Shown: positions 1-64,000 of the stretch, in pieces | How positions within the stretch are numbered: position 1 is the stretch's first letter | Layout of the letters: each line of letters starts with the position of its first letter | Origin: a virus | Taxonomy: Duplodnaviria; Caudoviricetes | Strand: one strand, 5' to 3' | Length of the DNA: 64,000 nucleotides | Virus record (IMG/VR): IMGVR_UViG_3300033075_001536 | Span: 96,001-160,000 of that record | Program-made: the position numbers and the translations under genes | The notes under the pieces: model-generated | The model's database searches: none | What the model was told of the DNA's origin: nothing | What the model saw: the letters and a program-made list of their open reading frames with translations, nothing else

Positions 1-1
1 T

Positions 2-427
2 ATGAAAAAACTACTAACAATCGTATTGCTTGTCGTTGCAAGTTTAAGTTCTTGTAAAAAAGAAGAAATAAATCCAAATACATGTCATTGTGGTGTTGTT
101 ACACGTACTGGTGTGTATGGATCCTCAACAGAAGGCATAGACGCTATATCCTCTTTATCCAACACACAAAATGGATCGGTTGTTATTCAAAATGAATGTT
201 CTGGTAAAAGAAATTTGTTTCAAATATCACAAAATGATTGGATACTTGTTAGTGATTCGACTCATGTTGAAGGATGGTTTACTAGTTCACTTCCAGATAG
301 TTCACGGATTAGTACTCATGTGTGTGTTGTTAAATATAATTGTCCATTTCAATTATCTAAAACAATTGTTTCATCCATTGAAGTAAATGATTGTTTTATA
401 AATGCTCCAGAATGGAATTTTCATTAA
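2..427 (+). CDS. Putative lipoprotein
   Basis: N-terminal MKK, hydrophobic stretch and lipobox LSSC. Confidence 0.6.
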   Translation: MKKLLTIVLLVVASLSSCKKEEINPNTCHCGVVTRTGVYGSSTEGIDAISSLSNTQNGSVVIQNECSGKRNLFQISQNDWILVSDSTHVEGWFTSSLPDSSRISTHVCVVKYNCPFQLSKTIVSSIEVNDCFINAPEWNFH

Positions 428-439
428 AAATTATAAATT

Positions 440-646
440 TTGATGAAATCGTATTATATTTATTATTCAGAAGGAACTAATCATGATAATCGTGATGATG
501 TTGCTATCACAGAAGCTATTGATCTACCAAAAGCTGTAGAAATATTTAAAGAATATTATACCAATGCTTCAAATGAGAATGTAAAAAAGGTTGATCTTTA
601 TAGAGAAGGATATGTACAAGGAATTCAAATAATATCAAATTACTAA
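440..646 (+). CDS. Hypothetical protein
   Basis: ORF tiles between neighbours, no recognisable motif. Confidence 0.5.
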   Translation: MMKSYYIYYSEGTNHDNRDDVAITEAIDLPKAVEIFKEYYTNASNENVKKVDLYREGYVQGIQIISNY

Positions 647-660
647 ACAAAATAAAAACT

Positions 661-1167
661 ATGAAAAAATTAATTTACCTATTAACATTTATCGGTCTTA
701 TTTCTATTACTTCTTGTATTAATGAAAACTACAAGAAAGGTTCTAATGTAGGAACTATTGCAAATTTTGGACTTCAAGGAAATATTTTTAAATCCTATGA
801 AGGTCATTTAAATGTTACTCAGACCGGTATGAACTCGTCTACTGGTATGGACTTTTCTATTGATAATGATAATGAACCAGCTGGTGTGGTACAAACACTT
901 CAAGCTGCTCAAGATAAAGGTTGGAAGGTGAAAATAACCTATCATGAAGTTTCTTTAAAGAATCTTTTTTCAAATCGAGGACATACTGATTGTTTTGTTA
1001 CTTCTGTTCAAATAGAAGATAGTACTTTTAATACAATTTTTAAGAATACACCAACTCCAGATCATTCATATGATGCTGAATTGTCTCATAAAGGTCATGT
1101 TATTGATACGGTTATAAACATTTCTGTTACATTATCAGAAGCTCGTAAAAATGGTTGGATAAAATAA
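661..1167 (+). CDS. Putative lipoprotein
   Basis: Signal peptide with lipobox ITSC; A-rich leader. Confidence 0.65.
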   Translation: MKKLIYLLTFIGLISITSCINENYKKGSNVGTIANFGLQGNIFKSYEGHLNVTQTGMNSSTGMDFSIDNDNEPAGVVQTLQAAQDKGWKVKITYHEVSLKNLFSNRGHTDCFVTSVQIEDSTFNTIFKNTPTPDHSYDAELSHKGHVIDTVINISVTLSEARKNGWIK

Positions 1168-1493
1168 TGGCAACAAAAGAATATAAACTTATTAAACTAA
1201 AGGAAAATCCTGCAATTGCAATTTTGCACGAGAAGGGTATTTTAGTTAAACAAACAGAGTTTAATGATATGCCCTATAATTTTCAAATGTCTGTTTGTGA
1301 GTTTTTAAATAGAAAACTACCAACTATGTGGGAGGATGATCCATTTATTGGTCAAGTTCTTCCAAGTGGTTTATATGATGCTTGGGTAGATGAATATCCA
1401 GATCACTCAGAAGTTTTAGTTGATTCAGATTATTATAGAATTTGTGTAGCTGTTATTTTGGTGGATGATTGGGCCGAGGTGATTGATTATTAA
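1155..1493 (+). CDS. Hypothetical protein
   Basis: ORF overlapping the upstream stop (start may be ATG at 1167). Confidence 0.55.
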   Translation: MDKIMATKEYKLIKLKENPAIAILHEKGILVKQTEFNDMPYNFQMSVCEFLNRKLPTMWEDDPFIGQVLPSGLYDAWVDEYPDHSEVLVDSDYYRICVAVILVDDWAEVIDY

Positions 1494-1533
1494 ATTTTTA
1501 GTTTTAATATATACTGAAAATAAATCCAAATAA

Positions 1534-2103
1534 GTGGAACAATTCAGTAAGTTAAAGCCAAAAAATGATTTCGATGAAGGTAAAGAAAAGGTTCTCTTTG
1601 ATGGAGACTATTTAAAAGTAGTTGATTTTGAAGGATCAAAAATTCTCAAAGAAAAAGATACGGTTATCTGCATACCCTATCTAATTGAAGAAAATAAAAT
1701 TATTTTAAGACACGAATATGTTCCATCTTATAAAATGGCTGATGGACAAGATTATCACATGACAGTGATATCTGGTGGAATCGAGGCCGGAGAAACCCCA
1801 GAGAAAGCTTTATATAGAGAGTTAGAAGAAGAGGCTGGAATCACTGTTCGTCCTGGGTATCAACCAGAGGTTCTAAAACCATTATTCATATTTAAAACAT
1901 CTTCTAATAAATACTATCCCTATTTACTTAGTCTTTCATCCACCGATTTTCAAGAGGTGATGGCTAAAGGAGATGGATCTCATTTAGAGAAAAAATCTAA
2001 ATCAGTTAAAGTAGATGTAAAGTTTCTTAAATCAATTAATTCTTCAGATCTAATTACTGAATTTATGATAGATAAAATTAAAAAATTTATTAACCAGGAA
2101 TGA
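1534..2103 (+). CDS. NUDIX hydrolase
   Basis: Nudix box GGIEAGETPEKALYRELEEEAG. Confidence 0.9.
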   Translation: MEQFSKLKPKNDFDEGKEKVLFDGDYLKVVDFEGSKILKEKDTVICIPYLIEENKIILRHEYVPSYKMADGQDYHMTVISGGIEAGETPEKALYRELEEEAGITVRPGYQPEVLKPLFIFKTSSNKYYPYLLSLSSTDFQEVMAKGDGSHLEKKSKSVKVDVKFLKSINSSDLITEFMIDKIKKFINQE

Positions 2104-2684
2104 TTTTTTTAGAAAGATTTGGTAGTTCTTCAAAAACAATAGATCAAAAAATTAAACTGATCCTACTTATCCAAAATATTGGAACAGGTCAAGGTAACTT
2201 TAATTTAGAGAGAGATATGTCAGAGAGAAAATTTCCGATGTTATATTCTTTGATGAAAGAAGATGGTTTAATGGAAATTCCGAATAAAATGCCAAAGCTA
2301 ACTATGTCTGAGAAGGGACATGTGGAGGAGATGTATGATTATTTAGATAAAAAATTTGGAATAAGTGTTCTTCCTGATCTATCACAAATCAGAGAATATT
2401 TTTATGATATTGTTGATCTTGGATTTAGTTTAGAGGAAAGTATTGTCCTCCAAAAACCTGGATCTTCTAAATCTTATGGAAAAATTTCAATGAACCAGTC
2501 ACACTATAAAATAAGGGTAGCTATTACACATGATGAAAGTAATCTTGGTATGCAATTATTTTTCGATCTTCAATCGACCATAGAAGCTATGATGATAACA
2601 CTGGAAGAGGTTTATAAAGCCGAATTAATTGTTGGTGGTGGTGCTAAATGGACAGATTTTAAAATATTAATAACATCACAATAA
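2100..2684 (+). CDS. Hypothetical protein of the repeated 'I..(Y/I)F.D+.D.GF' family
   Basis: QIREYFYDIVDLGF motif shared with many ORFs in the window. Confidence 0.55.
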   Translation: MIFLERFGSSSKTIDQKIKLILLIQNIGTGQGNFNLERDMSERKFPMLYSLMKEDGLMEIPNKMPKLTMSEKGHVEEMYDYLDKKFGISVLPDLSQIREYFYDIVDLGFSLEESIVLQKPGSSKSYGKISMNQSHYKIRVAITHDESNLGMQLFFDLQSTIEAMMITLEEVYKAELIVGGGAKWTDFKILITSQ

Positions 2685-2712
2685 AAAAGAGTTAGATTTC
2701 TCTAACTCTTTT
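2685..2712. terminator. Bidirectional intrinsic terminator
   Basis: AAAAGAGTTAGA-TTTC-TCTAACTCTTTT perfect inverted repeat between convergent genes. Confidence 0.85.
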
Positions 2713-2732
2713 CAAATAGCTGTTCAACTTTT

Positions 2733-3767
2733 TTATTTTAATTTTTTACCACAAGACGGGCAAAAATTTTCAGACCCTTTTAATTTATTTCCACAATTTT
2801 CACAAAAATTCAGTTGAACATTGTTCATTAAATTTCTGATTTCCTCTTTGTGTTTTGGTTGTATAATATCCCTGGTGTCAATAGGTCTTCTTGACTCTGG
2901 TAATATTTGTAATACAACTGATGTAATACACATACTTTGAAATTGCATATCTATTTCTGTGAATTGTTGTGAGGAAGATGATCCTTTTTCAATTCTACCA
3001 GTTTCAATATTTGAACTACAATTGAATGATTGAACATTGTTCAATGTAAATCCGTCAGACAATTGTGAATAAGAATTGCTAATATTTATTGATCCACTCG
3101 TTAAGTTTAAATTACCATCTCCTTGTAAAGTTGTATAATTTGCGGTATTTGTTGTTAATGCTGATCCAAAACATCCGCCAGTTGTTATGCTTCCACCAAT
3201 TGGATTTAGCCAATATGGATAGGTTCTATAAAATGGATAGTAGTCATAATGGTGATAGTGTTTTTCAATTACCTTTGGATAATTTGGAATATTCACCACT
3301 TCTTCCTTGAAAAATCTTACTTCCAGTAATCCATTTTTAGCAATTGCTTCCATAGATTGATTTGTATTTTCAACCTCATAAGTTTTGAATACAAATTTTT
3401 TCTTATCATCTGGAAAGCAATCTAGATAAAACCTCTGACCTGGTCGTAAGACGAGTCCAGATGATGATACAGACTGTCCATTTAGTTTTATGTCACATAG
3501 AATACAAGATGTGAGTGGGTTGTATAATTCGATTAAGAACTCGGTATTGTCATCTAAATAGACTTTACCATTTTTGATAGATTTTCGGCCTCTATCAGAC
3601 ATGGAACAGATCCATGCACCGGGCATCATTGATGCTCTTGGTTGTTTAACTTTCATAGTTATTCTTTTATTTTTTTGACCTATATCTTCAAGACTTTCAT
3701 CTTTCAAAAGTATTACTTGAATACTCGACATAGATTTGAAGCGAACAGCTACATGGATATATATCAA
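2733..3767 (-). CDS. Hypothetical protein with C-terminal zinc ribbon (true start possibly about 3656)
   Basis: C-terminal FCENCG...FCPSCG. Confidence 0.7.
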   Translation of the reverse strand: MIYIHVAVRFKSMSSIQVILLKDESLEDIGQKNKRITMKVKQPRASMMPGAWICSMSDRGRKSIKNGKVYLDDNTEFLIELYNPLTSCILCDIKLNGQSVSSSGLVLRPGQRFYLDCFPDDKKKFVFKTYEVENTNQSMEAIAKNGLLEVRFFKEEVVNIPNYPKVIEKHYHHYDYYPFYRTYPYWLNPIGGSITTGGCFGSALTTNTANYTTLQGDGNLNLTSGSINISNSYSQLSDGFTLNNVQSFNCSSNIETGRIEKGSSSSQQFTEIDMQFQSMCITSVVLQILPESRRPIDTRDIIQPKHKEEIRNLMNNVQLNFCENCGNKLKGSENFCPSCGKKLK

Positions 3768-3784
3768 AGTTGATGTCCGTTGTT

Positions 3785-3793
3785 TAATATATA
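3785..3793 (+). promoter_or_regulatory. Putative phage late promoter TAATATATA (representative of more than 20 copies)
   Basis: Recurs 4-6 nt upstream of start codons at 3798, 14934, 20023, 20512, 27338, 43422, 47802, 53291, 62832 and many minus-strand genes. Confidence 0.75.
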
Positions 3794-3797
3794 ATTA

Positions 3798-4346
3798 ATG
3801 AAATATATTAAGCTTTTTGAAAATTTTAATAATATTGGACGAGTTGTTTTAACTGGAGTTTCTGGTAGTGGAAAGACGACACTTTTAAACTATCTATCAA
3901 AAGATTTTAAAACTATTCCAGAGGCAGCCAGAGAACTAATTATAGAATTAAAAAAAAGTGATCCGTCTAAACTACCTTGGAATAATAGAGGTGAATTTCA
4001 AAAGCTAGTTGAAAAAAAGCAAGTAGATAATTTTTTAGAAAATGATAATTGTTTTTTTGATAGGGGAATTATTGATGAGGTCGCTTATAATTTGGCATAT
4101 GGTAGAGACATTTCAAATACTCTTAAATCACAATGTGTGAATTATAAATATGATAAAGTTTTTTTATTTAAACCTTATCCAGAAATATATGCTAATGATG
4201 CTGAAAGAGTTGAATCATTTGAAGAGTCTTCTAGGCTATTTCCATTTTTTGTTGAAGCATATAAATCCTATGGATATAATCCGGTTTTAATGATTAATGA
4301 TAGTTTGGAGAAACGCTTGGAATTTATATTAAATAGTATCTTGTAA
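3798..4346 (+). CDS. AAA_28/NadR-like P-loop ATPase or kinase with N-terminal CTS-like peptide
   Basis: GVSGSGKTT Walker A, PEAAR, FFDRG; starts MKYIKLFENF. Confidence 0.8.
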   Translation: MKYIKLFENFNNIGRVVLTGVSGSGKTTLLNYLSKDFKTIPEAARELIIELKKSDPSKLPWNNRGEFQKLVEKKQVDNFLENDNCFFDRGIIDEVAYNLAYGRDISNTLKSQCVNYKYDKVFLFKPYPEIYANDAERVESFEESSRLFPFFVEAYKSYGYNPVLMINDSLEKRLEFILNSIL

Positions 4347-4726
4347 TGAAATATCTTAAAAAATTTGAAAATTTGGTGTGGGAATTTAGTGTAGAAGAAG
4401 TTACCAACATTCTACAAGATTTTATGGACGAAGGATGGGACATTCGAATTAATAAATCATTTGAGGCTATTTGCATTCATGTTCATATTCCAATGAAAGT
4501 TATTCAAAGTGGTATAAATTACAATGCTCTAAATTATTTCCAAAAGGATTATGTTCCAGAAATGCAGAGAAAGGTGAGGTCGATTAAAAATAGATTAATA
4601 GAGTTTGGATTTGATAAGAAAAATATTTGTGGAGACAGTGGTCAGAAATTAAAGCACGAATGCTATAATGTTCAAAATCAATCTTATTACTGCACTATTT
4701 TTCTTTTAGATAAATCTTATTTCTAA
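4346..4726 (+). CDS. CTS-like peptide protein, repeated family
   Basis: MKYLKKFENL; ILQDFMDEG; RLIEFG. Confidence 0.65.
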   Translation: MKYLKKFENLVWEFSVEEVTNILQDFMDEGWDIRINKSFEAICIHVHIPMKVIQSGINYNALNYFQKDYVPEMQRKVRSIKNRLIEFGFDKKNICGDSGQKLKHECYNVQNQSYYCTIFLLDKSYF

Positions 4727-5231
4727 ATATTAAATATGTCCAATATATGGTTAGATAACAATCATAAACAAGTGAGAATATTGGTACTTTTATTCCCATA
4801 AAAGCTAAAGTGATAAATGATATTAATATAATTATAAATCCACCAACCAAAGTGAAATCTAATTTTCTTTCGTTTTCAATAAAAAACTTTCTAATTTTTA
4901 TTTTGTCTATCCAAGAATTTGTTATTTCTGTTAACTTTTGGTCCCTTTCACACTTTTGACATAATTTTAATCCTTCATTTGGTTTGAATGGATTTGGATT
5001 GGTGCTATTTACACCACCTTGAGTCACCCAATTAGTTGCCCAGTTTCGGAAATATTCGTCATCTGAAATAATCTCAGAATTACACCCATAACAATATCTT
5101 CCTTCTTTTATTTGGTGAATGGACACAGAGTTTTTTATCCATTTAAACATTCCAAATGCTCCGTATGCAATTAGTCCTAAATTAAAAAATGATATAATTG
5201 TTGATAAAAGCTTGATGGTTTCTGGAGACAT
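4695..5231 (-). CDS. Membrane protein with Cys cluster and internal RDQKLTEI motif
   Basis: Hydrophobic segments, CxxC...CxxC; ATG at 5231 lies just downstream of a TATCTTTG promoter. Confidence 0.6.
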   Translation of the reverse strand: MSPETIKLLSTIISFFNLGLIAYGAFGMFKWIKNSVSIHQIKEGRYCYGCNSEIISDDEYFRNWATNWVTQGGVNSTNPNPFKPNEGLKLCQKCERDQKLTEITNSWIDKIKIRKFFIENERKLDFTLVGGFIIILISFITLAFMGIKVPIFSLVYDCYLTIYWTYLIFRNKIYLKEK

Positions 5232-5266
5232 AATTTCTAGCAAAGATATTAAATATATAATAGAAT

Positions 5267-5626
5267 ATGATAAAAAGTTGGAAAAAATTTAATGAGAGAA
5301 TATTTACCAATGCAAAAAATTTAGATATTAATTTCGATACTTTGACGGATATATTCCAAGATATTATGGATGATTTTCCGATGGATATTGAAATTTATAA
5401 AAATAAAAATGAGGTATTGGTTGTTAAGTTGGATGGAGGTTGGTTTGGATCAATGGTCAATCCAGAAGTTTGGAACGAAATTAAAAGAATAGAAAGAGAA
5501 ATGAATGATGGTGGGTATATTGATCAAATAGGATCTAGAATGGAGGAAATTGGATATAAAATTGAACCAAATCATATGTTTTTATATCATGATTCTTTTT
5601 ATATGACTTTTGAAAAAATTTCCTAA
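5267..5626 (+). CDS. CTS-like peptide protein, repeated family
   Basis: MIKSWKKFNE; DIFQDIMDDFP; RMEEIG. Confidence 0.65.
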   Translation: MIKSWKKFNERIFTNAKNLDINFDTLTDIFQDIMDDFPMDIEIYKNKNEVLVVKLDGGWFGSMVNPEVWNEIKRIEREMNDGGYIDQIGSRMEEIGYKIEPNHMFLYHDSFYMTFEKIS

Positions 5627-5709
5627 AAATTTATCTCAAAAATAGGCAATCCGCCATTAGTTTTTTATATATAATTTAATCACAAAAATTTTAAAGTTTT
5701 GTAATAAAA

Positions 5710-5991
5710 GTGAAGCAATTGCTAGTTGTAATCCTTTCTATTTTTCTACTTTGTTCTTGTTCAACAACAAGAATATCTGGCTCTATGCAATCTGGTTATA
5801 AAATCATAAATAAGTTAGAGACAATTAATTGTAAAGGAAGATTTATTTATTATTTGGTTCCAACAACTATTGGGAGAATTGCAAAAGATTCTTCTTTTGG
5901 ATCGGTGGACTATGTGATTATGGATTGTGACTCATTTGATATAGGTGATGAACTACTTACCTTAGATAATATTAATTTCTTTTCACATTAA
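5710..5991 (+). CDS. Putative lipoprotein
   Basis: Hydrophobic N-terminus with LCSC lipobox. Confidence 0.5.
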   Translation: MKQLLVVILSIFLLCSCSTTRISGSMQSGYKIINKLETINCKGRFIYYLVPTTIGRIAKDSSFGSVDYVIMDCDSFDIGDELLTLDNINFFSH

Positions 5992-6348
5992 TCCAATGAT
6001 ATCTCTTATCTCAGCAGCTTCTTCATAGTTCTCGTTTTCAACATATTTATCTAAAATTCTTTCCAAAATATCTTTACGACTTGGCTCATCAATTAGATCG
6101 ATATGTGATACCGAAAATGGGTAAATTCTATTTAGTTTAATATTTTTGTTAATTTCAGATGACCAGTTTTCAACAATGACAATGTATCCACTTTTTTCTT
6201 CAATAGTATATTCACAAGTCATATTATATCTATCGACCATCATCATAAATTTATTAAATGTTAAATCATTTAATATTTTATTGTTATTTTCATCATCACC
6301 ATTTCCTGGTTCCATTCCTAGCATTTTTAATATGTCGTCAATGTTCAT
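5983..6348 (-). CDS. UvrB/UvrC (UVR) motif protein
   Basis: C-terminal ENENYEEAAEIRD. Confidence 0.7.
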   Translation of the reverse strand: MNIDDILKMLGMEPGNGDDENNNKILNDLTFNKFMMMVDRYNMTCEYTIEEKSGYIVIVENWSSEINKNIKLNRIYPFSVSHIDLIDEPSRKDILERILDKYVENENYEEAAEIRDIIGLM

Positions 6349-6362
6349 AATATCTTATATAT

Positions 6363-7052
6363 CTAGGAGTGATAAGTCGATTTTAGATATTTTGAAATAA
6401 TAATTGCGTCATTGACATCTTCTATTGGTTTTGGTATATTCATTTTATCCAATTCTGATTTATATTCTCTCAGTAGATTGACATATTTATCTTGATAGTT
6501 TTCATTTTCTATAAGTGATAAGTACATTTCTCTTTTTTTGAATGATCCACCACTAATACCTTCGTGGTTTTTACATACAATTTTAGGGTTCTTTTTTCCC
6601 TTAGAAGTGTATGGATAAGTCATCATGCAGGAATTTAACTTTAAGGTGCTAGGAGAATATATTTTTATATTATTGGAGACTTTTTCAAATAATTTTATTC
6701 TCAGTAGTGTTGAATAGGTTACTAAATCAATAAGTGGTCCTGCATTACTGGAGTAACTAAATCCTTCAATTCCGATAACTGTCCCACCTTCTACTAAATT
6801 ATCTAAAATATCATCTATTATTAGATCAGTGACATCATTATAGTCCAATAATTTTGATATTTGTTCATCTGAATAGTTTTTGGATTTGGAGTAGTTGGTA
6901 AATCGATAGGTGATAAGCTCTTCAAATATTTTATACCATTTAGATAGTCCAGATTTGTTGCAAGCTTTGTCTTCCGAAACATAGTTAAAAATTTTATCGT
7001 TAATAATGACAGCTGTTGAGGTTAGTGATGGATCAATGGCTATATAATTCAT
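6363..7052 (-). CDS. RuvC-like Holliday junction resolvase
   Basis: IAIDPSLTSTA, IGIEGFSY and EDVNDA acidic motifs of the RNase H/RuvC fold. Confidence 0.75.
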   Translation of the reverse strand: MNYIAIDPSLTSTAVIINDKIFNYVSEDKACNKSGLSKWYKIFEELITYRFTNYSKSKNYSDEQISKLLDYNDVTDLIIDDILDNLVEGGTVIGIEGFSYSSNAGPLIDLVTYSTLLRIKLFEKVSNNIKIYSPSTLKLNSCMMTYPYTSKGKKNPKIVCKNHEGISGGSFKKREMYLSLIENENYQDKYVNLLREYKSELDKMNIPKPIEDVNDAIIISKYLKSTYHS

Positions 7053-7076
7053 TCATTATATATACTTTTGAGTATT

Positions 7077-9161
7077 TTACCTTTTTGGTCTATCTCTGTC
7101 TGCCTTTAAATGTGTTCTAACATAGTCAGCAAATTTCTTATATTTTCCGTCTTTTTGTATTTGTAGAGAACTTTCGTCCAATTTAGATCTTCCATCATCC
7201 ACAAACTTCTGTAGCCAATCTAACATATCTTCTTTTTGGGCCTTGGTTAGCTTTCTAGAGTGTCTTAGCCAGTTCATCGGTCTTTGCCAGTTATCTTTAA
7301 GTCCTTTCTCCCAGAACCATTCTATAACACCTTTCTGTCCGTGCTCAGCTGCCCAACAAAGTGGCATATTTTTCTCACCTTTCCAATTTGCTCCATATTC
7401 TATAACTAGTTTGATAGTATCAATGTTTCCTGAACGAGAAGATAATCTTAGAGCTAGTCCATTATCAAAATTTGGATCAAGTCCTTGTTCTAGGCAGTAT
7501 TTAATAGCATCATAGTCATCTGTAATAGATTTGAATACCTCTTGTGTTAACTCAGACCCAGCAGCAACTAAAAGCTTGATCATATCTAGATTACCAGCTT
7601 TACTAATGGTGTGTTCCATTTTATTTCCTTTAGACTGTGCTCTAAAATTCGGATTCGCGCCAAAATCAATTAATAGCTTTGCTTTATTATATGCTTTAAT
7701 TTCTGGTTCGGTTTTCTCAACAGCATCTCCCTGCTCAGCACCCGCAGCCTTTTTATTAGCGTCAACTATTTTTTTATGTTCCTCAACAGCATTGTGTAAA
7801 GCTTGTCCATGTCCTGTATTTGGGTCAGCACCATCTTCAGCAATGTATTTTCTAATTTGCTCAATAGTCAAATTTGGTTTAATCAACTCTCTATTTGCAA
7901 CAACTCTTCTTTTCTTTTGATCAATGTCACTTGGTGACATTGGTGTTAAATGGCTCCATATAGAATTTTTAGGTAACTTAGCTTTAACTTCAAATTGGTT
8001 AAATATTTCTTTACAATTACTTGCAATTCCCTGGTCGTTTTTGGCATGACATGCTCTGATTTTCTGACCAGGTTCAATGGTAATTCCAATGATATGCATG
8101 TTATCAGCCGGTCCTAAGTTAAAGTTATAGATATAATATTGTTTATTATAGTTGTTATCACCACCGACATAGGAATCCCAGTGTCCTACACTATCTTTTA
8201 TACAGTGCGATGTTGATGCATTTAACATTCTATTTGCTGGGAAAGATTTTATCTCTAGAACTAAAATTCCACCTTCATCAAATACGATATCTGCTCCATA
8301 ATCCATCAATTTCTCATTAGCAGCCTCAATGGCTTTGTAAAATTTGGTTTTATTTGAATTGGATAATCCATTGATATAATTTTGTGTTCCTGTTAAAAGC
8401 TCTCTAGCTGTGGTATATCTCTTAACAATTCTCAAGTGGCATCTTTGTAGAGCCCTCTTTTCTTCTTCATCTACATGTCCTGTAAGTGGGTCTTTTCCTA
8501 GATCATCAAATGCTACTGCACAATCAGATATTCCCCTTTTAACAGCAACTGGTGCTTCTAAAATTAGTTTTTTAAGAGCAGCTGGCATTTGATCAATAAA
8601 TCTTTTATATTTTCTATAAATATCTAATTGATTTAAATCATCTAGTAGATGCTCGTTGTTATTGGTAACTTCTGGATCTATATAAGATGCTATTGGTCTT
8701 CTTAGACCAGGTGATCCACCTTCCTGTTTAGCAAAAAGGTCAGTATATTGCATCATTTTATCAAAAAGGGTTTTAATTTCTTCTAAAGGAACTTTTTCAA
8801 CAAAATGGAAATAAACAAATAGATAAGCATATCCAAAATTTCTATCTCCCAAAATTTCTTTTATTTTGGCAAAATCTGGATGTCTTTCAATTTGCTTAAT
8901 TTCTTGTTCCGATAGTTTTAATTTCCAAATTTCTTGTTTAATATCAGCCTGTACATTTTCTGGAAAGTCGGTAATTTTTAAATTACCCATTCCGGTTTTT
9001 AGATCTTCTTTTTGCTCATAGCTTAACCCATTAGCATATTTAGAAAATACCTTATATGATACATATCTATCTTTTAAAAATTTTTTAGATTGTTGAATAT
9101 TTTCATTGATGAAGTCAACATCTGGTGATTTTATAAATCCATTATATTTCAGTAATTGCAT
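7077..9161 (-). CDS. Ankyrin-repeat protein with a central HCI (PcfJ-like) region
   Basis: Ankyrin repeats (GNLDMIKLLVAAG, GNIDTIKLVIEYGAN, PLCWAAEHG); STSHCI motif. Confidence 0.75.
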   Translation of the reverse strand: MQLLKYNGFIKSPDVDFINENIQQSKKFLKDRYVSYKVFSKYANGLSYEQKEDLKTGMGNLKITDFPENVQADIKQEIWKLKLSEQEIKQIERHPDFAKIKEILGDRNFGYAYLFVYFHFVEKVPLEEIKTLFDKMMQYTDLFAKQEGGSPGLRRPIASYIDPEVTNNNEHLLDDLNQLDIYRKYKRFIDQMPAALKKLILEAPVAVKRGISDCAVAFDDLGKDPLTGHVDEEEKRALQRCHLRIVKRYTTARELLTGTQNYINGLSNSNKTKFYKAIEAANEKLMDYGADIVFDEGGILVLEIKSFPANRMLNASTSHCIKDSVGHWDSYVGGDNNYNKQYYIYNFNLGPADNMHIIGITIEPGQKIRACHAKNDQGIASNCKEIFNQFEVKAKLPKNSIWSHLTPMSPSDIDQKKRRVVANRELIKPNLTIEQIRKYIAEDGADPNTGHGQALHNAVEEHKKIVDANKKAAGAEQGDAVEKTEPEIKAYNKAKLLIDFGANPNFRAQSKGNKMEHTISKAGNLDMIKLLVAAGSELTQEVFKSITDDYDAIKYCLEQGLDPNFDNGLALRLSSRSGNIDTIKLVIEYGANWKGEKNMPLCWAAEHGQKGVIEWFWEKGLKDNWQRPMNWLRHSRKLTKAQKEDMLDWLQKFVDDGRSKLDESSLQIQKDGKYKKFADYVRTHLKADRDRPKR

Positions 9162-9171
9162 GACTTATATA

Positions 9172-10635
9172 TTATTGTTTTAAAACTCTTTTTATTTCAG
9201 ATTCATATATTTTCCACATTAAATTTTCCTTTACTTTAATGAAGGGTGATATTTTTTTAACTGTTTCAAAATCACCATTATCTAGTGCTGTATCTAAGAT
9301 ATCCTGTAATTGGCTTTTACGCATGCTTGAATAATCCACTTCTTTGGTTTCCTCAGGAGTTTCCTGAACTTCTTCAGCTTCTGGAGTTTCCGATTTTGGC
9401 TCATCCTCATAGTCTGGAAGAACTTGCTGAAGTTCCCATTTATCTAACTCGTTTATAACGAGACTAACAAGTCCATCTACCTTTGTTCTAGCATCAGCAG
9501 TTTTTGATAATATTCCTTTCATTAAAGCTAAAAATTCTCTAGCTGGCATTTCTATCATTTTACCATATACATGCTCTCTTAAATTTGGATATTTGTCAAT
9601 TTCTCTGTTTTGATTGATGAAATCTCTCAAATCGGCAGCTATTTTTGGACCATATCTAAAATCTTCAGCCTCATCAGCTAGTGTGTCTGTATTTAGGAAA
9701 GTTATTTCGGCTGTTCTTGGATCTTGTGGAATTCCTTTAGCAGATATTACTTCATATAATCCTTTTATAGTTTCATGAATTAGCATTGGGAAATCAATTC
9801 CTCTTGCTTTTATACAAGGTCCTGTTGGTTCATCTTCTTCCTTTTCATCCTCATCTTTAGGTTTTTCTTCCTCTGCCTCATATTCTTTTGGCTCTTTTGG
9901 TTCCCAGTCCACTTTAACAGCACCAGCAAATCCTTCTGGTTGCTCTTCCATCATCTGTGCTTTCACATCAATTGGAACAACCCAATCTAATTTTTCTGCG
10001 GTGTCGGTTATTCTGTTCCAAATATCTAAAATTCTATTTGCTGTTTGATCACCATATATTTCAACTAATTTTTCACGAACCATTTCATGATGAAGCATAT
10101 GCTTTGCATTTTTAGCTTCTCCTTGCTGAATATTGTTGGCTATTTTTCTTTTATGAATTTCTGCTCTTACTTCAGCATCTCTTAACTCTTGGTAGGTTGG
10201 CATTTCACATTGTTCACATTCCTCATCTTTCATAAATTGACCAACTTTATTTGGTCCAAGTAGTTTTATATCTAGTTCGACATCTTGTAAAATTTCTGGA
10301 TAATGCAATCTAATTAGGTCTTCTGCAAGTTGCTCAAGTTGTGTAAATCTTTGTTGAACTTGTTGCTTTTGGTTTCTTGATCCACCTCCACCGTAAAATG
10401 TTTGAGGATTAATAATATCTCCGATCATAAGTTGCATATTTTGTTCAACAAGACCCATTATCTCTCTACCATATCTCATGGCAAGCATTTGATTGTCAAT
10501 GCCACCTGCTTTTCTACGACCTTCTTCTTCAGTGTCTCGCAAGTAATTTCCACTTCTATCACCAGCTTCACCAGGAATAGCAGGATTTCCTTTAATGGTA
10601 ATTTCCTCTTTTACAAATTGTGTATATTTTCTCAT
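9172..10635 (-). CDS. Putative virion/head protein with CTS-like N-terminus
   Basis: MRKYTQFVKEE; acidic linkers; downstream of late-type promoter operon. Confidence 0.5.
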   Translation of the reverse strand: MRKYTQFVKEEITIKGNPAIPGEAGDRSGNYLRDTEEEGRRKAGGIDNQMLAMRYGREIMGLVEQNMQLMIGDIINPQTFYGGGGSRNQKQQVQQRFTQLEQLAEDLIRLHYPEILQDVELDIKLLGPNKVGQFMKDEECEQCEMPTYQELRDAEVRAEIHKRKIANNIQQGEAKNAKHMLHHEMVREKLVEIYGDQTANRILDIWNRITDTAEKLDWVVPIDVKAQMMEEQPEGFAGAVKVDWEPKEPKEYEAEEEKPKDEDEKEEDEPTGPCIKARGIDFPMLIHETIKGLYEVISAKGIPQDPRTAEITFLNTDTLADEAEDFRYGPKIAADLRDFINQNREIDKYPNLREHVYGKMIEMPAREFLALMKGILSKTADARTKVDGLVSLVINELDKWELQQVLPDYEDEPKSETPEAEEVQETPEETKEVDYSSMRKSQLQDILDTALDNGDFETVKKISPFIKVKENLMWKIYESEIKRVLKQ

Positions 10636-10637
10636 AT

Positions 10638-10904
10638 TTATTTTAAATATTTTTCAATGTCTTCACCTTCTTCATCCATTAAAGCAATAAATCTTTCAGC
10701 TACTTCTTTTTCAGTAGATTTCTTTTTTGCTTTTGGGCCTGGTGCAACACTTGGCTTGTCCCTTCTTACTGGACTAGGTCTCTTACCCGGATCTTGCCTT
10801 CTACCTGGCTCAGTTGGAGTAGTGGATGGTTTTGTTCCTGGTGAAGGAGCTGGCGCTGGTTGAGCTTCCTCATTGAACTTATCAAATTTTTTTATAAATC
10901 TCAT
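10638..10904 (-). CDS. Small Pro-rich protein with CTS-like N-terminus
   Basis: MRFIKKFDKFNEE followed by PAPAPSPG...PGPKA. Confidence 0.65.
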   Translation of the reverse strand: MRFIKKFDKFNEEAQPAPAPSPGTKPSTTPTEPGRRQDPGKRPSPVRRDKPSVAPGPKAKKKSTEKEVAERFIALMDEEGEDIEKYLK

Positions 10905-10989
10905 TTTAAGTGGATTATTTTTATTTCTTTATATATAAAATTTTTTAAATAGAAAAATTCTTTGTTAGTAATATTTTATATATAAAGAA

Positions 10990-12069
10990 ATGAGTAATTC
11001 AAAATTTAAAGTAAACGAAAGATTTGGTGTGGCTGAGCCAACATTATATTATGTTGATCCAATTTTTGATAAGATTTTTGGAAGATTACATAAAATGATG
11101 ACTGGTGATAAGACTTTTTATAGAAGGACAGTTACTTTAAAATATGCGGATGTTCGAACTAATGTAAAAAGTAGGCAGTTATATGCTGAATTTCCAGTAA
11201 TTGGAATTGAGCTCGAACTTGATTTTGATAAAGTAAAAGCTGAAGATTTTGAAAAAAAGTATGGAAAAGATAAAAAAATAAATATTGTTGGTCTTGCTTC
11301 TGGATATGGTGCTAAAATGTTTAGTGGTGATCCAAAAATTACTAATCCAATTAAACAAGTTGTCAATGAGGAAGGAATAGTTCTTATTCTAGGTATTGAA
11401 ATAAAAGCTAGCTCTTCTTTAAATATGTCGGATAAGTCAGATGCTTATGATGTGGCTAATGAAATTAGATCTTTAATTTGGCACGAGCTTAATCACTGTT
11501 ATGAATATTATAAAAGATTGGACGGAAAAGAGCCAAAAACATACACCAAATGGGTTAAGACCGCATTAACTTGTGCATCAGTGGATGCCAATACATGGAA
11601 ATTTGGTAAAAGTATTTATGATTTCTGGGAAAAGAATTTTACCTACTATATTTATTTTACAGAACCTCATGAAATGCGAGCGGAGATTCAGGAAATTGGT
11701 CACCATATACAAAAGATGGGAATAGATGGTTATAAAAATAGTAAAATATGGAAAGATATTGAATATATGGAAAAATTTAATCCAAGTGCTTTTCATAGAA
11801 GTTTATTAAGACTAGTTAGTGAAAAAATACCTAAATATCTTGGAACTGAAAGAGCTACAGCTAGAAGACTTAAAGATATGTGGGTAGAAGTTTATAAAAA
11901 ACAATTGAAGGAACAAAAGCAAACCGATAAAATTGATATTAAAAGTATTGAAAAAATGAGGGCTATGGAGTTTCTGAAATTTTGGGATAAAAGATTTAAA
12001 GAGAGATCAAAATACATGAAAAGAAAAGTTATGATTTTAGCATCTCATATAAAACAAGAAGGATTTTAA
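10990..12069 (+). CDS. Putative zincin-like metalloprotein
   Basis: WHELNH (HExxH) plus downstream EPHEMRA. Confidence 0.55.
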   Translation: MSNSKFKVNERFGVAEPTLYYVDPIFDKIFGRLHKMMTGDKTFYRRTVTLKYADVRTNVKSRQLYAEFPVIGIELELDFDKVKAEDFEKKYGKDKKINIVGLASGYGAKMFSGDPKITNPIKQVVNEEGIVLILGIEIKASSSLNMSDKSDAYDVANEIRSLIWHELNHCYEYYKRLDGKEPKTYTKWVKTALTCASVDANTWKFGKSIYDFWEKNFTYYIYFTEPHEMRAEIQEIGHHIQKMGIDGYKNSKIWKDIEYMEKFNPSAFHRSLLRLVSEKIPKYLGTERATARRLKDMWVEVYKKQLKEQKQTDKIDIKSIEKMRAMEFLKFWDKRFKERSKYMKRKVMILASHIKQEGF

Positions 12070-12071
12070 TT

Positions 12072-12596
12072 ATGAAATATTTAAGAAAATTTGGTGAAAA
12101 ATTTGAAATTTCCGATGAACAAGAATCTGAATTAATGAATATTTTTTCTGAGCGTGGTTGGAACTTGGTTGATCATAGAGTTGAGTTCTATGAAAATCCA
12201 AATAAAAATCTTTCTGGAAAATCTGGAACCATTAAAAGTGTTAAGAGTGAAGTAGCAACGGTTGATATAGACGGTAAGGAATATCAGGTTCCTTTTAATG
12301 AATTATTGGATAAAAATTTGGCAAAAATATATAGAAAGGAATCTCCTTTTAAGTCGGGTCCGGGGTTTGAGTATAAAACTATTGATGACTATCCACAAAG
12401 TGTTCGACTAATTTATAATAGACTTACTCCAGATCAAAAGAAATTTGTGGATGATAATGTTGAAAAATTTGCTAAAGTGGCTAAGAAGATGTTTTATAAA
12501 GGTGATAAAGATTGGAAAAAGTTCTTTACTAAAGAAACCAAAAAAATAGATAGTTTATCTGAATTGATAAATTCAATGAATAGTTATATGATATGA
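12072..12596 (+). CDS. CTS-like peptide protein
   Basis: MKYLRKFGE; SH3/KOW-like segment GKSGTIKSV. Confidence 0.6.
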   Translation: MKYLRKFGEKFEISDEQESELMNIFSERGWNLVDHRVEFYENPNKNLSGKSGTIKSVKSEVATVDIDGKEYQVPFNELLDKNLAKIYRKESPFKSGPGFEYKTIDDYPQSVRLIYNRLTPDQKKFVDDNVEKFAKVAKKMFYKGDKDWKKFFTKETKKIDSLSELINSMNSYMI

Positions 12597-13063
12597 GGAA
12601 ATTTAGTAAAATATCGGAAAGTGTTGAATTTAAGAAATTTAAAGTTTCTGCTAGTATAGATATTTTAGTAGAAGCTGAGAGTGAGGGAGATGCTGGATAT
12701 CAATCTGATTCTATTTTAGGTGGGATTGAAGAACAAATAGATTTTAGAATTAATAATATTGAGGAAATTTCTGAAGAGGAATTTAAAAAATTAACTGAAA
12801 ATATGGAATTCAAAAAAGATCAATCTTGGGAAGAAAAAAATGACAAATTGGTGAAGACATTCCAATTTGAGGATTTTAAATCATCTATTAAATTTATCAA
12901 TCATGTTGCTGATATAGCAAATGCTACAAATCATCACCCTGAAATAAATAATATATATGATAAGGTAACTATTAAATTATCTACACATGATGCTGGTAAT
13001 AAAGTTACAGATAAAGATAAAAGAATGTCTCAAAAAATAGATTCATTATGGAAACAAATTTAA
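12593..13063 (+). CDS. Pterin-4a-carbinolamine dehydratase domain fused to an N-terminal domain
   Basis: LVKTFQFEDF, NHHPEI, LSTHDAG..VTDKD. Confidence 0.85.
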   Translation: MRKFSKISESVEFKKFKVSASIDILVEAESEGDAGYQSDSILGGIEEQIDFRINNIEEISEEEFKKLTENMEFKKDQSWEEKNDKLVKTFQFEDFKSSIKFINHVADIANATNHHPEINNIYDKVTIKLSTHDAGNKVTDKDKRMSQKIDSLWKQI

Positions 13064-13608
13064 AAATACCAAATGGCTTTAAAAATATTGCCGTACCTTC
13101 GGTTGCTGTCTTATCTAAAGACGATTTAAAACAAGTAAGTAATGGTGTAGAGCCAAAGATAGATAATAAACAAATATGTCCATCTTTTTTGATGGGTGTT
13201 GATCATCCAAATTTAGAAAAAGGACCTGATTCGGTTTCAAAATTCTTTTCAAAGTTATTTGAAGCTCGTCAAATGGCACATATATTTCATTTACAAGTAA
13301 ATGGCCAACCAGGATCTGGATGGGAACATACTGCACTTGGAGATTTTTATGAAAAATTATTGGAATTTACAGATGATATTATAGAAACCTATCAAGGGCA
13401 ATATGGAATTGTAGAAGGATATGAGATGATTGATACTAGCGCTACAAGAGATTATAACTCTTTAAAATATTTACAATCATTGGTTGAATTTATAAAGAAA
13501 GAGAGATATAATTGTTTATCTGAAGAAGATTCGCACCTACAAAATATTGTGGATGAAATTGTTGCTCTTGTTTATAAGACTATTTATAAACTAACCTACA
13601 TGAAATGA
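13048..13608 (+). CDS. Ferritin/Dps-like four-helix protein (DUF5856-like)
   Basis: AHIFHL, HTALGDFYE, DDIIETYQG, LQNIVDEI...TIYKL. Confidence 0.7.
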   Translation: METNLKIPNGFKNIAVPSVAVLSKDDLKQVSNGVEPKIDNKQICPSFLMGVDHPNLEKGPDSVSKFFSKLFEARQMAHIFHLQVNGQPGSGWEHTALGDFYEKLLEFTDDIIETYQGQYGIVEGYEMIDTSATRDYNSLKYLQSLVEFIKKERYNCLSEEDSHLQNIVDEIVALVYKTIYKLTYMK

Positions 13609-14246
13609 AATTTGTTAAGAGATTTGAATCCATTTATGGAAATTTTGAAGAAAAAGATGTTTCTTTAGAAAGGATGTTGTATTTAATTTGTGTTGCAAAC
13701 GATGATTGTGTATATGATGCTCCTGGTCCAGAAATTGCTCACCATGAAATATATGAGGGAGATTTTCCAATATTGAACTCAATTATGGATGATAACAATA
13801 GTGATTTTTTAATGGAGGATATAACTAAAGATATTTCAGGAGTTATAAAAAAATTATCCGACAAAGAAAAAAATAATATCAAAGAATTATATCATAAGTT
13901 AAATAGAACATATCGATTGGAAAAGTTCATTACAATAGATGATATTAAAGAATTAACTTATGATTTAGTTGATTCTGGATTTGAGTTGGAGTGGAAAATT
14001 TGGTGTGCTAAATTTAAAACTCCTAATGGATATTTTTCTTCTTTGAAAAACTTCCCAACCACAGAAATAGATATTAAATTCTCTTGTGATGAGGAATTGG
14101 ATAAATATTTTAACATGTCTGAAGATATCCAAACTTTAATAGAGAGACTAAGAGATAGCTACCAGGTTGATTTTAAAATAAGGCCTCATGGCAATACCAA
14201 TCTACCAATGATATCTTATAAAATTACTATTAGTAACAAGGATTAA
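13605..14246 (+). CDS. CTS-like peptide protein, repeated family
   Basis: MKFVKRFES; DIKELTYDLVDSGF. Confidence 0.6.
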   Translation: MKFVKRFESIYGNFEEKDVSLERMLYLICVANDDCVYDAPGPEIAHHEIYEGDFPILNSIMDDNNSDFLMEDITKDISGVIKKLSDKEKNNIKELYHKLNRTYRLEKFITIDDIKELTYDLVDSGFELEWKIWCAKFKTPNGYFSSLKNFPTTEIDIKFSCDEELDKYFNMSEDIQTLIERLRDSYQVDFKIRPHGNTNLPMISYKITISNKD

Positions 14247-14548
14247 TATAGGAACTGACTTCCTTTATCGTTATAATTCTTCATATTATTTGCAACATTA
14301 TCTATGTTGGATAAAGAATCGGATATATTTTTACTAATTAATTGTAAATTGGCAATAGAGTCATCAATTTGATCATTTGATTTTTTAGAATCTGACTGAA
14401 AATTATTTAATTCGTTTAAAAGTCCGTCAATATATTCCAATTTTAATTTAAAAAATTGTGCCATTTTTACCATCTCATCTTCGATATCACTGACTCTATC
14501 TGGAGATAATTGCATTTGAGCTTCGTTAAATGGTTTAAGATGTTTCAT
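14243..14548 (-). CDS. Coiled-coil protein with CTS-like peptide
   Basis: MKHLKPFNEA; heptad pattern. Confidence 0.65.
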   Translation of the reverse strand: MKHLKPFNEAQMQLSPDRVSDIEDEMVKMAQFFKLKLEYIDGLLNELNNFQSDSKKSNDQIDDSIANLQLISKNISDSLSNIDNVANNMKNYNDKGSQFLY

Positions 14549-14559
14549 TGATTTATATA

Positions 14560-14895
14560 TTAAAATTTTGACTCAATTTTAACCACTTTTATATTTATGT
14601 AGTATCCGTGATGTTGTCCACCTATTTTTAGATAACACTTTAATCCAATTTCTTCCAATCTATCATTTATCTCTTCTAAATATGGAATCATTTGACTATG
14701 GAATCTACCAAGTACTTTCCTATCATTGGATTCAAATTTGCTCCTGTAAATAATAGTTTTAGTTGCTTTTATGTAGATTTTTTCCAAACCAAGTTGTGGA
14801 AAATCATCCAGCAATTCTTGAAAGATATCATCAATGTCCACATTTCTGCTAACACCATTATTTATTTTAGATTCAAATAATTTTAAATATCTCAT
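14560..14895 (-). CDS. CTS-like peptide protein, repeated family
   Basis: MRYLKLFES; DIFQELLDDFP; RLEEIG. Confidence 0.65.
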   Translation of the reverse strand: MRYLKLFESKINNGVSRNVDIDDIFQELLDDFPQLGLEKIYIKATKTIIYRSKFESNDRKVLGRFHSQMIPYLEEINDRLEEIGLKCYLKIGGQHHGYYINIKVVKIESKF

Positions 14896-14933
14896 ATCCT
14901 ATTTATTAAATATATTTTTTAATATATACACCA

Positions 14934-15608
14934 ATGTCAAAGTATTTAATATGTGAGTTTAATGAGTTTACAAACATGAGAATGAACCCAGATTCGGTTC
15001 AATCATCTGTTCATGTAGATGATCCACAATTATCTATCAATGCTTTTGATAAGCATCAAGATGCTATTCGTCAAGCTCTTTCAAGAATAGATGGTATTTT
15101 ACATTCTTTATCAAATTCTAATCAGTATAAGTTTTTAAAGGGTAAATTAGGATTAGAGGATCAAAATATCACCAATATGAGAATTATTCGTATTGTTAAA
15201 TCTGGAGTTAGTTATGATGTTTATATTTCATTCACCATTAACAATGAAAATGAATATTGGGGAGTAATTAAAAATATTCTTTCACTTAATCCAGAGGTAA
15301 TATCTGAAGTATTTAAGGACGGTGATTTGGTGCAGACAAAGGAGTGGGTAATTAAAACTAAGGGACTTTTACTAAAAGTGATTAGAAATTTTTTAAAACC
15401 GGATCCAGGAAAATGGAAGCTAATTAATGATAGCATCACCTGTTATTCTTTAGAAACTGGAAAGCTAATGAAAATGGACAAAGGCGCTGAAGTGGAGGTT
15501 CTAAAATGTTATGATGATTTAATTATAATAAAATACGATAATATTAAATATTCACTTCATGGTGATAACTATGTTTATTTTAATTATTGGTTTGAAAAAT
15601 TAATCTAA
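14934..15608 (+). CDS. Hypothetical late protein
   Basis: TAATATATA 5 nt upstream. Confidence 0.6.
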   Translation: MSKYLICEFNEFTNMRMNPDSVQSSVHVDDPQLSINAFDKHQDAIRQALSRIDGILHSLSNSNQYKFLKGKLGLEDQNITNMRIIRIVKSGVSYDVYISFTINNENEYWGVIKNILSLNPEVISEVFKDGDLVQTKEWVIKTKGLLLKVIRNFLKPDPGKWKLINDSITCYSLETGKLMKMDKGAEVEVLKCYDDLIIIKYDNIKYSLHGDNYVYFNYWFEKLI

Positions 15609-17183
15609 AGAATATTCTTGTTCTGGAAAGAATATAGATTCTCCAGCTAAAATTCCAGAAGCCACATTATTATAGTGTAGTGATCCAGAATATATATAAC
15701 AAGGAACAAATATCCCCGAATTTAAAACATATCCACCAATACTAATATTAACTGATGGTTGATATCCAATAGGTATATTGCAAATACTATCACCAAATGA
15801 AGCATTGGATGCGACAACCACATTTCCTCTTAAAGATACTTTACCAGACTTGGATTTTCTTATAGAAAGATGATTTCCAAGTGGATTTGGTCCAAATTTT
15901 GCTCCATAGGTTGGTATGGACTGACCATTGGTCATGGTTCCAACCGCTCCAACTTCTTTCCATGATTCGTCAGCAAAATTTGAATTGATTACATACCAAT
16001 TTTCATTAATTGATAATAACTCAACAGAATATCCCCTATATAAAGCTAATGTTGATACAAAGGATCCATTGTAGTATATCTTTTGGGTTCCACTTGGTGT
16101 GAGTGTTATAGAGTTACTAAAAGTAGCACATTGTATTAGAGCCTTTCTACCATTGTATCTACCAATAAGATCTGGAAGGTATAGAGATATTGCACTAGTT
16201 CCGGTATTGTTTACGATCATATTATGCTCAACATCATCAAAGGAAGGAGACACATTATTACTAGATGATATTATTGTTCTCTCATATTGTGCAAAATTTG
16301 TTCTAAATTGGGTATCTACATTTACAAATCCTGATTTTGGATTTACATAGTATCCAAGTCCTAAACTTGTTTGAAAATTTATATCTCCGGCTTTTGTGAA
16401 TCCAGTAGCGTCCATTCCAGTTATAAAACTAATACTTCCTGGGTTATTTAATCCATCACCAGAATATAAATATATGCTTCCTCCATTCGAAGCGCTTGAA
16501 TCAGACGCATTTAGTGTTATTGATTTTCCAGCGCCAGATAAATCATCTGTTCTTATTTCTAAGTTTTCATCAGTTGATAATAGTGTTTTTGAAGAGCTTA
16601 GTCCAAGAATAGTATAGTTTGTTGAATTAGACAACTTGATACCAGAATAGGATGTATCTCCAAAAAATTGATGAGAAACTTGTCCACCAGCATTAATTTT
16701 GTCAGAATTGCTTGTTTTGGTTCTTATTTGAACACCATTTAAATTATTAGATGATCCTAAAGTTATCCAATTATCTGAAGAAACCCCAAATACAGATTCA
16801 TATTGAGATCCGCCTCCACCTAAATATAGATATTTTTGAATTCCTAGTCCAGAATCAGCGACTACTCCAGATTGTGTGATAACCATTGGTGCATAGCTCA
16901 GTGCCGTTGATGATGTCCAAAATGATAGATATTTTGTCCTACCAGCAACTGTTGTGACATTTCCCAACCCTTCAGCGCTCCATGTTCCTGATCCAGAATT
17001 ATATACCCAATTCGTTCTATCGGATAATTGAAAGCATTTTAATCCGTCATATACAAATGAATATGGATTTCCAATACTTGTTAGTCCTAAAGCAACTCTA
17101 TCAGCTGATGTGGTTGCTATTATTCTACTATCAATTGGTCCTGCTTTTTCTACACTAAATCCGTCTATAATTACTATTGCCAT
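15600..17183 (-). CDS. Tail fibre or virion structural protein
   Basis: G/S/T/N-rich; PIDSR N-terminal motif; C-terminal RK..GKVSLRG...IPIGYQP tail-fibre-type domain. Confidence 0.65.
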   Translation of the reverse strand: MAIVIIDGFSVEKAGPIDSRIIATTSADRVALGLTSIGNPYSFVYDGLKCFQLSDRTNWVYNSGSGTWSAEGLGNVTTVAGRTKYLSFWTSSTALSYAPMVITQSGVVADSGLGIQKYLYLGGGGSQYESVFGVSSDNWITLGSSNNLNGVQIRTKTSNSDKINAGGQVSHQFFGDTSYSGIKLSNSTNYTILGLSSSKTLLSTDENLEIRTDDLSGAGKSITLNASDSSASNGGSIYLYSGDGLNNPGSISFITGMDATGFTKAGDINFQTSLGLGYYVNPKSGFVNVDTQFRTNFAQYERTIISSSNNVSPSFDDVEHNMIVNNTGTSAISLYLPDLIGRYNGRKALIQCATFSNSITLTPSGTQKIYYNGSFVSTLALYRGYSVELLSINENWYVINSNFADESWKEVGAVGTMTNGQSIPTYGAKFGPNPLGNHLSIRKSKSGKVSLRGNVVVASNASFGDSICNIPIGYQPSVNISIGGYVLNSGIFVPCYIYSGSLHYNNVASGILAGESIFFPEQEYSLD

Positions 17184-17198
17184 TTCTTATATATTTTT

Positions 17199-18698
17199 TT
17201 ATAAATTAAATTGATATACCTGCCCAGTTAATGTTGTTGGTGTTGGGTAGTAATAAAATCTATAATTTTTTGTTGTCCATTTTCCAGTTGGTGAATTAAC
17301 ACTAACTATACCAGTGGTAAAAGTGAGTGTAAATCCGTTATTGTCCTTTATGGATGTTAATGGTCCATAATTTGCATCATAGCAGAAATAAATGTATCCA
17401 GATCCACTTAGAGCAATATTTTTACTACTAGCGGCTGATATACTGAACCCACCAACTGAATATAGGTAAGCTGCTGTTGCATCTGCTGTCCAGCCGAAAT
17501 CAGTAGGTAGTAATGGGTAAAATCCATAGAAATAAGGAACCACAAATTTACCAACAGTTGATGCAGTGTAAGTTACAAATGTATTATCTGTTACAGTTAG
17601 TCTAAAGGTATTTGTCGATGGATATAAATTTTGATTTCCAGGAGCAACACTCCAAGAAACATTTCCGGAAACATTTACAATTCCAGACCCACTAGCAGTT
17701 GCAAAATTACTAAGTGGACTAGCTGTTGGTGTGGATGATCCAGTGGATGCAATTATATCTTCTGATCTTTTCGTTATGGTGTAACTCATAGTCATCGAGT
17801 TATTGGCAAATTGATTATATTCTATAACACTTGGAACCATAGATACGGATGCAAGTGGTCCTAGATATGGATATAGAAGTTCCCTCAATAGTTCCACTAT
17901 TGGATAGTTACTAAAAGTTCTTCCAGCAACAATTCCTCCAAAGTCTTGAACCATCGGAGTTGCGTCAGTAAATTCCAATGGGTATCCATTTAAATTTACA
18001 GGACTTCCATAAATATCTGTCTGTGATCCAGTGGATCCTAAAACATTCGAACTAAACGACACATCTTCCCAATACATCTGTGGTGTTGGTGATGTTCTAT
18101 ATCTTAGAATTCTTCCATCTGCTGCTGATGCTCCTGTTTCTGCGATTGTTGGAAATACAATATCATTAATTGTCACATATCCTGTTTCTGATGAAAGTGT
18201 TAAATTACCACCAGATAGAGATGGATTTATTATTTCGAAGTCTAAGGCATTTGGAATTCTTGTAACATCTAGATATGGTGCATAATTATTTAAAGTTGAA
18301 TCGGTTCCAGCAAGAATAGAAATTCTTGTATTTTGTGTTGAAAATCCGTCTGATTTATTATTATAGAAATAAAAATCAGAATAATATCCAGGTAAAGTAT
18401 CTGGTGATGTGTAGGTTAGAAGATCAGAATTCATAATATCTGATCCAAGATATTGTCTTTTACCGAAATAAATTTTGTTTCTGGTATTGACATTATCGAT
18501 ACCTATATAGTCGACCGATACCGAACCTGTAAATTGTTTAAATATAGTATTTTCCCATAGAGTATATACCGCGTCCCTAACATCGTGTGGGTTTATTAGC
18601 TTATTAGTATTATCTGGAAGCTTCTGAAGAACAGCTAAGATAGATCCTAATTTATCTGACTCAATGGGTGGTGAAAATGGAGAACTATAAGTTGACAT
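17199..18698 (-). CDS. Virion structural protein
   Basis: S/T/G-rich beta composition; LPDNT..LI.P.DVRD; YIYFCY..YG.L..I.D.NGF. Confidence 0.55.
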   Translation of the reverse strand: MSTYSSPFSPPIESDKLGSILAVLQKLPDNTNKLINPHDVRDAVYTLWENTIFKQFTGSVSVDYIGIDNVNTRNKIYFGKRQYLGSDIMNSDLLTYTSPDTLPGYYSDFYFYNNKSDGFSTQNTRISILAGTDSTLNNYAPYLDVTRIPNALDFEIINPSLSGGNLTLSSETGYVTINDIVFPTIAETGASAADGRILRYRTSPTPQMYWEDVSFSSNVLGSTGSQTDIYGSPVNLNGYPLEFTDATPMVQDFGGIVAGRTFSNYPIVELLRELLYPYLGPLASVSMVPSVIEYNQFANNSMTMSYTITKRSEDIIASTGSSTPTASPLSNFATASGSGIVNVSGNVSWSVAPGNQNLYPSTNTFRLTVTDNTFVTYTASTVGKFVVPYFYGFYPLLPTDFGWTADATAAYLYSVGGFSISAASSKNIALSGSGYIYFCYDANYGPLTSIKDNNGFTLTFTTGIVSVNSPTGKWTTKNYRFYYYPTPTTLTGQVYQFNL

Positions 18699-18756
18699 TC
18701 AAGAATTTTAAGTATTTAATTTTATATATTAAATTCCTAAAACCTTGATCGAATTC

Positions 18757-19155
18757 TTAGTTAAACAAAAACTCCAATTTCATTAGATCTTTAACTTTAG
18801 CTGATGTTAAATTTAAATCATCAAAGTTTATTTTATCATAGGAGAGTGTGTTTTCAACAGCTTGTAGATCTTGCATATCTTTAGAAAATGCTTTTACATC
18901 AACAATATTAACAGCGTCTTTAACTATGTTTCCATCACCATCAATTACTTTTTTAGGAGCTCCATTTTCCATTTCTATCCATTTTTCAAGTATTTTTTTC
19001 TCCATGGTAACTTTATCTTCTACAATAGAAGATAATTCTTTTATAATTCTGGTTAGTTTAAAAGCACAATTGGCATTAATATCCGCTTCAATAAGCGTAT
19101 TGATAGCAGTGATGGTTTCTTTAGTTAATTCTGAATTTTTAACGACTATTTTCAT
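18757..19155 (-). CDS. Hypothetical protein (tail-gene associated)
   Basis: ORF upstream of the structural genes. Confidence 0.55.
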   Translation of the reverse strand: MKIVVKNSELTKETITAINTLIEADINANCAFKLTRIIKELSSIVEDKVTMEKKILEKWIEMENGAPKKVIDGDGNIVKDAVNIVDVKAFSKDMQDLQAVENTLSYDKINFDDLNLTSAKVKDLMKLEFLFN

Positions 19156-19194
19156 TGATATATTATAATTTTTTATTATATATTTATATGTCTT

Positions 19195-19995
19195 TTATAT
19201 CTTAAAGTTGGTGATTATTAGTTCTCCTCTATTTCCTTCAGATTTTGAAATGTTTCCACTGGAATAATAGACATTGGAATCTGTTATATTATATTCTTTA
19301 TATATATATTGGTAAAATTCTGTATTTGGTAGAGTTAAAATAAATTTACCTTTTATTTCATCAATCTGTGTTTTTAATTCCTTGTGCTCAGAATATTTAT
19401 TCATATTATGTTTATAATAATTAGTATTGACATCTTCTATGATGTATGGTGGATCAATAAAAAATAAAGAATCTTCCGAATCATATTTTTTAATAACTTC
19501 TTTGTAGTCTAAATTTTCAATATAGGTTGTTTTAAGTCTTTGATACAGTTCTTCAATTTGATCGACTATTCTTTCAGTTGATACTGGTTGCCTTTTTTTG
19601 GAATATCCAAAGTTATAGGAACTATCTGAACTTCTTCTAGATGAAAATGACCATTTGGTTAGATATAAAAAACGAAATGCCCACTCGACATCTGAAGTTT
19701 CTTCTTTTTTTAGAGATTTTAAATTTTCAAATATTTCTCTCGAAATTAGAGTTTTTTCAAATTTTTTAGAAAGTTCTTCATGTTTGATATCATCTTTAAT
19801 TACATTAAACATATTTACTAGAGAAGAATCTAAGTCATTATATACTTCTACTTTAGATACGGATCTTGGTTTTTCAAGAAGAACCCACCCAGCACCACCA
19901 AAAAGATCAATAAAGCAATTGTGTTTTGGCAAAATTGAAACAATTTGTTTGGATAGTTTTGATTTTCCACCTAAATAGTTGATAATTGAGTCCAT
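19195..19995 (-). CDS. dam: DNA adenine methyltransferase (D12/Dam class)
   Basis: NYLGGK, DLFGGAG, VYND, IDPPY. Confidence 0.9.
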   Translation of the reverse strand: MDSIINYLGGKSKLSKQIVSILPKHNCFIDLFGGAGWVLLEKPRSVSKVEVYNDLDSSLVNMFNVIKDDIKHEELSKKFEKTLISREIFENLKSLKKEETSDVEWAFRFLYLTKWSFSSRRSSDSSYNFGYSKKRQPVSTERIVDQIEELYQRLKTTYIENLDYKEVIKKYDSEDSLFFIDPPYIIEDVNTNYYKHNMNKYSEHKELKTQIDEIKGKFILTLPNTEFYQYIYKEYNITDSNVYYSSGNISKSEGNRGELIITNFKI

Positions 19996-20001
19996 TGAAT
20001 T

Positions 20002-20019
20002 TTATATATTAATATATAA
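20002..20019. promoter_or_regulatory. Palindromic bidirectional late promoter
   Basis: TTATATATTAATATATAA perfect palindrome between divergent ATGs at 19995 and 20023. Confidence 0.7.
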
Positions 20020-20022
20020 TCT

Positions 20023-20499
20023 ATGCGTATAATTTTAGAATTTTTAGAATTTATAGATCAATCTTGGAAGAAGGAAGTAGAGGAGTCTATCGAGTTTCAT
20101 ATCTTTGAAGATTTTTTAAATAAATATGGGCTTAAAATATTATTTGCTTGGGGAGTTTGGTCACCAGGTCTTCATGGTTTCCATACCATGCCTATGTTTC
20201 ATTCACTACGACTAGCTCTCCTGGCGTCTGATCCAGATAGAATAGTTGGAACTAAAAATTGTTTAAGAATTAATCTTATGAATGCTGAATGGGGTAGTGA
20301 TGTTGGGGGATTTGATTTTGATTTGGAGATTCGACAAGATGAGGATACAAATTTTGAATTTGAAGATATAGTTGATGCGTTAAGAGATGAGCTTGGATAT
20401 TACATAGATATTGTTGAAATAAAATTGCCAGAAAAAATAGAAAAGATGCATTACCAAATAACAATTGATGTAATTTTTGAAGAAAAGAAGAAAAAATAA
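20023..20499 (+). CDS. Hypothetical protein with CTS-like N-terminus
   Basis: MRIILEFLEF. Confidence 0.55.
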   Translation: MRIILEFLEFIDQSWKKEVEESIEFHIFEDFLNKYGLKILFAWGVWSPGLHGFHTMPMFHSLRLALLASDPDRIVGTKNCLRINLMNAEWGSDVGGFDFDLEIRQDEDTNFEFEDIVDALRDELGYYIDIVEIKLPEKIEKMHYQITIDVIFEEKKKK

Positions 20500-20511
20500 T
20501 ATATAAGACAT

Positions 20512-21270
20512 ATGTTAGAAACTATCAAATCACTCCTTAATTTACAAAAGAAAATAGATTTAAAAACACTTCCTTCTCAAGGCTATTTCTATAAAGATGA
20601 TTTTGAACTTTATATTCGTAAAGCAAATATGGAGGATATTATTGAATATGAGTATAATTATGTTAGAGACAATATACTTTTACACATTCATAAAGTGAAA
20701 ACCATTGTGGAGAAAAATGCTATTTTAAAAAATGGATATTCTTTTATTGATTTAAAGTCAATCGATGTGGTTTTTATATTTTTTGAAATTGTTAAATTTA
20801 CTTTGAATAAACCAATTCGAGTAGATTACTTTGATGATGTTTTGGGAAATCCATCCTTAATAGAATTTGGACCATCTAATTTTAATTATTATGACTTTAC
20901 TCCAAATTTAAAAAATTGGAATAAAGAGACTAGAGAGTTCGAAATTGATGGTTATAAATATTCTTTACCAACAATTGGTGTGGAGAACTCGATTACTAAT
21001 TTTTTAATTGATAAAAATGAAAAAAATCAACAGCAATATGGTAAATATTCATATGACTTTACCTATTTTTTAAATCATAAGCCAAAATTAACTTTTGATG
21101 AAATTGAAAATATGTTACAGATATTTAATTTTGATTTAGAGGAATCTGAAATTTTAAAAGTCAGAGGAATTGTTAAGATGTTATCTCCAATTCAAAAATA
21201 TTCTTTAAAGAGAGGTGATAAGGTGATTGACATTAGTTCTAAGATAGACTTGGAGACTATTTGGAAATAA
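20512..21270 (+). CDS. Putative baseplate hub assembly protein (T4 gp26-like)
   Basis: LPSQGYFY motif and DL...D..FIF pattern typical of the gp26 family. Confidence 0.5.
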   Translation: MLETIKSLLNLQKKIDLKTLPSQGYFYKDDFELYIRKANMEDIIEYEYNYVRDNILLHIHKVKTIVEKNAILKNGYSFIDLKSIDVVFIFFEIVKFTLNKPIRVDYFDDVLGNPSLIEFGPSNFNYYDFTPNLKNWNKETREFEIDGYKYSLPTIGVENSITNFLIDKNEKNQQQYGKYSYDFTYFLNHKPKLTFDEIENMLQIFNFDLEESEILKVRGIVKMLSPIQKYSLKRGDKVIDISSKIDLETIWK

Positions 21271-21272
21271 AT

Positions 21273-21722
21273 TTACCATCCGCGAAATTTAAAGTTAGAA
21301 AACCCACGAAGTCTTTTATTTACTGGCTTTCTTTTTACAGAAATGTGTAATTTTTTAATAGGAATTTCTATTCTTTTCGGTATTCCGGAAAAATGAAATT
21401 TTCCTTCTTTTGTTTCAATAGCAATTTCAGCTCTATAAAATTCATTGATTCTATCAACCGATTCTTCTAATATTTCTTTTATTTCAATGTATTTTATTTC
21501 TCTATTTGGTAATAGGATAAAATCTATACTTGATATAGATTCACCATCGGTTGGATTATTATAAAGCCAAAATTTTGTTTCTGTGGTAAATCCATAATCC
21601 ATCAACTCTTGTAAATAATCAGTGACTTCGTCTATAACCTTTTCAGCATTCATAATTAATATATATTCGGATGAGAATCTTAAAATTTTTACCATTTTTC
21701 GAAAATATTTCTGAGAATCCAA
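21273..21722 (-). CDS. Repeated family protein (true start probably about 21653)
   Basis: EVTDYLQELMDYGF; VDRINE. Confidence 0.55.
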   Translation of the reverse strand: MDSQKYFRKMVKILRFSSEYILIMNAEKVIDEVTDYLQELMDYGFTTETKFWLYNNPTDGESISSIDFILLPNREIKYIEIKEILEESVDRINEFYRAEIAIETKEGKFHFSGIPKRIEIPIKKLHISVKRKPVNKRLRGFSNFKFRGW

Positions 21723-22486
21723 TTGCTGATATACAAGAATATAATCAGAAGATGAAAAATGCTTTTTTTGACAAGTTATTTTTTCTTGGTAAGATAAAAT
21801 TTGATGCTTTGGTGGATTTTGGATGTGCGGATGGATCTTTATTAGAAAAAATTAGCAAATATTCAAAAGCTGATTTATTTGGATATGATGTTGAGCCACA
21901 TGCTGTTGATCTATCAAAAAATAGACTTGGAAATAAAGCAACTATTCTAGATAATTGGCATGAAATTTTGGGACAAGTGAATGAATATCATTCACCAGCA
22001 ATTTTACTAAGTTCCGTAATTCATGAAGTATATTCTTATGATAAATATGTAAATTATTTTTGGAATGATTGCGTTTTTAATGACAAATTCAAATATATTA
22101 TTATTCGAGATATGATCCCATCTGGTGATATTGATGATGTCCATAACTTTTCAGAAGATGTTAGAAAGGTAAAATCAAAGATCAATAATAAATATTTAAA
22201 TGACTTTGAAAAGATTTGGGGTAAAATGGAAGATAGTTATAGACAATTCGCACATTTCCTTTTGAAATATAAATATATACATAACTGGAATAGAGAAGTG
22301 AAAGAAAATTATCTTCCTTTGACCATTTCAGAATTAAAAGAAAAAATACCAAGTGGGTATGAAATTGTATATGAAAGTAATTTTATTCTTCCTTATTTGC
22401 AACAAGAAGTAAATAGAGATTTTGGGATTAAATTCAGACAACCAACACACACAAAGATGATTATAAAAAATAATAATTTCAAATGA
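21671..22486 (+). CDS. Class I SAM-dependent methyltransferase with CTS-like peptide
   Basis: LVDFGCADG, GYD, LSSVIHE. Confidence 0.8.
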   Translation: MRILKFLPFFENISENPIADIQEYNQKMKNAFFDKLFFLGKIKFDALVDFGCADGSLLEKISKYSKADLFGYDVEPHAVDLSKNRLGNKATILDNWHEILGQVNEYHSPAILLSSVIHEVYSYDKYVNYFWNDCVFNDKFKYIIIRDMIPSGDIDDVHNFSEDVRKVKSKINNKYLNDFEKIWGKMEDSYRQFAHFLLKYKYIHNWNREVKENYLPLTISELKEKIPSGYEIVYESNFILPYLQQEVNRDFGIKFRQPTHTKMIIKNNNFK

Positions 22487-23190
22487 TACACATTAGAAGA
22501 TTTAACGAAAACATCATTGATTTCAATACGGATAATGTGAAGTCATTTAAGAAAGAACTATTTAAGGAACTCAAAAAGAAAGGTGCTGGTCATGGATATT
22601 TTGGACCGCCAAAGGGATTAAATCTACAAGAACTTAAAAAAATTGGAGATAAATATGACATTGAGGTGGTCGATTACGAGACATTTTTCAGAGAGCTTCC
22701 AACAAAGGAAGATCAAAAAACTGCTCCAAGGAAACATGGTGGTCCACCAGCATTTGCTTTAGTAAATCCAACTACACATAAAGCTCGTGTAGTTCTTATT
22801 GCTCCAAAAGTTGATATTGGAATTGGTGAGATGATTTGTCATATGCTTACCCACGAAAATATACACATTCAACAATTTGCCAAAATTAAAGCAAAGAAAG
22901 GAAAGTTGGATGATTATGATGTTGCTCCTGGCAGTCCAAATGATAGAAAAAAATATTTCTCCGATAAAAAAGAAGTGATGGCATTTTCACATTCAATTGT
23001 GGATATGCTAGTTAATCAACAAGGATGTGAAACATTTGAAGAATGTATAAAAAAATTGGACAGAAACCCAATTTGGGGAGATATTAGAAGAAGCTGTGAT
23101 AAAGATATTCAAAACCGATATAAAAAATATATTTATCAATATCTAAAAAAAGAATTTCCAGATGAAGATCAAAAATTGGACAAAATTTAA
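22483..23190 (+). CDS. HExxH metalloprotein with CTS-like peptide
   Basis: MIHIRRFNEN; THENIH; Y....EVMAF. Confidence 0.55.
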   Translation: MIHIRRFNENIIDFNTDNVKSFKKELFKELKKKGAGHGYFGPPKGLNLQELKKIGDKYDIEVVDYETFFRELPTKEDQKTAPRKHGGPPAFALVNPTTHKARVVLIAPKVDIGIGEMICHMLTHENIHIQQFAKIKAKKGKLDDYDVAPGSPNDRKKYFSDKKEVMAFSHSIVDMLVNQQGCETFEECIKKLDRNPIWGDIRRSCDKDIQNRYKKYIYQYLKKEFPDEDQKLDKI

Positions 23191-23956
23191 TGAAAGTTCC
23201 GACAGTCATATTGTAAAAGGAGTTGAAATAACTAAATTTTTTCAAAGTGATAGATATAAAAAATTTATTCAACACTTTTTAATTGAAGAAAATGAATTAA
23301 AAGAATATTTTTCGGATGTGTTGGACGACAATTCTGATATTAAATTTGAATTAACCAAGGATACTATTTTTTTTCTTGGAAATAAAAGAGTATATGGATT
23401 TAAGCAAGCTGATTCATCTTTTATAAAATACAGCGTTTCTCTATTAAGGACGGATGGAAAGCCAACTAGTATTAAATCATTTAAGGAATATTTGAATAAA
23501 TATTTAGATCTATTAGAAGATATTGAAATTGCAATAGAAAGAATTCTAGATGATTATGATATTAAACATAAAGTTGAAGACAATATAGATCATTTTAGAG
23601 AACAAAAAAGTATAGTCATTTTATTTTACAAGGAAATTCCTTTTAAAGAGCTAATGTCTGAATTTAAATTATTTTTAGCAGAAAATGATGCTTCATCTTG
23701 GTTAGTGAAAGGAATTTCAGAATTTAAAAAAATATTTACGGAATTTGGTGCTCCTGAAAGTTTTAAACTAGAAGACCACATTGATCTTCATCCAGATTGG
23801 GAAGAAAATGAGTTTGGTGATGTGGTGGTTGGTGTGTCGCTTAATGATGAAATATCTGCTATTGGAACCATTGATAAAGAAACGGGACAAATTGATTATA
23901 ATACCAATGAAATAGAAAAAGTAATAGAAGAATTATTTGAAAATGAAATACATTAA
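23162..23956 (+). CDS. CTS-like peptide protein, repeated family
   Basis: MKIKNWTKFNES; ELKEYFSDVLDD. Confidence 0.6.
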   Translation: MKIKNWTKFNESSDSHIVKGVEITKFFQSDRYKKFIQHFLIEENELKEYFSDVLDDNSDIKFELTKDTIFFLGNKRVYGFKQADSSFIKYSVSLLRTDGKPTSIKSFKEYLNKYLDLLEDIEIAIERILDDYDIKHKVEDNIDHFREQKSIVILFYKEIPFKELMSEFKLFLAENDASSWLVKGISEFKKIFTEFGAPESFKLEDHIDLHPDWEENEFGDVVVGVSLNDEISAIGTIDKETGQIDYNTNEIEKVIEELFENEIH

Positions 23957-24509
23957 AAAATTTGAAGAAATAAAACTAACACTAAAAGATGATCTAGGGA
24001 CATATTTCTACAACCTAGGTGATATGGATGGATTTAATTTGGAATACAGACCAGATGACTTCTATTTTTTTAAACTATCTCATATGGACGGATCCTTTGA
24101 ATATAACATGGATATTTTTGATGAGATACAAGAGTCATTGGATCGTGCGGCTGATGATGGATTAAAATTAGATAGAAGTTGGATAGAACCGAATATACCT
24201 GAATTTATGTCGAGTGTTGCTTGTGATAGAAAGACAGCAATAAAAAATAAATGGAATTCGATTTGGATACCAATGTCTAATAATGAATACCCTAGTCCAA
24301 ATGATTTAAGATTTTCTAAATTTCCTATTTATAGAAAAATTTATGTTGATAGCAAAAATAAAAAAATGGAATCCATGGTAAGGTCAAATAAAAAGATGGA
24401 TATGGATGTTGAATATCCGACCTCTCCATCTGATTTTATTTATACCAATAATTTAAAAAGTATTACTTTTTTATTTTTTGAGCAAGACTTAAAAAAATCT
24501 AAATATTAA
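23937..24509 (+). CDS. CTS-like peptide protein
   Basis: MKYIKKFEE. Confidence 0.6.
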   Translation: MKMKYIKKFEEIKLTLKDDLGTYFYNLGDMDGFNLEYRPDDFYFFKLSHMDGSFEYNMDIFDEIQESLDRAADDGLKLDRSWIEPNIPEFMSSVACDRKTAIKNKWNSIWIPMSNNEYPSPNDLRFSKFPIYRKIYVDSKNKKMESMVRSNKKMDMDVEYPTSPSDFIYTNNLKSITFLFFEQDLKKSKY

Positions 24510-25950
24510 TAGACTCAATTCTTTTAAACATCTCATTTCTGTCGGATTCTAACCATTTCATGATGTCTAAAACTTTATCAGAAAATCCCGCCAAACAAAA
24601 TACATTAGATTCTGGAAATTGTAAAGTCCCAAGTCCAGCCATATCCCAAGAATAAATAAATGGATTTGCACCAAATTTATTTTTATAATCGTTATATGCG
24701 GCTTTTGGTGTATAGTGTCCCATCCACCCTTGCATGTCGGATAGAATTATAACCCTATCATATTTTTTATTAGCCACTTTAAATATATTATGAAAATTCG
24801 TGCCGCCTCCGTTAAAACTAAATGAATTTTTAATAGTCATCACTGAATCCAATGGATTGTATGATTCATATTTAGCAGTGGTGTCGAAAGTCATCACATC
24901 ACAATTGTTTGCTTTTGCTAAAACAGCGGTGAATAGACCAGCAATTTCATGTGCTCTACCTCTCATAGACCCTGATGTATCTAAAGCAATTAAAGTTTCT
25001 CCTTCAAATTTTGGAACATTTGAAACAGATATATCCAGAGCCTTTGAAATAGCAACTTGAACATCACGAACTTCCTTAGAAGATCCTAATTTTCCAATTT
25101 CGTCATAAGCTGTTTTAAATCTAAATGGAAGAATACGAGATCCTTTAACCATTTGCTCATTTTGTAGTAGCTCACAAACTTGTGGAATAATTCCAGGAGC
25201 TTGATTGATTATATTTCTTAAATTCCTCAATAGAGCAAAATATCCAATTTTTTTGGATCCAATAAGTTCTCCCCAAGCATCCGCCTTTAATTTAGACAAA
25301 TCTTCTCCTGTTTCAGATGCTTTTTGACCAGCTTCTGATAACTTAGCTTCCCAAGTTTCGGTAGATTTTAGTCCACCTTTAATAAGAGATTCTAAAGCAA
25401 GTTTATTTCTATCAGTTGGCACTGGGTGAACTATGTTTACCAAGTCAACTAATTTAATTTCTTTATTTTCTCCGCGATATTTCGCAAGTTGATAAGCATC
25501 AAATTTATCAAATGCTTTTGCAAATCCTTTTTTCAAAGAATTTGGAAATTTTGGAGATTTCTTATCGGTTTTATTATTTAGATAATAAGATAATATTTCA
25601 AGCATATCATCTACACGAACAACTACTTTATCATAGAAATTCTTAGACCATTCTTTTCCTGAGGAATAAGATGCTAATTCACCCGCAAGAGCATGTGAAA
25701 TACTTCTCATACCAAATTCATCACGAGCAAAAATTGCAGCTTTTGCAGCAAACTCCGGATCTACTTTTGATAAATGATTTTTTAGATCTTTCAAGGAATC
25801 ATCCGCAGAACGATAGAATTCATTATTAACAAATGATGTTAGTAGCAAAGAAACCAAAGCTAGCTTATCTGATTCTTTATAGGCTTCTCCGCCAGCTTTA
25901 TTGATGGTTAGAGTTTTTGGTCTTGTTAGTGTTGTGTTAAATTTTGACAT
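24499..25950 (-). CDS. Ro60/Rsr TROVE-domain RNA-binding protein
   Basis: NKAGGEAY, ARDEFGMR, YQLAKY, ALLRNLRN, SRILPFRF, vWA MIDAS DTSGSM, GGT, ILSDMQ, AGFSD. Confidence 0.95.
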   Translation of the reverse strand: MSKFNTTLTRPKTLTINKAGGEAYKESDKLALVSLLLTSFVNNEFYRSADDSLKDLKNHLSKVDPEFAAKAAIFARDEFGMRSISHALAGELASYSSGKEWSKNFYDKVVVRVDDMLEILSYYLNNKTDKKSPKFPNSLKKGFAKAFDKFDAYQLAKYRGENKEIKLVDLVNIVHPVPTDRNKLALESLIKGGLKSTETWEAKLSEAGQKASETGEDLSKLKADAWGELIGSKKIGYFALLRNLRNIINQAPGIIPQVCELLQNEQMVKGSRILPFRFKTAYDEIGKLGSSKEVRDVQVAISKALDISVSNVPKFEGETLIALDTSGSMRGRAHEIAGLFTAVLAKANNCDVMTFDTTAKYESYNPLDSVMTIKNSFSFNGGGTNFHNIFKVANKKYDRVIILSDMQGWMGHYTPKAAYNDYKNKFGANPFIYSWDMAGLGTLQFPESNVFCLAGFSDKVLDIMKWLESDRNEMFKRIESINI

Positions 25951-25967
25951 ATATTTATATTTTATTT

Positions 25968-26135
25968 TTAATAGTTGTATGCTTTGTCTAATAGCTCTTT
26001 TAATTTCTCTTCTGTAAAGTATTCCTCTTCACTTTTTATTATCTCAATTAGTGCTTCTGCCATTCCGGCTCCAGACCATTCATCATAATCTACTCTATTG
26101 TCCACTAAATAATTTAAAGCTTCAATTTTTTTCAT
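25968..26135 (-). CDS. Small hypothetical protein (55 aa, below the ORF-track cut-off)
   Basis: Manual translation MKKIEALNYLVDNRVDYDEWSGAGMAEALIEII...; directly upstream of Ro60. Confidence 0.6.
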   Translation of the reverse strand: MKKIEALNYLVDNRVDYDEWSGAGMAEALIEIIKSEEEYFTEEKLKELLDKAYNY

Positions 26136-26158
26136 TTGTCTTTATATTTTTTTAAATT

Positions 26159-26200
26159 AAAAAACCAGAATAAAAATTCATTTCTGAAAATTCACTCTGG
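26159..26200 (-). terminator. Intrinsic terminator after the putative Y RNAs
   Basis: Minus strand CCAGAGTGAA-TT-TTCA-GAAA-TGAA-TT-TTTATTCTGG-TTTTTT; the G-U pairs and GNRA loop only work on the minus strand. Confidence 0.75.
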
Positions 26201-26215
26201 TTTTTATTTATAAGG

Positions 26216-26471
26216 TGCAAACAAGAAAATCTAGACTAAGATTGTCGCAAAGATTTATTTTCTGAAACTTTACCGGCTGTGTGAGGCTTCAGTCATGCCT
26301 GTTATATTTTTTACAAGATATTTACAAATAACTTGAACTCTTAAAGGTTGTTATCCTAATTTTTTCACCAAATTGTCTGTTTCAATCTTTTTGGTAGTTG
26401 TAGCTATCAGCTCTAAACACTTTCCGTTTTAATAGTAGTCGAAGTAACTCAGAACTATTACTATGTTTGCA
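26216..26471 (-). ncRNA. Putative long Y-RNA-like ncRNA (about 256 nt)
   Basis: Ends pair (TGCAAACA/TGTTTGCA); shares TAGTAA...GAGTTACTTCGA and 3' AYTTTCT with the neighbouring RNA; internal hairpins; adjacent to Ro60. Confidence 0.65.
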
Positions 26472-26483
26472 TTTTTTAAAAAA

Positions 26484-26551
26484 ACAAGAGAAAGTTTTCA
26501 AAGAGTGTTTTTTGATTCCATATCGAAGTAACTCTTTAAATTACTACTTGT
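26484..26551 (-). ncRNA. Putative minimal Y-RNA-like ncRNA (about 68 nt)
   Basis: ACAAG/CTTGT and AAAGAGT/ACTCTTT stems; same conserved loops as the long RNA; promoter motif 6 nt upstream. Confidence 0.65.
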
Positions 26552-26557
26552 GTCTTC

Positions 26558-26583
26558 TTATATTTGAACAAGAAAAAAAGTTT
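26558..26583 (-). promoter_or_regulatory. AAACTT-N15-TATAA promoter for the ncRNA locus
   Basis: Same bipartite motif upstream of the helicases, PolB and the glycosyltransferase. Confidence 0.6.
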
Positions 26584-26668
26584 TAAATTTATTAAAAAAT
26601 CTTTTCTGTGTTCAAATATTTGTAGTAGTATATAGTGTACCTAAAATTTGAATTTTTATGAAGGTGGA

Positions 26669-27322
26669 TTATTTATGATTAAATAGAGCTAATGTAAAAT
26701 CCTCACTAGAATAATCATTGATTAGACTTAATTCACTTTTTAGTCCGTGTGATAGATATTTCTTTAGCAAATTTTGGTTGTAGTAGGTATATCTTAATGT
26801 TTTGTGGTTTTTGGTTTGTCTAACATTACTCGATATTCTATCTTTATCATTTTCGATAAAATTGGCCATAATTCCTTTATTACATATTGTTTGTCCATAT
26901 TTAAAGAACTCTAAAACATCTCTTTCATTCATCCCAACTGTAAATACCCCAGACGCAACGATCCAATCATGATTCTCTTTTATATCATGTATGCTATCCA
27001 CTACTTTAAATTTTCTATCTGGATATTTCTTTTTTGCATTTTTAATCATACTTTTTTGAATATCCACTCCTAGATAATCTACCTTTTTCTGCATTGCGTC
27101 TGCCCATCTAGATAGATCACCTAATCCACAACCGTAGTCTAGTAAACTATCACCACTTTTTATGTATTTCAAAAACACATTAAATCTATCTCTTTGTGAT
27201 CCAGAACTAACCCACCCCACCGCATCTGGGTCATAAATATCCTTCGTACATCTGTGTTGGTAGAAATCTTCTATAAATTTCCTTGGATTTTTAAGTTCTT
27301 CGAATAATTTTAAATATTGCAT
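26669..27322 (-). CDS. Class I SAM-dependent methyltransferase with CTS-like peptide
   Basis: MQYLKLFEE; LLDYGCGLG, YLGVDI, ASGVF. Confidence 0.85.
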   Translation of the reverse strand: MQYLKLFEELKNPRKFIEDFYQHRCTKDIYDPDAVGWVSSGSQRDRFNVFLKYIKSGDSLLDYGCGLGDLSRWADAMQKKVDYLGVDIQKSMIKNAKKKYPDRKFKVVDSIHDIKENHDWIVASGVFTVGMNERDVLEFFKYGQTICNKGIMANFIENDKDRISSNVRQTKNHKTLRYTYYNQNLLKKYLSHGLKSELSLINDYSSEDFTLALFNHK

Positions 27323-27337
27323 TTAATATATATTAAA
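27322..27337. promoter_or_regulatory. Palindromic bidirectional late promoter
   Basis: TTTAATATATATTAAA fills the whole gap between divergent ATGs at 27322 and 27338. Confidence 0.7.
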
Positions 27338-27691
27338 ATGAGAATCAAATTATTTAAAGACTTCAATGAGCATTTTTCAATTGGCCCAGTTCCAATCGTA
27401 AGAGAAGAAAGACTTATTTCTTTTACTAGAAAAGCATTTGCTGAGTTTAATGAATGGAAACTAACTGATAAATTTATGCAAGATAAGATCATTAAATTAA
27501 TTGAAGATACGATTCGAGATCCATTTAGAGGACTTGGAAAACCAGAACAATTAAAAGGTCGTGGTAAAAAACACGGACATCTAAATAAAGCTTCTTGGTC
27601 AAGAAGAATTTCTGATGAGCATAGACTAGTCTATGAGGTTTCCGGAACAGACATTAAAATAACTTCTTGTAAGGGACATTATGATGATTAA
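27338..27691 (+). CDS. yoeB: Txe/YoeB-family mRNA interferase with CTS-like N-terminal extension
   Basis: PFRGLGKPEQLK, WSRRISDEHRLVY, SCKGHY; N-terminus MRIKLFKDFNE. Confidence 0.9.
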   Translation: MRIKLFKDFNEHFSIGPVPIVREERLISFTRKAFAEFNEWKLTDKFMQDKIIKLIEDTIRDPFRGLGKPEQLKGRGKKHGHLNKASWSRRISDEHRLVYEVSGTDIKITSCKGHYDD

Positions 27692-28178
27692 GTCTTTTGG
27701 TAATTTTATTAATGAAAATGTTAAATCTGAATTAGATTCAATATTGTATCTATTAACTGATTTAGGACTTGAGGCCACAGTTGAAGGATGGGATATAATC
27801 TCAAAGAGATGGTCTATTGTTAATTTAGATTCAATAATTGGTGTGTTACTCACAACAAAGTCCTTGAGTGATAGTATTGACTATCGAATAAAGATTACTA
27901 AAAGGTTAATGGGAAATAGAAATCCGGCAATTCCAATACGAATGGAGGATATCAATTATTTTAAAAATTTGCACGAAACTTCGGAATATCAAGAATTTTT
28001 AGATAGACTTAGTGAATTTTGTGAAAATAAATATATTATAAAACCTTCTAATAATATTTATCCTCTAAAAGGTAGTGTTGAAGTAAATATTGGGGATTTG
28101 AGTGATATTGTCGGTGATTATACCATCGGTCTTGTTAGAATTATTTTCCTAACCAAAATTAAAAATCCGAACCTTTAG
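27681..28178 (+). CDS. CTS-like peptide protein, repeated family
   Basis: MIKSFGNFINEN; ELDSILYLLTDLGL. Confidence 0.6.
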   Translation: MMIKSFGNFINENVKSELDSILYLLTDLGLEATVEGWDIISKRWSIVNLDSIIGVLLTTKSLSDSIDYRIKITKRLMGNRNPAIPIRMEDINYFKNLHETSEYQEFLDRLSEFCENKYIIKPSNNIYPLKGSVEVNIGDLSDIVGDYTIGLVRIIFLTKIKNPNL

Positions 28179-28194
28179 TAGATTCGGATTTTTT
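28161..28194. terminator. Bidirectional intrinsic terminator
   Basis: AAAAATCCGAA...TTCGGATTTTT between convergent genes. Confidence 0.8.
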
Positions 28195-28197
28195 TAT

Positions 28198-30741
28198 TTA
28201 ACATTTGCTATATCCACACTGTGAGCATTTAAAACACCCCTCACTCATTATCATAGTTCCTTCCATGAAACATTCTGGACAAGCTTCTTTTACTTTACTA
28301 ACATCCAAATATTTTTTCAAAGAACGAGCAATTGCCTTATTGAATGATATGACAATTCCTTTAGCTTTTAGTAGTTGTTCATAAATAAAATGTATATCTG
28401 CACCATGCCTCAGAGAAGTAGAAATCATTCTTGTTAATGCCTCTTCTTCATCCGACTCAAAATGTTCAGAAATGTTTTCTAAAGTAAATGTATCCTCTGG
28501 ATCTGGTCCTAATTTCACAATTAAGCTATAACATCCGCTTCTAACTTTTGATAGTTTTCCTTCTTTCCATCTTGGAGAAAGTGCTAAATTTTTCTTTTTG
28601 AATGCAAATACCTCATATGGATCCTTGCCCATCAATCCAACAATAACGACCCAATTATTTCCTTGAACTGTTAGGTGGTGTATATCACAATCTAATGTTT
28701 TTGGTCTTTTTAAAGCAGTTGTCTTTTTAATAGAAGTCATTTCTTCCTTTGAGTCTATAGCAGACAATACAGAAGTCATGGTTCCAGCTCTATAAGTTGT
28801 TACACCTTTAATTACTCCTGTATTATAAGCATCTTTATATACCTTTTTGAAGTCTTCGAATGGATATTCATTTGGAAAGTTTAGTGTTTTACTCATTGCA
28901 GAGTCAATATATTTTGCAAATACAGCCATGGTGTTTACATGTTCATCTGTATTCAACTCTGATGTTGTGGCTGCCCAAGAAGCTGTTGAGTCCCACTCGT
29001 TAAGATCTTCTAAATATCTAACCGCGTAATCTTTGACAACAGTTTCTCTTAGAAGTCCTCTTGACTTATCAAATTTCCAATTATATCCTTCAAAAGTTGT
29101 TTTTAGAAGATTTTCATCACCTTCTTTAATCCATACCCATGCAGTATCACCATCCACCTGATAAGTTTTATTTTCCCAATCAATGTTTTTAGGTTTGTGT
29201 AGACCATCTGGTGCATATGGAAATATAGTTGTTCTTACATACATTGGCATAAACAATGGCTCTAGTCCACCAGATACATTGTTTGCAAAAACACTGGAAT
29301 TTCCAGTAGGTTGAATAGATAAGAGATGAGAGTTTCTAAGTCCATATTTATTAATCATATCAACTGTTTCAGAAGATAGATTTTTAATGAAATTTCCAGC
29401 CATATATTTGACTTTATCAAACATTGGAAATACACCTTTTTCCTCAGCTAATTGTGCAGATGCTTGGTAAGCAGTATTTGCTATAAATGACATTAATTTT
29501 TCAGTTAAATTAATTCCATCCTTTGAGCCATATCTTGTTTTTAACATCATTAACGCAGATCCATATCCCATTACACCTAATCCAATTCTTCTTTTGTCTT
29601 TTAAATTTTTCTTTTGAGACTCTAGTGGAACATTTGTCTTATCATTGACATTATCCATAAATCGAACAGCAATTGGAATTATTTTAGATAATTTTTTGTA
29701 ATCCCAATCTCTATTTTCAAAATCCACAAATTGTGTCAGATTTAGTGATCCAAGTAAACAAACTCCTCCGATTGGTAAAATTTGTTCTCCACATGGGTTG
29801 GTTGCATTAATATATTCACAATAATATAAATTATTTAAACGATTCATTAAATCAACAAATAGAATACCTGGCTCATTTCGATTGTAAGTGGATCTCATGA
29901 TAATATCCCACAACTCGTTAGCATTTTGATAGGTTTTATAAATTATTGTTTTATATCCTTTTGATTTCCATTCTCTTATATTTCCGTTCCATTCTTTTTT
30001 ATACTCTGTTGAATTGGTTTCATAATCTGGGAATTCTAAATTCCAAGATAGATTATTTTCTACAGCATTCATAAAATCATCTGTTACTAGAACAGACATA
30101 TTAAATTTGGTTAGTCTTCCTGGAGTTTGTTTTGAAGTGATAAATTCTTCAATATCTGGGTGCCAAATACTCATGGTGACCATTTGAGCACCTTTTCTTA
30201 TTTTTTGTTTTGACTTTTCTTTCTTGGTTTTTTGGCCAGATCCTTCTGTAATAACGGAAGATTGTGTGTCCCACATATCTAACATTCTGATTGATCCTGG
30301 ACTTTCGTTCCCAATTCCACGGATAAAAGCTCCTCTGGGTCTCATCACATCTGCGCAAAATCCATACCCACCTTCTGACTTTAAAATCAAAGCTTGTCTT
30401 CTTAATGTGTCTAGAATTCCTTCCATTGAATCTTGATCTTCACCAACAAATCCATCGACAAAACAGTTGATATAGGTAGTTCCTTTCAATCCTGTTCCAG
30501 CATTGGAAGTAATTCTCCCACCAGGAACGAATTTAAAGTCTTCTAACAATTTTAGAAATTGTGTTGTCCAGTATTCTGGATCTTTTTCAATACTTGCTAA
30601 ATCTTTAGCAACTCTTAATTGAGTATCATTGATGGTCTCATTACCAAATCGATAAGTTTGTTCATAAACCTCTTTAGAAAATTCATCGATAAATTTTGTG
30701 TTTGATCTATATTGATCTGTTTTTTGATCTATTACTTGCAT
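28198..30741 (-). CDS. nrdJ: Class II (adenosylcobalamin-dependent) ribonucleotide reductase
   Basis: PGGRI, NCFV, TNPCGEQ, CLLGSLNL, RRIGLG, IQPTG, TTYRAG, C-terminal TSCPD-like domain and EGCFKCSQCGYSKC. Confidence 0.9.
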   Translation of the reverse strand: MQVIDQKTDQYRSNTKFIDEFSKEVYEQTYRFGNETINDTQLRVAKDLASIEKDPEYWTTQFLKLLEDFKFVPGGRITSNAGTGLKGTTYINCFVDGFVGEDQDSMEGILDTLRRQALILKSEGGYGFCADVMRPRGAFIRGIGNESPGSIRMLDMWDTQSSVITEGSGQKTKKEKSKQKIRKGAQMVTMSIWHPDIEEFITSKQTPGRLTKFNMSVLVTDDFMNAVENNLSWNLEFPDYETNSTEYKKEWNGNIREWKSKGYKTIIYKTYQNANELWDIIMRSTYNRNEPGILFVDLMNRLNNLYYCEYINATNPCGEQILPIGGVCLLGSLNLTQFVDFENRDWDYKKLSKIIPIAVRFMDNVNDKTNVPLESQKKNLKDKRRIGLGVMGYGSALMMLKTRYGSKDGINLTEKLMSFIANTAYQASAQLAEEKGVFPMFDKVKYMAGNFIKNLSSETVDMINKYGLRNSHLLSIQPTGNSSVFANNVSGGLEPLFMPMYVRTTIFPYAPDGLHKPKNIDWENKTYQVDGDTAWVWIKEGDENLLKTTFEGYNWKFDKSRGLLRETVVKDYAVRYLEDLNEWDSTASWAATTSELNTDEHVNTMAVFAKYIDSAMSKTLNFPNEYPFEDFKKVYKDAYNTGVIKGVTTYRAGTMTSVLSAIDSKEEMTSIKKTTALKRPKTLDCDIHHLTVQGNNWVVIVGLMGKDPYEVFAFKKKNLALSPRWKEGKLSKVRSGCYSLIVKLGPDPEDTFTLENISEHFESDEEEALTRMISTSLRHGADIHFIYEQLLKAKGIVISFNKAIARSLKKYLDVSKVKEACPECFMEGTMIMSEGCFKCSQCGYSKC

Positions 30742-30761
30742 TCATATTTGTTATTTTTTTA

Positions 30762-31757
30762 TTATAGAAAATCTATATTATTTAGTTTGTTTAAGTTATA
30801 TTTGAATTTTTCGTTGTTTAATATTCCAGTTACCACAGAGATATTTACCTCATAGATATTTTCATATGAATCAACTTTGAAAATGGAACTATCATAATCA
30901 CATTCGATGACAACACCGGTTATTGATATGGTGTTTCCTTGAAAGTCCTCCCAATCAAATTCCAGTTCGGTTCCTGGGTAGATATTTCTATTTTTTATTT
31001 CTTTTGGATTACTTGTTTTACCAATGTGATCTTGAAGTTCATTAATAATCATATTTCTCCATTTATTATCTAGTAGTTTAAACATATTAAATAAATTATC
31101 GGAAAAATAAACAGATAGCTCATTGAATAGTTCTATATTTGTGAAACTTTCATTGGTTAAGTGAGTCTTTAATAAGAAGTAATAGGTATTGAAATCAACC
31201 CTAGATGGTTTTCTTCTGTTATTTAAAAAGTTTATGGTGGTGTTTTCAGTTAAAACCTTATACACTTTTTCCTTTACTAACTTGGATCTTAAATATTGCT
31301 CGTTATCGTTGGATTCTAGGAAAAATGGGGAAGACCTATCTAAATCAAACTTGTCATTAAAGTACATAAAAGAGGCATCTATTTCTTCCTCCTCTGTCTT
31401 TTCTTCTTTTTTGCCTTTAAATATAGAGTCATATTTAAGAGAGTGTTTACCTTCAACTTTATGTTTAGATAGAATAACTTCAGGATCAGTATCGTCCACC
31501 TCTCCTATTATTTCTTCTAAAATCTCATCTACATTCTTAGATTCGTCCTTTTTTGGTGACTCTTCTTCAAACAAATCATCATCCGATATTTCAATAACTA
31601 TATCTATATCTTCGTCTTCATCTGAAATGGATGATCCAGATTCTGGCTCACATTGAGCCTCTTCTTCAATCTTTTCTTCTTTTTCAAAATCTTTAGGCTC
31701 TTCATCTAAAATTTCGTCATCTTTTTCAATTTCGTCATCTAATTCTTTTTTAATCAT
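30762..31757 (-). CDS. Hypothetical protein with acidic N-terminus
   Basis: D/E-rich first third; lies between helicase and RNR. Confidence 0.65.
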   Translation of the reverse strand: MIKKELDDEIEKDDEILDEEPKDFEKEEKIEEEAQCEPESGSSISDEDEDIDIVIEISDDDLFEEESPKKDESKNVDEILEEIIGEVDDTDPEVILSKHKVEGKHSLKYDSIFKGKKEEKTEEEEIDASFMYFNDKFDLDRSSPFFLESNDNEQYLRSKLVKEKVYKVLTENTTINFLNNRRKPSRVDFNTYYFLLKTHLTNESFTNIELFNELSVYFSDNLFNMFKLLDNKWRNMIINELQDHIGKTSNPKEIKNRNIYPGTELEFDWEDFQGNTISITGVVIECDYDSSIFKVDSYENIYEVNISVVTGILNNEKFKYNLNKLNNIDFL

Positions 31758-31775
31758 TAAGATTTTTATTATTTT

Positions 31776-33101
31776 TTATACGTCTATAAACGTATCATTT
31801 TCTAGCAAAAGATAAGTTGGATTTAAATTTATCTTAACTTGTGATTTTAGAAAATCACCATCTCTCTGCTTCAACAATTTGAATCTAAATACATTTTGTC
31901 TTTTCATTTCTTCGGTTCTTATTATAGCAAAGAAGGTGTCAGCAGTTTCAGCAATTGCTTTAGATTCTGGGACAGATTCCAAGGTAATATCATTGGAGTT
32001 CCATGCTCCTTTAGCAAGTTGTATTCCGGTAATCACCGGAATTTTATATTTAGCCCCCATGGCTCTAAGTCCTTCTGCCAAATGCTTACCATTGGAGTAT
32101 AGAGAATCATTATTTCCCTTACTACCAGCAATAAGCGTAATATAATCCACTATTAATAGATCTATTTTTATATTTCTTTTTTCTTTTAATTTTTGTATAT
32201 AATTATCAAAATCTTGGATATTTGCTGTACCAGCTGCCCAGAATTTAGTAATTATTTTACCCACTTTCTTCTCAAATAAATCATCATTTCCTAATGTAGA
32301 TAGTGCTTTTATTTTTTTCTGAATAAGCGCTGTATCTTTAGATATTTTATCATAGTCATTGATGGGTATCTTTAAGCGCATAGCGCCAAGTCTCTTCATT
32401 ACCTTTCTTTCACTCATTTCCAGAGTTACATATAAAACATTATATCCAAGATCTGCTGACTTTACTGCAAAGTTTTGCATCCAAAGGGATTTACCATTAT
32501 TGGTCTCTGCCATTATAAGATTTAGTGTTTGAACATCCCATCCTCCACCTAACATATGATCAATGGATTCAAATCCGCAAGATACTTTAAATCTGGAGGT
32601 GTCTTGTAGGTGAGATTCTGCCTCATCAAAGTCAGAACCAAGGTCATCTTCATTAACGAAGTTAGTAGATGACATATCATCAACAATAGCTTTTATTTTA
32701 TTGGCAGCTTCGATTGCTTTTTCAAAATTTGAAATTGAATCGAAATTTCTGGTTTCATCAATGATATCTACGGTTCCAGTTTTGAGACGATTAGTTAAAA
32801 CCCAAGCGTTAAATTTTGGCTCTATGAAGTTTTTATCATCATACTCCGTTAAATTGACTTGTAAAATTGATTTTAAAATTTCCTTGGTGATAATTCCTTC
32901 TCTATCCTCCAGAGAAACCATTTCAAGAATTTGCCTTGGTGATGGAATTTCAGCATCTGGTTTATCAGTCATATACTTTCTAACAACACCATAAACAAAT
33001 TGAATATCTGTATTTCTGAAAAAGTACGGTTTTACAATTTCGAAATATTTTTTATTTTTGAGTATATAATTAAAGAATACTTTTTCAAGTGTCGGGGTCA
33101 T
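31776..33101 (-). CDS. Replicative helicase (T4 gp41/DnaB-like)
   Basis: AETNNGKS Walker A, YVTLEMSE, LIVDY, QL, ESKAIAETAD, LKQRDG. Confidence 0.9.
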   Translation of the reverse strand: MTPTLEKVFFNYILKNKKYFEIVKPYFFRNTDIQFVYGVVRKYMTDKPDAEIPSPRQILEMVSLEDREGIITKEILKSILQVNLTEYDDKNFIEPKFNAWVLTNRLKTGTVDIIDETRNFDSISNFEKAIEAANKIKAIVDDMSSTNFVNEDDLGSDFDEAESHLQDTSRFKVSCGFESIDHMLGGGWDVQTLNLIMAETNNGKSLWMQNFAVKSADLGYNVLYVTLEMSERKVMKRLGAMRLKIPINDYDKISKDTALIQKKIKALSTLGNDDLFEKKVGKIITKFWAAGTANIQDFDNYIQKLKEKRNIKIDLLIVDYITLIAGSKGNNDSLYSNGKHLAEGLRAMGAKYKIPVITGIQLAKGAWNSNDITLESVPESKAIAETADTFFAIIRTEEMKRQNVFRFKLLKQRDGDFLKSQVKINLNPTYLLLENDTFIDV

Positions 33102-33163
33102 TTAAAGATTAAAACTAATTTATTATTATATTACTCGTATGAGCTAAGTTTACTATATATTAC

Positions 33164-35653
33164 TTAGTCGATAGAAGGATTTTCTAATTCATTGGTTTCT
33201 TTAGATTTTTCTTGTTCTTGTTTTAAAATATTTTCATGTTTTTCCCAGAATCTATTAAACACCCAAATGATTCCGTCTCTTCCATTAGATCCATCTGTGT
33301 AGCACTCCTGTGATATAATGTCTCTATATTTAGAGAAAGTCTCGATAATTTTTACTATGTATCTTCCAAAATCACCAGAAACTTCTGAATAACAAAGGTG
33401 TCTTAGAAATTCTCTGTCTGATTTCAGGTCTTGTATTTCTTGGTCTTTAAATCTTAGATCATTTCCTCGATACTCCATAAGACTATTAAATGGACTATTT
33501 GAATCCTTATTCCCATTGATTATAGATACTAAAATATAAACAGCAATTCCTTTCCTGTATCTTTGTAGTGCTTCTTTCCACTCTTCAACGGAAGTTTCCT
33601 TTCCTTTTGGAGAAACTCTGTAATTACCATAGTTGCTATTTCTATAAAAAGCTCGTATATTATTAGATGTGGATTCTAGTTTTAAGAACCCCTCAAAATC
33701 ATATCCATAGTAACTTGAATCATGCATGACTTCGGTAAATTTATTTATTACCCATTCTTTGATAGATACTATTCCACCAAGTTCAAACTTCATTTGAAGA
33801 TTGTTGTAATCATTATAGTTATTTTTTAAATAATTATCAGCACTGCTAAACATACTAACCAAGGTATTAGATCCATCTATCTTATTGTTTATATCTTGAA
33901 TTTCTTTATACAACATTCCTCTATATAAAATTTGCTGAAATTTATTAATTCCCATCCATCTGGTCTCTATTACTTCTAAATTAAAATAATCCACAATAGC
34001 TTTATCACAGAACAATTCGTCTCTATAATATAGTCCAAATGGGTAGTACCCACTATCCAATTTAATGCCTAAGATGTAATAACTTCCGTCTATGGAGATT
34101 AGTCTAATAAATTCCTTTACAATCATATCTCCATCAACTATTTCATATCGTTTTGGTACAGATTTTAGAGTATCTAAATTTTGTTGACCTGTGAGTGTTC
34201 GTATTTTAATACCATTTAGCTCAGTGGTTGAGTTTCCAACTTTGTAGAAATCGATGTAATTGGATCTTCTTCTCAAATTTTGTATTTTTGGTGTCCAGTA
34301 GTCTCCTTCTATAATTGGTGGAACACAATCTTCTTTTCTTAGATATATTTCACCATAATCATAAACATCTGCACAGGCATATAAACCTTCACCCTTTTGT
34401 AAAAGAATTCCAGGATATTTTCCATTATTTTCAACTCTTCTACCCTCGATTTTATAGACATCGTATAAATTATTTTTTGGAATCAATCCCCATTCAGTTT
34501 CAACTAAGCTGTTTTTTAAATAATTTTGTTTATATAGGTCTAAATAGGTTATTTCTTCTTTAAACCCATAGGTACCATTACCCTCAGCATATACTAATTG
34601 GTCTCTTGGAATCCAATCTTGAATGGTGTATATTCCAGCAGCATCTCTTCTTTCAATAAACTCACAATCTCTTTCTCTAACAATATCTTTAGCATAATAG
34701 GAAATAACGAATCCATTCATTCTTTCTGGTCGACCAGATGTATTTCTAACCTTAACATATGGTCCGTTCAATCCGCTATAATTACTTAAAATAGAGTCCT
34801 TTGGATATAAGTAGTAAATGCTATCCATGTATGGATATTTTTTAAAGATTGTTTTTTGTAACTTTACCTTAAATGTTCCTCCATTACCATTCCAATGTGA
34901 ATTGACAAATTTTTGCCCACCAAGATCTATTCCTAGTTTTTCAGCAGCAAAGTCATACATTGTTCTTTGCATATGGTCGTGTGTGTAGTAAATTCTGTCT
35001 AGGTAAATATTTGATCCATTCACCGGAGTTTCTAATTTCCAAACAATTGCTCTTGCTACTAAATCATTATTGTCATCTACATAGATTAATAACCGACAAG
35101 ATTCTGGATTTAAAGCATAAATGTCTAGAAAATCTTGAGTAGTCTCGTACCTCATACAAGAATTATTTAAGGTTCCACCACCTTTATTATAGTTTTTTTC
35201 ATTATACCAGAATCGAATATCTTCTCCACTAACAAATCGCATTTTTTCATCCGATTTAGCATACTTTTTGTTCCAAGTGGCTTTGTATAGATTAACAAAT
35301 TTTTCGATATCAGCATCTGATATATTTTCACCATTAGAAATTAATATTTGACGAACAATTCTACCGATTTTAGCTATATTTCCTTTCTTAGAAAATGGAT
35401 CCTCACCAGCTTCCTTTGCTCTTTTACCTTGTCCATCATTTAGGAAGTTTAATTCATCATTTGATTCGGCTGGTCTAAGATAATTTTGTGATAATTTTAA
35501 ATCTTTTCTATTGGTTATAATTTTAACCAATGAAGCCGCAATTGGAGAACTTGTTTCCATGTATTTCAATAATTGGAATAGCTCACTATCAACCTCCAAA
35601 AGAGATTCAAATAGTTTGAACATAGAAAATATATTATATCTACTTAATTTCAT
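33164..35653 (-). CDS. Large 'SCM...RA.VW...DRIY' domain protein with CTS-like peptide
   Basis: KIGR, GEDIRFWY, GTLNNSCMRY, ARAIVW, YLDRIY, YPYMDS. Confidence 0.7.
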   Translation of the reverse strand: MKLSRYNIFSMFKLFESLLEVDSELFQLLKYMETSSPIAASLVKIITNRKDLKLSQNYLRPAESNDELNFLNDGQGKRAKEAGEDPFSKKGNIAKIGRIVRQILISNGENISDADIEKFVNLYKATWNKKYAKSDEKMRFVSGEDIRFWYNEKNYNKGGGTLNNSCMRYETTQDFLDIYALNPESCRLLIYVDDNNDLVARAIVWKLETPVNGSNIYLDRIYYTHDHMQRTMYDFAAEKLGIDLGGQKFVNSHWNGNGGTFKVKLQKTIFKKYPYMDSIYYLYPKDSILSNYSGLNGPYVKVRNTSGRPERMNGFVISYYAKDIVRERDCEFIERRDAAGIYTIQDWIPRDQLVYAEGNGTYGFKEEITYLDLYKQNYLKNSLVETEWGLIPKNNLYDVYKIEGRRVENNGKYPGILLQKGEGLYACADVYDYGEIYLRKEDCVPPIIEGDYWTPKIQNLRRRSNYIDFYKVGNSTTELNGIKIRTLTGQQNLDTLKSVPKRYEIVDGDMIVKEFIRLISIDGSYYILGIKLDSGYYPFGLYYRDELFCDKAIVDYFNLEVIETRWMGINKFQQILYRGMLYKEIQDINNKIDGSNTLVSMFSSADNYLKNNYNDYNNLQMKFELGGIVSIKEWVINKFTEVMHDSSYYGYDFEGFLKLESTSNNIRAFYRNSNYGNYRVSPKGKETSVEEWKEALQRYRKGIAVYILVSIINGNKDSNSPFNSLMEYRGNDLRFKDQEIQDLKSDREFLRHLCYSEVSGDFGRYIVKIIETFSKYRDIISQECYTDGSNGRDGIIWVFNRFWEKHENILKQEQEKSKETNELENPSID

Positions 35654-36405
35654 ATTTTTTCCTTTATTAATTCAACATTTTTTGGATGCTTGTTATCCAC
35701 TTCAACATCTTTTAAAGCTTTGTCCTTATTTACTTTTATTTTACCTTTTATTTTATCAATAATATATGATATTCCATTTTTTGCAATAATTGAACCTACT
35801 CCAACCCCTATAGCTAGGAAGTTTCCAGGAAGAGAATCTATGGTTAGGTTATATTTTCCAACAACAGCTCCCACAGCATTTAAAACCGGAATTAAAAATG
35901 AAGTATAAGTAAACATATCATATATATATTCTGCTATTTTTCCAGAATGTTTACCAATCAAATTAAATATTGATTGTATAGATTTAAAGCAACTAATTAC
36001 TTTTTTTACAATATTATTTCCAATTCCATTTAATTTTAATTCTTCTAACATGGTTTTGGAATCTTTCTTTAAGCCAACATCTTTTTTAGGATCTTTTTGT
36101 TCTTCTAAATAAATAATAGTTAGAGCTGTTATAATTAATAGAACTATTTTTTCAGGATTCATATCGATATTTAATTTGCTGTTATTGACTAAATCGAATA
36201 TGATTGGATATACTGCTGTTATTCCAGTTCCATAAGTTGTTAGAATGGTGAAATTTAACTTTAGATCTTTTTGAGTTTTCTTAACAACATCTTCAATGAA
36301 AGATTTTTCCACTTTGTCTTCTAAAATCTTTGATCTTAAGTTTTCAATAAAATAATCGGTCATATCCGACTCCAGTGACACTTCGTGGAATTTTTTTATT
36401 TTCAT
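35650..36405 (-). CDS. Putative membrane protein with CTS-like peptide
   Basis: MKIKKFHE; several hydrophobic helices. Confidence 0.6.
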   Translation of the reverse strand: MKIKKFHEVSLESDMTDYFIENLRSKILEDKVEKSFIEDVVKKTQKDLKLNFTILTTYGTGITAVYPIIFDLVNNSKLNIDMNPEKIVLLIITALTIIYLEEQKDPKKDVGLKKDSKTMLEELKLNGIGNNIVKKVISCFKSIQSIFNLIGKHSGKIAEYIYDMFTYTSFLIPVLNAVGAVVGKYNLTIDSLPGNFLAIGVGVGSIIAKNGISYIIDKIKGKIKVNKDKALKDVEVDNKHPKNVELIKEKI

Positions 36406-36509
36406 ATCTATTATATATTAATATCTACAATCAAAAATGATATTTTAGAAAAAGAATAAAAAACGGCTTTTGGTTTTTTATATATAATTAAAAATCGGTA
36501 AAACTAAAC

Positions 36510-37067
36510 ATGAAACATTTAAAAAAATTTGAAAACTTCACAGAAGATAATTTCTCACATGCTGGATTTCCTAGTCCAAGTATGAACCCATCTACGGAAC
36601 TAGAAACAGATCCATCAGAAAATGAATTTGATCAAGAAGAAGAGTTCTTCGATGATGAAAAAGATTTGCGTTATGATGATAACGGTGCTGAAGAATTAGA
36701 TAGACTTGACTATGAAAATACAGAAGATTCTGACGATGAGTTCAATGACTTTGGTGATGATGAAGATGATTTTGATGATGAGTTTACCGATGGGGATGAT
36801 GAATTTTCAGATGAAGGTGATATCGACTTTGAACCAGAAGATGAATTTGGTGTAGAAGATGGTCAAAATTCACGTGTTAAGGGGTTTGATGATTTTGCTT
36901 CAGAGGAGCCGGTTAGTGATGAGCTAGTTGATGATTCTGGACTAGAAGAAGATGATTTTGAAGATCATGGTGATTTTGATGATTTCCCTGTTGAAGAGCC
37001 TAAATTAGAAAGAAACAGTTATAGAAGACAATCTTCAAAAACTCCAAGAAGAGCAAGAAGAAGATAA
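36510..37067 (+). CDS. Highly acidic low-complexity protein with CTS-like peptide and basic tail
   Basis: MKHLKKFENF; D/E/F repeats; C-terminal RRARRR. Confidence 0.7.
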   Translation: MKHLKKFENFTEDNFSHAGFPSPSMNPSTELETDPSENEFDQEEEFFDDEKDLRYDDNGAEELDRLDYENTEDSDDEFNDFGDDEDDFDDEFTDGDDEFSDEGDIDFEPEDEFGVEDGQNSRVKGFDDFASEEPVSDELVDDSGLEEDDFEDHGDFDDFPVEEPKLERNSYRRQSSKTPRRARRR

Positions 37068-37072
37068 AAATA

Positions 37073-37102
37073 AAAAAACCTCAGACTATTCTGAGGTTTT
37101 TT
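37073..37102. terminator. Bidirectional intrinsic terminator
   Basis: AAAAAACCTCAGA-CTAT-TCTGAGGTTTTTT. Confidence 0.8.
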
Positions 37103-37295
37103 CATTTAAAATTTGTTCAAGTGTTTGATCTCGAATTAGTCCACGATTATGTTTATAATAATATTCAATAACCGTTTGTCCATTCTGTCCAGTCTGAATA
37201 CAATAATCCTGCACCTCCTCCGATGTTAGTCCAATATCATATCCATTACAATATATTTTACCATTTTCTATCTTTATATTAGTATCATTAAGCAT
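37086..37295 (-). CDS. Small protein with C-terminal IRDQTLEQIL tail
   Basis: Overlaps the helicase stop; tail motif shared with other ORFs. Confidence 0.6.
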   Translation of the reverse strand: MLNDTNIKIENGKIYCNGYDIGLTSEEVQDYCIQTGQNGQTVIEYYYKHNRGLIRDQTLEQILNEKTSE

Positions 37296-38955
37296 TTTGT
37301 TTAATATTCACTTTTTGTATAGATTCTTGAACCCATTCTGGTATTAAATGTCCTGAATGTCTCAGAACATCAGAAAATCCACCATCAATAATAATAGTAT
37401 CTGCCCAATCATCTATTGATCTAACTGATCTTCCAATCATTTGTAATATCCCACAAACTGTCTTCCAAGAATACCATTCAGGATTGTATTTTTGTCTTAG
37501 TTTATTTTTTTGAGAAGCTATACTTGGATATGGTATTTTAGCAATGATCTGAAATCTTGCTTTATCATCATCAAAACTAACCCCTGTGTCCATACTTGGA
37601 GAAACTATAACACTTGCTTTATCGGTATCGAAGTGTGTTTTTAAAACTTCATCTTTATTGGATGAATCATGGAAAACCAATCTAGGATCATGTACATCTC
37701 TTTCAAACCACTTAGCTAATTCAAATGAATTGGTGTGTATAATTCCTTTTTTATCTGAATATTTCTTGAGTATTTTTCCAACATAAGGAACAAATTTTTT
37801 AAATGTTTCTTCTTTTGTTTTATAAGACATTTTACCAACCGGCATATAGTAAATTGGTCTTGATTTTAGTGGGAATGGTGATTTTATAGAATAGTAGGTT
37901 GCTTTAGAAACATCTAGTCCATTTAGTTGACAAAATAGACTTTTATCTAAAATTGTTCCAGACATCATGAAAACCATATCATATTTTGAAAATATGTATT
38001 TATCAAGGTAGTCAAATGCCCAAATTGGTTCTAATGACAATTCGTGTTTTTTAGTTTTTTCGTTGTAGTTGGATTCTAATACCCAATTGTTTGGATTAAG
38101 TTTATATTCCTTTAGAAATACTTCAATTTTTGTTTTATATTGAGTTAGATCGGTAATGATCTTCATCATTTTTATATCCTTATTCTTTGTTCCAAGAAGT
38201 CTTCCTAATTTATTCTCTCTTCTATCACCAAGTTCGGTTCTCTCTTCGGTAGATAGTCCCCTATCTATATCTCCAATTGTGCTTGTTATTTCTCCAGATA
38301 GATATCCAAGAAAATCAATATACTCTGTAATTGATTTTACCTTTTTTAACTTTTTTATAATTTCATTTTCATTGCTAAATTTTAATCTCTCAATAACCGT
38401 TTCTGTTATTTTAATAGAGATAAAATCAGACATCACATCATCAAATTCGTGTGCTTCATCTACGATTAAAACATTAGCTCCTCTTGATTCTAGAAGTTTT
38501 GGATTATAAAGAGCATATAAAATGTATAAATAGAAATTGGTGAGTGATATTCCACCAGCAATGTATCCATCCTTTGCATAATTATATGGACATGATTCAC
38601 AAGTTGTTTTATTTAATCGATTAAACTCAGCTCCTTGGGCACATGAACATGAATATTTTTCACATTCATAGTTTTCTTTGCCTTTTAGATCGTTAATAGA
38701 ATCATAAGTTTGACTATATTGATCTTGGAGAATTTTCGAATTGGTGATAATATCAATTTTGGAAAAATTAGATACATTTTTTCTGTACCAATCTACAATC
38801 ATTAGTGAGAGGTGACTTTTTCCAACACCTGGTGGTAAATTCAGTAGAAAAAATTTTTTAGTTTTATCTTTTTTCCATTCTGAATCAATAAAGTTCATGG
38901 TCTCAAGTTGCTCTGGACGAGGCTTGAATTTTTGCAAATCTTTCTTTAAGGACAT
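37288..38955 (-). CDS. DinG/Rad3-like SF2 helicase
   Basis: PPGVGKS, LKGKENY.C Cys cluster, IVDEAH, MSGT, GVSF, KIPYP, QMIGRSVR...D. Confidence 0.9.
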   Translation of the reverse strand: MSLKKDLQKFKPRPEQLETMNFIDSEWKKDKTKKFFLLNLPPGVGKSHLSLMIVDWYRKNVSNFSKIDIITNSKILQDQYSQTYDSINDLKGKENYECEKYSCSCAQGAEFNRLNKTTCESCPYNYAKDGYIAGGISLTNFYLYILYALYNPKLLESRGANVLIVDEAHEFDDVMSDFISIKITETVIERLKFSNENEIIKKLKKVKSITEYIDFLGYLSGEITSTIGDIDRGLSTEERTELGDRRENKLGRLLGTKNKDIKMMKIITDLTQYKTKIEVFLKEYKLNPNNWVLESNYNEKTKKHELSLEPIWAFDYLDKYIFSKYDMVFMMSGTILDKSLFCQLNGLDVSKATYYSIKSPFPLKSRPIYYMPVGKMSYKTKEETFKKFVPYVGKILKKYSDKKGIIHTNSFELAKWFERDVHDPRLVFHDSSNKDEVLKTHFDTDKASVIVSPSMDTGVSFDDDKARFQIIAKIPYPSIASQKNKLRQKYNPEWYSWKTVCGILQMIGRSVRSIDDWADTIIIDGGFSDVLRHSGHLIPEWVQESIQKVNIKQNA

Positions 38956-38985
38956 ATTTTATTTATAGATAAAATGTTTGGAAAG

Positions 38986-39597
38986 TTAGAGTTCTTTAAA
39001 TCTTTTTATTCCTTCAAATTTAACATCAGTGAATAGGTCTTTCATTTTCTTTTTTATCTCCCCATCTTTATCTTCAAGTGATTTATATAGATTTTTTAAA
39101 TTTTTATCCGATTGATCCTTTTCATATTTTCTACATTTGAATGTAAAGTCTATGAACTGAATTATCGAATCATCTTCGGATGGGGTTGGTAGAATATCTT
39201 TTGATATCTGTAATTCACCAAGTGTTCTATATCTTTTATTTAAAATTTTATTCTTTTCAGAATAGCAATTTGAAATTACGGAAACTATTTCTTGCTTATC
39301 TGGAACTGATTTGAATTCCATTTCAGCACCAGTAGTCCTAAAATATATTTTTAATAATTTATACTCTTCGTCAATTCTGTCGTGTAGTTCTTCAATGTTT
39401 TCTAAAATTTCTGAATAATCGTTTATTGAAAATCCAGCCTTTCCGCTTTTTTTAAAATTTTTACTAATACTAAATCTAAATTGCTCCCTATCATCATATC
39501 GATATGCCTTATGATCTGGTAAACTACCATAGGAAACGATATAGTCTTTATCTTCTAAGTCTATAGCAAAGTTCCGTAAATCTTCTTGAGTGATCAT
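38986..39597 (-). CDS. Repeated family protein with C-terminal IKRFKE peptide
   Basis: DLRNFAIDLED; TAATATATA promoter. Confidence 0.55.
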   Translation of the reverse strand: MITQEDLRNFAIDLEDKDYIVSYGSLPDHKAYRYDDREQFRFSISKNFKKSGKAGFSINDYSEILENIEELHDRIDEEYKLLKIYFRTTGAEMEFKSVPDKQEIVSVISNCYSEKNKILNKRYRTLGELQISKDILPTPSEDDSIIQFIDFTFKCRKYEKDQSDKNLKNLYKSLEDKDGEIKKKMKDLFTDVKFEGIKRFKEL

Positions 39598-39613
39598 AGG
39601 ATATATATTAATC

Positions 39614-39880
39614 CTATTTTTCCATATATGGCTCGCAAATGTTCCAAATTTCAGACATTTCCATTTCCATCTCTTTGAATTTGAAGGAAATGTTTAATAG
39701 TTTTTTGGCCAACTGTTTACGATTTCTACCCATATCTCCCTCAGAGTCGGTTTCAAATTTTTTGGATAGAGCATTGAATAGTTCAATTAGTGAATCATAT
39801 CGAAGATTGCCTATTTTTTCTGCAAGTTCTGGATTGGATATTCCATTAACTGTTTCTAGATGATGTGAACAAGTTTTCAT
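39614..39880 (-). CDS. Hypothetical protein
   Basis: IGNLRYD...D..R.R.QLA...W.IC.PYM conserved-looking small protein. Confidence 0.6.
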   Translation of the reverse strand: MKTCSHHLETVNGISNPELAEKIGNLRYDSLIELFNALSKKFETDSEGDMGRNRKQLAKKLLNISFKFKEMEMEMSEIWNICEPYMEK

Positions 39881-39882
39881 AG

Positions 39883-40470
39883 TTAGTTTATTATTTCGGA
39901 AATTCGTTTATCTCTTCTAGTTTTAGTGGTTCCTTCAAATTTTGGAAACATATTCTCACCAACTTCAAGTAGTGTTTCTAATTTTCTTTTTATAGTATAT
40001 CCATCTGGATGATCTGTTTTTTGTAGAAGTCTATTTTTATAAGAATAATAATAAAATCCATCTTCTTCTTCACATTTAATTTCTTTAAAAACAGCGCTGA
40101 CCCAACAATCATAAAAATTCCAATTGACATCATTATCAGGAGCAATTATACCAACTATGAGTATAATGGCTAGACAAAATAGGGATATGGTTATACCAAT
40201 TGTTGGTAAAGTGCTTAAATCAGTGTATACCAATTGATCATTTACTAATTTTTGTGGGGTTTTAAATTCTTTTACAGAATAAGAATTTTCAGATTGATAG
40301 ACATAGGCAAATTTACCATTATTTTGGAAAGATGTAATTGGTTTTACACTGTAAATTTCATCTATATTTAGATAGCAAATATAGGACAGAATCGATAATG
40401 ATGATATTAAAACTATCTTATATCTATTTGACTTGATTACGAGACTAATAAATCTAAATATTTTTTTCAT
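39883..40470 (-). CDS. Membrane protein with C-terminal RRDKRISEII tail
   Basis: Two hydrophobic helices plus tail motif. Confidence 0.6.
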   Translation of the reverse strand: MKKIFRFISLVIKSNRYKIVLISSLSILSYICYLNIDEIYSVKPITSFQNNGKFAYVYQSENSYSVKEFKTPQKLVNDQLVYTDLSTLPTIGITISLFCLAIILIVGIIAPDNDVNWNFYDCWVSAVFKEIKCEEEDGFYYYSYKNRLLQKTDHPDGYTIKRKLETLLEVGENMFPKFEGTTKTRRDKRISEIIN

Positions 40471-40497
40471 GCTCTATTATTAATATATAAATATAAG

Positions 40498-40992
40498 ATG
40501 TTTATTTTAAATTACAAAAGTTTCAGTGAAAATAGTTCTATTCTAGAAAGGGGTCGTATATACACAACCAATTTGACACAGGTTAGAAAGATGGATAAAA
40601 TTGACAAAGAAGAAATTGAATATATTTTACAGGATATAAGGGATGATTTTCCGTATTTAAATTTTGAAATTCTTTATACACCAGAAAAAATTGTTGTCAA
40701 TTCAAAGGATATAGAAGTCCCAATTCTTCAATATTTAATCGATAGAGATTTAAAACATATTCAGAAGGGTATTAGAAATTCTATTATTGGAAAATTTGCT
40801 CAAAAAATTAAATCAAGTAAAACAATATCAGATCTACATAAAAAATTGGATCCATATATTAATGAAATAGAGGACAGACTAAAAGATATCGGACTTTCTA
40901 TTAGTTTTCAAATAAAGGATTTTGCTCCAGAGACTTCCTGGGCAGCCAACGGACCTGTTGATGTCATAAAAATTAGACTTCATATATGGTAA
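40498..40992 (+). CDS. CTS-like peptide protein, repeated family
   Basis: YILQDIRDDFP; IEDRLKDIG. Confidence 0.6.
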   Translation: MFILNYKSFSENSSILERGRIYTTNLTQVRKMDKIDKEEIEYILQDIRDDFPYLNFEILYTPEKIVVNSKDIEVPILQYLIDRDLKHIQKGIRNSIIGKFAQKIKSSKTISDLHKKLDPYINEIEDRLKDIGLSISFQIKDFAPETSWAANGPVDVIKIRLHIW

Positions 40993-41642
40993 TTAAAAAA
41001 TTTAATGACTTTTTAGATGATGATACTTTATATATTTTTGATTTAGATGATACTCTAACAAAGAGTCCAAATTTTGAGGATTTAGCTATTGAATTGTTGA
41101 AAGAGTCAAAAAAAGTGGAAGAGCTTTTAGACAAATCTGTTAAATTGATTAATGTAAATAAAAAAGATTTGAAGTGGGAACATGGTAGAATCTATATTCC
41201 TGATCCAAATCATGAAATAAAACCAAAGGGAAACTGGGTTCGTAAAAAAACAAGAGTATATTTAACCTCACCAGATGGTTTTCATTATACCAATGATAGT
41301 TTGCCTGTTAGTCTAAAACCACTTTCAGAATTATATAGAAAGGTTAAAAATAAAGCAATTGTTACTGGAAGAGTGGATGTTATTAAGGAAAAGTTGGAAA
41401 AGAGATTAAAAGAACTTGGTCTGGAACTACCAAATTGTGGGTTTTATTGCTATCCTCAAAGAAATGAAATATCAGAAAGAGTGGCTGCTTGGAAATCTAG
41501 AGTGGTGGTGGATATAATAAAAAAAGGAAAATTTAAGTCAGCTAAATTTTTTGATGATAATAAAAGATGGGTTCGAGCTGTTGATCTTTCTGTAAAAGAA
41601 CATCTTCCAAATATTGAATGGGAATCTAAGATTGTTCGTTGA
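40986..41642 (+). CDS. HAD-superfamily phosphatase with CTS-like peptide
   Basis: IFDLDDTL, VTGR, K, FFDD. Confidence 0.8.
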   Translation: MVIKKFNDFLDDDTLYIFDLDDTLTKSPNFEDLAIELLKESKKVEELLDKSVKLINVNKKDLKWEHGRIYIPDPNHEIKPKGNWVRKKTRVYLTSPDGFHYTNDSLPVSLKPLSELYRKVKNKAIVTGRVDVIKEKLEKRLKELGLELPNCGFYCYPQRNEISERVAAWKSRVVVDIIKKGKFKSAKFFDDNKRWVRAVDLSVKEHLPNIEWESKIVR

Positions 41643-41868
41643 TGCTACAAATTTTAGTAAGTTCTTTGGATATATTCTCGTCTATACTTCTTATGGTCTC
41701 TGCGTATTCTAGTCTAATATTTAAGAGATCTTGTAAAGAGTTTACATCCTTATCCTTTAAATACAGAGATAGAAATTGATCATTTAAATAATTAAAATAT
41801 TGATTGGTTTCACGAACATGATTATAGATATAATCAAATTGGTTCCTTACTATTTCATAATTGCTCAT
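41626..41868 (-). CDS. Small hypothetical protein
   Basis: ORF overlapping the PolB stop. Confidence 0.5.
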   Translation of the reverse strand: MSNYEIVRNQFDYIYNHVRETNQYFNYLNDQFLSLYLKDKDVNSLQDLLNIRLEYAETIRSIDENISKELTKICSINEQS

Positions 41869-43361
41869 AATTCAGCTTCTAATTTTTTAATTTCATTTTG
41901 AATTTTCTTCAACTCATCTTTTTTCTGCATCATTATCTTTTTATTCTTCTTTCTATCTGCATAAACATCCTCCAACATTCTTAGTGTTGGTGATAATCTC
42001 TTTTCAAAAACTACACCATTTACACAAACCACATGCATAGTTGGATCAATAATTGTTCCATTGTCACACATATTTTTGTTTACTGGATGTTGAATTCCTA
42101 CAAATGTTTCTGGAGCAATGAAAAATTGTCTTTGAGTGGTTGGATATAACGATGCAAAGTCGTAAGTTACACACCAACGATTCATTCCAACTACTGGATC
42201 TTTTACCCACCCACCAGCAATAGTTGAGTCACCATTTTGCCTTGTTTCATCTTTGAATAAAACGATATTTTCTTGTTCTCTAAATCTATTTCTCAAAACT
42301 CCTTCGGTGATTGCAAGAGATCCTAAAGCATTATTCATTTGAGAAACAACATCAGTTATTCTTATTCTAGCCAGTGATGAGATAGCGTATATAATAGAAA
42401 TATAATTTCTAGACTCATGTATTTTTTGCACAAGTACTGAGTCAACTGCGTTATAGTACATGAAGGTCTCAAAATCATCTTCATATAATTTTTGTAAACT
42501 TCCTGTATATTTTATTTTCTCAACTCCAACTAATTTATTTGCCACATAGTCTAAAGATGATGACTCTTTTACTTTAATAGAAGTATCACACACTTCATAT
42601 AGCTGCATATAGTCAAATATCATTCTGTGTGCTGGTATTTCAAATTTGGTCGACCAAATTTTATTTAATCTTTTTGTTAGTGATGAGACTGCTGGATCTA
42701 TGGTGACTTGTCTACCATTTACCCATTTTGCAGGAAGTTTTCTAGATCTATTTACTAGGTATAGCCAGTCATATCCAAGGAAGTTCCATCCAGTAAGTAA
42801 TGGCATTTTCGGAACCATTTTATTAAAAAAAGCATGAAGCATATCAAATTCATCATCATATTTAACATACTTAAATTTATAATTAGCATTGAATTTTTCG
42901 AAATATTTATTAGTATTCACCCGAATCCTTTCTTGCATATCTTCTGGCATATCTTTTAGTCCAAGAAGAATGATTTTATCTTCATAAACAATAGATATGG
43001 ACAGAACTCTAGTTGGTGCAGATTCTGCGTCAGGAAACCCATCAATAATTTCAGTTTCGATATCTATAAAATAAATATCTGGGGTATTAAATTGAAAAAT
43101 TTCACTTTTTTCATGTTCAGGAAGTTGATCTAAAAACTCATAAGTTGCATATCTATCTGGATGTGAAACTTCTACCTGTTTAACATGTTTGTTGTCCCAA
43201 GATTTATAGGTCGGGTGTTTTTGGGGATCATCATCTGGGCATGTTTCATATTTCATAGGATTTTCCCATGAAAAATGTTTCAATTTTATTCCACCAGTTG
43301 GATCCACATAGGAAACTACTAATTTTTTAGTATGACTTAAATATTGCGTATCAATGAGCAC
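41865..43361 (-). CDS. Family B DNA polymerase, N-terminal subunit (exonuclease plus motif A) of a split gene
   Basis: DIETE, GWNFLGYD, YNAVDS, GGWVKDP, YDFASLYP, RK..K; lacks K...NS.YG and DTDS. Confidence 0.9.
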   Translation of the reverse strand: MLIDTQYLSHTKKLVVSYVDPTGGIKLKHFSWENPMKYETCPDDDPQKHPTYKSWDNKHVKQVEVSHPDRYATYEFLDQLPEHEKSEIFQFNTPDIYFIDIETEIIDGFPDAESAPTRVLSISIVYEDKIILLGLKDMPEDMQERIRVNTNKYFEKFNANYKFKYVKYDDEFDMLHAFFNKMVPKMPLLTGWNFLGYDWLYLVNRSRKLPAKWVNGRQVTIDPAVSSLTKRLNKIWSTKFEIPAHRMIFDYMQLYEVCDTSIKVKESSSLDYVANKLVGVEKIKYTGSLQKLYEDDFETFMYYNAVDSVLVQKIHESRNYISIIYAISSLARIRITDVVSQMNNALGSLAITEGVLRNRFREQENIVLFKDETRQNGDSTIAGGWVKDPVVGMNRWCVTYDFASLYPTTQRQFFIAPETFVGIQHPVNKNMCDNGTIIDPTMHVVCVNGVVFEKRLSPTLRMLEDVYADRKKNKKIMMQKKDELKKIQNEIKKLEAEL

Positions 43362-43421
43362 TTTTTTTATATTCTATAATAACTAGATAGTTTTTGTCTT
43401 AAAAATTTTAATATATAAAAT

Positions 43422-45026
43422 ATGATGCAATTGGACCGTTATTTTGATTTTTTAAATGAATCTAAAGTTGTTTATTCTAGTGAGTTTGTGGATATTTTGA
43501 CGAAGATGAAAAAGCATTCTAAAGTGGCAAAAGATCTTTTAAATTTATCTGGAAGAGAAATGGATTTGGTTCATAACTATATTGATATTTGTCCTGGAAA
43601 GGATGATACTATCCTATACATTCCAGATAATAAAGTCAAACCAGAACAATTGGATAAATATGAAATTGTTAATAGGGGTAGATGTCATGTTAGATCAAAT
43701 CGTATTTTTAGATTTGCTGGACTATCCGAAGACCATATACCTTGTCCTCCGCTTGGAACATTATGTGTTTTACACAAAATATTTAGCTTGACTGATTTAA
43801 GAACAGTGACTAGAGATATTGAAAGGCCCGTGGCTTGGTTTAAGACTTTAGAAGGATACAACTTTTTTATGAGTATCCATCCAACCAATAGAGATCAGGG
43901 GGTTGTTGGTGCATATGATTTGGAAGGTGCTGGTGTTCGGAAATTTCCATTTCCGGTGGGCATAAAACCTTCTGAATTTAAGGTGGGTAGATTTGCTAAA
44001 AGAATTCTAGCAACTGTTGGAATTGAAGTTTCTGATAAAGAGGTAGAATCATTTGTCAATCAATATAAATCTGAAATTGCTAAATTAAATGATGTATTTA
44101 GAAATTTAAAATTAGTGGAAGGTGAGGAAATTCGTAAATGGTATCATGAACTTAAATATAGACCAGGAACTGGGACATTAAATGGATCTTGTATGAGATA
44201 TCCAAAGTGTCAGCCATTTTTTGATATCTATGTTTTAAATCCAGATAAATGTAAGATGTTGATTTTGTTAGATGATGTAAATCCAGAATTAATTGTAGGA
44301 AGAGCACTTATTTGGAAATTGGAAGACGGAACCACCTTTATGGATAGAATCTATTACATCAAAGATGCTACAGTGAATGTTTTTAAGGATTATGCTATTT
44401 CTATGGGATGGAAATACAAATTAGATCAAAATAACCAGGCAAATTCTCCAGTGATGTTGGGTGATAAAAAATGTGATGATCAAAAACTTGAAGTAAAGCT
44501 AAAACTAATTAATTATAGATATTTTCCTTATATGGATACAATTAAATTTTTAGATAGATTTAAGGACCATGTTTTAATAACAAATCATAAAGGTAGATAT
44601 GTGTTAGAACAAACCAATGGTGGTGGTGCTGGTAGATGTGAGGAATGTGGAGGATCTGGAAGAGTGACCTGTGGGCACTGTGGTGGAGATTGTGATATTA
44701 CTTGTTATGATTGTGATGGGGATGGTGAAACAACTTGTAGAAAATGTCGTGGAGGAGGAACAATAGATTGTGATAAATGCTCTGGTGATGGTGAAAGAGA
44801 ATGTTCAACTTGTACAGGAACTGGAATACATGATGGTAAAGAATGTACTGATTGTGGTGCTAAGGGTGTTGTAAAATGTGAGGCTTGTGCTGGTAAAGGA
44901 AATATAGAGTGTTCTTCTTGTGATGGAAACGGAAATGTTTCTTGTAGAAGATGTCGTGGTAATGGAAGAATAGAATGTGACGAGTGTGAGGGAAATGGTG
45001 ATGTTTCTTGTCCAGAATGTTCTTAA
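43422..45026 (+). CDS. 'SCM...RAL.W...DRIY' domain protein with 12 CxxC(xGxG) repeats
   Basis: KVGR, GEEIRKWY, GTLNGSCMRY, GRALIW, FMDRIY, FPYMDT; DnaJ-type zinc-finger repeats. Confidence 0.75.
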   Translation: MMQLDRYFDFLNESKVVYSSEFVDILTKMKKHSKVAKDLLNLSGREMDLVHNYIDICPGKDDTILYIPDNKVKPEQLDKYEIVNRGRCHVRSNRIFRFAGLSEDHIPCPPLGTLCVLHKIFSLTDLRTVTRDIERPVAWFKTLEGYNFFMSIHPTNRDQGVVGAYDLEGAGVRKFPFPVGIKPSEFKVGRFAKRILATVGIEVSDKEVESFVNQYKSEIAKLNDVFRNLKLVEGEEIRKWYHELKYRPGTGTLNGSCMRYPKCQPFFDIYVLNPDKCKMLILLDDVNPELIVGRALIWKLEDGTTFMDRIYYIKDATVNVFKDYAISMGWKYKLDQNNQANSPVMLGDKKCDDQKLEVKLKLINYRYFPYMDTIKFLDRFKDHVLITNHKGRYVLEQTNGGGAGRCEECGGSGRVTCGHCGGDCDITCYDCDGDGETTCRKCRGGGTIDCDKCSGDGERECSTCTGTGIHDGKECTDCGAKGVVKCEACAGKGNIECSSCDGNGNVSCRRCRGNGRIECDECEGNGDVSCPECS

Positions 45027-45331
45027 ACTTTAATGTGTTTGACTACACCATTTTCATCTGGATTTCCCCATTTTCTGTTTTTAATTATTTCAAATTTTTC
45101 AGATATAGCATTGCAACAGTCAGTATAACTCATTCCATCAGCATTGGCTGCTCCAAATAGTAAAAGAAAACAATCTGCAAATTCTAATCTTCTTTCTGAA
45201 TTTTTTGTTTCTAAATCCTGAATCAGTTCTCCTACCTCTTCTTTTAAGTGGTGTATTTTTGAAAGAGCATTTGCTTTTGGAAATGTCTTATCTTGCCAAA
45301 TAGTAATTTCATTAAATTGTTTTTCTGTCAT
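45023..45331 (-). CDS. MazG-like/DUF550 nucleotide pyrophosphohydrolase
   Basis: W...TF, HLKEEVGEL, EFADC, K......RKW. Confidence 0.75.
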   Translation of the reverse strand: MTEKQFNEITIWQDKTFPKANALSKIHHLKEEVGELIQDLETKNSERRLEFADCFLLLFGAANADGMSYTDCCNAISEKFEIIKNRKWGNPDENGVVKHIKV

Positions 45332-45810
45332 ATATCTATATCAAAATATTCTATATTTTCATTTGTTCTTTGATTGGTGAATGTTAAATCACTTCTTTTT
45401 ATAATTTCTTCTTCAAAATGAAAGGATGTTTTAAATAATTTTCTTAAAAATGGAATTTCGTTGGAATAGTTTACATAATCAGAATCTACCAATAGACAAA
45501 TTATTTTTCTATCATCTTCCTGATTATATCCTACAATTTGACCTTCGTGATCTTTTTGTAATCCCTTTTTTCCATAACAAACAAATTTTGTGGTTATTTT
45601 TTCACCAGGTGCCCATTTATATTCCATCACCAAATCATCATTTGGTTCTATATTTAAAAATTCATTTTCTACATAAAGTCTAATCCAAAAATATACTTTC
45701 TGTTTTTCGGTTATTTCAATTGAAATTTCTTTACTAACATTGTTTGTTAGATTTTCAGTATTAATATCTTGTACCTGTTCTTTTATTCTTTCATATAAAG
45801 TATCACTCAT
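45328..45810 (-). CDS. Hypothetical protein
   Basis: ORF in the thyA operon. Confidence 0.6.
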   Translation of the reverse strand: MSDTLYERIKEQVQDINTENLTNNVSKEISIEITEKQKVYFWIRLYVENEFLNIEPNDDLVMEYKWAPGEKITTKFVCYGKKGLQKDHEGQIVGYNQEDDRKIICLLVDSDYVNYSNEIPFLRKLFKTSFHFEEEIIKRSDLTFTNQRTNENIEYFDIDI

Positions 45811-45827
45811 TTTATTAAAATTATTTT

Positions 45828-46964
45828 TTAGTTAGATAGAGGCATTTTCACTGTTGGTGAAGATTCATATCCTTCTATTTTTATATCTTCATAAGTTATA
45901 TCAAAAATTCCTTTTTTGTTAATAGAAATTTTCGGAAGTTTAAAAGTTTTTTGTTCTAATTGTTTTTTAACTCCTTCTATTTGATTTAGATAGATATGAC
46001 AGTCTCCACCAGAAAATACTAAAGTTTCTGGGATCATGTTCACTTCCTGTGCAAGCAGATGTAAAAGTATTCCGTAAGAGGCTATATTGTAAGGCAATCC
46101 TAATGGAACATCAACACTTCGTTGAATCCATTTCAAACTTAATTTTCTTTTTGGATATCCTTGATTATCTAAAAATTCATCTGTAATATCCTCACCAAAA
46201 GAGATATGCTTTTTATGAAACTTACACCATTCTTTGATTCTTTCTTCTAAATCCATTTCTCTGGTGTAACATTGAAATCCATAATGACAGGGTGGTAAGG
46301 TCATTTGATCAATTTCAGAAACATTCCAAGCTAATACCATTAGTCTTCTTGAATCCGGATTGTTTTTTAAATCATTGATTAGATTTTTAATTTGATCAAT
46401 TCCTTTTATTTTCCATTTTAACATACTTTGTCCTGAGAATTTTGGATCCTCGACCTCTGTTTTTTCCCAAACAAATTCATTCCATTCTCTCCATTGTTTT
46501 CCATAAACTGGTCCCAAATTTCCCCATTTTTTAGAAAATTTTTCATTTGTTTTTATCCTTTCTACAAATTCTTCTTTAGTAAGCGGTGTTAAATTTTCTG
46601 GACTAGAAAAATCCATATCCAGATGACTCTGCCAACCCATTATATCACCACATTTAAAACCTTCAATAAGCTTTCCTGTTTGCTTAAAATATTTTTTATA
46701 AGCATCCCCATCCCAAATATGACAATCGTTATCAATCAAGTATTTAATATTGGTGTCTCCTTTTAGAAACCATATAAGCTCAACAATAACTCCCTTTAAA
46801 TACATTTTTTTGGATGTTAGAAGTGGAAATCCTTCTGACATATTAAATTTCATGGTATAGTCAAATATTGATTTGGTTCCGGTTCCGGTTCTATCTTTTT
46901 TTACAACACCGTTTGTTAAAATTTCATTAATTAGCTCAAAATATTGCTTATCTACATTATTCAT
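45828..46964 (-). CDS. thyA: Thymidylate synthase
   Basis: DRTGTGT, ELIWF, LGPVYGKQWR, PDSRR, LPPCH, QRSVD.PLG.PYN, D.HIY.N. Confidence 0.97.
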   Translation of the reverse strand: MNNVDKQYFELINEILTNGVVKKDRTGTGTKSIFDYTMKFNMSEGFPLLTSKKMYLKGVIVELIWFLKGDTNIKYLIDNDCHIWDGDAYKKYFKQTGKLIEGFKCGDIMGWQSHLDMDFSSPENLTPLTKEEFVERIKTNEKFSKKWGNLGPVYGKQWREWNEFVWEKTEVEDPKFSGQSMLKWKIKGIDQIKNLINDLKNNPDSRRLMVLAWNVSEIDQMTLPPCHYGFQCYTREMDLEERIKEWCKFHKKHISFGEDITDEFLDNQGYPKRKLSLKWIQRSVDVPLGLPYNIASYGILLHLLAQEVNMIPETLVFSGGDCHIYLNQIEGVKKQLEQKTFKLPKISINKKGIFDITYEDIKIEGYESSPTVKMPLSN

Positions 46965-47242
46965 TTTAAAATATCTTTTAATTTTTTATCTCTTTCAAAT
47001 ACAGGAAAGTCTTTGGTTATTCTTGAATATCCACAGTCATCACATTGTTCAATTTCAGCTTCATAGAAAGGTAGTTTCCTTTTATTTAGGTGTTGGCAAT
47101 TTCTTTCTTTTAATATTTTGTAAAAATGATCGTAAATTATTTTCTTATCAGAAGAGGTAATGGATTCCCACCAAGATTCTATTTTTTTAGAGTCTTCTAT
47201 TCTTGATTGTATTGATTCTTCTTGTGTTAAAACTCTCACCAT
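46961..47242 (-). CDS. Small Zn-finger-like protein with ERDKKLKDIL tail
   Basis: CQH...CDDCG; tail motif. Confidence 0.6.
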   Translation of the reverse strand: MVRVLTQEESIQSRIEDSKKIESWWESITSSDKKIIYDHFYKILKERNCQHLNKRKLPFYEAEIEQCDDCGYSRITKDFPVFERDKKLKDILK

Positions 47243-47274
47243 ATACGATTTTATGTCATATATGGTGATAAGTT

Positions 47275-47760
47275 TTAAAGTCCGTAGAACTTAATACAAT
47301 CTAAAATGTATTTAGAGTGTTTAAGATTTTCATCATTTGGAAGACCAGTTTTATTGGCTTTTCCAAGAGTTAGGTGAAAATTAAAGTAGGGTGTTGGTGT
47401 TAGACCCATAGCAGAACGAATATTTTCTGCATCTTTTGAGTATATTTTGATCCACCAGTGATCACCGTTTGTCCGAATTTCAGATGGTTCGTAGTATAAT
47501 TTAATTTCTTTTCCGTGGAAAAATTCACGAGCTTCTTTGTAGATATCATTATCCACAATATCTGAAATAATAGTGACATGTGCTCCTCTTAGAGGACGAA
47601 CTAGTTCAAGTCCAAATCTTCTTTCTAAGAGCCATGCGTAGTATAAGTGCATATCACCATCTAATTTTGCAATAGCAACATGTTTCCATGACGAATGAGC
47701 TTTGTGCTTTTTCGTTACAATAGATGGATCAAAGTTTAGCTTTGCATTTATTTCAAACAT
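47275..47760 (-). CDS. 2H phosphoesterase
   Basis: Two HxT motifs: GAHVTII and FHLTLG. Confidence 0.7.
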   Translation of the reverse strand: MFEINAKLNFDPSIVTKKHKAHSSWKHVAIAKLDGDMHLYYAWLLERRFGLELVRPLRGAHVTIISDIVDNDIYKEAREFFHGKEIKLYYEPSEIRTNGDHWWIKIYSKDAENIRSAMGLTPTPYFNFHLTLGKANKTGLPNDENLKHSKYILDCIKFYGL

Positions 47761-47765
47761 AGATG

Positions 47766-47773
47766 CAAATATA
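47766..47773 (-). promoter_or_regulatory. Bacteroidota-type -7 promoter element TATATTTG
   Basis: Matches TAnnTTTG; also at 50727-50734, 51585-51592 and 5241-5248 upstream of minus-strand genes. Confidence 0.65.
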
Positions 47774-47801
47774 CTAAAAAATTTTTTTAATATATAAAAC
47801 T

Positions 47802-48242
47802 ATGAAACATTTGAGATATTTTGAAAGTTCCACATCAATGGAAGAAATTTCGGAAGATGATTTCTATTCTAATAGAAAAAGTTCAAATCCATCTATTTTA
47901 ACAGAGAAAGAATCCTTGGATGTTACTAAAATATTCAATAAGTATGATGATGGTACTGGATATATAAGATATTTTTTAATTCCTGGTGTTGATCGACAAG
48001 AAGATGGGTATGAAACATCAAATAATATGGATATACAGTGTAGTGACGGTAGATATTGTATTGGTCAAATTGACATATATAAAATGAAACCAAAATATTT
48101 AAATGTATATTTTATTCATTTCAGTGGATCTTATCACCCAAATGGTGATTTATATTTCAGAACCACACACTTTGATGATATACTATCTTGTATGGATAAA
48201 GGATTGAAAATATCTAAAAAATATTGGAGTAAACAAAATTAA
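47802..48242 (+). CDS. CTS-like peptide protein
   Basis: MKHLRYFES. Confidence 0.6.
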   Translation: MKHLRYFESSTSMEEISEDDFYSNRKSSNPSILTEKESLDVTKIFNKYDDGTGYIRYFLIPGVDRQEDGYETSNNMDIQCSDGRYCIGQIDIYKMKPKYLNVYFIHFSGSYHPNGDLYFRTTHFDDILSCMDKGLKISKKYWSKQN

Positions 48243-49402
48243 ATTGTTATCTCACCAGTTGTTGGCTCAGCAGTTGGTACCACCGGTGTTGGTATATAGA
48301 AAATGCTTTCAAAACTACCATCACGAATTGGAGCCTCACCAACTGGATACCCACTAACATTTCCATTAGCTGCTCTCAAAACATGATAATTTCTTGTTTG
48401 TAGATTTGCTCCACAATGAAGAGTTTTCTTTTTTTTATCCATTAAATAGAATGAATCAACATATGGATAATTTGTGAAATCACATTTATCTAATTGTATT
48501 GTTTTTTCCTCACCGTGCATGTCTATTGTCTTATATCCGAGCTCTTTTATTTTATCGGTTAGGTAGTTAAATAACCATTCATGTGTAAAATAAACTCTAT
48601 CGATAAATTTTTCTCCTTTTTTATCTATCCATACCAATCCCCTTGCTGCTATTTTATTATTTAAAGATATGGTGGCAAGTCCTATTTGCTTTGGATTTTC
48701 AGTGTATAGTTTAAGCCAATCTCCATGATTTGTCATGCAAGATTTGTGTAGAGTTCCAATTGGCGCTTCTAAATAGTTTTTTGGATCATATCCTTTCAAA
48801 ATATCTTGTCCATATAAAAATTCAACTTTTAGTTGATCATTTGCTTGGAAAGAGACAAATTTATTGTGCATTTCCTCAATAAATTTGTCTGAATTTTCTA
48901 TTGTTGAGGTAGATACGACTTCTTTAAATTTATCAGATACCCTTTTTAAGAATCTTCCAAACTTTAGTTCCATTTTTTTATTTGAATTGGAAAGTTGAAT
49001 CATTCCAACCGATTTCGAGATAGAGAAGTCAGTAAATTCATCAAAAACACCAATTTTATGAATAAGGGCAGTGGATATAAAGTTCAAATCACTTATATTT
49101 AGAAATCTATCAAAGTCAGCTGATTTATTACAGGTTTCTTTTTTATCACAATTGATAAATTTACAAAGTCCTGTAACATTGTCAGTTAATTGACCATCTT
49201 TATAAAAAGAAACCCAAGAATAGACATATCCTAGTTTATCTGGTGAATGATCTCCATTGCACTGATTTTGACAAATATAAATTGTGTTTGGATTATCAGA
49301 AACATATATTCTAGCTGAATCAATATATTGACCACTTATAAAGCAGGTTATATAATCTCCCGTGGTGTATGTTTGTCCTTGTATATCTATACTTCGTGGC
49401 AT
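48239..49402 (-). CDS. Third 'SCM...RG.VW...DRVY' paralogue, without CTS peptide
   Basis: KFGRFL, GQDILKGY, GTLHKSCM, ARGLVW, FIDRVY, YPYVDS. Confidence 0.7.
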   Translation of the reverse strand: MPRSIDIQGQTYTTGDYITCFISGQYIDSARIYVSDNPNTIYICQNQCNGDHSPDKLGYVYSWVSFYKDGQLTDNVTGLCKFINCDKKETCNKSADFDRFLNISDLNFISTALIHKIGVFDEFTDFSISKSVGMIQLSNSNKKMELKFGRFLKRVSDKFKEVVSTSTIENSDKFIEEMHNKFVSFQANDQLKVEFLYGQDILKGYDPKNYLEAPIGTLHKSCMTNHGDWLKLYTENPKQIGLATISLNNKIAARGLVWIDKKGEKFIDRVYFTHEWLFNYLTDKIKELGYKTIDMHGEEKTIQLDKCDFTNYPYVDSFYLMDKKKKTLHCGANLQTRNYHVLRAANGNVSGYPVGEAPIRDGSFESIFYIPTPVVPTAEPTTGEITI

Positions 49403-49470
49403 TATTTATATTTTAAAATTAAAGATAAGAAAAATATTTTGATATATACTTAAAAATTATTTAAAATTTT

Positions 49471-49647
49471 ATGGAACCAATCAAAAATCAAGTTCTTTCC
49501 AATGATGAAATGACTATGTTAAGAGAAAAATTTATTAATGAGTATGCTAAATCAAAAGGATGGAATCCGAAAGAATTAACAACTCAACAACTTCTTGAAA
49601 TAACAACATCCAAACAATATAAGAACCCTGGACTAATTTTAGGTTAA
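49471..49647 (+). CDS. Small hypothetical protein (58 aa, not in the ORF track)
   Basis: Manual translation MEPIKNQVLSNDEMTMLREKFINEYAKSKGWNP...KNPGLILG. Confidence 0.6.
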   Translation: MEPIKNQVLSNDEMTMLREKFINEYAKSKGWNPKELTTQQLLEITTSKQYKNPGLILG

Positions 49648-50705
49648 GCGTAAATAATATCTACATCTTTCGAATAGACATCATCAATAGCTGGAATTAC
49701 CTCACCAAGTGTTTTTCTAGCTGCTAGAAATTGTTTATCATCTCCAAACCAAATATAACATTCGTTTCCATTCCAAGAAAGTCCGGTAACATCCCAGTAT
49801 TCTGATTTAGTGATTAACCAGTTGTAGATGAATTGTCTTTCCTCAGCAATTCTCTCATCTCTTAGATGACACTCATAAACATCCTTGTAATCTCTAACGA
49901 AAACATATATCGCATTTCTTGTTGGTTTATTACTATTATTGGAATAGTAAAGTGCCATAAATTCTTCCTCAGTCATTCTTGCTTCTGGAGTTCTTTCAGT
50001 TGGAAGTGATTCCCAATCAACCAAAACACTAGCTTTACATAATCGAACCAGGTGCTCCATATCTTGACATTCTTCGGTGGTATGTTCTTTGTAATATCCA
50101 ACAGATATATTAGTACCTTCAGGCACGAGAGATACAAATTGTGCTGAATCAGTTACAATTCCAGTATCATCTGGCTTAAATTTAAAATTCTTTTCGTTTT
50201 TGTTAAATTGTTCAGACAAAGCATTTGCAAAGGAATCTGAACAACATCTTCCCCAAAGTTGATGTGTAATTACCGAATCAGTTCCCCTTCTATCAAAGGA
50301 TATGCACCTTTTGATATTTTTATATTTAAAATTACTTGACAAAGCAGATGATCCTATACACCCACATTCTTCTCCTAAGAAGAAATAATATAATCCTGGA
50401 ACCTTATTCTCTATCATATATAGAATAACAGTCATTCCTGATTTATCATCTGCTCCTAAAATTGTCTTACCGTCCGTAGCAATATATTTTCCATAGGTTC
50501 TATGTCTTACTGAATCTTGTTTAGAACAAGCAGTATCTAAATGACAAGTGAACATGGTTGTTGGGTCTGGATTTCCTATAATTAGGAAATAATTTCCGTG
50601 ATCATCTTTTTGATATCCTTCTGGTAGGTAGTTTAATAATTGTGTCTCGGTTCTGTGTGGATAAGTTTTCCGAGTAAGTTGTAAAAATTTTCGTTTAATT
50701 CGCAT
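49644..50705 (-). CDS. M28/M20-like zinc peptidase
   Basis: CHLDT, LGADDKSG, GEECG, FDRRG, TDS, NISVGY..EH. Confidence 0.85.
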   Translation of the reverse strand: MRIKRKFLQLTRKTYPHRTETQLLNYLPEGYQKDDHGNYFLIIGNPDPTTMFTCHLDTACSKQDSVRHRTYGKYIATDGKTILGADDKSGMTVILYMIENKVPGLYYFFLGEECGCIGSSALSSNFKYKNIKRCISFDRRGTDSVITHQLWGRCCSDSFANALSEQFNKNEKNFKFKPDDTGIVTDSAQFVSLVPEGTNISVGYYKEHTTEECQDMEHLVRLCKASVLVDWESLPTERTPEARMTEEEFMALYYSNNSNKPTRNAIYVFVRDYKDVYECHLRDERIAEERQFIYNWLITKSEYWDVTGLSWNGNECYIWFGDDKQFLAARKTLGEVIPAIDDVYSKDVDIIYA

Positions 50706-50749
50706 TCGCAGAGTTTATTTAGCATACAAATATACGAATTAATTTAGAA

Positions 50750-50956
50750 TTATCCTAATTTAAAATTTTCTTTTTTAACTTCAATTTCACCTAGTTCTGG
50801 ATGCATAATAATTAGTCTAAGTCCAGAGGAATCTTCAATAGATTCACGATAGACTTTGAACTTATCACCTATTTTATAGGTATTTTTTCCATTTACATTA
50901 ATTATTGAATCCTTGATTGCAATAATTTCATCACCTTGTTTAAATTTCGTCTCCAT
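50750..50956 (-). CDS. Small hypothetical protein
   Basis: SH3-like FKQGD...V pattern. Confidence 0.5.
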   Translation of the reverse strand: METKFKQGDEIIAIKDSIINVNGKNTYKIGDKFKVYRESIEDSSGLRLIIMHPELGEIEVKKENFKLG

Positions 50957-51572
50957 CTTCTTTAAATAGTTCTTCTAATTTTTTATCTCTTATGTATTCT
51001 AGTTTCAATTGCTTAATAGTTGTTTTCCAATTCTCAAATAAATTTGAAATTTCATATTCTTCCTCAGCTCTTGATCCAATGGTAATGCTACCATGCTTCA
51101 TTCCAGCTACTGCTTTCCAAGCACTACTTGAATCTTTTGGCATCGATTTTGAAAAGATATAAAATGTGCAATTTTCTTTTTTCTTTAATCTACTTAAAAG
51201 AGAATCTCTGTTATCCGATAAGTCAATATCTGGAGTAATTTGTATGATAAATATAATTGGAATACTTGTTTGTTTTCTAACTCTTTGTTCATATTCTTTC
51301 ATTCCTAAAAAAGTGCAAGATCTATAAATATCAATAATTAAATAGTCCACTCTAAATAGATTTTCAGATAATACTTTTTCAAAATCATCTATACCATGAA
51401 ATTTCTTTTTAGCAGTTTGGGTCCAAGAATACAATCCAGAATCAAAACTATCATTGGATAATAAAAGAATATTTTTACCAGCAACATCTAGAAAACTAAA
51501 TACTTTGGAACCACCAACTTGTATATCGTTTGGTGTTCCACTAATATAGTTTGTATCTTTAATATCTATCAT
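50940..51572 (-). CDS. Possible degenerate RecA/DnaB-fold protein with YIRDKKLEEL tail
   Basis: VDYLIID and IPIIFIIQ resemble helicase motifs; no Walker A. Confidence 0.5.
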   Translation of the reverse strand: MIDIKDTNYISGTPNDIQVGGSKVFSFLDVAGKNILLLSNDSFDSGLYSWTQTAKKKFHGIDDFEKVLSENLFRVDYLIIDIYRSCTFLGMKEYEQRVRKQTSIPIIFIIQITPDIDLSDNRDSLLSRLKKKENCTFYIFSKSMPKDSSSAWKAVAGMKHGSITIGSRAEEEYEISNLFENWKTTIKQLKLEYIRDKKLEELFKEDGDEI

Positions 51573-51594
51573 GGCAAATTATATCAAATATACG

Positions 51595-51621
51595 AAACTT
51601 AGTTGAAATAGTGGAATATAA
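51595..51621 (+). promoter_or_regulatory. AAACTT-N16-TATAA promoter
   Basis: Bipartite motif upstream of the glycosyltransferase. Confidence 0.55.
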
Positions 51622-51643
51622 ATAAAAATATTTCATAACAACT

Positions 51644-52453
51644 ATGGCAGATACTGCTCAATCAACTCCAGTAAATTATCCAAAATCAAATACTAAAAAT
51701 GGATTCTCTTTTACTTTTATAATTCCCTATCAACATAAAATGGATAGACTAATGAATCTAAAGAGAGTGGTGGAATGGGTGTCTGCTTTTCAAGGAGTGG
51801 AGATTATATTAGTTGAACAAGATAGAGTTCCAAGAATTAAAAACATATTTTTAAAAAACACACAATATTATTTTGTAAAATCGGAACTTCCTTTTAATAA
51901 AGCTCTTGCCATGAATGTTGGACTAAAGCATGCTCACTCACCGGTAATAGTTTTTGGAGATGCTGATATTATCATGGATCCTCAGCAATTTATAAATGGG
52001 TTGAGTTTAATTAATCAATACGAATGTGTTAGTCCATATAATAAAGTAATTGACCTTGAAGCAAATGAGGTTAATGGTGGTCTCGAATACTGGAAAACAA
52101 TCAATAGACCTGGTCGTGGAGAAACAGATATTCAGAAAATTTGTTTGGCTGGGGGAATTATTATGTTTCGTAAAGATGCTGCTTTAAAGATTGGTGGGGC
52201 TTCACAAGAATTTCTTGGTTGGGGCGCAGAAGATGACCATTTAAGCTTTAAAATAAAAGGTCTTTTAAGTTGGTATGAGGCACCTGGAACTTGCTATCAT
52301 TTGTATCATTCTAAGGTAGTGCCAGATATGACTTACTATCAAAGAAATTTACAACTTTTAAATAAGTTAGTTCAGATGAATAGAGATGAATTAATTAGAT
52401 ATGTTGCTGGAACTAGTAATAAAATTGGAATGTTGAACTATTATGATAGATAA
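51644..52453 (+). CDS. GT-A glycosyltransferase (GT2/GT7 galactosyltransferase-like)
   Basis: IIPY, VEQ, FNKALAMNVG, DAD, GWGAEDD, HLYH. Confidence 0.85.
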   Translation: MADTAQSTPVNYPKSNTKNGFSFTFIIPYQHKMDRLMNLKRVVEWVSAFQGVEIILVEQDRVPRIKNIFLKNTQYYFVKSELPFNKALAMNVGLKHAHSPVIVFGDADIIMDPQQFINGLSLINQYECVSPYNKVIDLEANEVNGGLEYWKTINRPGRGETDIQKICLAGGIIMFRKDAALKIGGASQEFLGWGAEDDHLSFKIKGLLSWYEAPGTCYHLYHSKVVPDMTYYQRNLQLLNKLVQMNRDELIRYVAGTSNKIGMLNYYDR

Positions 52454-53279
52454 ATTATGTTGTTATAAAGAAATTGAACAGGATCATTCTGGACCTATGC
52501 AGATTCATTATGTAGAAACCCTGATGCAAAAAACAGTAAAAGAACTTAATGATATAAAATCAGAATTAAGAGGAGTAACTATTGGGTCTTTAATTGATGA
52601 GAATGATAAGTCTGAAATTTCTAAAATTTTAGAAAAACACGGATTTGATTCGATTGAAGAGTACCAAAGGGAAGTTGAGACTGGTGGTTGGGAAGAATCT
52701 TCTAATCCATTTTTAACACAACAAGGAATGCCAACAGGATCAACAATATCCGCTTTTTCTGGCAATGCTAGAACTATGGGGTTAAAGGTAAGAGCTCAAA
52801 CTCTACATCCAAGAAAATTCAATAGTGTCAAGGATGTCGAAGATGAATTATTAAACATATTAATGTCCGAGTCTAAGAAAAATACCTTAAATCTATTTAA
52901 AAAAAATGGAGTTAATTTTGATATTGACTCATCTAAAATTCCAAATCAAATTGCAGGAATTCCATCTTCTTTGGAAAGAAAAGTGATGAGTAAAATAATC
53001 CATCTATCTAGCTTGATTGCTGTTGAAGGAAGAATTGGACCAGCTACACATATCTTAATTCATCCAAAATTAACTTTACAGTATAATAATATTAACACTG
53101 CTGGGTTTTCATTACTTACTTCTAGTAAAATTGAAAAAAATAGAGTTTATGTTTTTAGAAATTCGGACAATTCTAACAATAATCAAATATATGTTACCTA
53201 TAATAAAACTTTAAATGAATATTATATTGGAATCACTAATGCAATTAAGAATAATTGTTTTACCTTTGAAATTATTTAA
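52443..53279 (+). CDS. Degenerate major-capsid-protein-like protein
   Basis: RKVMSKI...SSLIAVEGRIGPATHILI resembles the gp23 'IA..T.RG.GNFII' region; GLKVRAQT. Confidence 0.45.
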   Translation: MIDKLCCYKEIEQDHSGPMQIHYVETLMQKTVKELNDIKSELRGVTIGSLIDENDKSEISKILEKHGFDSIEEYQREVETGGWEESSNPFLTQQGMPTGSTISAFSGNARTMGLKVRAQTLHPRKFNSVKDVEDELLNILMSESKKNTLNLFKKNGVNFDIDSSKIPNQIAGIPSSLERKVMSKIIHLSSLIAVEGRIGPATHILIHPKLTLQYNNINTAGFSLLTSSKIEKNRVYVFRNSDNSNNNQIYVTYNKTLNEYYIGITNAIKNNCFTFEII

Positions 53280-53290
53280 TATATATTTGC

Positions 53291-53845
53291 ATGATAAAGA
53301 ACTATAAAATGTTTATAGAGTCATTGGAAATTGGAGATGATACCGATCACGGTAAAGTTTTGTGGGTAGATAAACCTTATAAAAATAAAGATGGATCCAA
53401 TGCCGATCTTTTGGTTAAAATAAAACCATTTGACAATAAAGAATTTATTTGGGCAAGAGAATCAGAAATAACAAAATTAGAAAAAGATAAACCTATGGAA
53501 ACACAAGAAATTACAAACAATTTAAAACCAGAAATCGAATTTTCTGATTTAATAAAATCCGACATACGAGCTTGTAGAGTCGAAAAAGTTGAAAGAGTTA
53601 AAGGAAAGGACAGACTTTTACTTTTAACGGTGGATACTGGATTTGACCAACGACCAATTGTTACCAATCTTGGTGGATCACATAAACCAGAAGAATTGGA
53701 AGGAAAAATATTTCCTTTTATTTTAAATTTAAAACCAACTAAAATTGCAGGGATTGAATCCAAAGGTATGATTTTTGCAGCTGATAAGGATGGTAAAACA
53801 TTCCTCATGGAACTACAAATGCCTCTCGGATCAAGAATTATATGA
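53291..53845 (+). CDS. tRNA-binding OB-fold (Trbp111/CsaA/MetRS C-terminal) with CTS-like N-terminus
   Basis: DIRACRV, DRLL.L.VD.G...R.IV, NLKP.KIAGIESKGMI. Confidence 0.85.
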   Translation: MIKNYKMFIESLEIGDDTDHGKVLWVDKPYKNKDGSNADLLVKIKPFDNKEFIWARESEITKLEKDKPMETQEITNNLKPEIEFSDLIKSDIRACRVEKVERVKGKDRLLLLTVDTGFDQRPIVTNLGGSHKPEELEGKIFPFILNLKPTKIAGIESKGMIFAADKDGKTFLMELQMPLGSRII

Positions 53846-54399
53846 AAAATTTAACACCATATATTGATTTTAATTCAGAGTTTTCTGATGAAGAGAAAAT
53901 GAAAAGGATGTTAAGTGATGAAGATCATTATACCAACCTATTAAATATTCTAATGAATGATTTGAAAGGTAAATGGTATGAAAAAATTGGAAAATATTTG
54001 GTTGGTAAATTTGGAAAAAGACTACCAAATGATTACCATTGGGTAAAATGTGAAAAGAATGATGATTTTAGATTTGTTGGAATCGCTTTTATGACTGGTA
54101 GTTTAGGAAATCTCAGTTTAAATGCAGAAACCATGCAAAAACTATGGGGAAATCCAATATTTCATGATAATTTTGGAGAAGGTGGTTTGGAAGACTTTGA
54201 AGAAGATTCTAGTGGATATGCTTCTTATTTTAAAACCATTAATGGACTAAATTTCCATATTGGATATGATCATCGTGGAACTGGTGTCGAGGTAATGTCT
54301 ATTTCTAATTTTTCACCAGCAACTCGTAAATATCCACCAGCAGAAGATGTTTTCAGTGCTTTAAAATTGTTGGTGGATGAGGTTGTTTATCTATATTAA
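53842..54399 (+). CDS. Hypothetical protein with CTS-like N-terminus
   Basis: MKNLTPYIDFNSE; HIGYDHRG. Confidence 0.6.
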   Translation: MKNLTPYIDFNSEFSDEEKMKRMLSDEDHYTNLLNILMNDLKGKWYEKIGKYLVGKFGKRLPNDYHWVKCEKNDDFRFVGIAFMTGSLGNLSLNAETMQKLWGNPIFHDNFGEGGLEDFEEDSSGYASYFKTINGLNFHIGYDHRGTGVEVMSISNFSPATRKYPPAEDVFSALKLLVDEVVYLY

Positions 54400-54905
54400 A
54401 ATTTAAAAATTAGTCTAAGTCCTTTATTTTCATATTGAAAATCCGACTCTTCAAATTTATATTCATCCAAAATTCGAATCATAAAATCTTTTAATAGTTC
54501 ATAATTTTTTTCAGATTCTTCTGAATTGGTGGTGATATCATAGTCCTGATTTTCATAAAAAAGGAATTCGATTTCAAAGGTGGCTTCACATACTTCTAAA
54601 TTCCACATTGAGTCAGGAATATTGTTTAATGATGTCACATTATTATAGTAATCATTTAGTATAAATTTATTATTTTCATCGATTAGTTTTAACATATATT
54701 CACCATGTCTATTCGCGTCTAGGTGTAACCAATATTCAATTCCCCCTGGTTTTCCTAATTCATCTGTAACAGAGTGCAAAGCATAGATAATATCTTCAAC
54801 ATCGGTTGTTTTTAGAAATTTATCAATTTTTTCTTTTAGAGATATTTTTGGATTAAGTATTTCTTTTTTCTTGAAAATATTTAAAAATTCTTCATAGGTT
54901 TTCAT
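54396..54905 (-). CDS. CTS-like peptide protein (MKTYEEF)
   Basis: N-terminus nearly identical to the T4 CTS MKTYQEF. Confidence 0.6.
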   Translation of the reverse strand: MKTYEEFLNIFKKKEILNPKISLKEKIDKFLKTTDVEDIIYALHSVTDELGKPGGIEYWLHLDANRHGEYMLKLIDENNKFILNDYYNNVTSLNNIPDSMWNLEVCEATFEIEFLFYENQDYDITTNSEESEKNYELLKDFMIRILDEYKFEESDFQYENKGLRLIFKF

Positions 54906-55933
54906 ATTTTAAAAATTAATTTTACTAAAGAGTATCCATCATTATTATTTGGTTTCTCTATATCTAATTCAAATTTTTCAAAGTTTATCATATCACATAT
55001 TCTTTCTCCACATTCTTTGATTATATTTGTTTTTTCCTTGTCTAGATGATTTGAAAGGAAATTTGTGGGTGAAAGATTGAAATTAACGGATTTTATTTTT
55101 TGAAAAAATGTCTGTCTATTGAATTCTTCGTTATATATATCTTTGGTTTTAAAGGAGATATTAAAGCTAAAGTCATCACCAACAAATATGTCTTGTGCCA
55201 GATCAACTAATTCTGATAATTTTTTAGGATCAGTACTCATTATTGAAATTGGTAGAAATCTATCATTTTTAATACTAAAATAGACAACACTATTATCAAC
55301 CATTCCAGGAAAGGTGATATCATATTCAAATTGAAAATCTCTTTCCGGATCATTCATATCATTCATATTTTGTTGTTTCCTGCTAACCTTAATCTCATCT
55401 GTTATTTCTAACAAAACACTTTGTATATCCGAAACAGGAATTTCTAAAAGTTCAAGAAATTTTTTCCCATATTCTTTTTTTGGTTTTTCACCAACTCTAA
55501 ACCCATATTCTCCCCTAAATCGATCTATGAACCCTTCATAGTGCTTATTAAATTTATTTTGAAGTGGCTTTCTTCTTATTTGTCTTGGCGTCATTTTTTC
55601 AAAAATTATAACCAATTTTCCCTGTCGTTTAACCTTTTTATATGTAAAGTAGTTATTCCTAACTAATATTTCTTCAATTCTATCAATATATTCTTTATAT
55701 AAATCATTTTCTGTAAATTTATATAACCACATTTGAAAGGAAGAATTTTTTCTTTCTATTCTATCTGGATCTATTACAATTTCTATTTTTTTATCAAATT
55801 GGTATATTTCAACACCATATGACTCATCTTCTAAGATATAAGATAGTTCTTTTATTTCTTGAATAATATCAATAACTGATTCAAACATTTTAAATCTATC
55901 ATATGTTTTAATTCTTGGCTCTGACCTTTCCAT
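54902..55933 (-). CDS. Two-domain repeated family protein
   Basis: IKTYDRFKMFES; internal KFNKHYEGFID; two 'DI...L..D' modules. Confidence 0.6.
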   Translation of the reverse strand: MERSEPRIKTYDRFKMFESVIDIIQEIKELSYILEDESYGVEIYQFDKKIEIVIDPDRIERKNSSFQMWLYKFTENDLYKEYIDRIEEILVRNNYFTYKKVKRQGKLVIIFEKMTPRQIRRKPLQNKFNKHYEGFIDRFRGEYGFRVGEKPKKEYGKKFLELLEIPVSDIQSVLLEITDEIKVSRKQQNMNDMNDPERDFQFEYDITFPGMVDNSVVYFSIKNDRFLPISIMSTDPKKLSELVDLAQDIFVGDDFSFNISFKTKDIYNEEFNRQTFFQKIKSVNFNLSPTNFLSNHLDKEKTNIIKECGERICDMINFEKFELDIEKPNNNDGYSLVKLIFKI

Positions 55934-56444
55934 ATTTAATTAAAAGTTTATAGAATTTTTCATATTCTTCTTCTGGATTTTCAACCTTTTTTGGAATCCA
56001 CTTTTCGTTATTTAAATATTCTACAATCATTCCATTTTTTAAATCTTCTTTTTTTGAAATATTTTTGTAGGTATTAGCTTCTATAAAAGAGAAGGATTGA
56101 GCTCCTAAAATATAGGATGGTAAATTCGAATCTGTGTTGTAATTAATTAGAGTAAGTGGTTTTTCAGATCCATTTTTTGATATTTTTTTTACTAAACTAT
56201 CTCCCATATATTTAACATTTAGACTATTTTCATTAAATACCTCCAATAGATGAATAGCATCTCTTCTAGTCTCATCATTTCCGGAATTTGGAAAAGCTAT
56301 TATGCAATTTTCAAATTCTCCATTGTAATAGGATTTCATTTCTACAATATGATAATTCTTAGAATATAGATAGGATGAAATATTTCCAATGTTTTTGGAA
56401 GATATAATTAGATAAGATATACTTTTATCACCTAGGTTGAGCAT
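55908..56444 (-). CDS. Hypothetical late protein
   Basis: TAATATATA upstream. Confidence 0.6.
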   Translation of the reverse strand: MLNLGDKSISYLIISSKNIGNISSYLYSKNYHIVEMKSYYNGEFENCIIAFPNSGNDETRRDAIHLLEVFNENSLNVKYMGDSLVKKISKNGSEKPLTLINYNTDSNLPSYILGAQSFSFIEANTYKNISKKEDLKNGMIVEYLNNEKWIPKKVENPEEEYEKFYKLLIKYGKVRAKN

Positions 56445-56460
56445 ATCTTATATATTAAGT

Positions 56461-57666
56461 TTATACTTCATTAAATTCCTCTAAAATAGCAGCATTGAAA
56501 ATATCTTCAATATTTTTCTTGTGTGATCTTGGAACAATGATAGAGTCATGAACGGTTAATATTTTAACCTCTGGATATAAGTTCATAATTCTTCTGACAA
56601 TGGTTCTAAAAATTAAATTAGATTCAGCTTTTTGTAGATGGTAGGCTAAAATTTTATAGTCATTATGCTCTTCTTTGTATAATTTAATAAAATTATGAAT
56701 CGTTGGAAATAATTTTTTAAATTTCATATCTGCAGCAGAATTTTTCTGATTTCTGCCGAATAAAACTTTATAGGTAATTTCTTTTACTTCTTTTCTATCT
56801 TTTGTGTGCAAGTTATCCATTAAAAATTGATAATAATTTCCAGACAAAGTTAGTGTTTTAAATAAGTCATATTCCTCTTTAATAACCCAAGATGTTTTGG
56901 AATCCTTTATTAATTTAGTTAAAAATAATGGTTGTGAATTGTGTATATCAATTTCATCTGTTTCTTCTCCGTCAATTAAAAGGCAATTTTTACGAATAAA
57001 TCCTTTTAAAATAGTAAAATTGGTATGCATTCTACCAAAGGTGTCAAAGTGGTAAAAAATATGATTCTCATTTATAGACTCAACTGAATATTTATTTCTG
57101 TTATAGATATCAATATCTTCTCTTTTTAGAGTGTCTAGATAGAAAATAGATCGTTCAAATTCTATTTGAACACTATATAAATCATCAATTAGCTTTTCAC
57201 GAACATCTAGGGGTATGATATTTTTATCATCCATCTCGTATTCGGCTAGTTTATTTTTATATTTTTTAAGTAAAAATTTATCTTCATTTTTATATCGATA
57301 AATACTAGATCTTAAAATACTTGGATTGATGCCATATATTCTAGCATTTCTTCCCTTTTTATAGTTTTGTATGAGTTGAAATATATTATTTTCCACTAAA
57401 TAATCGATATAGAAATTATATTGATATCCATATTTTTCTTTAAGGATGGTGGCTGATATGTTAAATCTATTTTCCTTTCTAAAATAATATCTAAGAAGCA
57501 GATTATGTACTATATCAATGATATAAGCTGATTTTAGCTTTTTTTCTTGGAAAATAAAGTGTTTTTCCTTAGAAAGTTGAACTAACTTTGCAGGCAAAAA
57601 TTGTAAAGAAAATTTTTTGTCTTTATATTTTTTTACCTTTATAGGAGCTACAACAGTTTTGATCAT
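56461..57666 (-). CDS. Compact family A polymerase-like protein
   Basis: GRMHT, IDIHNSQP (motif A-like), RKEVK...YKVLFG (motif B-like), LQKAES, LTVHDS (motif C-like). Confidence 0.65.
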   Translation of the reverse strand: MIKTVVAPIKVKKYKDKKFSLQFLPAKLVQLSKEKHFIFQEKKLKSAYIIDIVHNLLLRYYFRKENRFNISATILKEKYGYQYNFYIDYLVENNIFQLIQNYKKGRNARIYGINPSILRSSIYRYKNEDKFLLKKYKNKLAEYEMDDKNIIPLDVREKLIDDLYSVQIEFERSIFYLDTLKREDIDIYNRNKYSVESINENHIFYHFDTFGRMHTNFTILKGFIRKNCLLIDGEETDEIDIHNSQPLFLTKLIKDSKTSWVIKEEYDLFKTLTLSGNYYQFLMDNLHTKDRKEVKEITYKVLFGRNQKNSAADMKFKKLFPTIHNFIKLYKEEHNDYKILAYHLQKAESNLIFRTIVRRIMNLYPEVKILTVHDSIIVPRSHKKNIEDIFNAAILEEFNEV

Positions 57667-57720
57667 GGAATAAATTAGTGTTCCATTTATATATTTTGAA
57701 TCAAAATGGTTGGTAAGAAT

Positions 57721-58116
57721 TTAAGGTTTTTTATTAATTTCTTCGAATGCAAAATACATTCTATTTCCAGTTCTAGAGACATATACATCTCTGTAACAGA
57801 TGGCATACCCAAAACTACATATTCTCTCTAATAATTCATCCGTCATTTGAAAGATGTCAAACATGTCTGAATTTACATTTGGATCTTGTGACATACTTTC
57901 AGTTGATCTTGATATTCCTAACAGAAAATCACCTTTGGGTTTTGGATAAATCATTAAATGCGGCTTAATATGATTTCTATTAGAATCTCTATCCTTACTT
58001 AGTTCAATAGTATCGACACGAAACCCCTCAGAAATCAAATCAGCTGCCATATTTTTAAGATCATCTTCAATTTTTGAGTATTTGCTAGATTCATTAAATG
58101 GTTTGATATGTCTCAT
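57721..58116 (-). CDS. CTS-like peptide protein, repeated family
   Basis: MRHIKPFNES; DLKNMAADLISEGF. Confidence 0.6.
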   Translation of the reverse strand: MRHIKPFNESSKYSKIEDDLKNMAADLISEGFRVDTIELSKDRDSNRNHIKPHLMIYPKPKGDFLLGISRSTESMSQDPNVNSDMFDIFQMTDELLERICSFGYAICYRDVYVSRTGNRMYFAFEEINKKP

Positions 58117-58514
58117 CTTTTACTAGTTGTATTTATTGTTACCTCCAGACAGTAATATAATTCACCATCTTCATAATCAGTACCATAGGTATCAAAGAAA
58201 TTTTTGTCCCATTCTTTTAAATATTCCACACTTGGCAACTTATCTAATCTACACATTGGACTTGTGGATATATCAACAAATTGATAGATAATTTGGCTAA
58301 TTTTATAATCTGTTTCTAAATGCTCATAGGCATCTTTAAAATCTTGTTCAATTTCTATGTATTGATTTAAATCTTTAAATTTTACTCTAACAGATTCAGC
58401 ATCTTTTGCATAGGAACGATCTTCGACTTCTAATCCAAATTCATCCCCAATAGATTGGAAATAAATGGATAGTCCTTCGTGGACATTACTTTCGTTAAAT
58501 TTCAATATTTTCAT
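58113..58514 (-). CDS. CTS-like peptide protein, repeated family
   Basis: MKILKFNES; YFQSIGDEFG. Confidence 0.6.
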   Translation of the reverse strand: MKILKFNESNVHEGLSIYFQSIGDEFGLEVEDRSYAKDAESVRVKFKDLNQYIEIEQDFKDAYEHLETDYKISQIIYQFVDISTSPMCRLDKLPSVEYLKEWDKNFFDTYGTDYEDGELYYCLEVTINTTSKR

Positions 58515-58525
58515 TAAACTATATA

Positions 58526-58687
58526 TTAAATACCGAGAAGATATTTAATAGCAATCATTCTAATATATTTTGTTGGTGCTGGATATATTCTTCCTCTATT
58601 TGTTTTTTCAAATGTGGTAAAAATTCCTTCAAGGATATATTTTGAGGAGTTCTTCAATTTTTGATTTTCTGGATTTTTTGGCAACAT
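58526..58687 (-). CDS. Micro-ORF (53 aa) resembling the N-terminus of a gp21-type prohead protease
   Basis: Manual translation ...KYILEGIFTTFEKTNRGRIYP...YIRMIAIKYLL. Confidence 0.55.
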   Translation of the reverse strand: MLPKNPENQKLKNSSKYILEGIFTTFEKTNRGRIYPAPTKYIRMIAIKYLLGI

Positions 58688-58818
58688 ACTTGTATATTGA
58701 GGAAATTTTATATTTTTGGATCAAATAATGATGATTCACTAATAGTTGGTGTTTTATGTGAGATTATATATGGCATCCAAACATATCCTGGATTATTTGG
58801 TTTGTTTCCAACTTTCAT
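58629..58818 (-). pseudogene. Micro-ORF resembling the C-terminus of a gp23-type capsid protein, interrupted by a +1 frameshift near 58710
   Basis: MKVGNKPNNPGYVWMPYI...SESSLFDPKI* then in the +1 frame KISSIY...SRKSKIEELL. Confidence 0.55.
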
Positions 58819-58975
58819 TTAAAAGCTCTTCTATTTTTTCTTTTCGACTGCGTAGATCTGGTGATTGATCACCTATAATCATAAAATTACCATATCCTTT
58901 TCTAGAAGATTTGTTAATATGTTTAGAAGCTTTAATTAGTTTACTGATTAGCCTCCTTTGATCCAAGCTTTTCAT
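58793..58975 (-). CDS. Micro-ORF (60 aa) resembling a central gp23 capsid segment plus RKEKIEELL tail
   Basis: QRRLISKLIKASKHINKSSRKGYGNFMII. Confidence 0.6.
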   Translation of the reverse strand: MKSLDQRRLISKLIKASKHINKSSRKGYGNFMIIGDQSPDLRSRKEKIEELLNESWKQTK

Positions 58976-60308
58976 CTGGAATTTCCATTTTTTTATCAGG
59001 AATACCACCTTTCTTTTTCTTGTTAGATCCAGCATTTTCTAAATCTTGCAGAACATCCGGGTAGACCTCCCCAGCACCATCCTTATCATATTCAATGGAG
59101 AAAAATTCTCCAAAATCCACTAATCCAGATTTTGTTAGTTCCATTTCATGCATTTTTTTCAAATACATATCAATGGTTCTAGATATCTTATCCACAAAAT
59201 CGTTAAATAGATTTAAAGTTCCCTCTGTAAATACCCCAACTGGCTTTTTCTTTTTCTTATTAAATGATCCAAGTATAATTTTAAAAATATATTCAATTTT
59301 TGGATCATCTCCAATAAATTCTTTAGTTAGTTTATTGGTAATTAATTCCCTATTGATTTTAAATTTATCTTTATCAAAAAATTCCGGAACAACAAAATCA
59401 AAAGCAATTAAATCATGTTTAACTTCAGAAACATAGATGTTAAATAATTTACAAATTAAGTAAATATAAATTTCATCTTTTTTAGTTCCTTTTAATTTTA
59501 TATCTTCAAGTCCAATAGATTGGCAAAATGTTAAGAAATTAAATAATATTAAACTATAAATTTCAATAAATTCGGTTGAATTGGTATCGGATATTCTTTT
59601 GTAAAGTGGGTTTAATAGTTCGAAACTAATTTCCTTATCTTTTATTTTAACGACCAATTTTTCCAAATTATTTTGAAACTCATCATCTTTCATCAAAAAT
59701 GAATTAGTGGATAGTGGATTTAAAATTTTGTAGAAAAAATAAGCAAAGGAAGATTCACCAAAAACATATTCTAGATCTTTTTCTGAAGTGTGTATAAAAT
59801 ACTTTATAGCCTCAATTGCTCTTTGATCTAATTTTCCCTGGAAAACAATGGGTAACATATCTACATTAAATAACCTTGAATATTCATCCAATTCTTCTGC
59901 TGAATAGTTATATTTATTTCCCTTGCAGATAGATGACAAGACTAGTCCATTTTTAGGCATTCTTGAGTAAGTAATATTTGCTGGTTGGTTATCCGGAAAA
60001 TACTCAAAACAAAACCACCAGTTTTTATTTAATAGTCCTTTGACCCTAGTATCTAGTGTATTTAGATAGTTTATTGCTGGATTGTAATAGTTCTGCATAG
60101 CTAGGTCAATCATATTAATCTTTTCAGAAGATATAGATTTTGGTTTTATAGAAAATTCTTTTCCATTCCAGTTGACCCAAATTTTTGATCCCTGAACATC
60201 TTCATAAACTATAATATCACTCCCAAAGATTTCTTCTAAGGTTTTTTGATCGTCTAATCCGTTTAATGTAGCTAGTTTTCCCATGTCTTGACTATTATAC
60301 TCCACCAT
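58941..60308 (-). CDS. RNA ligase (Rnl2)-fold protein with degenerate active site
   Basis: YEDVQGS (motif I lacks Lys), FCFEY, LPIVFQG, LEKLVVK. Confidence 0.55.
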   Translation of the reverse strand: MVEYNSQDMGKLATLNGLDDQKTLEEIFGSDIIVYEDVQGSKIWVNWNGKEFSIKPKSISSEKINMIDLAMQNYYNPAINYLNTLDTRVKGLLNKNWWFCFEYFPDNQPANITYSRMPKNGLVLSSICKGNKYNYSAEELDEYSRLFNVDMLPIVFQGKLDQRAIEAIKYFIHTSEKDLEYVFGESSFAYFFYKILNPLSTNSFLMKDDEFQNNLEKLVVKIKDKEISFELLNPLYKRISDTNSTEFIEIYSLILFNFLTFCQSIGLEDIKLKGTKKDEIYIYLICKLFNIYVSEVKHDLIAFDFVVPEFFDKDKFKINRELITNKLTKEFIGDDPKIEYIFKIILGSFNKKKKKPVGVFTEGTLNLFNDFVDKISRTIDMYLKKMHEMELTKSGLVDFGEFFSIEYDKDGAGEVYPDVLQDLENAGSNKKKKGGIPDKKMEIPDEKLGSKEANQ

Positions 60309-60377
60309 CTTATTTTGTTTTTATGACACATATTTTAAAATGTGGTTTTAATATATATAAAAAAGTGTTTCTATAAA

Positions 60378-61469
60378 ATGCGTTTAAAAAAATTCTTTGA
60401 ATTTAAAGAATCTGACCTAGATCCAATCAAATCTTTTCATTTAAAAGATGAGTTAAATCCAAAACTATGGACAGACTTTGAATTGGATAGAGGAGTGCAT
60501 AAAAATTTGGTAAAAATTGCTACTGACTTTTATGATTCTTTAGAATTGAAGGGAAAAATTAAAGATATTATTCTAACAGGATCACTTTGTAATTATAATT
60601 GGTCTGAAAAGTATTCAGATTATGATTTACACATTTTGGTGAACTTTTCTGATATTTCAGATGATTTGATTTTAGTTAAAAAGTTTGTAGATGCTGCAAA
60701 AACTATTTGGAATAAAGAACATAATATCAAACTAAAGGGATATGAGGTAGAAATTTATATTCAAGACGAAAAGGAAAAACATAGATCAACTGGTGTGTAT
60801 TCTCTTTTAAATGATAAATGGAAAGTAAAACCAAATAAGGAAAAATTCGAAATTGATGAAGATTTAATTGCTAAAAAAGCAGAATCTATTATGTTATCTA
60901 TTGATGATCTAGAAAAAGAGTCAAAAGAAGATTTGCCTTACACAACATTCAAAGGACATGTTAAAAAGGTTTGGGAAAAAATAAAGAAAATGCGTTTAGA
61001 AGCATTAGATGAAGGCGGTGAATATTCAACTGGTAATTTAGTTTTCAAATTATTAAGAAGAAATGGGTACATTGAAAAGATTATGATCATGAAGAAAAAT
61101 GCCTATGAAAAGCAATTTACTTTGAATGAGGGAATTTTGGATTGGTTCAAAGATTCTGAGGAAGATGCAATGGGAAAACAAATACTGAAGAAGTTGGATG
61201 ATGTTGATCCGGAAGATATTGAAATGACAAAGGATAATGGTAATTGGATCCTATTCGCAAAACTTGGTAATAATCTAATAAGAATAGAAAGATCTGTGCA
61301 TTATGGTGCAAGACATATGCATTCAAATCACAATATTACCATAAATGATTCGGAATTACCTTGTTCATCATCTATAAAGGCAAAAATATATAGTAAGTTA
61401 GTAACCATGTATAATGATGAGAAAAAAAGACAAAATATCCAAAAAATATCAACTGACTTGAATATATGA
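60378..61469 (+). CDS. Pol-beta-superfamily nucleotidyltransferase with CTS-like peptide
   Basis: LTGSLCNYNW...SDYDLHI, VEIYIQ, GVYS, NLVFK.LRR.G; starts MRLKKFFEFKES. Confidence 0.75.
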   Translation: MRLKKFFEFKESDLDPIKSFHLKDELNPKLWTDFELDRGVHKNLVKIATDFYDSLELKGKIKDIILTGSLCNYNWSEKYSDYDLHILVNFSDISDDLILVKKFVDAAKTIWNKEHNIKLKGYEVEIYIQDEKEKHRSTGVYSLLNDKWKVKPNKEKFEIDEDLIAKKAESIMLSIDDLEKESKEDLPYTTFKGHVKKVWEKIKKMRLEALDEGGEYSTGNLVFKLLRRNGYIEKIMIMKKNAYEKQFTLNEGILDWFKDSEEDAMGKQILKKLDDVDPEDIEMTKDNGNWILFAKLGNNLIRIERSVHYGARHMHSNHNITINDSELPCSSSIKAKIYSKLVTMYNDEKKRQNIQKISTDLNI

Positions 61470-61897
61470 AATATCTAAAAAAATATGATGAAGGCTTTAT
61501 TGATTGGATCACTAATAAGTTCAAAAAAGAAGAACCAGAAGACACTGATACAGATGATAATAAAATAGCTAAAGGTATTATTAAAACTATTATTCCATCT
61601 ATTGATCCGGATAATATTGAATTTGTTGAAGCAACCTATGATAATGGGAATAAGAATTCCATCAATGTTAAATTAGGAGGTGGTAGCAATTTATACTTAA
61701 CGAAATATTATTCAAATTATGCTTTAAAAGTTGATGATGATGAAATTTTATGTGATGATGGTGATTATAAAGATAAGTCCGGTAAGGTTACAAGAACCAA
61801 TTATAAAAGGGTTATCTATGAACAATTACTTAAAAAGTATAAAGACGAGCAAGCAAGAGTTCGTTTTCAAAGAATTAGTACCAATGTTGGATTATGA
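61466..61897 (+). CDS. CTS-like peptide protein, paralogue of the NTase C-terminal domain
   Basis: EGFIDW...IDPDNIE...IY..L...Y.DE..R...QRIST. Confidence 0.65.
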   Translation: MKYLKKYDEGFIDWITNKFKKEEPEDTDTDDNKIAKGIIKTIIPSIDPDNIEFVEATYDNGNKNSINVKLGGGSNLYLTKYYSNYALKVDDDEILCDDGDYKDKSGKVTRTNYKRVIYEQLLKKYKDEQARVRFQRISTNVGL

Positions 61898-62337
61898 AAC
61901 ATTTAAGAAGAATAAATGAGGATGTCATTACAAGTGATGAGAAAGAGGAATTGAAAAACATCTCAACTGATTTAATTGATATGGGATTTAATATGCAAAT
62001 TGTTGAGGAGGATCAAAATTTTGTCCAATCTGTTAGATCACATTCTATTTATTATAATAAAAGAGTAGATTTTAGAAAAAGATTTGGAAGTAAAAGCTCA
62101 TTTAACTCTAGGTACCAATTTGTCCCAATTGATGATATGGTTAATAACATTGAGGAATATGGAGATTTTGTAAAGGAATTGTCTACCATTCTTCCAGAAA
62201 TAATTTTAAGAATAAAAGATTTAGGATTTAATATTGTACATTTATCTTACTATTTAAATGATATACTTGGTGGAAGTGGTTTTAAGACAGACTATGTTAT
62301 AACAATCAAAATCAAAAAAGAATATATATCTAAATGA
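61894..62337 (+). CDS. CTS-like peptide protein, repeated family
   Basis: MKHLRRINE; ELKNISTDLIDMGF; RIKDLG. Confidence 0.6.
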   Translation: MKHLRRINEDVITSDEKEELKNISTDLIDMGFNMQIVEEDQNFVQSVRSHSIYYNKRVDFRKRFGSKSSFNSRYQFVPIDDMVNNIEEYGDFVKELSTILPEIILRIKDLGFNIVHLSYYLNDILGGSGFKTDYVITIKIKKEYISK

Positions 62338-62813
62338 GAAAATTTTCACAAATAAATGAAAAAACAAATCCTTGGTATGCCAAAGGGCAGATCATTGCTT
62401 GTTTCAAAAGTGATGTGGATGATAAAGTTGTTGATTATTTTCTAAAAAAACTAAAATTAAAAAGAAGAGATTACCATTTTTCTATTGAACCTGGAATGGA
62501 AATGACGGATTCCTATATCATTGATGTTCCCCAAGGAGAAGAAGATAAATATATTAAATTATTACAATCTAATTTAAAAGACGAAATTGAATGGGTAGAT
62601 AGAAGAAATTTAAAATTTGAATTGAGAGCATATACTTCCTCATTTTGCGCTAAAGAACTTCAATCTCTATCAGAAGATACAGAAATTTCTGATCAAGAAT
62701 GGAAAGAAAGAAGTGAAAAAGTAATTGATATTTTAAAAATGATTGCTGTTGAGGATTATACCTTGCTTCGAGGAACTTATAAAGAATTTGATAAGAAATT
62801 TAACGAATTGTAA
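62334..62813 (+). CDS. CTS-like peptide protein
   Basis: MRKFSQINE; VPQGEE. Confidence 0.6.
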   Translation: MRKFSQINEKTNPWYAKGQIIACFKSDVDDKVVDYFLKKLKLKRRDYHFSIEPGMEMTDSYIIDVPQGEEDKYIKLLQSNLKDEIEWVDRRNLKFELRAYTSSFCAKELQSLSEDTEISDQEWKERSEKVIDILKMIAVEDYTLLRGTYKEFDKKFNEL

Positions 62814-62831
62814 CTTTAATATATACTTATT

Positions 62832-63521
62832 ATGATAAAACTATCTGAAATAGAACAAACATTTAAAGACATTTTTGAAGCTGAAGAGGGACTTGTCCAA
62901 TCGGTTGAAACTACTTATGAGCAATCTAAAAATAAAGAATTTTTTAAATTAGTTATCTCTCTACACGGACTTCAATTAAGTGATAACACGATTATACATA
63001 CTAAATTTATTTTTAAAACCGATTTGGGAAAAACACACATCACCAGTGATTCTTTTATTTACTTATATGATATCAATTGTATGTACCATAAAGTGGAATT
63101 TGATTCAGTAATTGATATGAAGAAAAAGGTTCAAGATATAGTGGAATCCATTGATTTTGGAACTGATATTCAAATTTTATCAGATTTTATTGAGGCACCA
63201 GCATCTTTTTTAAATTATTATATGAGAAAAAATGGAATTACAGATTATTCTGTATTTGATGTAAAATATGAACCTAAATTTAAAACCACTCCTTGTGATA
63301 AAACCACCTTTGATTTTGAAATAGATATTAATGATAATTATAAATTTGATTTATCTATAAGAAAGACTGAAAGTGATGAACCAGATGAGCCAAACGCTTA
63401 TCAATTCCAATTCAAATTTATGGATGAGGTGGAAACTGTTGAAACGGACACTCTAAAGAATATTCACTATTTTATCGGTTCTAATATTGCTCGAATGTTG
63501 GATGAAAAATTAAAATCTTAA
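62832..63521 (+). CDS. Hypothetical late protein
   Basis: TAATATATA 6 nt upstream. Confidence 0.6.
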   Translation: MIKLSEIEQTFKDIFEAEEGLVQSVETTYEQSKNKEFFKLVISLHGLQLSDNTIIHTKFIFKTDLGKTHITSDSFIYLYDINCMYHKVEFDSVIDMKKKVQDIVESIDFGTDIQILSDFIEAPASFLNYYMRKNGITDYSVFDVKYEPKFKTTPCDKTTFDFEIDINDNYKFDLSIRKTESDEPDEPNAYQFQFKFMDEVETVETDTLKNIHYFIGSNIARMLDEKLKS

Positions 63522-63524
63522 TCT

Positions 63525-63920
63525 ATGAAAATTAGGAAATTTAATGAGGGAATCGAGCCTGGTCATATGACTCTTCAATATTTATTTGATTCTGCCGATC
63601 AAATTGTTGGAATAAATTTGGATAACGAAAGAAGTTTAAAGTGGTTAGAAGAACATCATAATTTGGAAAATGATTTTACTTTTTCAGATCACTCATTACA
63701 AAAATTTGATGGTGGATATTTTATTTGGCCCGCAAATAATTTTAATTGGGGATTTTTATTTGTATATGTTGGTGATAGTGATACTCCAAAGGCAATTATA
63801 TATGTTGGTGAGCTCTTTAATCCATTTGCTTTTAAGAACATGATAATTTGCCCTGGTAGAGATTATGTTGTTGCTTATGATTGGCAGACTGGAGAATACA
63901 AAAAACATGCAATTAGATGA
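63525..63920 (+). CDS. CTS-like peptide protein
   Basis: MKIRKFNEGIEPGH. Confidence 0.6.
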   Translation: MKIRKFNEGIEPGHMTLQYLFDSADQIVGINLDNERSLKWLEEHHNLENDFTFSDHSLQKFDGGYFIWPANNFNWGFLFVYVGDSDTPKAIIYVGELFNPFAFKNMIICPGRDYVVAYDWQTGEYKKHAIR

Positions 63921-64000
63921 GAATTTTGAAATTTAATGAAGGACTAGAACCACACCACGCAACTTATGGGTATTTATTTAACGCTTGTAAAGTGACAAAT
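63917..64000 (+). CDS. Partial ORF, tandem paralogue of the preceding gene
   Basis: MRILKFNEGLEPHHATYGYLF versus MKIRKFNEGIEPGHMTLQYLF. Confidence 0.6.
   Translation, partial: MRILKFNEGLEPHHATYGYLFNACKVTN

Follow-up and report, generated by a model that had tools for sequence, protein, structure and literature searches.

An N-terminal peptide with partial likeness to the T4 capsid targeting sequence is common to about a quarter of the genes in a segment of a huge phage genome

The analyzed window, a stretch of 64,000 nucleotides, belongs to a 170,678-bp contig of a huge, AT-rich phage whose sequence supports its placement among T4-related phages. The nearest records are uncultured phages of 635 to 735 kb, and a fragment of a gp23-type capsid gene is located at the contig end. 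Analysis of the open reading frames (ORFs) revealed a short N-terminal peptide (tag) that is common to about one-quarter of the window genes, which is a genuine observation. The tag is 9 to 12 residues long with the consensus M-K-[YH]-[LI]-K-x-F-[NE]-E; a rarer form reads x-K-Y-x-x-F-[ILV]-x-E. ORFs were scored with an 8-column matrix at a threshold of 5.87, at which 1% of 3,064 internal segments were falsely flagged. The tagged genes of the window, with matrix scores and offsets, are as follows.

3798..4346, + strand: tagged, MKYIKLFENF..., score 17.2, TAATATATA 4 nt upstream; AAA_28 P-loop NTPase/kinase-like body (Pfam E = 8.3e-32, residues 15-173)
4346..4726, + strand: tagged, MKYLKKFENL..., score 18.6; no Pfam family
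5267..5626, + strand: tagged, shifted one residue, MIKSWKKFNER..., score 15.4, offset 1
10638..10904, - strand: tagged, MRFIKKFDKFNEE, then a Pro/Ala-rich linker, score 13.9; ortholog in the 642-kb relative likewise tagged
12072..12596, + strand: tagged, MKYLRKFGEKFE..., score 17.5
13605..14246, + strand: tagged, MKFVKRFESI..., score 13.2; no Pfam family
14243..14548, - strand: tagged, MKHLKPFNEA..., score 20.2 (the contig's best), TAATATATA directly upstream; ortholog in the 642-kb relative tagged (MKKIRKFNES)
14560..14895, - strand: tagged, MRYLKLFESK..., score 17.0
21671..22486, + strand: tagged, MRILKFLPFFEN..., score 14.0, offset 3; body weakly methyltransferase-like (Pfam Methyltransf_12 E = 4e-4, below the curated cut-off)
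22483..23190, + strand: tagged, MIHIRRFNEN..., score 15.6
23162..23956, + strand: weaker, shifted tag, MKIKNWTKFNES..., score 12.3, offset 2
23943..24509, + strand: tagged, MKYIKKFEEI..., score 19.1
26669..27322, - strand: tagged, MQYLKLFEEL..., score 18.1; SAM-dependent methyltransferase body (Pfam Methyltransf_31 E = 4.4e-9, residues 54-134)
27338..27691, + strand: tagged, MRIKLFKDFNEH..., score 14.0, offset 2
36510..37067, + strand: tagged, MKHLKKFENF..., score 19.4
43422..45026, + strand: T4-type form, MMQLDRYFDFLNES (Y-x-x-F-L-x-E), 534 aa, score 12.1, class-2 regex match; DnaJ-type Cys-rich domain (Pfam BSD2_CRD E = 5.6e-7)
47802..48242, + strand: tagged, MKHLRYFESS..., score 16.4
57721..58116, - strand: tagged, MRHIKPFNES..., score 18.8
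58113..58514, - strand: tag one residue shorter, MKILKFNES..., score 11.5
60378..61469, + strand: weaker tag, MRLKKFFEFKES..., score 11.9
61466..61897, + strand: weaker tag, MKYLKKYDEG..., score 12.3
61894..62337, + strand: tagged, MKHLRRINED..., score 17.3
62334..62813, + strand: weak tag, MRKFSQINEK..., score 8.7

At the 1% threshold, the matrix flagged 27 of the 86 window ORFs, where about 1 was expected, and 60 of the 232 ORFs on the whole contig. The numbers were 17/86 and 31/232 at 0.1%, and 34/86 window ORFs were flagged at 5%. When the matrix was trained without the window ORFs, 23/86 (1%) and 17/86 (0.1%) were recovered. The initial annotation had counted about 40 tagged genes; the tag itself was confirmed, and all twelve quoted N-termini are positioned at ORF starts within the window, but the count is generous because the matrix flags 23 to 34 window ORFs. 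At least one of these is a chance look-alike, the thymidylate synthase at 45828-46964. The sub-threshold, doubtful and false matches are listed below.

1167..1493, + strand: doubtful match, MATKEYKLIKLKEN, score 8.7, offset 5; lies before the start of the region annotated as tagged
2100..2684, + strand: doubtful weak match, MIFLERFGSS..., score 8.0; BLAST-related to 13605-14246
9172..10635, - strand: T4-type form, MRKYTQFVKEE (Y-x-x-F-V-x-E), 487 aa, class-2 regex match under the class-1 matrix threshold; no Pfam family; ortholog in the 642-kb relative begins MKNFSKFLEE
35650..36405, - strand: sub-threshold look-alike, MKIKKFHEVS, TAATATATA directly upstream; opens a strand run ending with the DnaB-like helicase and ribonucleotide reductase genes
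40986..41642, + strand: N-terminus MVIKKFNDFLDD; orthologs in two relatives tagged with differently placed forms, MNYSMMRIKKFESF (642-kb relative) and MGSKHIKTFENF (636-kb relative)
45828..46964, - strand: thymidylate synthase, score 12.0, offset 5; rejected as a false positive, a native N-terminus look-alike (Pfam Thymidylat_synt E = 1.6e-94 from residue 6)
49644..50705, - strand: doubtful weak match, MRIKRKFLQL, score 7.1; body weakly M28 peptidase-like (Pfam Peptidase_M28 E = 2.9e-4, below cut-off)
54396..54905, - strand: N-terminus MKTYEEFLNIF, below the matrix threshold; no Pfam family; 6 of the first 7 residues identical to T4 IPII/IPIII, without the I-x-E end
63525..63920, + strand: N-terminus MKIRKFNEG, one residue short of the full tag and hence below threshold; heads a tandem paralogue run (3 members, contig 159525-160698) extending past the window end

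The signal was also evident when no motif was chosen beforehand. Over the 232 contig ORFs, K was enriched 2.9-fold at residue 2 and F 3.6-fold at residue 7 (45 ORFs), with further enrichment of L/I at 4, K at 5 and E at 8-9. A strict regex matched 35/232 N-termini compared to 355 of 45,891 internal 13-residue windows (0.77%) and 2/862 windows following an internal Met. The tag starts exactly at residue 2 in 41 of the 60 tagged contig ORFs, the commonest triplet following F7 in strong tags is N-E-S (19), and the helical hydrophobic moment is 0.53 compared to 0.33 for other N-termini. Tagged ORFs were likewise detected in the complete 642-kb relative (142/962), in more distant relatives of 735 kb (62/1,013) and 636 kb (75/917), and in 80 IMG/VR capsid-module loci (176/1,690). 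Internal controls for these counts gave about 1%. The same processing flagged 1 of 262 ORFs in T4. The rarer form was enriched 17- to 27-fold at N-termini in the contig and in the 642-kb and 735-kb phages, and was not N-terminally enriched in the 636-kb phage. Literature searches did not reveal a paper describing such a tag.

The bodies behind the tag are unrelated, as had been proposed. BLASTP analysis of the 60 tagged contig proteins from residue 19 to the end (E <= 1e-3) yielded 52 families, and the known folds include AAA_28, SAM methyltransferase, lysozyme, NUDIX, SET and RecA-like. Among the 120 homologues listed for the AAA_28 protein, only the 4 closest carry the tag, and in these the P-loop is displaced to begin at residue 20-22, compared to about 9-17 otherwise. 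The 642-kb relative encodes an untagged lysozyme of 153 aa and a tagged one of 253 aa with an N-terminal extension of about 100 residues. The tag is thus supported as a modular N-terminal add-on to unrelated proteins. Descent of all tagged genes from one ancestral gene or promoter-plus-leader cassette, by many duplications followed by divergence of the bodies, would account for tandem paralogues such as the run from 63525 and the pair at 60378-61897, and remote homology is invisible to BLASTP. This origin is very improbable given the number of families and folds, the many untagged bacterial homologues of the AAA_28 body, and nucleotide conservation that does not go beyond the peptide requirement.

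Synonymous codon use inside the tag matches genome usage: the major codon was used 360 times of 476 (343 expected), and Leu at tag column 4 is encoded by TTA (13), TTG (5), CTT (4) and CTA (4). This genome-like synonymous variation places selection on the peptide and not on the RNA, and supports selection at the amino-acid level. Substitutions within the tag interchange K/R, L/I and F/Y.

The motif TAATATATA occurs 24 times in the window compared to 3.9 expected, a number reached by 0 of 100 shuffles. On the contig, 60 of its 67 sites lie outside ORFs, mostly 4-6 nt ahead of an ATG; it was found within 40 nt of 55 genes and 4-6 nt before the ATG in 38 of these. Tagged genes mostly lie at or downstream of the motif, as initially described (18/27 tagged window ORFs), but the motif showed no specificity for them within the window: 30/59 untagged ORFs share this placement (Fisher p = 0.24). 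An association of tag and promoter class, which the initial annotation had proposed to examine, was strong in the 642-kb relative, with 114/387 genes in AATATATA units tagged compared to 7/224 in host-like TA..TTTG units (21/342 of unassigned genes), and not significant inside the window (p = 0.13-0.24). In that relative, AATATATA is located immediately ahead of the genes for the portal, large terminase, tail fibre and baseplate hub, and its driving of both tagged and virion genes was counted in favor of a T4-like capsid-targeting role. TAATATATA is also positioned upstream of the DnaB-like helicase and ribonucleotide reductase genes; therefore, the promoter is not purely late, and tagged genes need not be late. 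The replication genes lack the tag, as had been stated (ribonucleotide reductase large subunit, DnaB-like helicase and a 555-aa helicase).

The spacing of TAATATATA in those 38 of 55 genes would suit a shared N-terminus that reflects translation initiation, with AT-rich unstructured 5' ends on leaderless mRNAs beginning 4-6 nt after the motif. The AT content at tag codon positions 1 and 2 (0.74 and 0.85 compared to 0.60 and 0.70 in the body) is also in line with this explanation. However, third-position AT is 0.83 in the tag and 0.80-0.81 elsewhere, synonymous codons track genome usage, and the substitutions are conservative chemically, not by nucleotide. AATATATA lies directly upstream of only 22/60 tagged genes on the contig and 63/142 in the 642-kb relative, where operon-internal genes are tagged about as often (51/192) as promoter-proximal ones (63/195), and AT-rich T4 lacks the signal. 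The initial annotation had itself named nucleotide bias on leaderless mRNAs as a possible cause; synonymous codon use and internal-gene tagging speak against it, and the explanation is largely refuted, with hardly any probability left to it.

A reciprocal best match in the 642-kb relative was found for 15/60 tagged compared to 84/172 untagged contig genes (p = 0.0014), and 82 strongly tagged proteins matched 10 Pfam families compared to 36 for 82 length-matched untagged proteins. None of 9 PHROG-annotated virion or lysis proteins carried the tag. These findings, together with the tagged lysozyme and the high hydrophobic moment of the tag, would suit a cargo role. In each of the four genomes, however, tagged proteins have acidic bodies (contig median net charge -3.1 compared to 0.0 per 100 residues). 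The tag was shown to sit on fast-turning-over proteins of unknown function in the phage-promoter class.

For the T4 capsid targeting sequence (CTS), residues 4 and 7 are described as the determinants of targeting and residues 8 and 10 as those of processing, with gp21 cleaving after L/I-x-E (PMC9026906). The T4 IPII/IPIII N-terminus is MKTYQEFIAE (NC_000866). The tag shares with these mapped CTS positions the hydrophobic residues 4 and 7 (L/I, F) and Glu at 8-9 (PMC9026906), and its rarer form matches the IPII/IPIII CTS; the T4-exact minority form Y-x-x-F-[ILV]-x-E was found in 9/232 contig ORFs. The main form is statistically distinct, as IPII/IPIII score -3.2 and IPI -0.4 against the threshold of 5.87. 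The resemblance initially noted holds for these positions and, exactly, for the rarer form; it depends on a handful of residues in a short peptide of common composition.

The protease gene is absent from the contig because the contig ends inside the capsid gene. In the relatives, a gp21-like protease-scaffold fusion of about 700 aa is encoded directly upstream of the gp23-type capsid gene. An hhalign comparison matched its first 170 residues to T4 gp21 over 144 columns (probability 77%, E = 2e-5), and the GE..HP and VSSR..G blocks within this alignment do not vary across 40 sequences. The Pfam S77 match is weak, and a search of the protease-domain profile against solved structures returned by sequence only a ribosomal protein (E = 0.26). 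The junction between protease and scaffold contains [LI]-N-E-S in 72/80 loci, aligning with I-T-E-S near the C terminus of T4 gp21. I-N-E-N was found in the capsid propeptide of 71/78 loci by regex, and also in all 4 inspected among the 7 loci that the regex missed. Putative cleavage sites of the clade's scaffold-protease and capsid propeptide thereby share the hydrophobic-x-Glu end of the tag; the frequency of [LIVMF]NE[SAN] per 1,000 residues is 4.3-7.4 in scaffold-proteases compared to 0.28-0.36 in proteomes.

These features point, with a probability of roughly 45%, to the tag as a portable amphipathic address label for capsid loading similar to the T4 CTS. The tag would dock its protein onto the prohead scaffolding core, formed by the C-terminal part of the protease-scaffold fusion; the cargo would be enclosed as the gp23-type shell forms, and the protease would cut after the Glu of the hydrophobic-x-Glu end, freeing the cargo inside the head. 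Because a quarter of the genes carry a T4-like tag, the phage may load its head with far more protein cargo than is usual. The initial interpretation is partly supported; its "injected proteome" is an inference on an inference. A count of 60 tagged species in 170 kb and 142 in 642 kb speaks against capsid loading. To our knowledge, any known head cargo comprises far fewer species. The tagged bodies are also acidic, whereas PMC9026906 describes basic internal proteins for T4.

Such acidic and very numerous cargo, unlike known head cargo, would suit a docking or address label for a non-capsid destination, read by a phage-encoded hub, chaperone, unfoldase adaptor, modifying enzyme or other late-assembled structure that would recognize a free amphipathic N-terminal helix. 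Any such reader would be compatible with the location of the tag at the N terminus, its selection as a peptide, its modularity and its amphipathicity. This destination is nevertheless unlikely, if with a substantial minority chance: no candidate reader was found, the head scaffold-protease and capsid propeptide are enriched in motifs that match the hydrophobic-x-Glu end, and hydrophobic residues 4 and 7 match the T4 determinants mapped in PMC9026906.

For capsid loading, the C-terminal part of the fusion would be the docking partner. It consists of 10-13 tandem 14-residue units (K-N-I-a-Y-S-E-Y-[IL]-A-E-n-L-D), in which Y-S-E-Y-[IL]-A-E resembles the rarer tag form, not the main form. T4 gp22 has no such unit, and mimicry of the scaffold by the tag is therefore without T4 precedent. 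That the main form is not obviously scaffold-repeat-like, and that the best-conserved feature common to tag and head proteins is a putative cleavage motif, would agree with a purely proteolytic function, as a propeptide cleaved by the Glu-specific protease of the phage or as a degron recognized by a cellular one; the tag would then set the time at which late proteins are activated or eliminated in the cytoplasm, and they would not be packaged. This function is improbable, as the T4 model places gp21 in the prohead core and cleavage of its substrates there (PMC9026906). In addition, tag positions 2-7 are no less conserved than the Glu end, which would be superfluous for a bare cleavage site.

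All of the N-termini quoted in the initial annotation, which had described a shared N-terminal peptide (the tag; main form M-K-[YH]-[LI]-K-x-F-[NE]-E) on about 40 genes, were present in the window. ORFs were called alike in the contig (the whole record), in the related 642-kb (LR756502; complete and close), 735-kb (LR756501) and 636-kb (LR756504; both more distant) phages and in T4, using the first ATG, a length of at least 45 aa and greedy selection by length; these calls are crude and some starts are wrong, e.g., in the scaffold-protease of the 636-kb phage (a putative gp21-like protease fused to a repeat scaffold), from which 52 residues were trimmed for the motif-density count. A motif-free test of the 232 contig ORFs revealed enrichment of K at position 2 (2.9-fold) and F at position 7 (3.6-fold; 45/232), and L/I at position 4, K at position 5 and E at positions 8 to 9 were also enriched. 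A strict regular expression matched 35 of the 232 N-termini, compared to 355 of 45,891 internal windows (0.77%) and 2 of 862 windows following an internal Met. With an 8-column position matrix, whose threshold (score 5.87) was set at 1% false positives from 3,064 internal segments, 60/232 contig ORFs and 27/86 window ORFs were tagged; at 0.1%, the numbers were 31/232 and 17/86. Because this matrix had been trained on the same ORFs that it scored, it was retrained outside the window as a control. The retrained matrix detected 23/86 window ORFs at 1% and 17/86 at 0.1%, and the reverse split gave 23/146 and 9/146, respectively. These results indicate that the tag is real and that "about 40" was a generous count for the window, where the matrices found 23 to 27 tagged genes among 86. 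Thymidylate synthase is a chance look-alike among the window matches, and three or four further matches are doubtful. A generic AT-rich, T4-like N-terminus was ruled out as the source of the signal, since in the T4 control a single ORF out of 262 passed the 1% threshold.

The tag covers about 10 residues at the extreme N-terminus, starting at residue 2 in 41 of 60 proteins and shifted by 1 to 5 residues in the others. It is carried by 15 to 26% of the ORFs in the contig and the 642-kb phage and by 6 to 8% in the 735-kb and 636-kb phages. The preferred form varies with the lineage, being MKYLKLFE[ND]F in the 636-kb phage and mostly x-K-Y-x-x-F-[IL]-N-E in the 735-kb phage. A search of the literature on capsid targeting sequences in huge or jumbo phages, Lak and Bacteroidetes phages included, listed papers on SPN3US and T4 only, and no paper describing the tag was listed.

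The contig comprises 170,678 bp with 29.6% G+C and ends within a gene encoding a gp23-type major capsid protein (Pfam Gp23, E = 1.4e-8). The Gp23 search of the contig detected this true capsid fragment and nothing else, and no S77 protease gene was found on the contig, which stops within the capsid gene. Its 555-aa helicase shares 72.6% and 68.3% identity with counterparts in uncultured-phage records 642,428 and 634,780 bp long, and about 40% with those in records of 735,411 and 636,363 bp. According to the excerpted text of PMC7162821, Al-Shayeb et al. (2020) assigned their four largest genomes to the "Mahaphage" clade and predicted Bacteroidetes as the hosts. One untagged protein of LR756502.1 carries a Por_Secre_tail domain, the C-terminal sorting domain of type IX secretion, consistent with a Bacteroidota host.

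Codon choice within the tag followed that of the genome. Leu at column 4 was encoded by TTA (13), TTG (5), CTT (4) and CTA (4), as in genome usage, and AGA, CGA, CGT and AGG were all in use for Arg. The major codon was used 360 times compared to 343 expected (n = 476), and the third-position AT fraction was 0.83 in the tag compared to 0.80 to 0.81 elsewhere. Residue replacements were K/R, L/I and F/Y. Genome-like synonymous codons together with such replacements indicate that selection acts on the peptide; the same synonymous variation and replacements led to the rejection of a recombination cassette as the explanation. After removal of the first 18 residues, the 60 tagged contig proteins fell into 52 BLASTP families. 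Paralogy as the source of the tag is therefore ruled out for most genes and holds for a few tandem sets.

The phage promoter-like element TAATATATA, located just upstream of many genes, occurs 24 times in the window compared to 3.9 expected. Examples of its sites are:
3785-3793, plus strand, TAATATATA site
14554-14562, minus strand, TAATATATA site
27324-27335, both strands, TAATATATA sites
47788-47796, plus strand, TAATATATA site
On the contig, 60 of 67 sites lie outside ORFs, usually 4 to 6 nt before the ATG, a spacing which suggests that many of the transcripts are leaderless or near-leaderless. A further site (33154-33162) lies ahead of the window's genes for the DnaB-like helicase and ribonucleotide reductase, which makes the element a general rather than an exclusively late phage promoter.

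Analysis of upstream 8-mers in the 642-kb relative revealed two classes. The element AATATATA, the form found in this relative, precedes 195 of 962 genes, among them those for the portal, large terminase, tail fibre and baseplate hub (PHROGs). The second class (TATATTTG, or TA..TTTG) precedes 73 of the 962 genes of LR756502.1 (224 by the over-inclusive operon-level assignment, in which the class is passed along same-strand runs) and includes genes with enzyme-like N-termini. The TATATTTG-type element fits TA..TTTG, the Bacteroidota housekeeping promoter element. AATATATA lies directly upstream of 63/142 tagged and 132/820 untagged genes (odds ratio 4.2, p = 1e-12). By the same over-inclusive assignment, tagged genes made up 114/387 of the AATATATA class, 7/224 of the TA..TTTG class and 21/342 of the unassigned genes, and within AATATATA units the tagged fraction was similar for promoter-proximal (63/195) and internal (51/192) genes. 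This equality links the tag to a transcription class and not to leaderless initiation. In the window, TAATATATA was associated with 18/27 tagged and 30/59 untagged genes (p = 0.24). The proposed enrichment of the tag behind one promoter class is thus strong in the 642-kb relative and not significant in the window. None of the nine PHROG-annotated virion or lysis proteins of the 642-kb relative carried the tag. A nucleotide bias for translation initiation, which the initial annotation had named as grounds for refuting its reading, was rejected on the basis of codon usage, third-position AT and the equal tagging of internal operon genes. Explanations by translation and by common descent are largely excluded.

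The bodies behind the tag are diverse. One tagged protein of the window is an AAA_28 P-loop protein (E = 8e-32) with the domain starting at residue 15; the other identified tagged bodies are a SAM methyltransferase, a weakly matched second methyltransferase and a DnaJ-type Cys-rich domain protein. Only the closest four of the 120 AAA_28 homologues listed carry the tag. Their P-loop starts at residues 20 to 22, compared to mostly 9 to 17 in the others listed, which include named Bacteroidota proteins. This distribution and the shifted P-loop indicate that the tag is an add-on to a pre-existing domain. Only 10 Pfam families were matched by 82 strongly tagged proteins of the 642-kb relative, compared to 36 for 82 length-matched untagged proteins; those on tagged proteins include lysozyme, NUDIX, SET, RecA-like and a few others. 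Two lysozymes are encoded there, an untagged one of 153 aa and a tagged one of 253 aa with an extension of about 100 residues, which fits one activity with two destinations. Reciprocal best hits in the 642-kb relative were obtained for 15 of 60 tagged and 84 of 172 untagged contig genes (p = 0.0014), and tagged genes turn over fast. The tagged set is soluble, with membrane-like segments in 1/60 tagged proteins of the contig and 2/142 of the 642-kb relative, and has a median length of 156 aa. The tagged bodies are acidic, with a median net charge per 100 residues of -3.1 compared to 0.0 for other proteins in the contig and a shift in the same direction in the three relatives (p <= 2.3e-4). The tag itself would form a strongly amphipathic helix (hydrophobic moment, 0.53 compared to 0.33), followed by an acid-rich stretch.

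In three complete relatives, a gene encoding about 700 to 800 aa is positioned directly upstream of the capsid gene:
LR756502.1 225272-227371, scaffold-protease gene, with counterparts in LR756501.1, LR756504.1 and 80 IMG/VR loci
Every one of the 80 IMG/VR loci retrieved with the capsid protein contained such a gene. Alignment of the first 170 residues with T4 gp21 gave an hhalign probability of 77% (E = 2e-5). The blocks containing His85 and Ser140, the catalytic residues of T4 gp21, were aligned and are invariant in 40 scaffold-protease sequences. The Pfam S77 match in the relatives is weak (E = 1.8e-5; 22.7 bits, under the 27-bit cut-off), and a sequence search of the PDB with a profile of the 40 protease domains returned only a ribosomal protein (E = 0.26). 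The scaffold part consists of 10 to 13 near-perfect tandem units of 14 residues, K-N-I-a-Y-S-E-Y-[IL]-A-E-n-L-D (873 units in the 80 loci). Each unit ends in [IL]-A-E, and its pattern is that of the T4 capsid targeting sequence (CTS) and of the rarer tag form, Y-x-x-F-[ILV]-x-E. If every [IL]-A-E site were cut, the scaffold would be chopped into 14-residue peptides.

A related signature was found elsewhere in the head module. [LI]-N-E-S occurs at the protease/scaffold junction in 72/80 loci; its counterpart in the alignment with T4 gp21 is I-T-E-S, close to the gp21 C-terminus. I-N-E-N occurs in the capsid propeptide in 71/78 loci by regular expression, and also in all four of the seven misses that were inspected. 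The density of [LIVMF]NE[SAN] is 15 to 20 times higher in scaffold-proteases than in the proteomes. Tag residues 6 to 9 read F-N-E or hydrophobic-F-E, N-E-S is the commonest continuation after F7 of the main form, and the hydrophobic-N-E-S/N motif recurs in the clade's capsid propeptide and scaffold-protease. The end of the tag therefore resembles the scaffold-protease's own site and, judged from these motifs, looks like a putative cleavage site of the clade's protease. Past the tag (residues 13 to 24), [LI]-x-E sites are in slight excess only (0.22 to 0.34 compared to 0.16 to 0.25 per protein). Near the capsid genes, tagged genes also fill a slot of variable content immediately before the portal gene. 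A homologue of the gene that lies two positions beyond the capsid gene was present in 54/80 loci and is tagged in 28 of them. Small ORFs distant from the capsid gene, close to a region syntenic with 58 to 59 kb of the window, gave weak gp23-like matches:
LR756502.1 241210-241530, minus strand, gp23-like small ORF (E = 7.5e-4)
LR745206.1 255082-255243, minus strand, gp23-like small ORF (E = 1.9e-4)

In T4 (NC_000866), the internal proteins IPII and IPIII start with MKTYQEFIAE-A and IPI with MKTFKEF. These are the CTS of Mullaney and Black (1996), as quoted in excerpts of PMC9026906, PMC3012670 and PMC5694885. A fourth CTS-like N-terminus, MKTFKEFIKE, was noted beside IPI to IPIII in our own ORF calls:
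NC_000866 18966-19130, minus strand, 54-aa ORF
According to the excerpts of PMC9026906, targeting by the CTS depends mainly on residues 4 and 7 and processing on residues 8 and 10, and gp21 cuts after L/I-x-E. At the targeting positions, the tag has L/I/F (column 4) and F (column 7; log-odds 3.6), which is a likeness in sequence. Both peptides occupy about 10 residues at the extreme N-terminus, start with M-K, carry a hydrophobic or aromatic side chain at positions 4 and 7 (F at 7), and have a Glu-terminated end that could fit a gp21-type L/I-x-E site. In both cases, the carriers are diverse, rapidly replaced proteins, and the clade, like T4, encodes a gp23-type capsid protein, together with a putative protease resembling gp21. 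The Glu is at positions 8 to 9 in the main tag and at 10 in the T4 CTS, and the main tag has K at 5; the T4 tags score -3.2 (IPII/IPIII) and -0.4 (IPI) in the matrix, compared to the threshold of 5.87. The exact IPII/IPIII pattern, Y-x-x-F-[ILV]-x-E, was found in 9/232 N-termini and 4/2,534 internal segments of the contig, in 16/962 and 9/9,230 of the 642-kb relative and in 20/1,013 and 8/10,757 of the 735-kb phage; in the 636-kb phage it was not enriched (2/917 and 11/8,900). Ortholog swaps between the two tag forms were too weak as proof of their equivalence, with 4 swaps, defined by regular expression, in 458 reciprocal-best-hit pairs from six genome pairs. In many pairs, the tag is present in one genome and absent from the other.

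Our best reading, at a probability of roughly 45% since each functional step is inferred, is a capsid-targeting and processing tag of the T4 kind whose use has grown from roughly four genes in T4. T4 has 4 CTS-like ORFs among 262, in contrast to the 15 to 26% of ORFs tagged here. Here, protease and scaffold form one fused protein whose scaffold part consists of 14-residue repeats; T4 gp22 has no comparable repeat. The idea that the tag copies a unit of T4 gp22 was discarded, as no Y/F-x-x-F/Y-[ILV]-x-E unit occurs in gp22, gp67 or gp68; the only T4 fit was the gp23 cleavage context, F-G-S-F-L-T-E-A. T4 internal proteins are small and basic, as described in the excerpts of PMC9026906, in contrast to the acidic tagged proteins found here. 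The acidic bodies count against a simple T4-like role. The main rival, which we regard as unlikely, is an address tag with a reader other than the scaffold. ClpXP-type N-terminal recognition signals, a lead for this rival only, are likewise short Met-basic-hydrophobic motifs on unrelated proteins; they are not known to have a conserved Phe-Asn/Glu-Glu end or a link to capsid genes. Encapsulin cargo-loading peptides direct unrelated cargo into an HK97-fold shell by a short label, as is proposed for the tag. Unlike the tag, they are C-terminal; they bind the shell protein and not a scaffold, are uncleaved and serve a handful of cargo types. The giant phages phiKZ, 201phi2-1 and SPN3US carry long N-terminal propeptides on head and ejection proteins, and phiKZ-type giants, as in the capsid-targeting reading, load many proteins into the head and have a diverged gp21-like protease cutting after Glu (excerpts of PMC5694885 and PMC9026906). 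Their propeptides mostly exceed 100 residues, with no common short consensus in these excerpts, and 8 to 19 processed species are described, compared to the 60 to 140 tagged proteins of the different lineage studied here.

Under capsid targeting, the tag would dock onto the repetitive scaffold or copy one of its units, and the gp21-like protease would later cut the scaffold at the same hydrophobic-x-Glu sites as the tag end. The head cargo might comprise kinase-like NTPases, methyltransferases, the second lysozyme and dozens of proteins without known relatives, and the virion would deliver a ready-made starter proteome along with the DNA. That all these parts hold jointly in Bacteroidota-linked huge phages, with one short cleavable tag loading about a hundred different proteins per head by docking onto or copying the scaffold, is tentative and somewhat unlikely. 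Should the tag prove to be a capsid-loading signal, it would account for a large share of the unknown genes in the largest known phages and enlarge the known virion protein cargo by about an order of magnitude. Candidate injected effectors of uncultured phages, which are likely to act in counter-defence and takeover, could then be listed by a simple rule based on sequence. The 9-residue tag with its own protease site could also be a practical handle for bringing foreign proteins into large capsids in laboratory phage systems. If it has another reader, it would still mark an undescribed sorting system covering 15 to 26% of a phage proteome.

Among ten large window proteins searched, Pfam gave no match for nine and PHROGs none for five. 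Several large proteins and two N-termini of another class were noted. Nine proteins of 348 to 868 aa form a BLAST family (three in the list below, six more on the contig) that includes a DnaJ-like gene and DnaJ-type Cys-rich domain proteins, several with a tag or tag-like start. The ankyrin protein is a paralogue of two other large contig proteins.
33164-35653, minus strand, member of the nine-protein family
43422-45026, plus strand, member of the nine-protein family
48239-49402, minus strand, member of the nine-protein family
7077-9161, minus strand, 694 aa, C-terminal ankyrin repeats (Ank_2, E = 4.7e-11), tag-like start MQLLKYNGFIKS
24499-25950, minus strand, 483 aa, PHROG 850 "RNA-binding protein" (E = 7e-43) with an HNH endonuclease-like stretch inside (residues 317-411)
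2-427, plus strand, lipoprotein/signal-peptide-like start MKKLLTIVLLVVASLS, an N-terminal class distinct from the tag
661-1167, plus strand, start of the same class, MKKLIYLLTFIGLISI

What the first reader, a model, noticed from the sequence alone, without database searches (positions are those of the whole stretch)
58526..58975. Cassette of micro-ORFs encoding fragments of capsid protein and prohead protease, each with a common RxxKIxxLL tail
Seen: three overlapping minus-strand micro-ORFs that the ORF track mostly misses. (a) 58975-58793: MKSLDQRRLISKLIKASKHINKSSRKGYGNFMII...RKEKIEELL. (b) 58818-58629: MKVGNKPNNPGYVWMPYI...SESSLFDPKI/KISSIY...RKSKIEELL. (c) 58687-58526: ...KYILEGIFTTFEKTNRGRIYP...YIRMIAIKYLL. 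Knowledge, recalled from memory rather than aligned: T4-type gp23 has the conserved segments 'IARQTGRG.GNFII' and 'GYKG....AGIYYAPY........F.P.MGFKTRY', and gp21 protease begins 'LYIEGIF.Q.E..NRN.R.YP'. The three peptides match these three segments. Inference: the phage expresses isolated conserved epitopes of head-assembly proteins on a shared tag. They could be decoys that titrate host immune sensors (capsid proteins and prohead proteases are known triggers of anti-phage systems) or dominant-negative poisons of head assembly in co-infecting relatives.
Basis: partly seen in the sequence, partly recalled or inferred. Interest (0 to 1): 0.9.

Follow-up and report, generated by a model that had tools for sequence, protein, structure and literature searches.

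The report
Tagged head-protein-fragment mini-genes, huge phage
A huge uncultured phage carries three tiny chained genes (one currently broken), each a short slice of its type of capsid protein or capsid-maturation protease joined to a short shared tail helix; related phages keep the same mini-genes under selection, so they are real genes of an undescribed kind whose job is still unknown.

Summary
On the minus strand between an RNA-ligase-like gene and two small genes lie three chained micro-ORFs. ORF a is 58793-58975 (60 aa, intact). ORF b plus c is 58629-58818 (about 61 aa, split by a +1 shift at an A5 run). ORF d is 58526-58687 (53 aa, intact).

Profiles built from relatives show what each one copies:
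- a: a major-capsid A-domain segment
- b/c: the capsid C-terminal strands
- d: the first ~40 residues of the T4-type prohead protease

They are not debris. Each belongs to a mini-gene family found intact in other huge-phage genomes, with dN/dS of 0.3-0.6 for the a-type and b-type families. A sediment-metagenome relative keeps a chain of small open ORFs at this locus.

The 'RxxKIxxLL' tail is real. It is a variant of a C-terminal tag, (Y)IRDKKLEKILK, that ends at least 11 other small proteins of this genome.

In about 45 of 67 relatives, the same slot holds a different, strongly conserved ~65-aa capsid spine-helix mini-gene.

Function is untested, and the decoy or dominant-negative reading remains a hypothesis. 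This scan has noted the same class on other DNA. I found no published description.

The parts
58793..58975 (-). Mini-gene a (60 aa, intact). Capsid A-domain helix-strand slice (residues ~6-36) plus the tag RKEKIEELL (58820-58846). Its start overlaps the end of the RNA-ligase-like gene.
   Evidence: ORF. Capsid profile 421-449. a-type family HMM from other genomes, E 3.8e-10. 75%-identical 63-aa homologue P0156 in a sediment metagenome. Codon-usage score within the range of true genes.
58708..58818 (-). Mini-gene 2, 5' part (b, 36 aa to a TAA). Capsid C-terminal strands, GNK..PGYVWMPY..ISE..F.P.
   Evidence: Capsid profile 508-537, E 0.028 genome-wide. hhalign P 1e-4. Same N-terminal boundary (M-x-V-G-N/R-K) as the intact 76-78-aa genes in L165-L167.
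58713..58717 (-). A5 run where the reading frame of mini-gene 2 breaks. One A fewer restores a ~61-aa ORF.
   Evidence: Sequence and frames. An independent Logan assembly of run X1 has the identical sequence, though it may be the same sample. The relative's second ORF is intact at 58 aa.
58629..58709 (-). Mini-gene 2, 3' part (c, +1 frame). Last capsid-like strand (S-I-Y-K-Y-V) plus the tag RKSKIEELL (58644-58670). Overlaps the start of d.
58526..58687 (-). Mini-gene d (53 aa, intact). N-terminal hairpin of the T4-type prohead protease (YILEGIFTTFEKTNRGRIYP) plus a degenerate tag IRMIAIKYLL (58535-58564).
   Evidence: Protease profile top hit, E 7e-5. hhalign 91%, P 1.2e-6. Hits real proteases of G003 and G001 and a 67-aa open frame (a 62-aa ORF) in G006. 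The G006 d-type finds it as top hit, E 0.0012. Open and 94% identical at the DNA level in the X2 relative.
58941..60308 (-). Upstream neighbour: 455-aa RNA-ligase-fold protein. In relatives it is directly followed by the canonical mini-gene.
   Evidence: AlphaFold model and Foldseek hits to T4 Rnl2/Rnl1 and tRNA ligase, E 2e-5, prob 1.0. Synteny.
57721..58514 (-). Downstream neighbours: 133-aa and 131-aa ORFs with T4 internal-protein-like N-termini (MKILKFNES, MRHIKPFNES). They are absent from this slot in relatives, and together with a-d they form a ~1.27-kb insertion.
   Evidence: Homologue P0154 begins M-T-I-K-T-Y-Q-K-F.
46961..47242 (-). Another tagged small protein in the window (93 aa, ends ..ERDKKLKDILK).
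50940..51572 (-). Another tagged protein in the window (210 aa, ..YIRDKKLEELFKEDGDEI).

Best explanation
The region is a chain of three mini-genes of one class. Each encodes a 25-40-residue slice of a T4-type head protein followed by a short basic amphipathic helix, R-K-x-K-I-x-x-L-(L/F).
- a: capsid A-domain helix-strand.
- b/c: the last capsid strands. In this genome it is inactivated by one extra A.
- d: the first hairpin of the prohead protease.

Shown here:
- The slices are homologous to those head-protein segments.
- The three types are conserved, intact gene families in other huge phages. The a-type and b-type families are under purifying selection.
- The tail is a variant of a C-terminal tag shared with many unrelated small proteins of the same genome.
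- In most relatives the same genomic slot holds yet another capsid-slice mini-gene.

Inferred:
- The tag docks all tagged proteins on one common, still unknown partner.
- The head-protein slice acts as a mimic of an exposed edge of unassembled capsid protein or protease. It would compete for whatever binds that edge.
- The most likely target is a host sensor or factor that recognises conserved T4-type head-protein features. The alternative is the head proteins of co-infecting T4-type phages.
- The locus is accessory and fast-turning, as expected of a conflict gene.

My odds:

| Claim | Probability |
|---|---|
| Real, conserved mini-gene families | ~0.85 |
| Mimicry of any kind is the function | ~0.4 |
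| Specifically an immune decoy | ~0.2 |
| Specifically anti-competitor | ~0.1 |

The confidence figure given for this explanation (0.45) is for the statement as a whole, function included.
For: Homology of the slices.

a-type family:
- The profile of a plus P0156 finds 57-66-aa open frames in G007 (E 1.7e-7), G006 (1.3e-4) and G008 (3.4e-4). It also finds each genome's true capsid gene at the same span.
- Two more members come from IMG/VR.
- The reverse HMM finds a at E 3.8e-10.
- Four of six members hit Pfam Gp23, best E 1.1e-7.
- dN/dS is 0.30-0.63.

d-type: in G006 a 62-aa protease-slice ORF with the tag IRKNKIKRIF directly follows the a-type ORF.

b-type: 76-78-aa intact ORFs in three genomes, dN/dS 0.26-0.45, with the same start boundary.

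A relative at 75-94% identity keeps the chain as small open ORFs. One contig holds a 63-aa a-like ORF, a 58-aa ORF and a cut ORF of at least 31 aa; a second contig holds an open d-like ORF.

Codon usage of a, b and d is gene-like.

Tag: at least 11 other ORFs end in (Y)IRDKKLEKILK, a ~10-fold enrichment at C-termini.

Slot: about 45 of 67 related loci have a ~65-aa capsid spine-helix mini-gene there, with Pfam Gp23 E 4e-15, T4 gp23 residues 258-301 E 9e-8 and dN/dS 0.1-0.5. More than 70 clusters at 50% identity appear among the 150 best hits in a 1.8-billion-protein library.

The mini-genes look like generic T4-type capsids rather than the resident one. The canonical mini-gene scores E 1e-14 against phrog_138 but 0.064 against phrog_28442, the huge-phage capsid family. 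Its micro-gene profile scores 35 bits on T4 gp23 and 13-14 bits on resident capsids.
Against: - No expression data exist. No RNA run was listed, which is uninformative.
- Mini-gene 2 is broken in this genome, and c has no start codon of its own.
- Single-sequence searches of a, b and d give nothing significant in Pfam or PDB.
- Between a and its 75%-identical relative, most of the changes I could reconstruct are non-synonymous, although conservative. Selection on this particular copy may therefore be weak.
- Slices of 25-40 residues cannot reproduce the folded capsid surface that Avs-type sensors recognise. This is my reading of PMC13581612, where whole capsid proteins are the ligands.
- The other tagged proteins are not recognisable fragments of known proteins. 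The tag therefore does not by itself imply mimicry.
- No partner of the tag is known.
Confidence: 0.45

Rival explanations
1. Recombination debris. The 1.27-kb insertion between the ligase-like and polymerase-like genes brought in dead pieces of a foreign head module. These are decaying, and the open frames are residual.
For: - The b/c frameshift, and c lacking a start codon.
- The slot differs from that of 67 relatives.
- The fragments are only 35-50% identical to the clade's head proteins.
- a and d have no close small relatives apart from one metagenome contig.
Against: - The a-type, b-type and d-type ORFs exist intact in other genomes, with the same boundaries and tags. For the a-type and b-type, dN/dS is below 1.
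- The X2 relative keeps a chain of small open ORFs despite 6-25% divergence.
- In 30% GC DNA, a 58-codon open frame has a chance of about 1% (my estimate from base composition).
- Codon usage is gene-like.
- Every piece ends in the same tag.
Confidence: 0.1
2. Own-virion assembly helpers. The slices pair with the phage's own capsid protein or protease during folding or prohead assembly. They would act as trans-acting caps or chaperone-like strands, and the tag would take them to the scaffold.
For: - The mini-genes are conserved and selected.
- The tag weakly resembles a helix just after the protease domain of the clade's protease-scaffold protein (PKKLEELLEYYEEL). The best non-self hit of the P0156 tail is E 0.026.
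Against: - The content of the slot varies between close relatives, and one gene is broken here. That is unlike essential assembly factors.
- The slices resemble generic T4-type capsids more than the resident capsid.
- They sit among RNA-ligase, polymerase-like and deaminase genes, not in the head module.
Confidence: 0.15
3. Packaged cargo. The C-terminal helix is a capsid- or core-targeting label, like T4's N-terminal capsid targeting sequence or encapsulin cargo peptides. The mini-proteins would be injected proteins, and their head-protein ancestry would be incidental.
For: - The tag is shared by many unrelated small proteins.
- The neighbours carry T4 internal-protein-like N-termini, and 24 ORFs of the genome start MKYLKxFExF.
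Against: - This does not explain why the most conserved capsid and protease slices recur, with identical boundaries, in different phages.
- If MKYLKxFExF is this phage's N-terminal capsid-targeting signal (not tested), a second label would need another purpose.
Confidence: 0.15
4. One longer product made by programmed +1 frameshifting or transcriptional slippage through a->b->c->d.
For: Each successive frame is +1 of the previous one, and A-runs lie at two junctions.
Against: - a, b and d have their own ATGs and stops.
- Homologues in other genomes are separate ORFs chained by overlapping start and stop codons.
- I recognised no known +1 slippery motif at the b/c stop.
Confidence: 0.03

Closest known systems
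T4 major capsid protein gp23 and vertex protein gp24 (Pfam PF07068; PDB 5vf3, 6uzc, 1yue)
   Same: a copies the segment around T4 gp23 residues ~361-388 (weak). b/c copies the C-terminal 'PY...F.P...SRY' strands. The canonical slot gene copies residues 258-301.
   Different: The mini-genes are 25-40-residue slices, not an HK97 fold. They cannot form a shell, carry an added C-terminal tag, and are encoded away from the head module.
T4 prohead protease gp21 (Pfam PF03420 Peptidase_S77; structure 5JBL cited from memory)
   Same: d aligns with the first ~36 residues of the clade's protease domain.
   Different: No catalytic residues are covered and d is only 53 aa, so it cannot be an enzyme.
Gol peptide of T4 gp23 with the Lit protease and EF-Tu (from memory), and capsid-sensing Avs7/8/10 and Dsr1 (PMC13581612)
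   Same: These show that short or whole capsid-protein features are immune triggers. That is the logic behind a decoy reading.
   Different: The Gol region is N-terminal (about residues 93-122), not the segments copied here. No phage-encoded capsid-fragment decoy is described in that paper or in my two literature searches.
Capsid targeting sequence of T4 internal proteins IPI-III and Alt (from memory); encapsulin C-terminal cargo-loading peptides (from memory)
   Same: In both, a short shared peptide label sits on many otherwise unrelated small proteins of one virus or compartment.
   Different: The T4 label is N-terminal and is cleaved. This genome has its own N-terminal motif on 24 ORFs. The tag here is C-terminal, helical and basic, and its reader is unknown.
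Eukaryotic microProteins such as ID and LITTLE ZIPPER (from memory)
   Same: Small proteins derived from one interaction segment of a larger protein, which act by competitive, dominant-negative binding.
   Different: The analogy is in logic only. There is no homology, and no binding has been shown here.

Membership tests
T4-type major capsid protein (Pfam PF07068 Gp23) | Score above the Pfam cut-off over most of the 376-position model, with a complete HK97 fold | tested here: not met
   a, b and c give no Pfam hit at E<=1. Only profile spans 421-449 and 508-545 of a ~570-position clade model are covered.
Prohead protease S77 (Pfam PF03420) | Protease domain of ~200 residues with the catalytic residues | tested here: not met
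   No PF03420 hit in the genome. d covers only profile positions 18-53 of the clade's protease.
a-type tagged mini-gene family (defined here: L181-L184, P0156) | ORF of 56-66 aa: L..KL.KAS..I..S..G.GN-type capsid slice followed by RKEKI..L(F/L) at the C-terminus | tested here: met
   The HMM of four foreign members hits a at E 3.8e-10 over positions 2-60. Alignment A7 has 12 invariant columns, including RKEKI.
b-type tagged mini-gene family (L165-L167) | Intact ~76-aa ORF starting M-x-(V/I)-G-(R/N)-K, then PGY..PY...., with an RK.KI..LL tag and an SRY-like strand | tested here: inconclusive
   Start boundary, PGY..PY and RKSKI are shared. However, the window copy is frameshifted, has the tag at the end rather than inserted, and overall identity is low.
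d-type tagged mini-gene (G006, L184 1379-1567) | ~60-aa ORF with the protease N-terminal hairpin (..G.(F/L).TF....N.GRIYP) followed by an IRK.KIKRIF-type tag | tested here: met
   42% identity. Reciprocal top hits, E 0.0017 and 0.0012. The tag in d is degenerate.
Canonical capsid spine-helix mini-gene of the ligase slot (alignment A1) | Position directly after the RNA-ligase-like gene | tested here: met
   a starts inside the last 35 nt of that gene. Relatives start at or near its stop.
Canonical capsid spine-helix mini-gene of the ligase slot (alignment A1) | Homology to Gp23 model positions ~131-185 (SVEVKA.TR.L.A.W..E...DL) | tested here: not met
   The family HMMs find nothing in the whole 170-kb contig. 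Only the tails of a and c align weakly.
C-terminally tagged small proteins of this genome | R-(D/N/x)-K-K-(L/I)-x-x-(I/L)-(L/F) within ~12 residues of the C-terminus of a small protein | tested here: met
   a and c fit the motif. At least 11 other ORFs carry (Y)IRDKKLEKILK, with C-terminal enrichment of ~10-fold. The a/c variant (RKEKIEELL) is closest to the tails of the a-type and canonical mini-genes.

The most novel reading that the evidence does not exclude
Huge phages run a modular 'tagged mimic' system. Short slices of the most conserved head-protein surfaces (capsid, prohead protease) are expressed as separate mini-proteins. A common C-terminal helix plugs them into one reader. They blunt host sensors that detect T4-type head proteins, or sabotage head assembly of competing T4-type phages. 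The slices are swapped between slots as the conflict moves on.
Probability: 0.3. Interest if true: 0.9.

Novelty: categorically new. Interest (0 to 1): 0.72.

Why it matters
If these mini-proteins are mimics, they would be a new class of phage counter-measure or inter-phage weapon, built by copying the very epitopes that immunity and assembly depend on. They would also point directly at which capsid and protease surfaces are recognised in vivo.

The shared tag implies a hub protein that reads roughly one in twenty proteins of such phages. Finding that hub would open an unexplored layer of huge-phage biology.

There is a practical point too. These genes are missed or mis-called as 'major capsid protein' fragments by annotation pipelines.

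Tried and rejected
- **Complex prediction.** Complex prediction of a with the 455-aa ligase-like protein gave no verdict.
- **RNA evidence.** No RNA holder was listed for the stretch.
- **Relative's DNA.** DNA of the two Logan contigs of the X2 relative could not be fetched. Its 58-aa, 31-aa, 60-aa and 127-aa products were therefore never seen.
- **Close relatives.** Scans of IMG/VR with a and d, and of JGI metagenomes with the a profile, found nothing. The word-index protein search found only self for d, and one relative each for a and for the 133-aa ORF.
- **Single-sequence searches.** a, b and d gave nothing in PDB. tblastn of d against phage genomes gave only non-significant hits, including one head maturation protease at E 1.
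- **Rejected: the tail is the capsid spine helix or a scaffold-linker helix.** Both alignments exist, but neither is significant genome-wide.
- **Rejected: a+b+c is one frameshifted capsid pseudogene.** b starts at an ATG at the same boundary as intact b-type genes, and stops lie just upstream in its frame.
- **No signal.**
  - DNA-level alignment of a with canonical mini-genes showed no homology.
  - The DNA repeat search gave only short chance-level repeats.
  - The sigma-70 promoter and terminator scan was at background.
- **My errors.** My first codon-usage run used two out-of-frame segments; I corrected this.

Full report
**Setting**

The window is bases 96001-160000 of a 170,678-bp IMG/VR virus contig with ~30% GC and no tRNA genes in the window. 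Its relatives are uncultured huge phages of 385-735 kb. The contig ends inside the major capsid gene, so only the last 80 residues of that protein are present. No prohead protease gene lies on the contig.

**The observation**

| ORF | Coordinates | Length | State |
|---|---|---|---|
| a | 58975->58793 | 60 aa | intact |
| b | 58818->58708 | 36 aa | ends at a TAA |
| c | 58709->58629 | - | +1 frame, no ATG of its own |
| d | 58687->58526 | 53 aa | intact |

Each frame is +1 of the one before it. The b/c break sits in the A5 run at 58713-58717, and one A fewer gives a continuous ORF of about 61 aa.

A Logan assembly of run X1 has the identical sequence. It may come from the same sample, so it does not independently confirm the break.

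**Are the similarities real?**

I collected 48 capsid and 52 protease-scaffold proteins from relatives. I built profiles from them and scanned every six-frame segment of the 170-kb genome.

- The protease profile's best hit in the genome is d (E 7e-5, profile positions 18-53).
- The capsid profile finds the true capsid C-terminus, then a 278-aa capsid paralogue (window 52443-53279), then b (E 0.028, positions 508-537), then a (E 0.2, positions 421-449).
- a and b are adjacent, on the same strand, and collinear with the capsid protein.

Other tests agree.

- hhalign gives P about 1e-4 for a, b and b+c against the capsid and P 1.2e-6 for d against the protease. The swapped controls give P 0.07-0.2.
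- tblastn of a against 50,697 phage genomes returns only three hits at E<=10. All three lie inside the capsid genes of Flavobacterium phage MaF61 and Tenacibaculum phage pT24 at the homologous place, and b/c aligns collinearly further downstream.

Single peptides do not reach Pfam or PDB thresholds on their own.

**What normally sits in this slot**

The upstream 455-aa gene folds like an RNA ligase. Foldseek matches T4 Rnl2/Rnl1 and tRNA ligase at E about 1e-5 with probability 1.0.

In 67 related loci, this ligase-like gene is directly followed by the homologue of the window's 401-aa gene. The gap between them is ~200 nt. In about 45 of those loci the gap holds a 56-74-aa ORF, often starting at the ligase gene's stop codon.

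That ORF is a clean copy of the strand-plus-spine-helix segment of T4-type capsid proteins.

- Pfam Gp23 E 4e-15.
- T4 gp23 residues 258-301, E 9e-8.
- It is under purifying selection, with dN/dS of 0.10-0.48.
- It is abundant in metagenomes. Of the 150 best hits in a 1.8-billion-protein library, more than 70 clusters at 50% identity are full-length small proteins.
- It matches T4-type capsid models far better than it matches the resident huge-phage capsid. The figures are phrog_138 E 1e-14 against phrog_28442 E 0.064, and 35 bits against 13-14 bits.

The window's contig has no copy of this canonical gene. Instead the slot holds a 1.27-kb insertion: a, b/c and d plus two small ORFs (133 and 131 aa). 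Those two ORFs have N-termini that resemble the T4 internal-protein targeting peptide.

**Not debris: the same mini-genes elsewhere**

*A close relative.* One relative exists in a sediment metagenome (run X2). One contig carries the ligase-like gene, a 63-aa a-like ORF (P0156, 75% identical, same RKEKIEELL tail), then a 58-aa ORF, then a further ORF that is cut off after 31 aa by the contig end. A second contig carries an open d-like ORF (94% DNA identity), an extra 127-aa gene, and the 133-aa homologue.

*a-type.*
- A profile of a plus P0156, run on five near-complete huge-phage genomes, finds 57-66-aa open frames in G007 (E 1.7e-7), G006 (1.3e-4) and G008 (3.4e-4).
- In all five genomes it also finds the true capsid gene at the same query span.
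- An IMG/VR scan adds two more members.
- These a-type genes end in IRKEKIKRLF, and four of six members hit Pfam Gp23 (best E 1.1e-7).
- They have dN/dS of 0.30-0.63.
- As an HMM they recover the window's a at E 3.8e-10 across slice and tail.

*d-type.* In G006 the a-type gene is directly followed by a 62-aa ORF. That ORF is made of the protease N-terminal hairpin plus IRKNKIKRIF. It and the window's d are reciprocal best hits.

*b-type.*
- Three genomes carry intact 76-78-aa genes that begin at exactly the same capsid boundary as b (M-L-V-G-R-K against M-K-V-G-N-K).
- They contain RKSKIRRLL and have dN/dS of 0.26-0.45.
- Each is preceded by another tagged 43-45-aa ORF.

Codon usage of a, b and d in the window is in the range of true genes.

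**The tail is a tag**

The strict motif occurs three times in the six-frame translation, twice here. A looser search shows at least 11 other ORFs of 69-210 aa ending in (Y)IRDKKLEKILK. This is about ten-fold enriched at C-termini. A tag HMM finds further cases in this genome and in related loci, and matches the tails of the canonical mini-genes in register.

The other tagged proteins are unrelated to each other; some are zinc ribbons and most have no family. The tail of a and c is therefore a variant of a general C-terminal label. The tail of d is a degenerate match.

**How it probably works**

Shown:
- The slices are real and the families are conserved.
- The a-type and b-type families are under purifying selection.
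- The tag is shared.
- The slot is accessory and turns over.
- One member is broken here.

Inferred:
- The tag docks the proteins on a common reader.
- The slice mimics an exposed edge of unassembled capsid protein or protease.

Because the slices keep the generic T4-type consensus rather than the resident sequence, the target is more likely something that recognises T4-type head proteins in general. That means a host sensor or factor, or a competitor phage, rather than the phage's own shell. Capsid proteins are known triggers of several defence families (PMC13581612).

I found no description of phage-encoded head-protein slices in two full-text searches. Assembly helper, packaged cargo and debris remain as rivals, as set out under the rival explanations.

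**Relation to earlier notes of this scan**

The scan has flagged the same class on other DNA. Examples are three chained capsid, protease and portal-like mini-genes with one tag, and a capsid C-terminal mini-gene with an inserted RxxKI tag.

I did not rely on those notes. I reproduced the class independently on loci fetched here.

**Verdict**

This is a real, undescribed kind of small phage gene. Its function is open.

Noticed in passing
L002-L068, about 5330-5590 of each locus (e.g. L021 5367-5573): A conserved 56-74-aa mini-gene lies directly after the RNA-ligase-like gene in about 45 of 67 related huge-phage loci. It copies T4 gp23 residues ~258-315 plus a basic tail. dN/dS is 0.1-0.5, and more than 70 clusters at 50% identity appear among the best hits in a 1.8-billion-protein library.
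   Followed up: yes
whole 170-kb genome; in the window e.g. 3798-4346, 4346-4726, 13605-14246, 36510-37067, 47802-48242, 57721-58116, 61466-61897: 24 of 276 ORFs of at least 60 aa begin with MK(Y/H)(L/I)K.(F/Y)E.F. This resembles the N-terminal capsid targeting sequence of T4 internal proteins and suggests a large set of packaged or protease-processed proteins.
   Followed up: partly
window 46961-47242 (-), 50940-51572 (-); genome 24794-26120, 49671-50137, 85455-85916, 89601-89936 and others: At least 11 small proteins end in the C-terminal tag (Y)IRDKKLEKILK. Most have no known family and some are zinc ribbons.
   Followed up: partly
window 58941-60308 (-): The 455-aa protein has no Pfam or PHROG family but folds like an RNA ligase (T4 Rnl1/Rnl2, tRNA ligase adenylyltransferase). 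It is conserved in huge phages.
   Followed up: partly
window 52443-53279 (+): A 278-aa shortened capsid paralogue matches clade capsid profile positions 396-473 (E 5e-7). Homologues of 261-264 aa occur in L021 and L012. It may be a vertex-type protein.
   Followed up: partly
window 56461-57666 (-): The 401-aa protein ends in a VHDSIIVP motif, which resembles family-A polymerase or T7-type RNA polymerase motif C. It is conserved next to the ligase-like gene in all relatives.
   Followed up: no
L001 524-1384 (-), i.e. genome 169468-170328: A 286-aa ORF lies just downstream of the capsid gene. It has several CxxC pairs and a C-terminal 'EFDGIQH' motif, and looks like a free-standing homing endonuclease.
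   Followed up: no
L184 1201-1715; L182 1201-1513; L174 1287-1499: In other huge phages the a-type mini-gene sits between a ~260-aa gene and a dCMP-deaminase-like gene. It is followed by variable further tagged micro-ORFs, including a recurrent '..STDW(I/A)(M/I)K..' type of 52-70 aa.
   Followed up: partly
L077/L165 1377-1514: A 43-45-aa tagged micro-ORF (M-S-F-A-A-G-W-P-G-T-N-N ... R-K-N-K-I-K-R-L-F) directly precedes and overlaps the b-type mini-gene in three genomes. Its origin was not determined.
   Followed up: no
window 58502-58520: In the X2 relative, 380 other bases carrying a 127-aa gene replace 17 nt between d and the 133-aa ORF. The boundary after d therefore acts as an insertion point for small genes.
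   Followed up: partly
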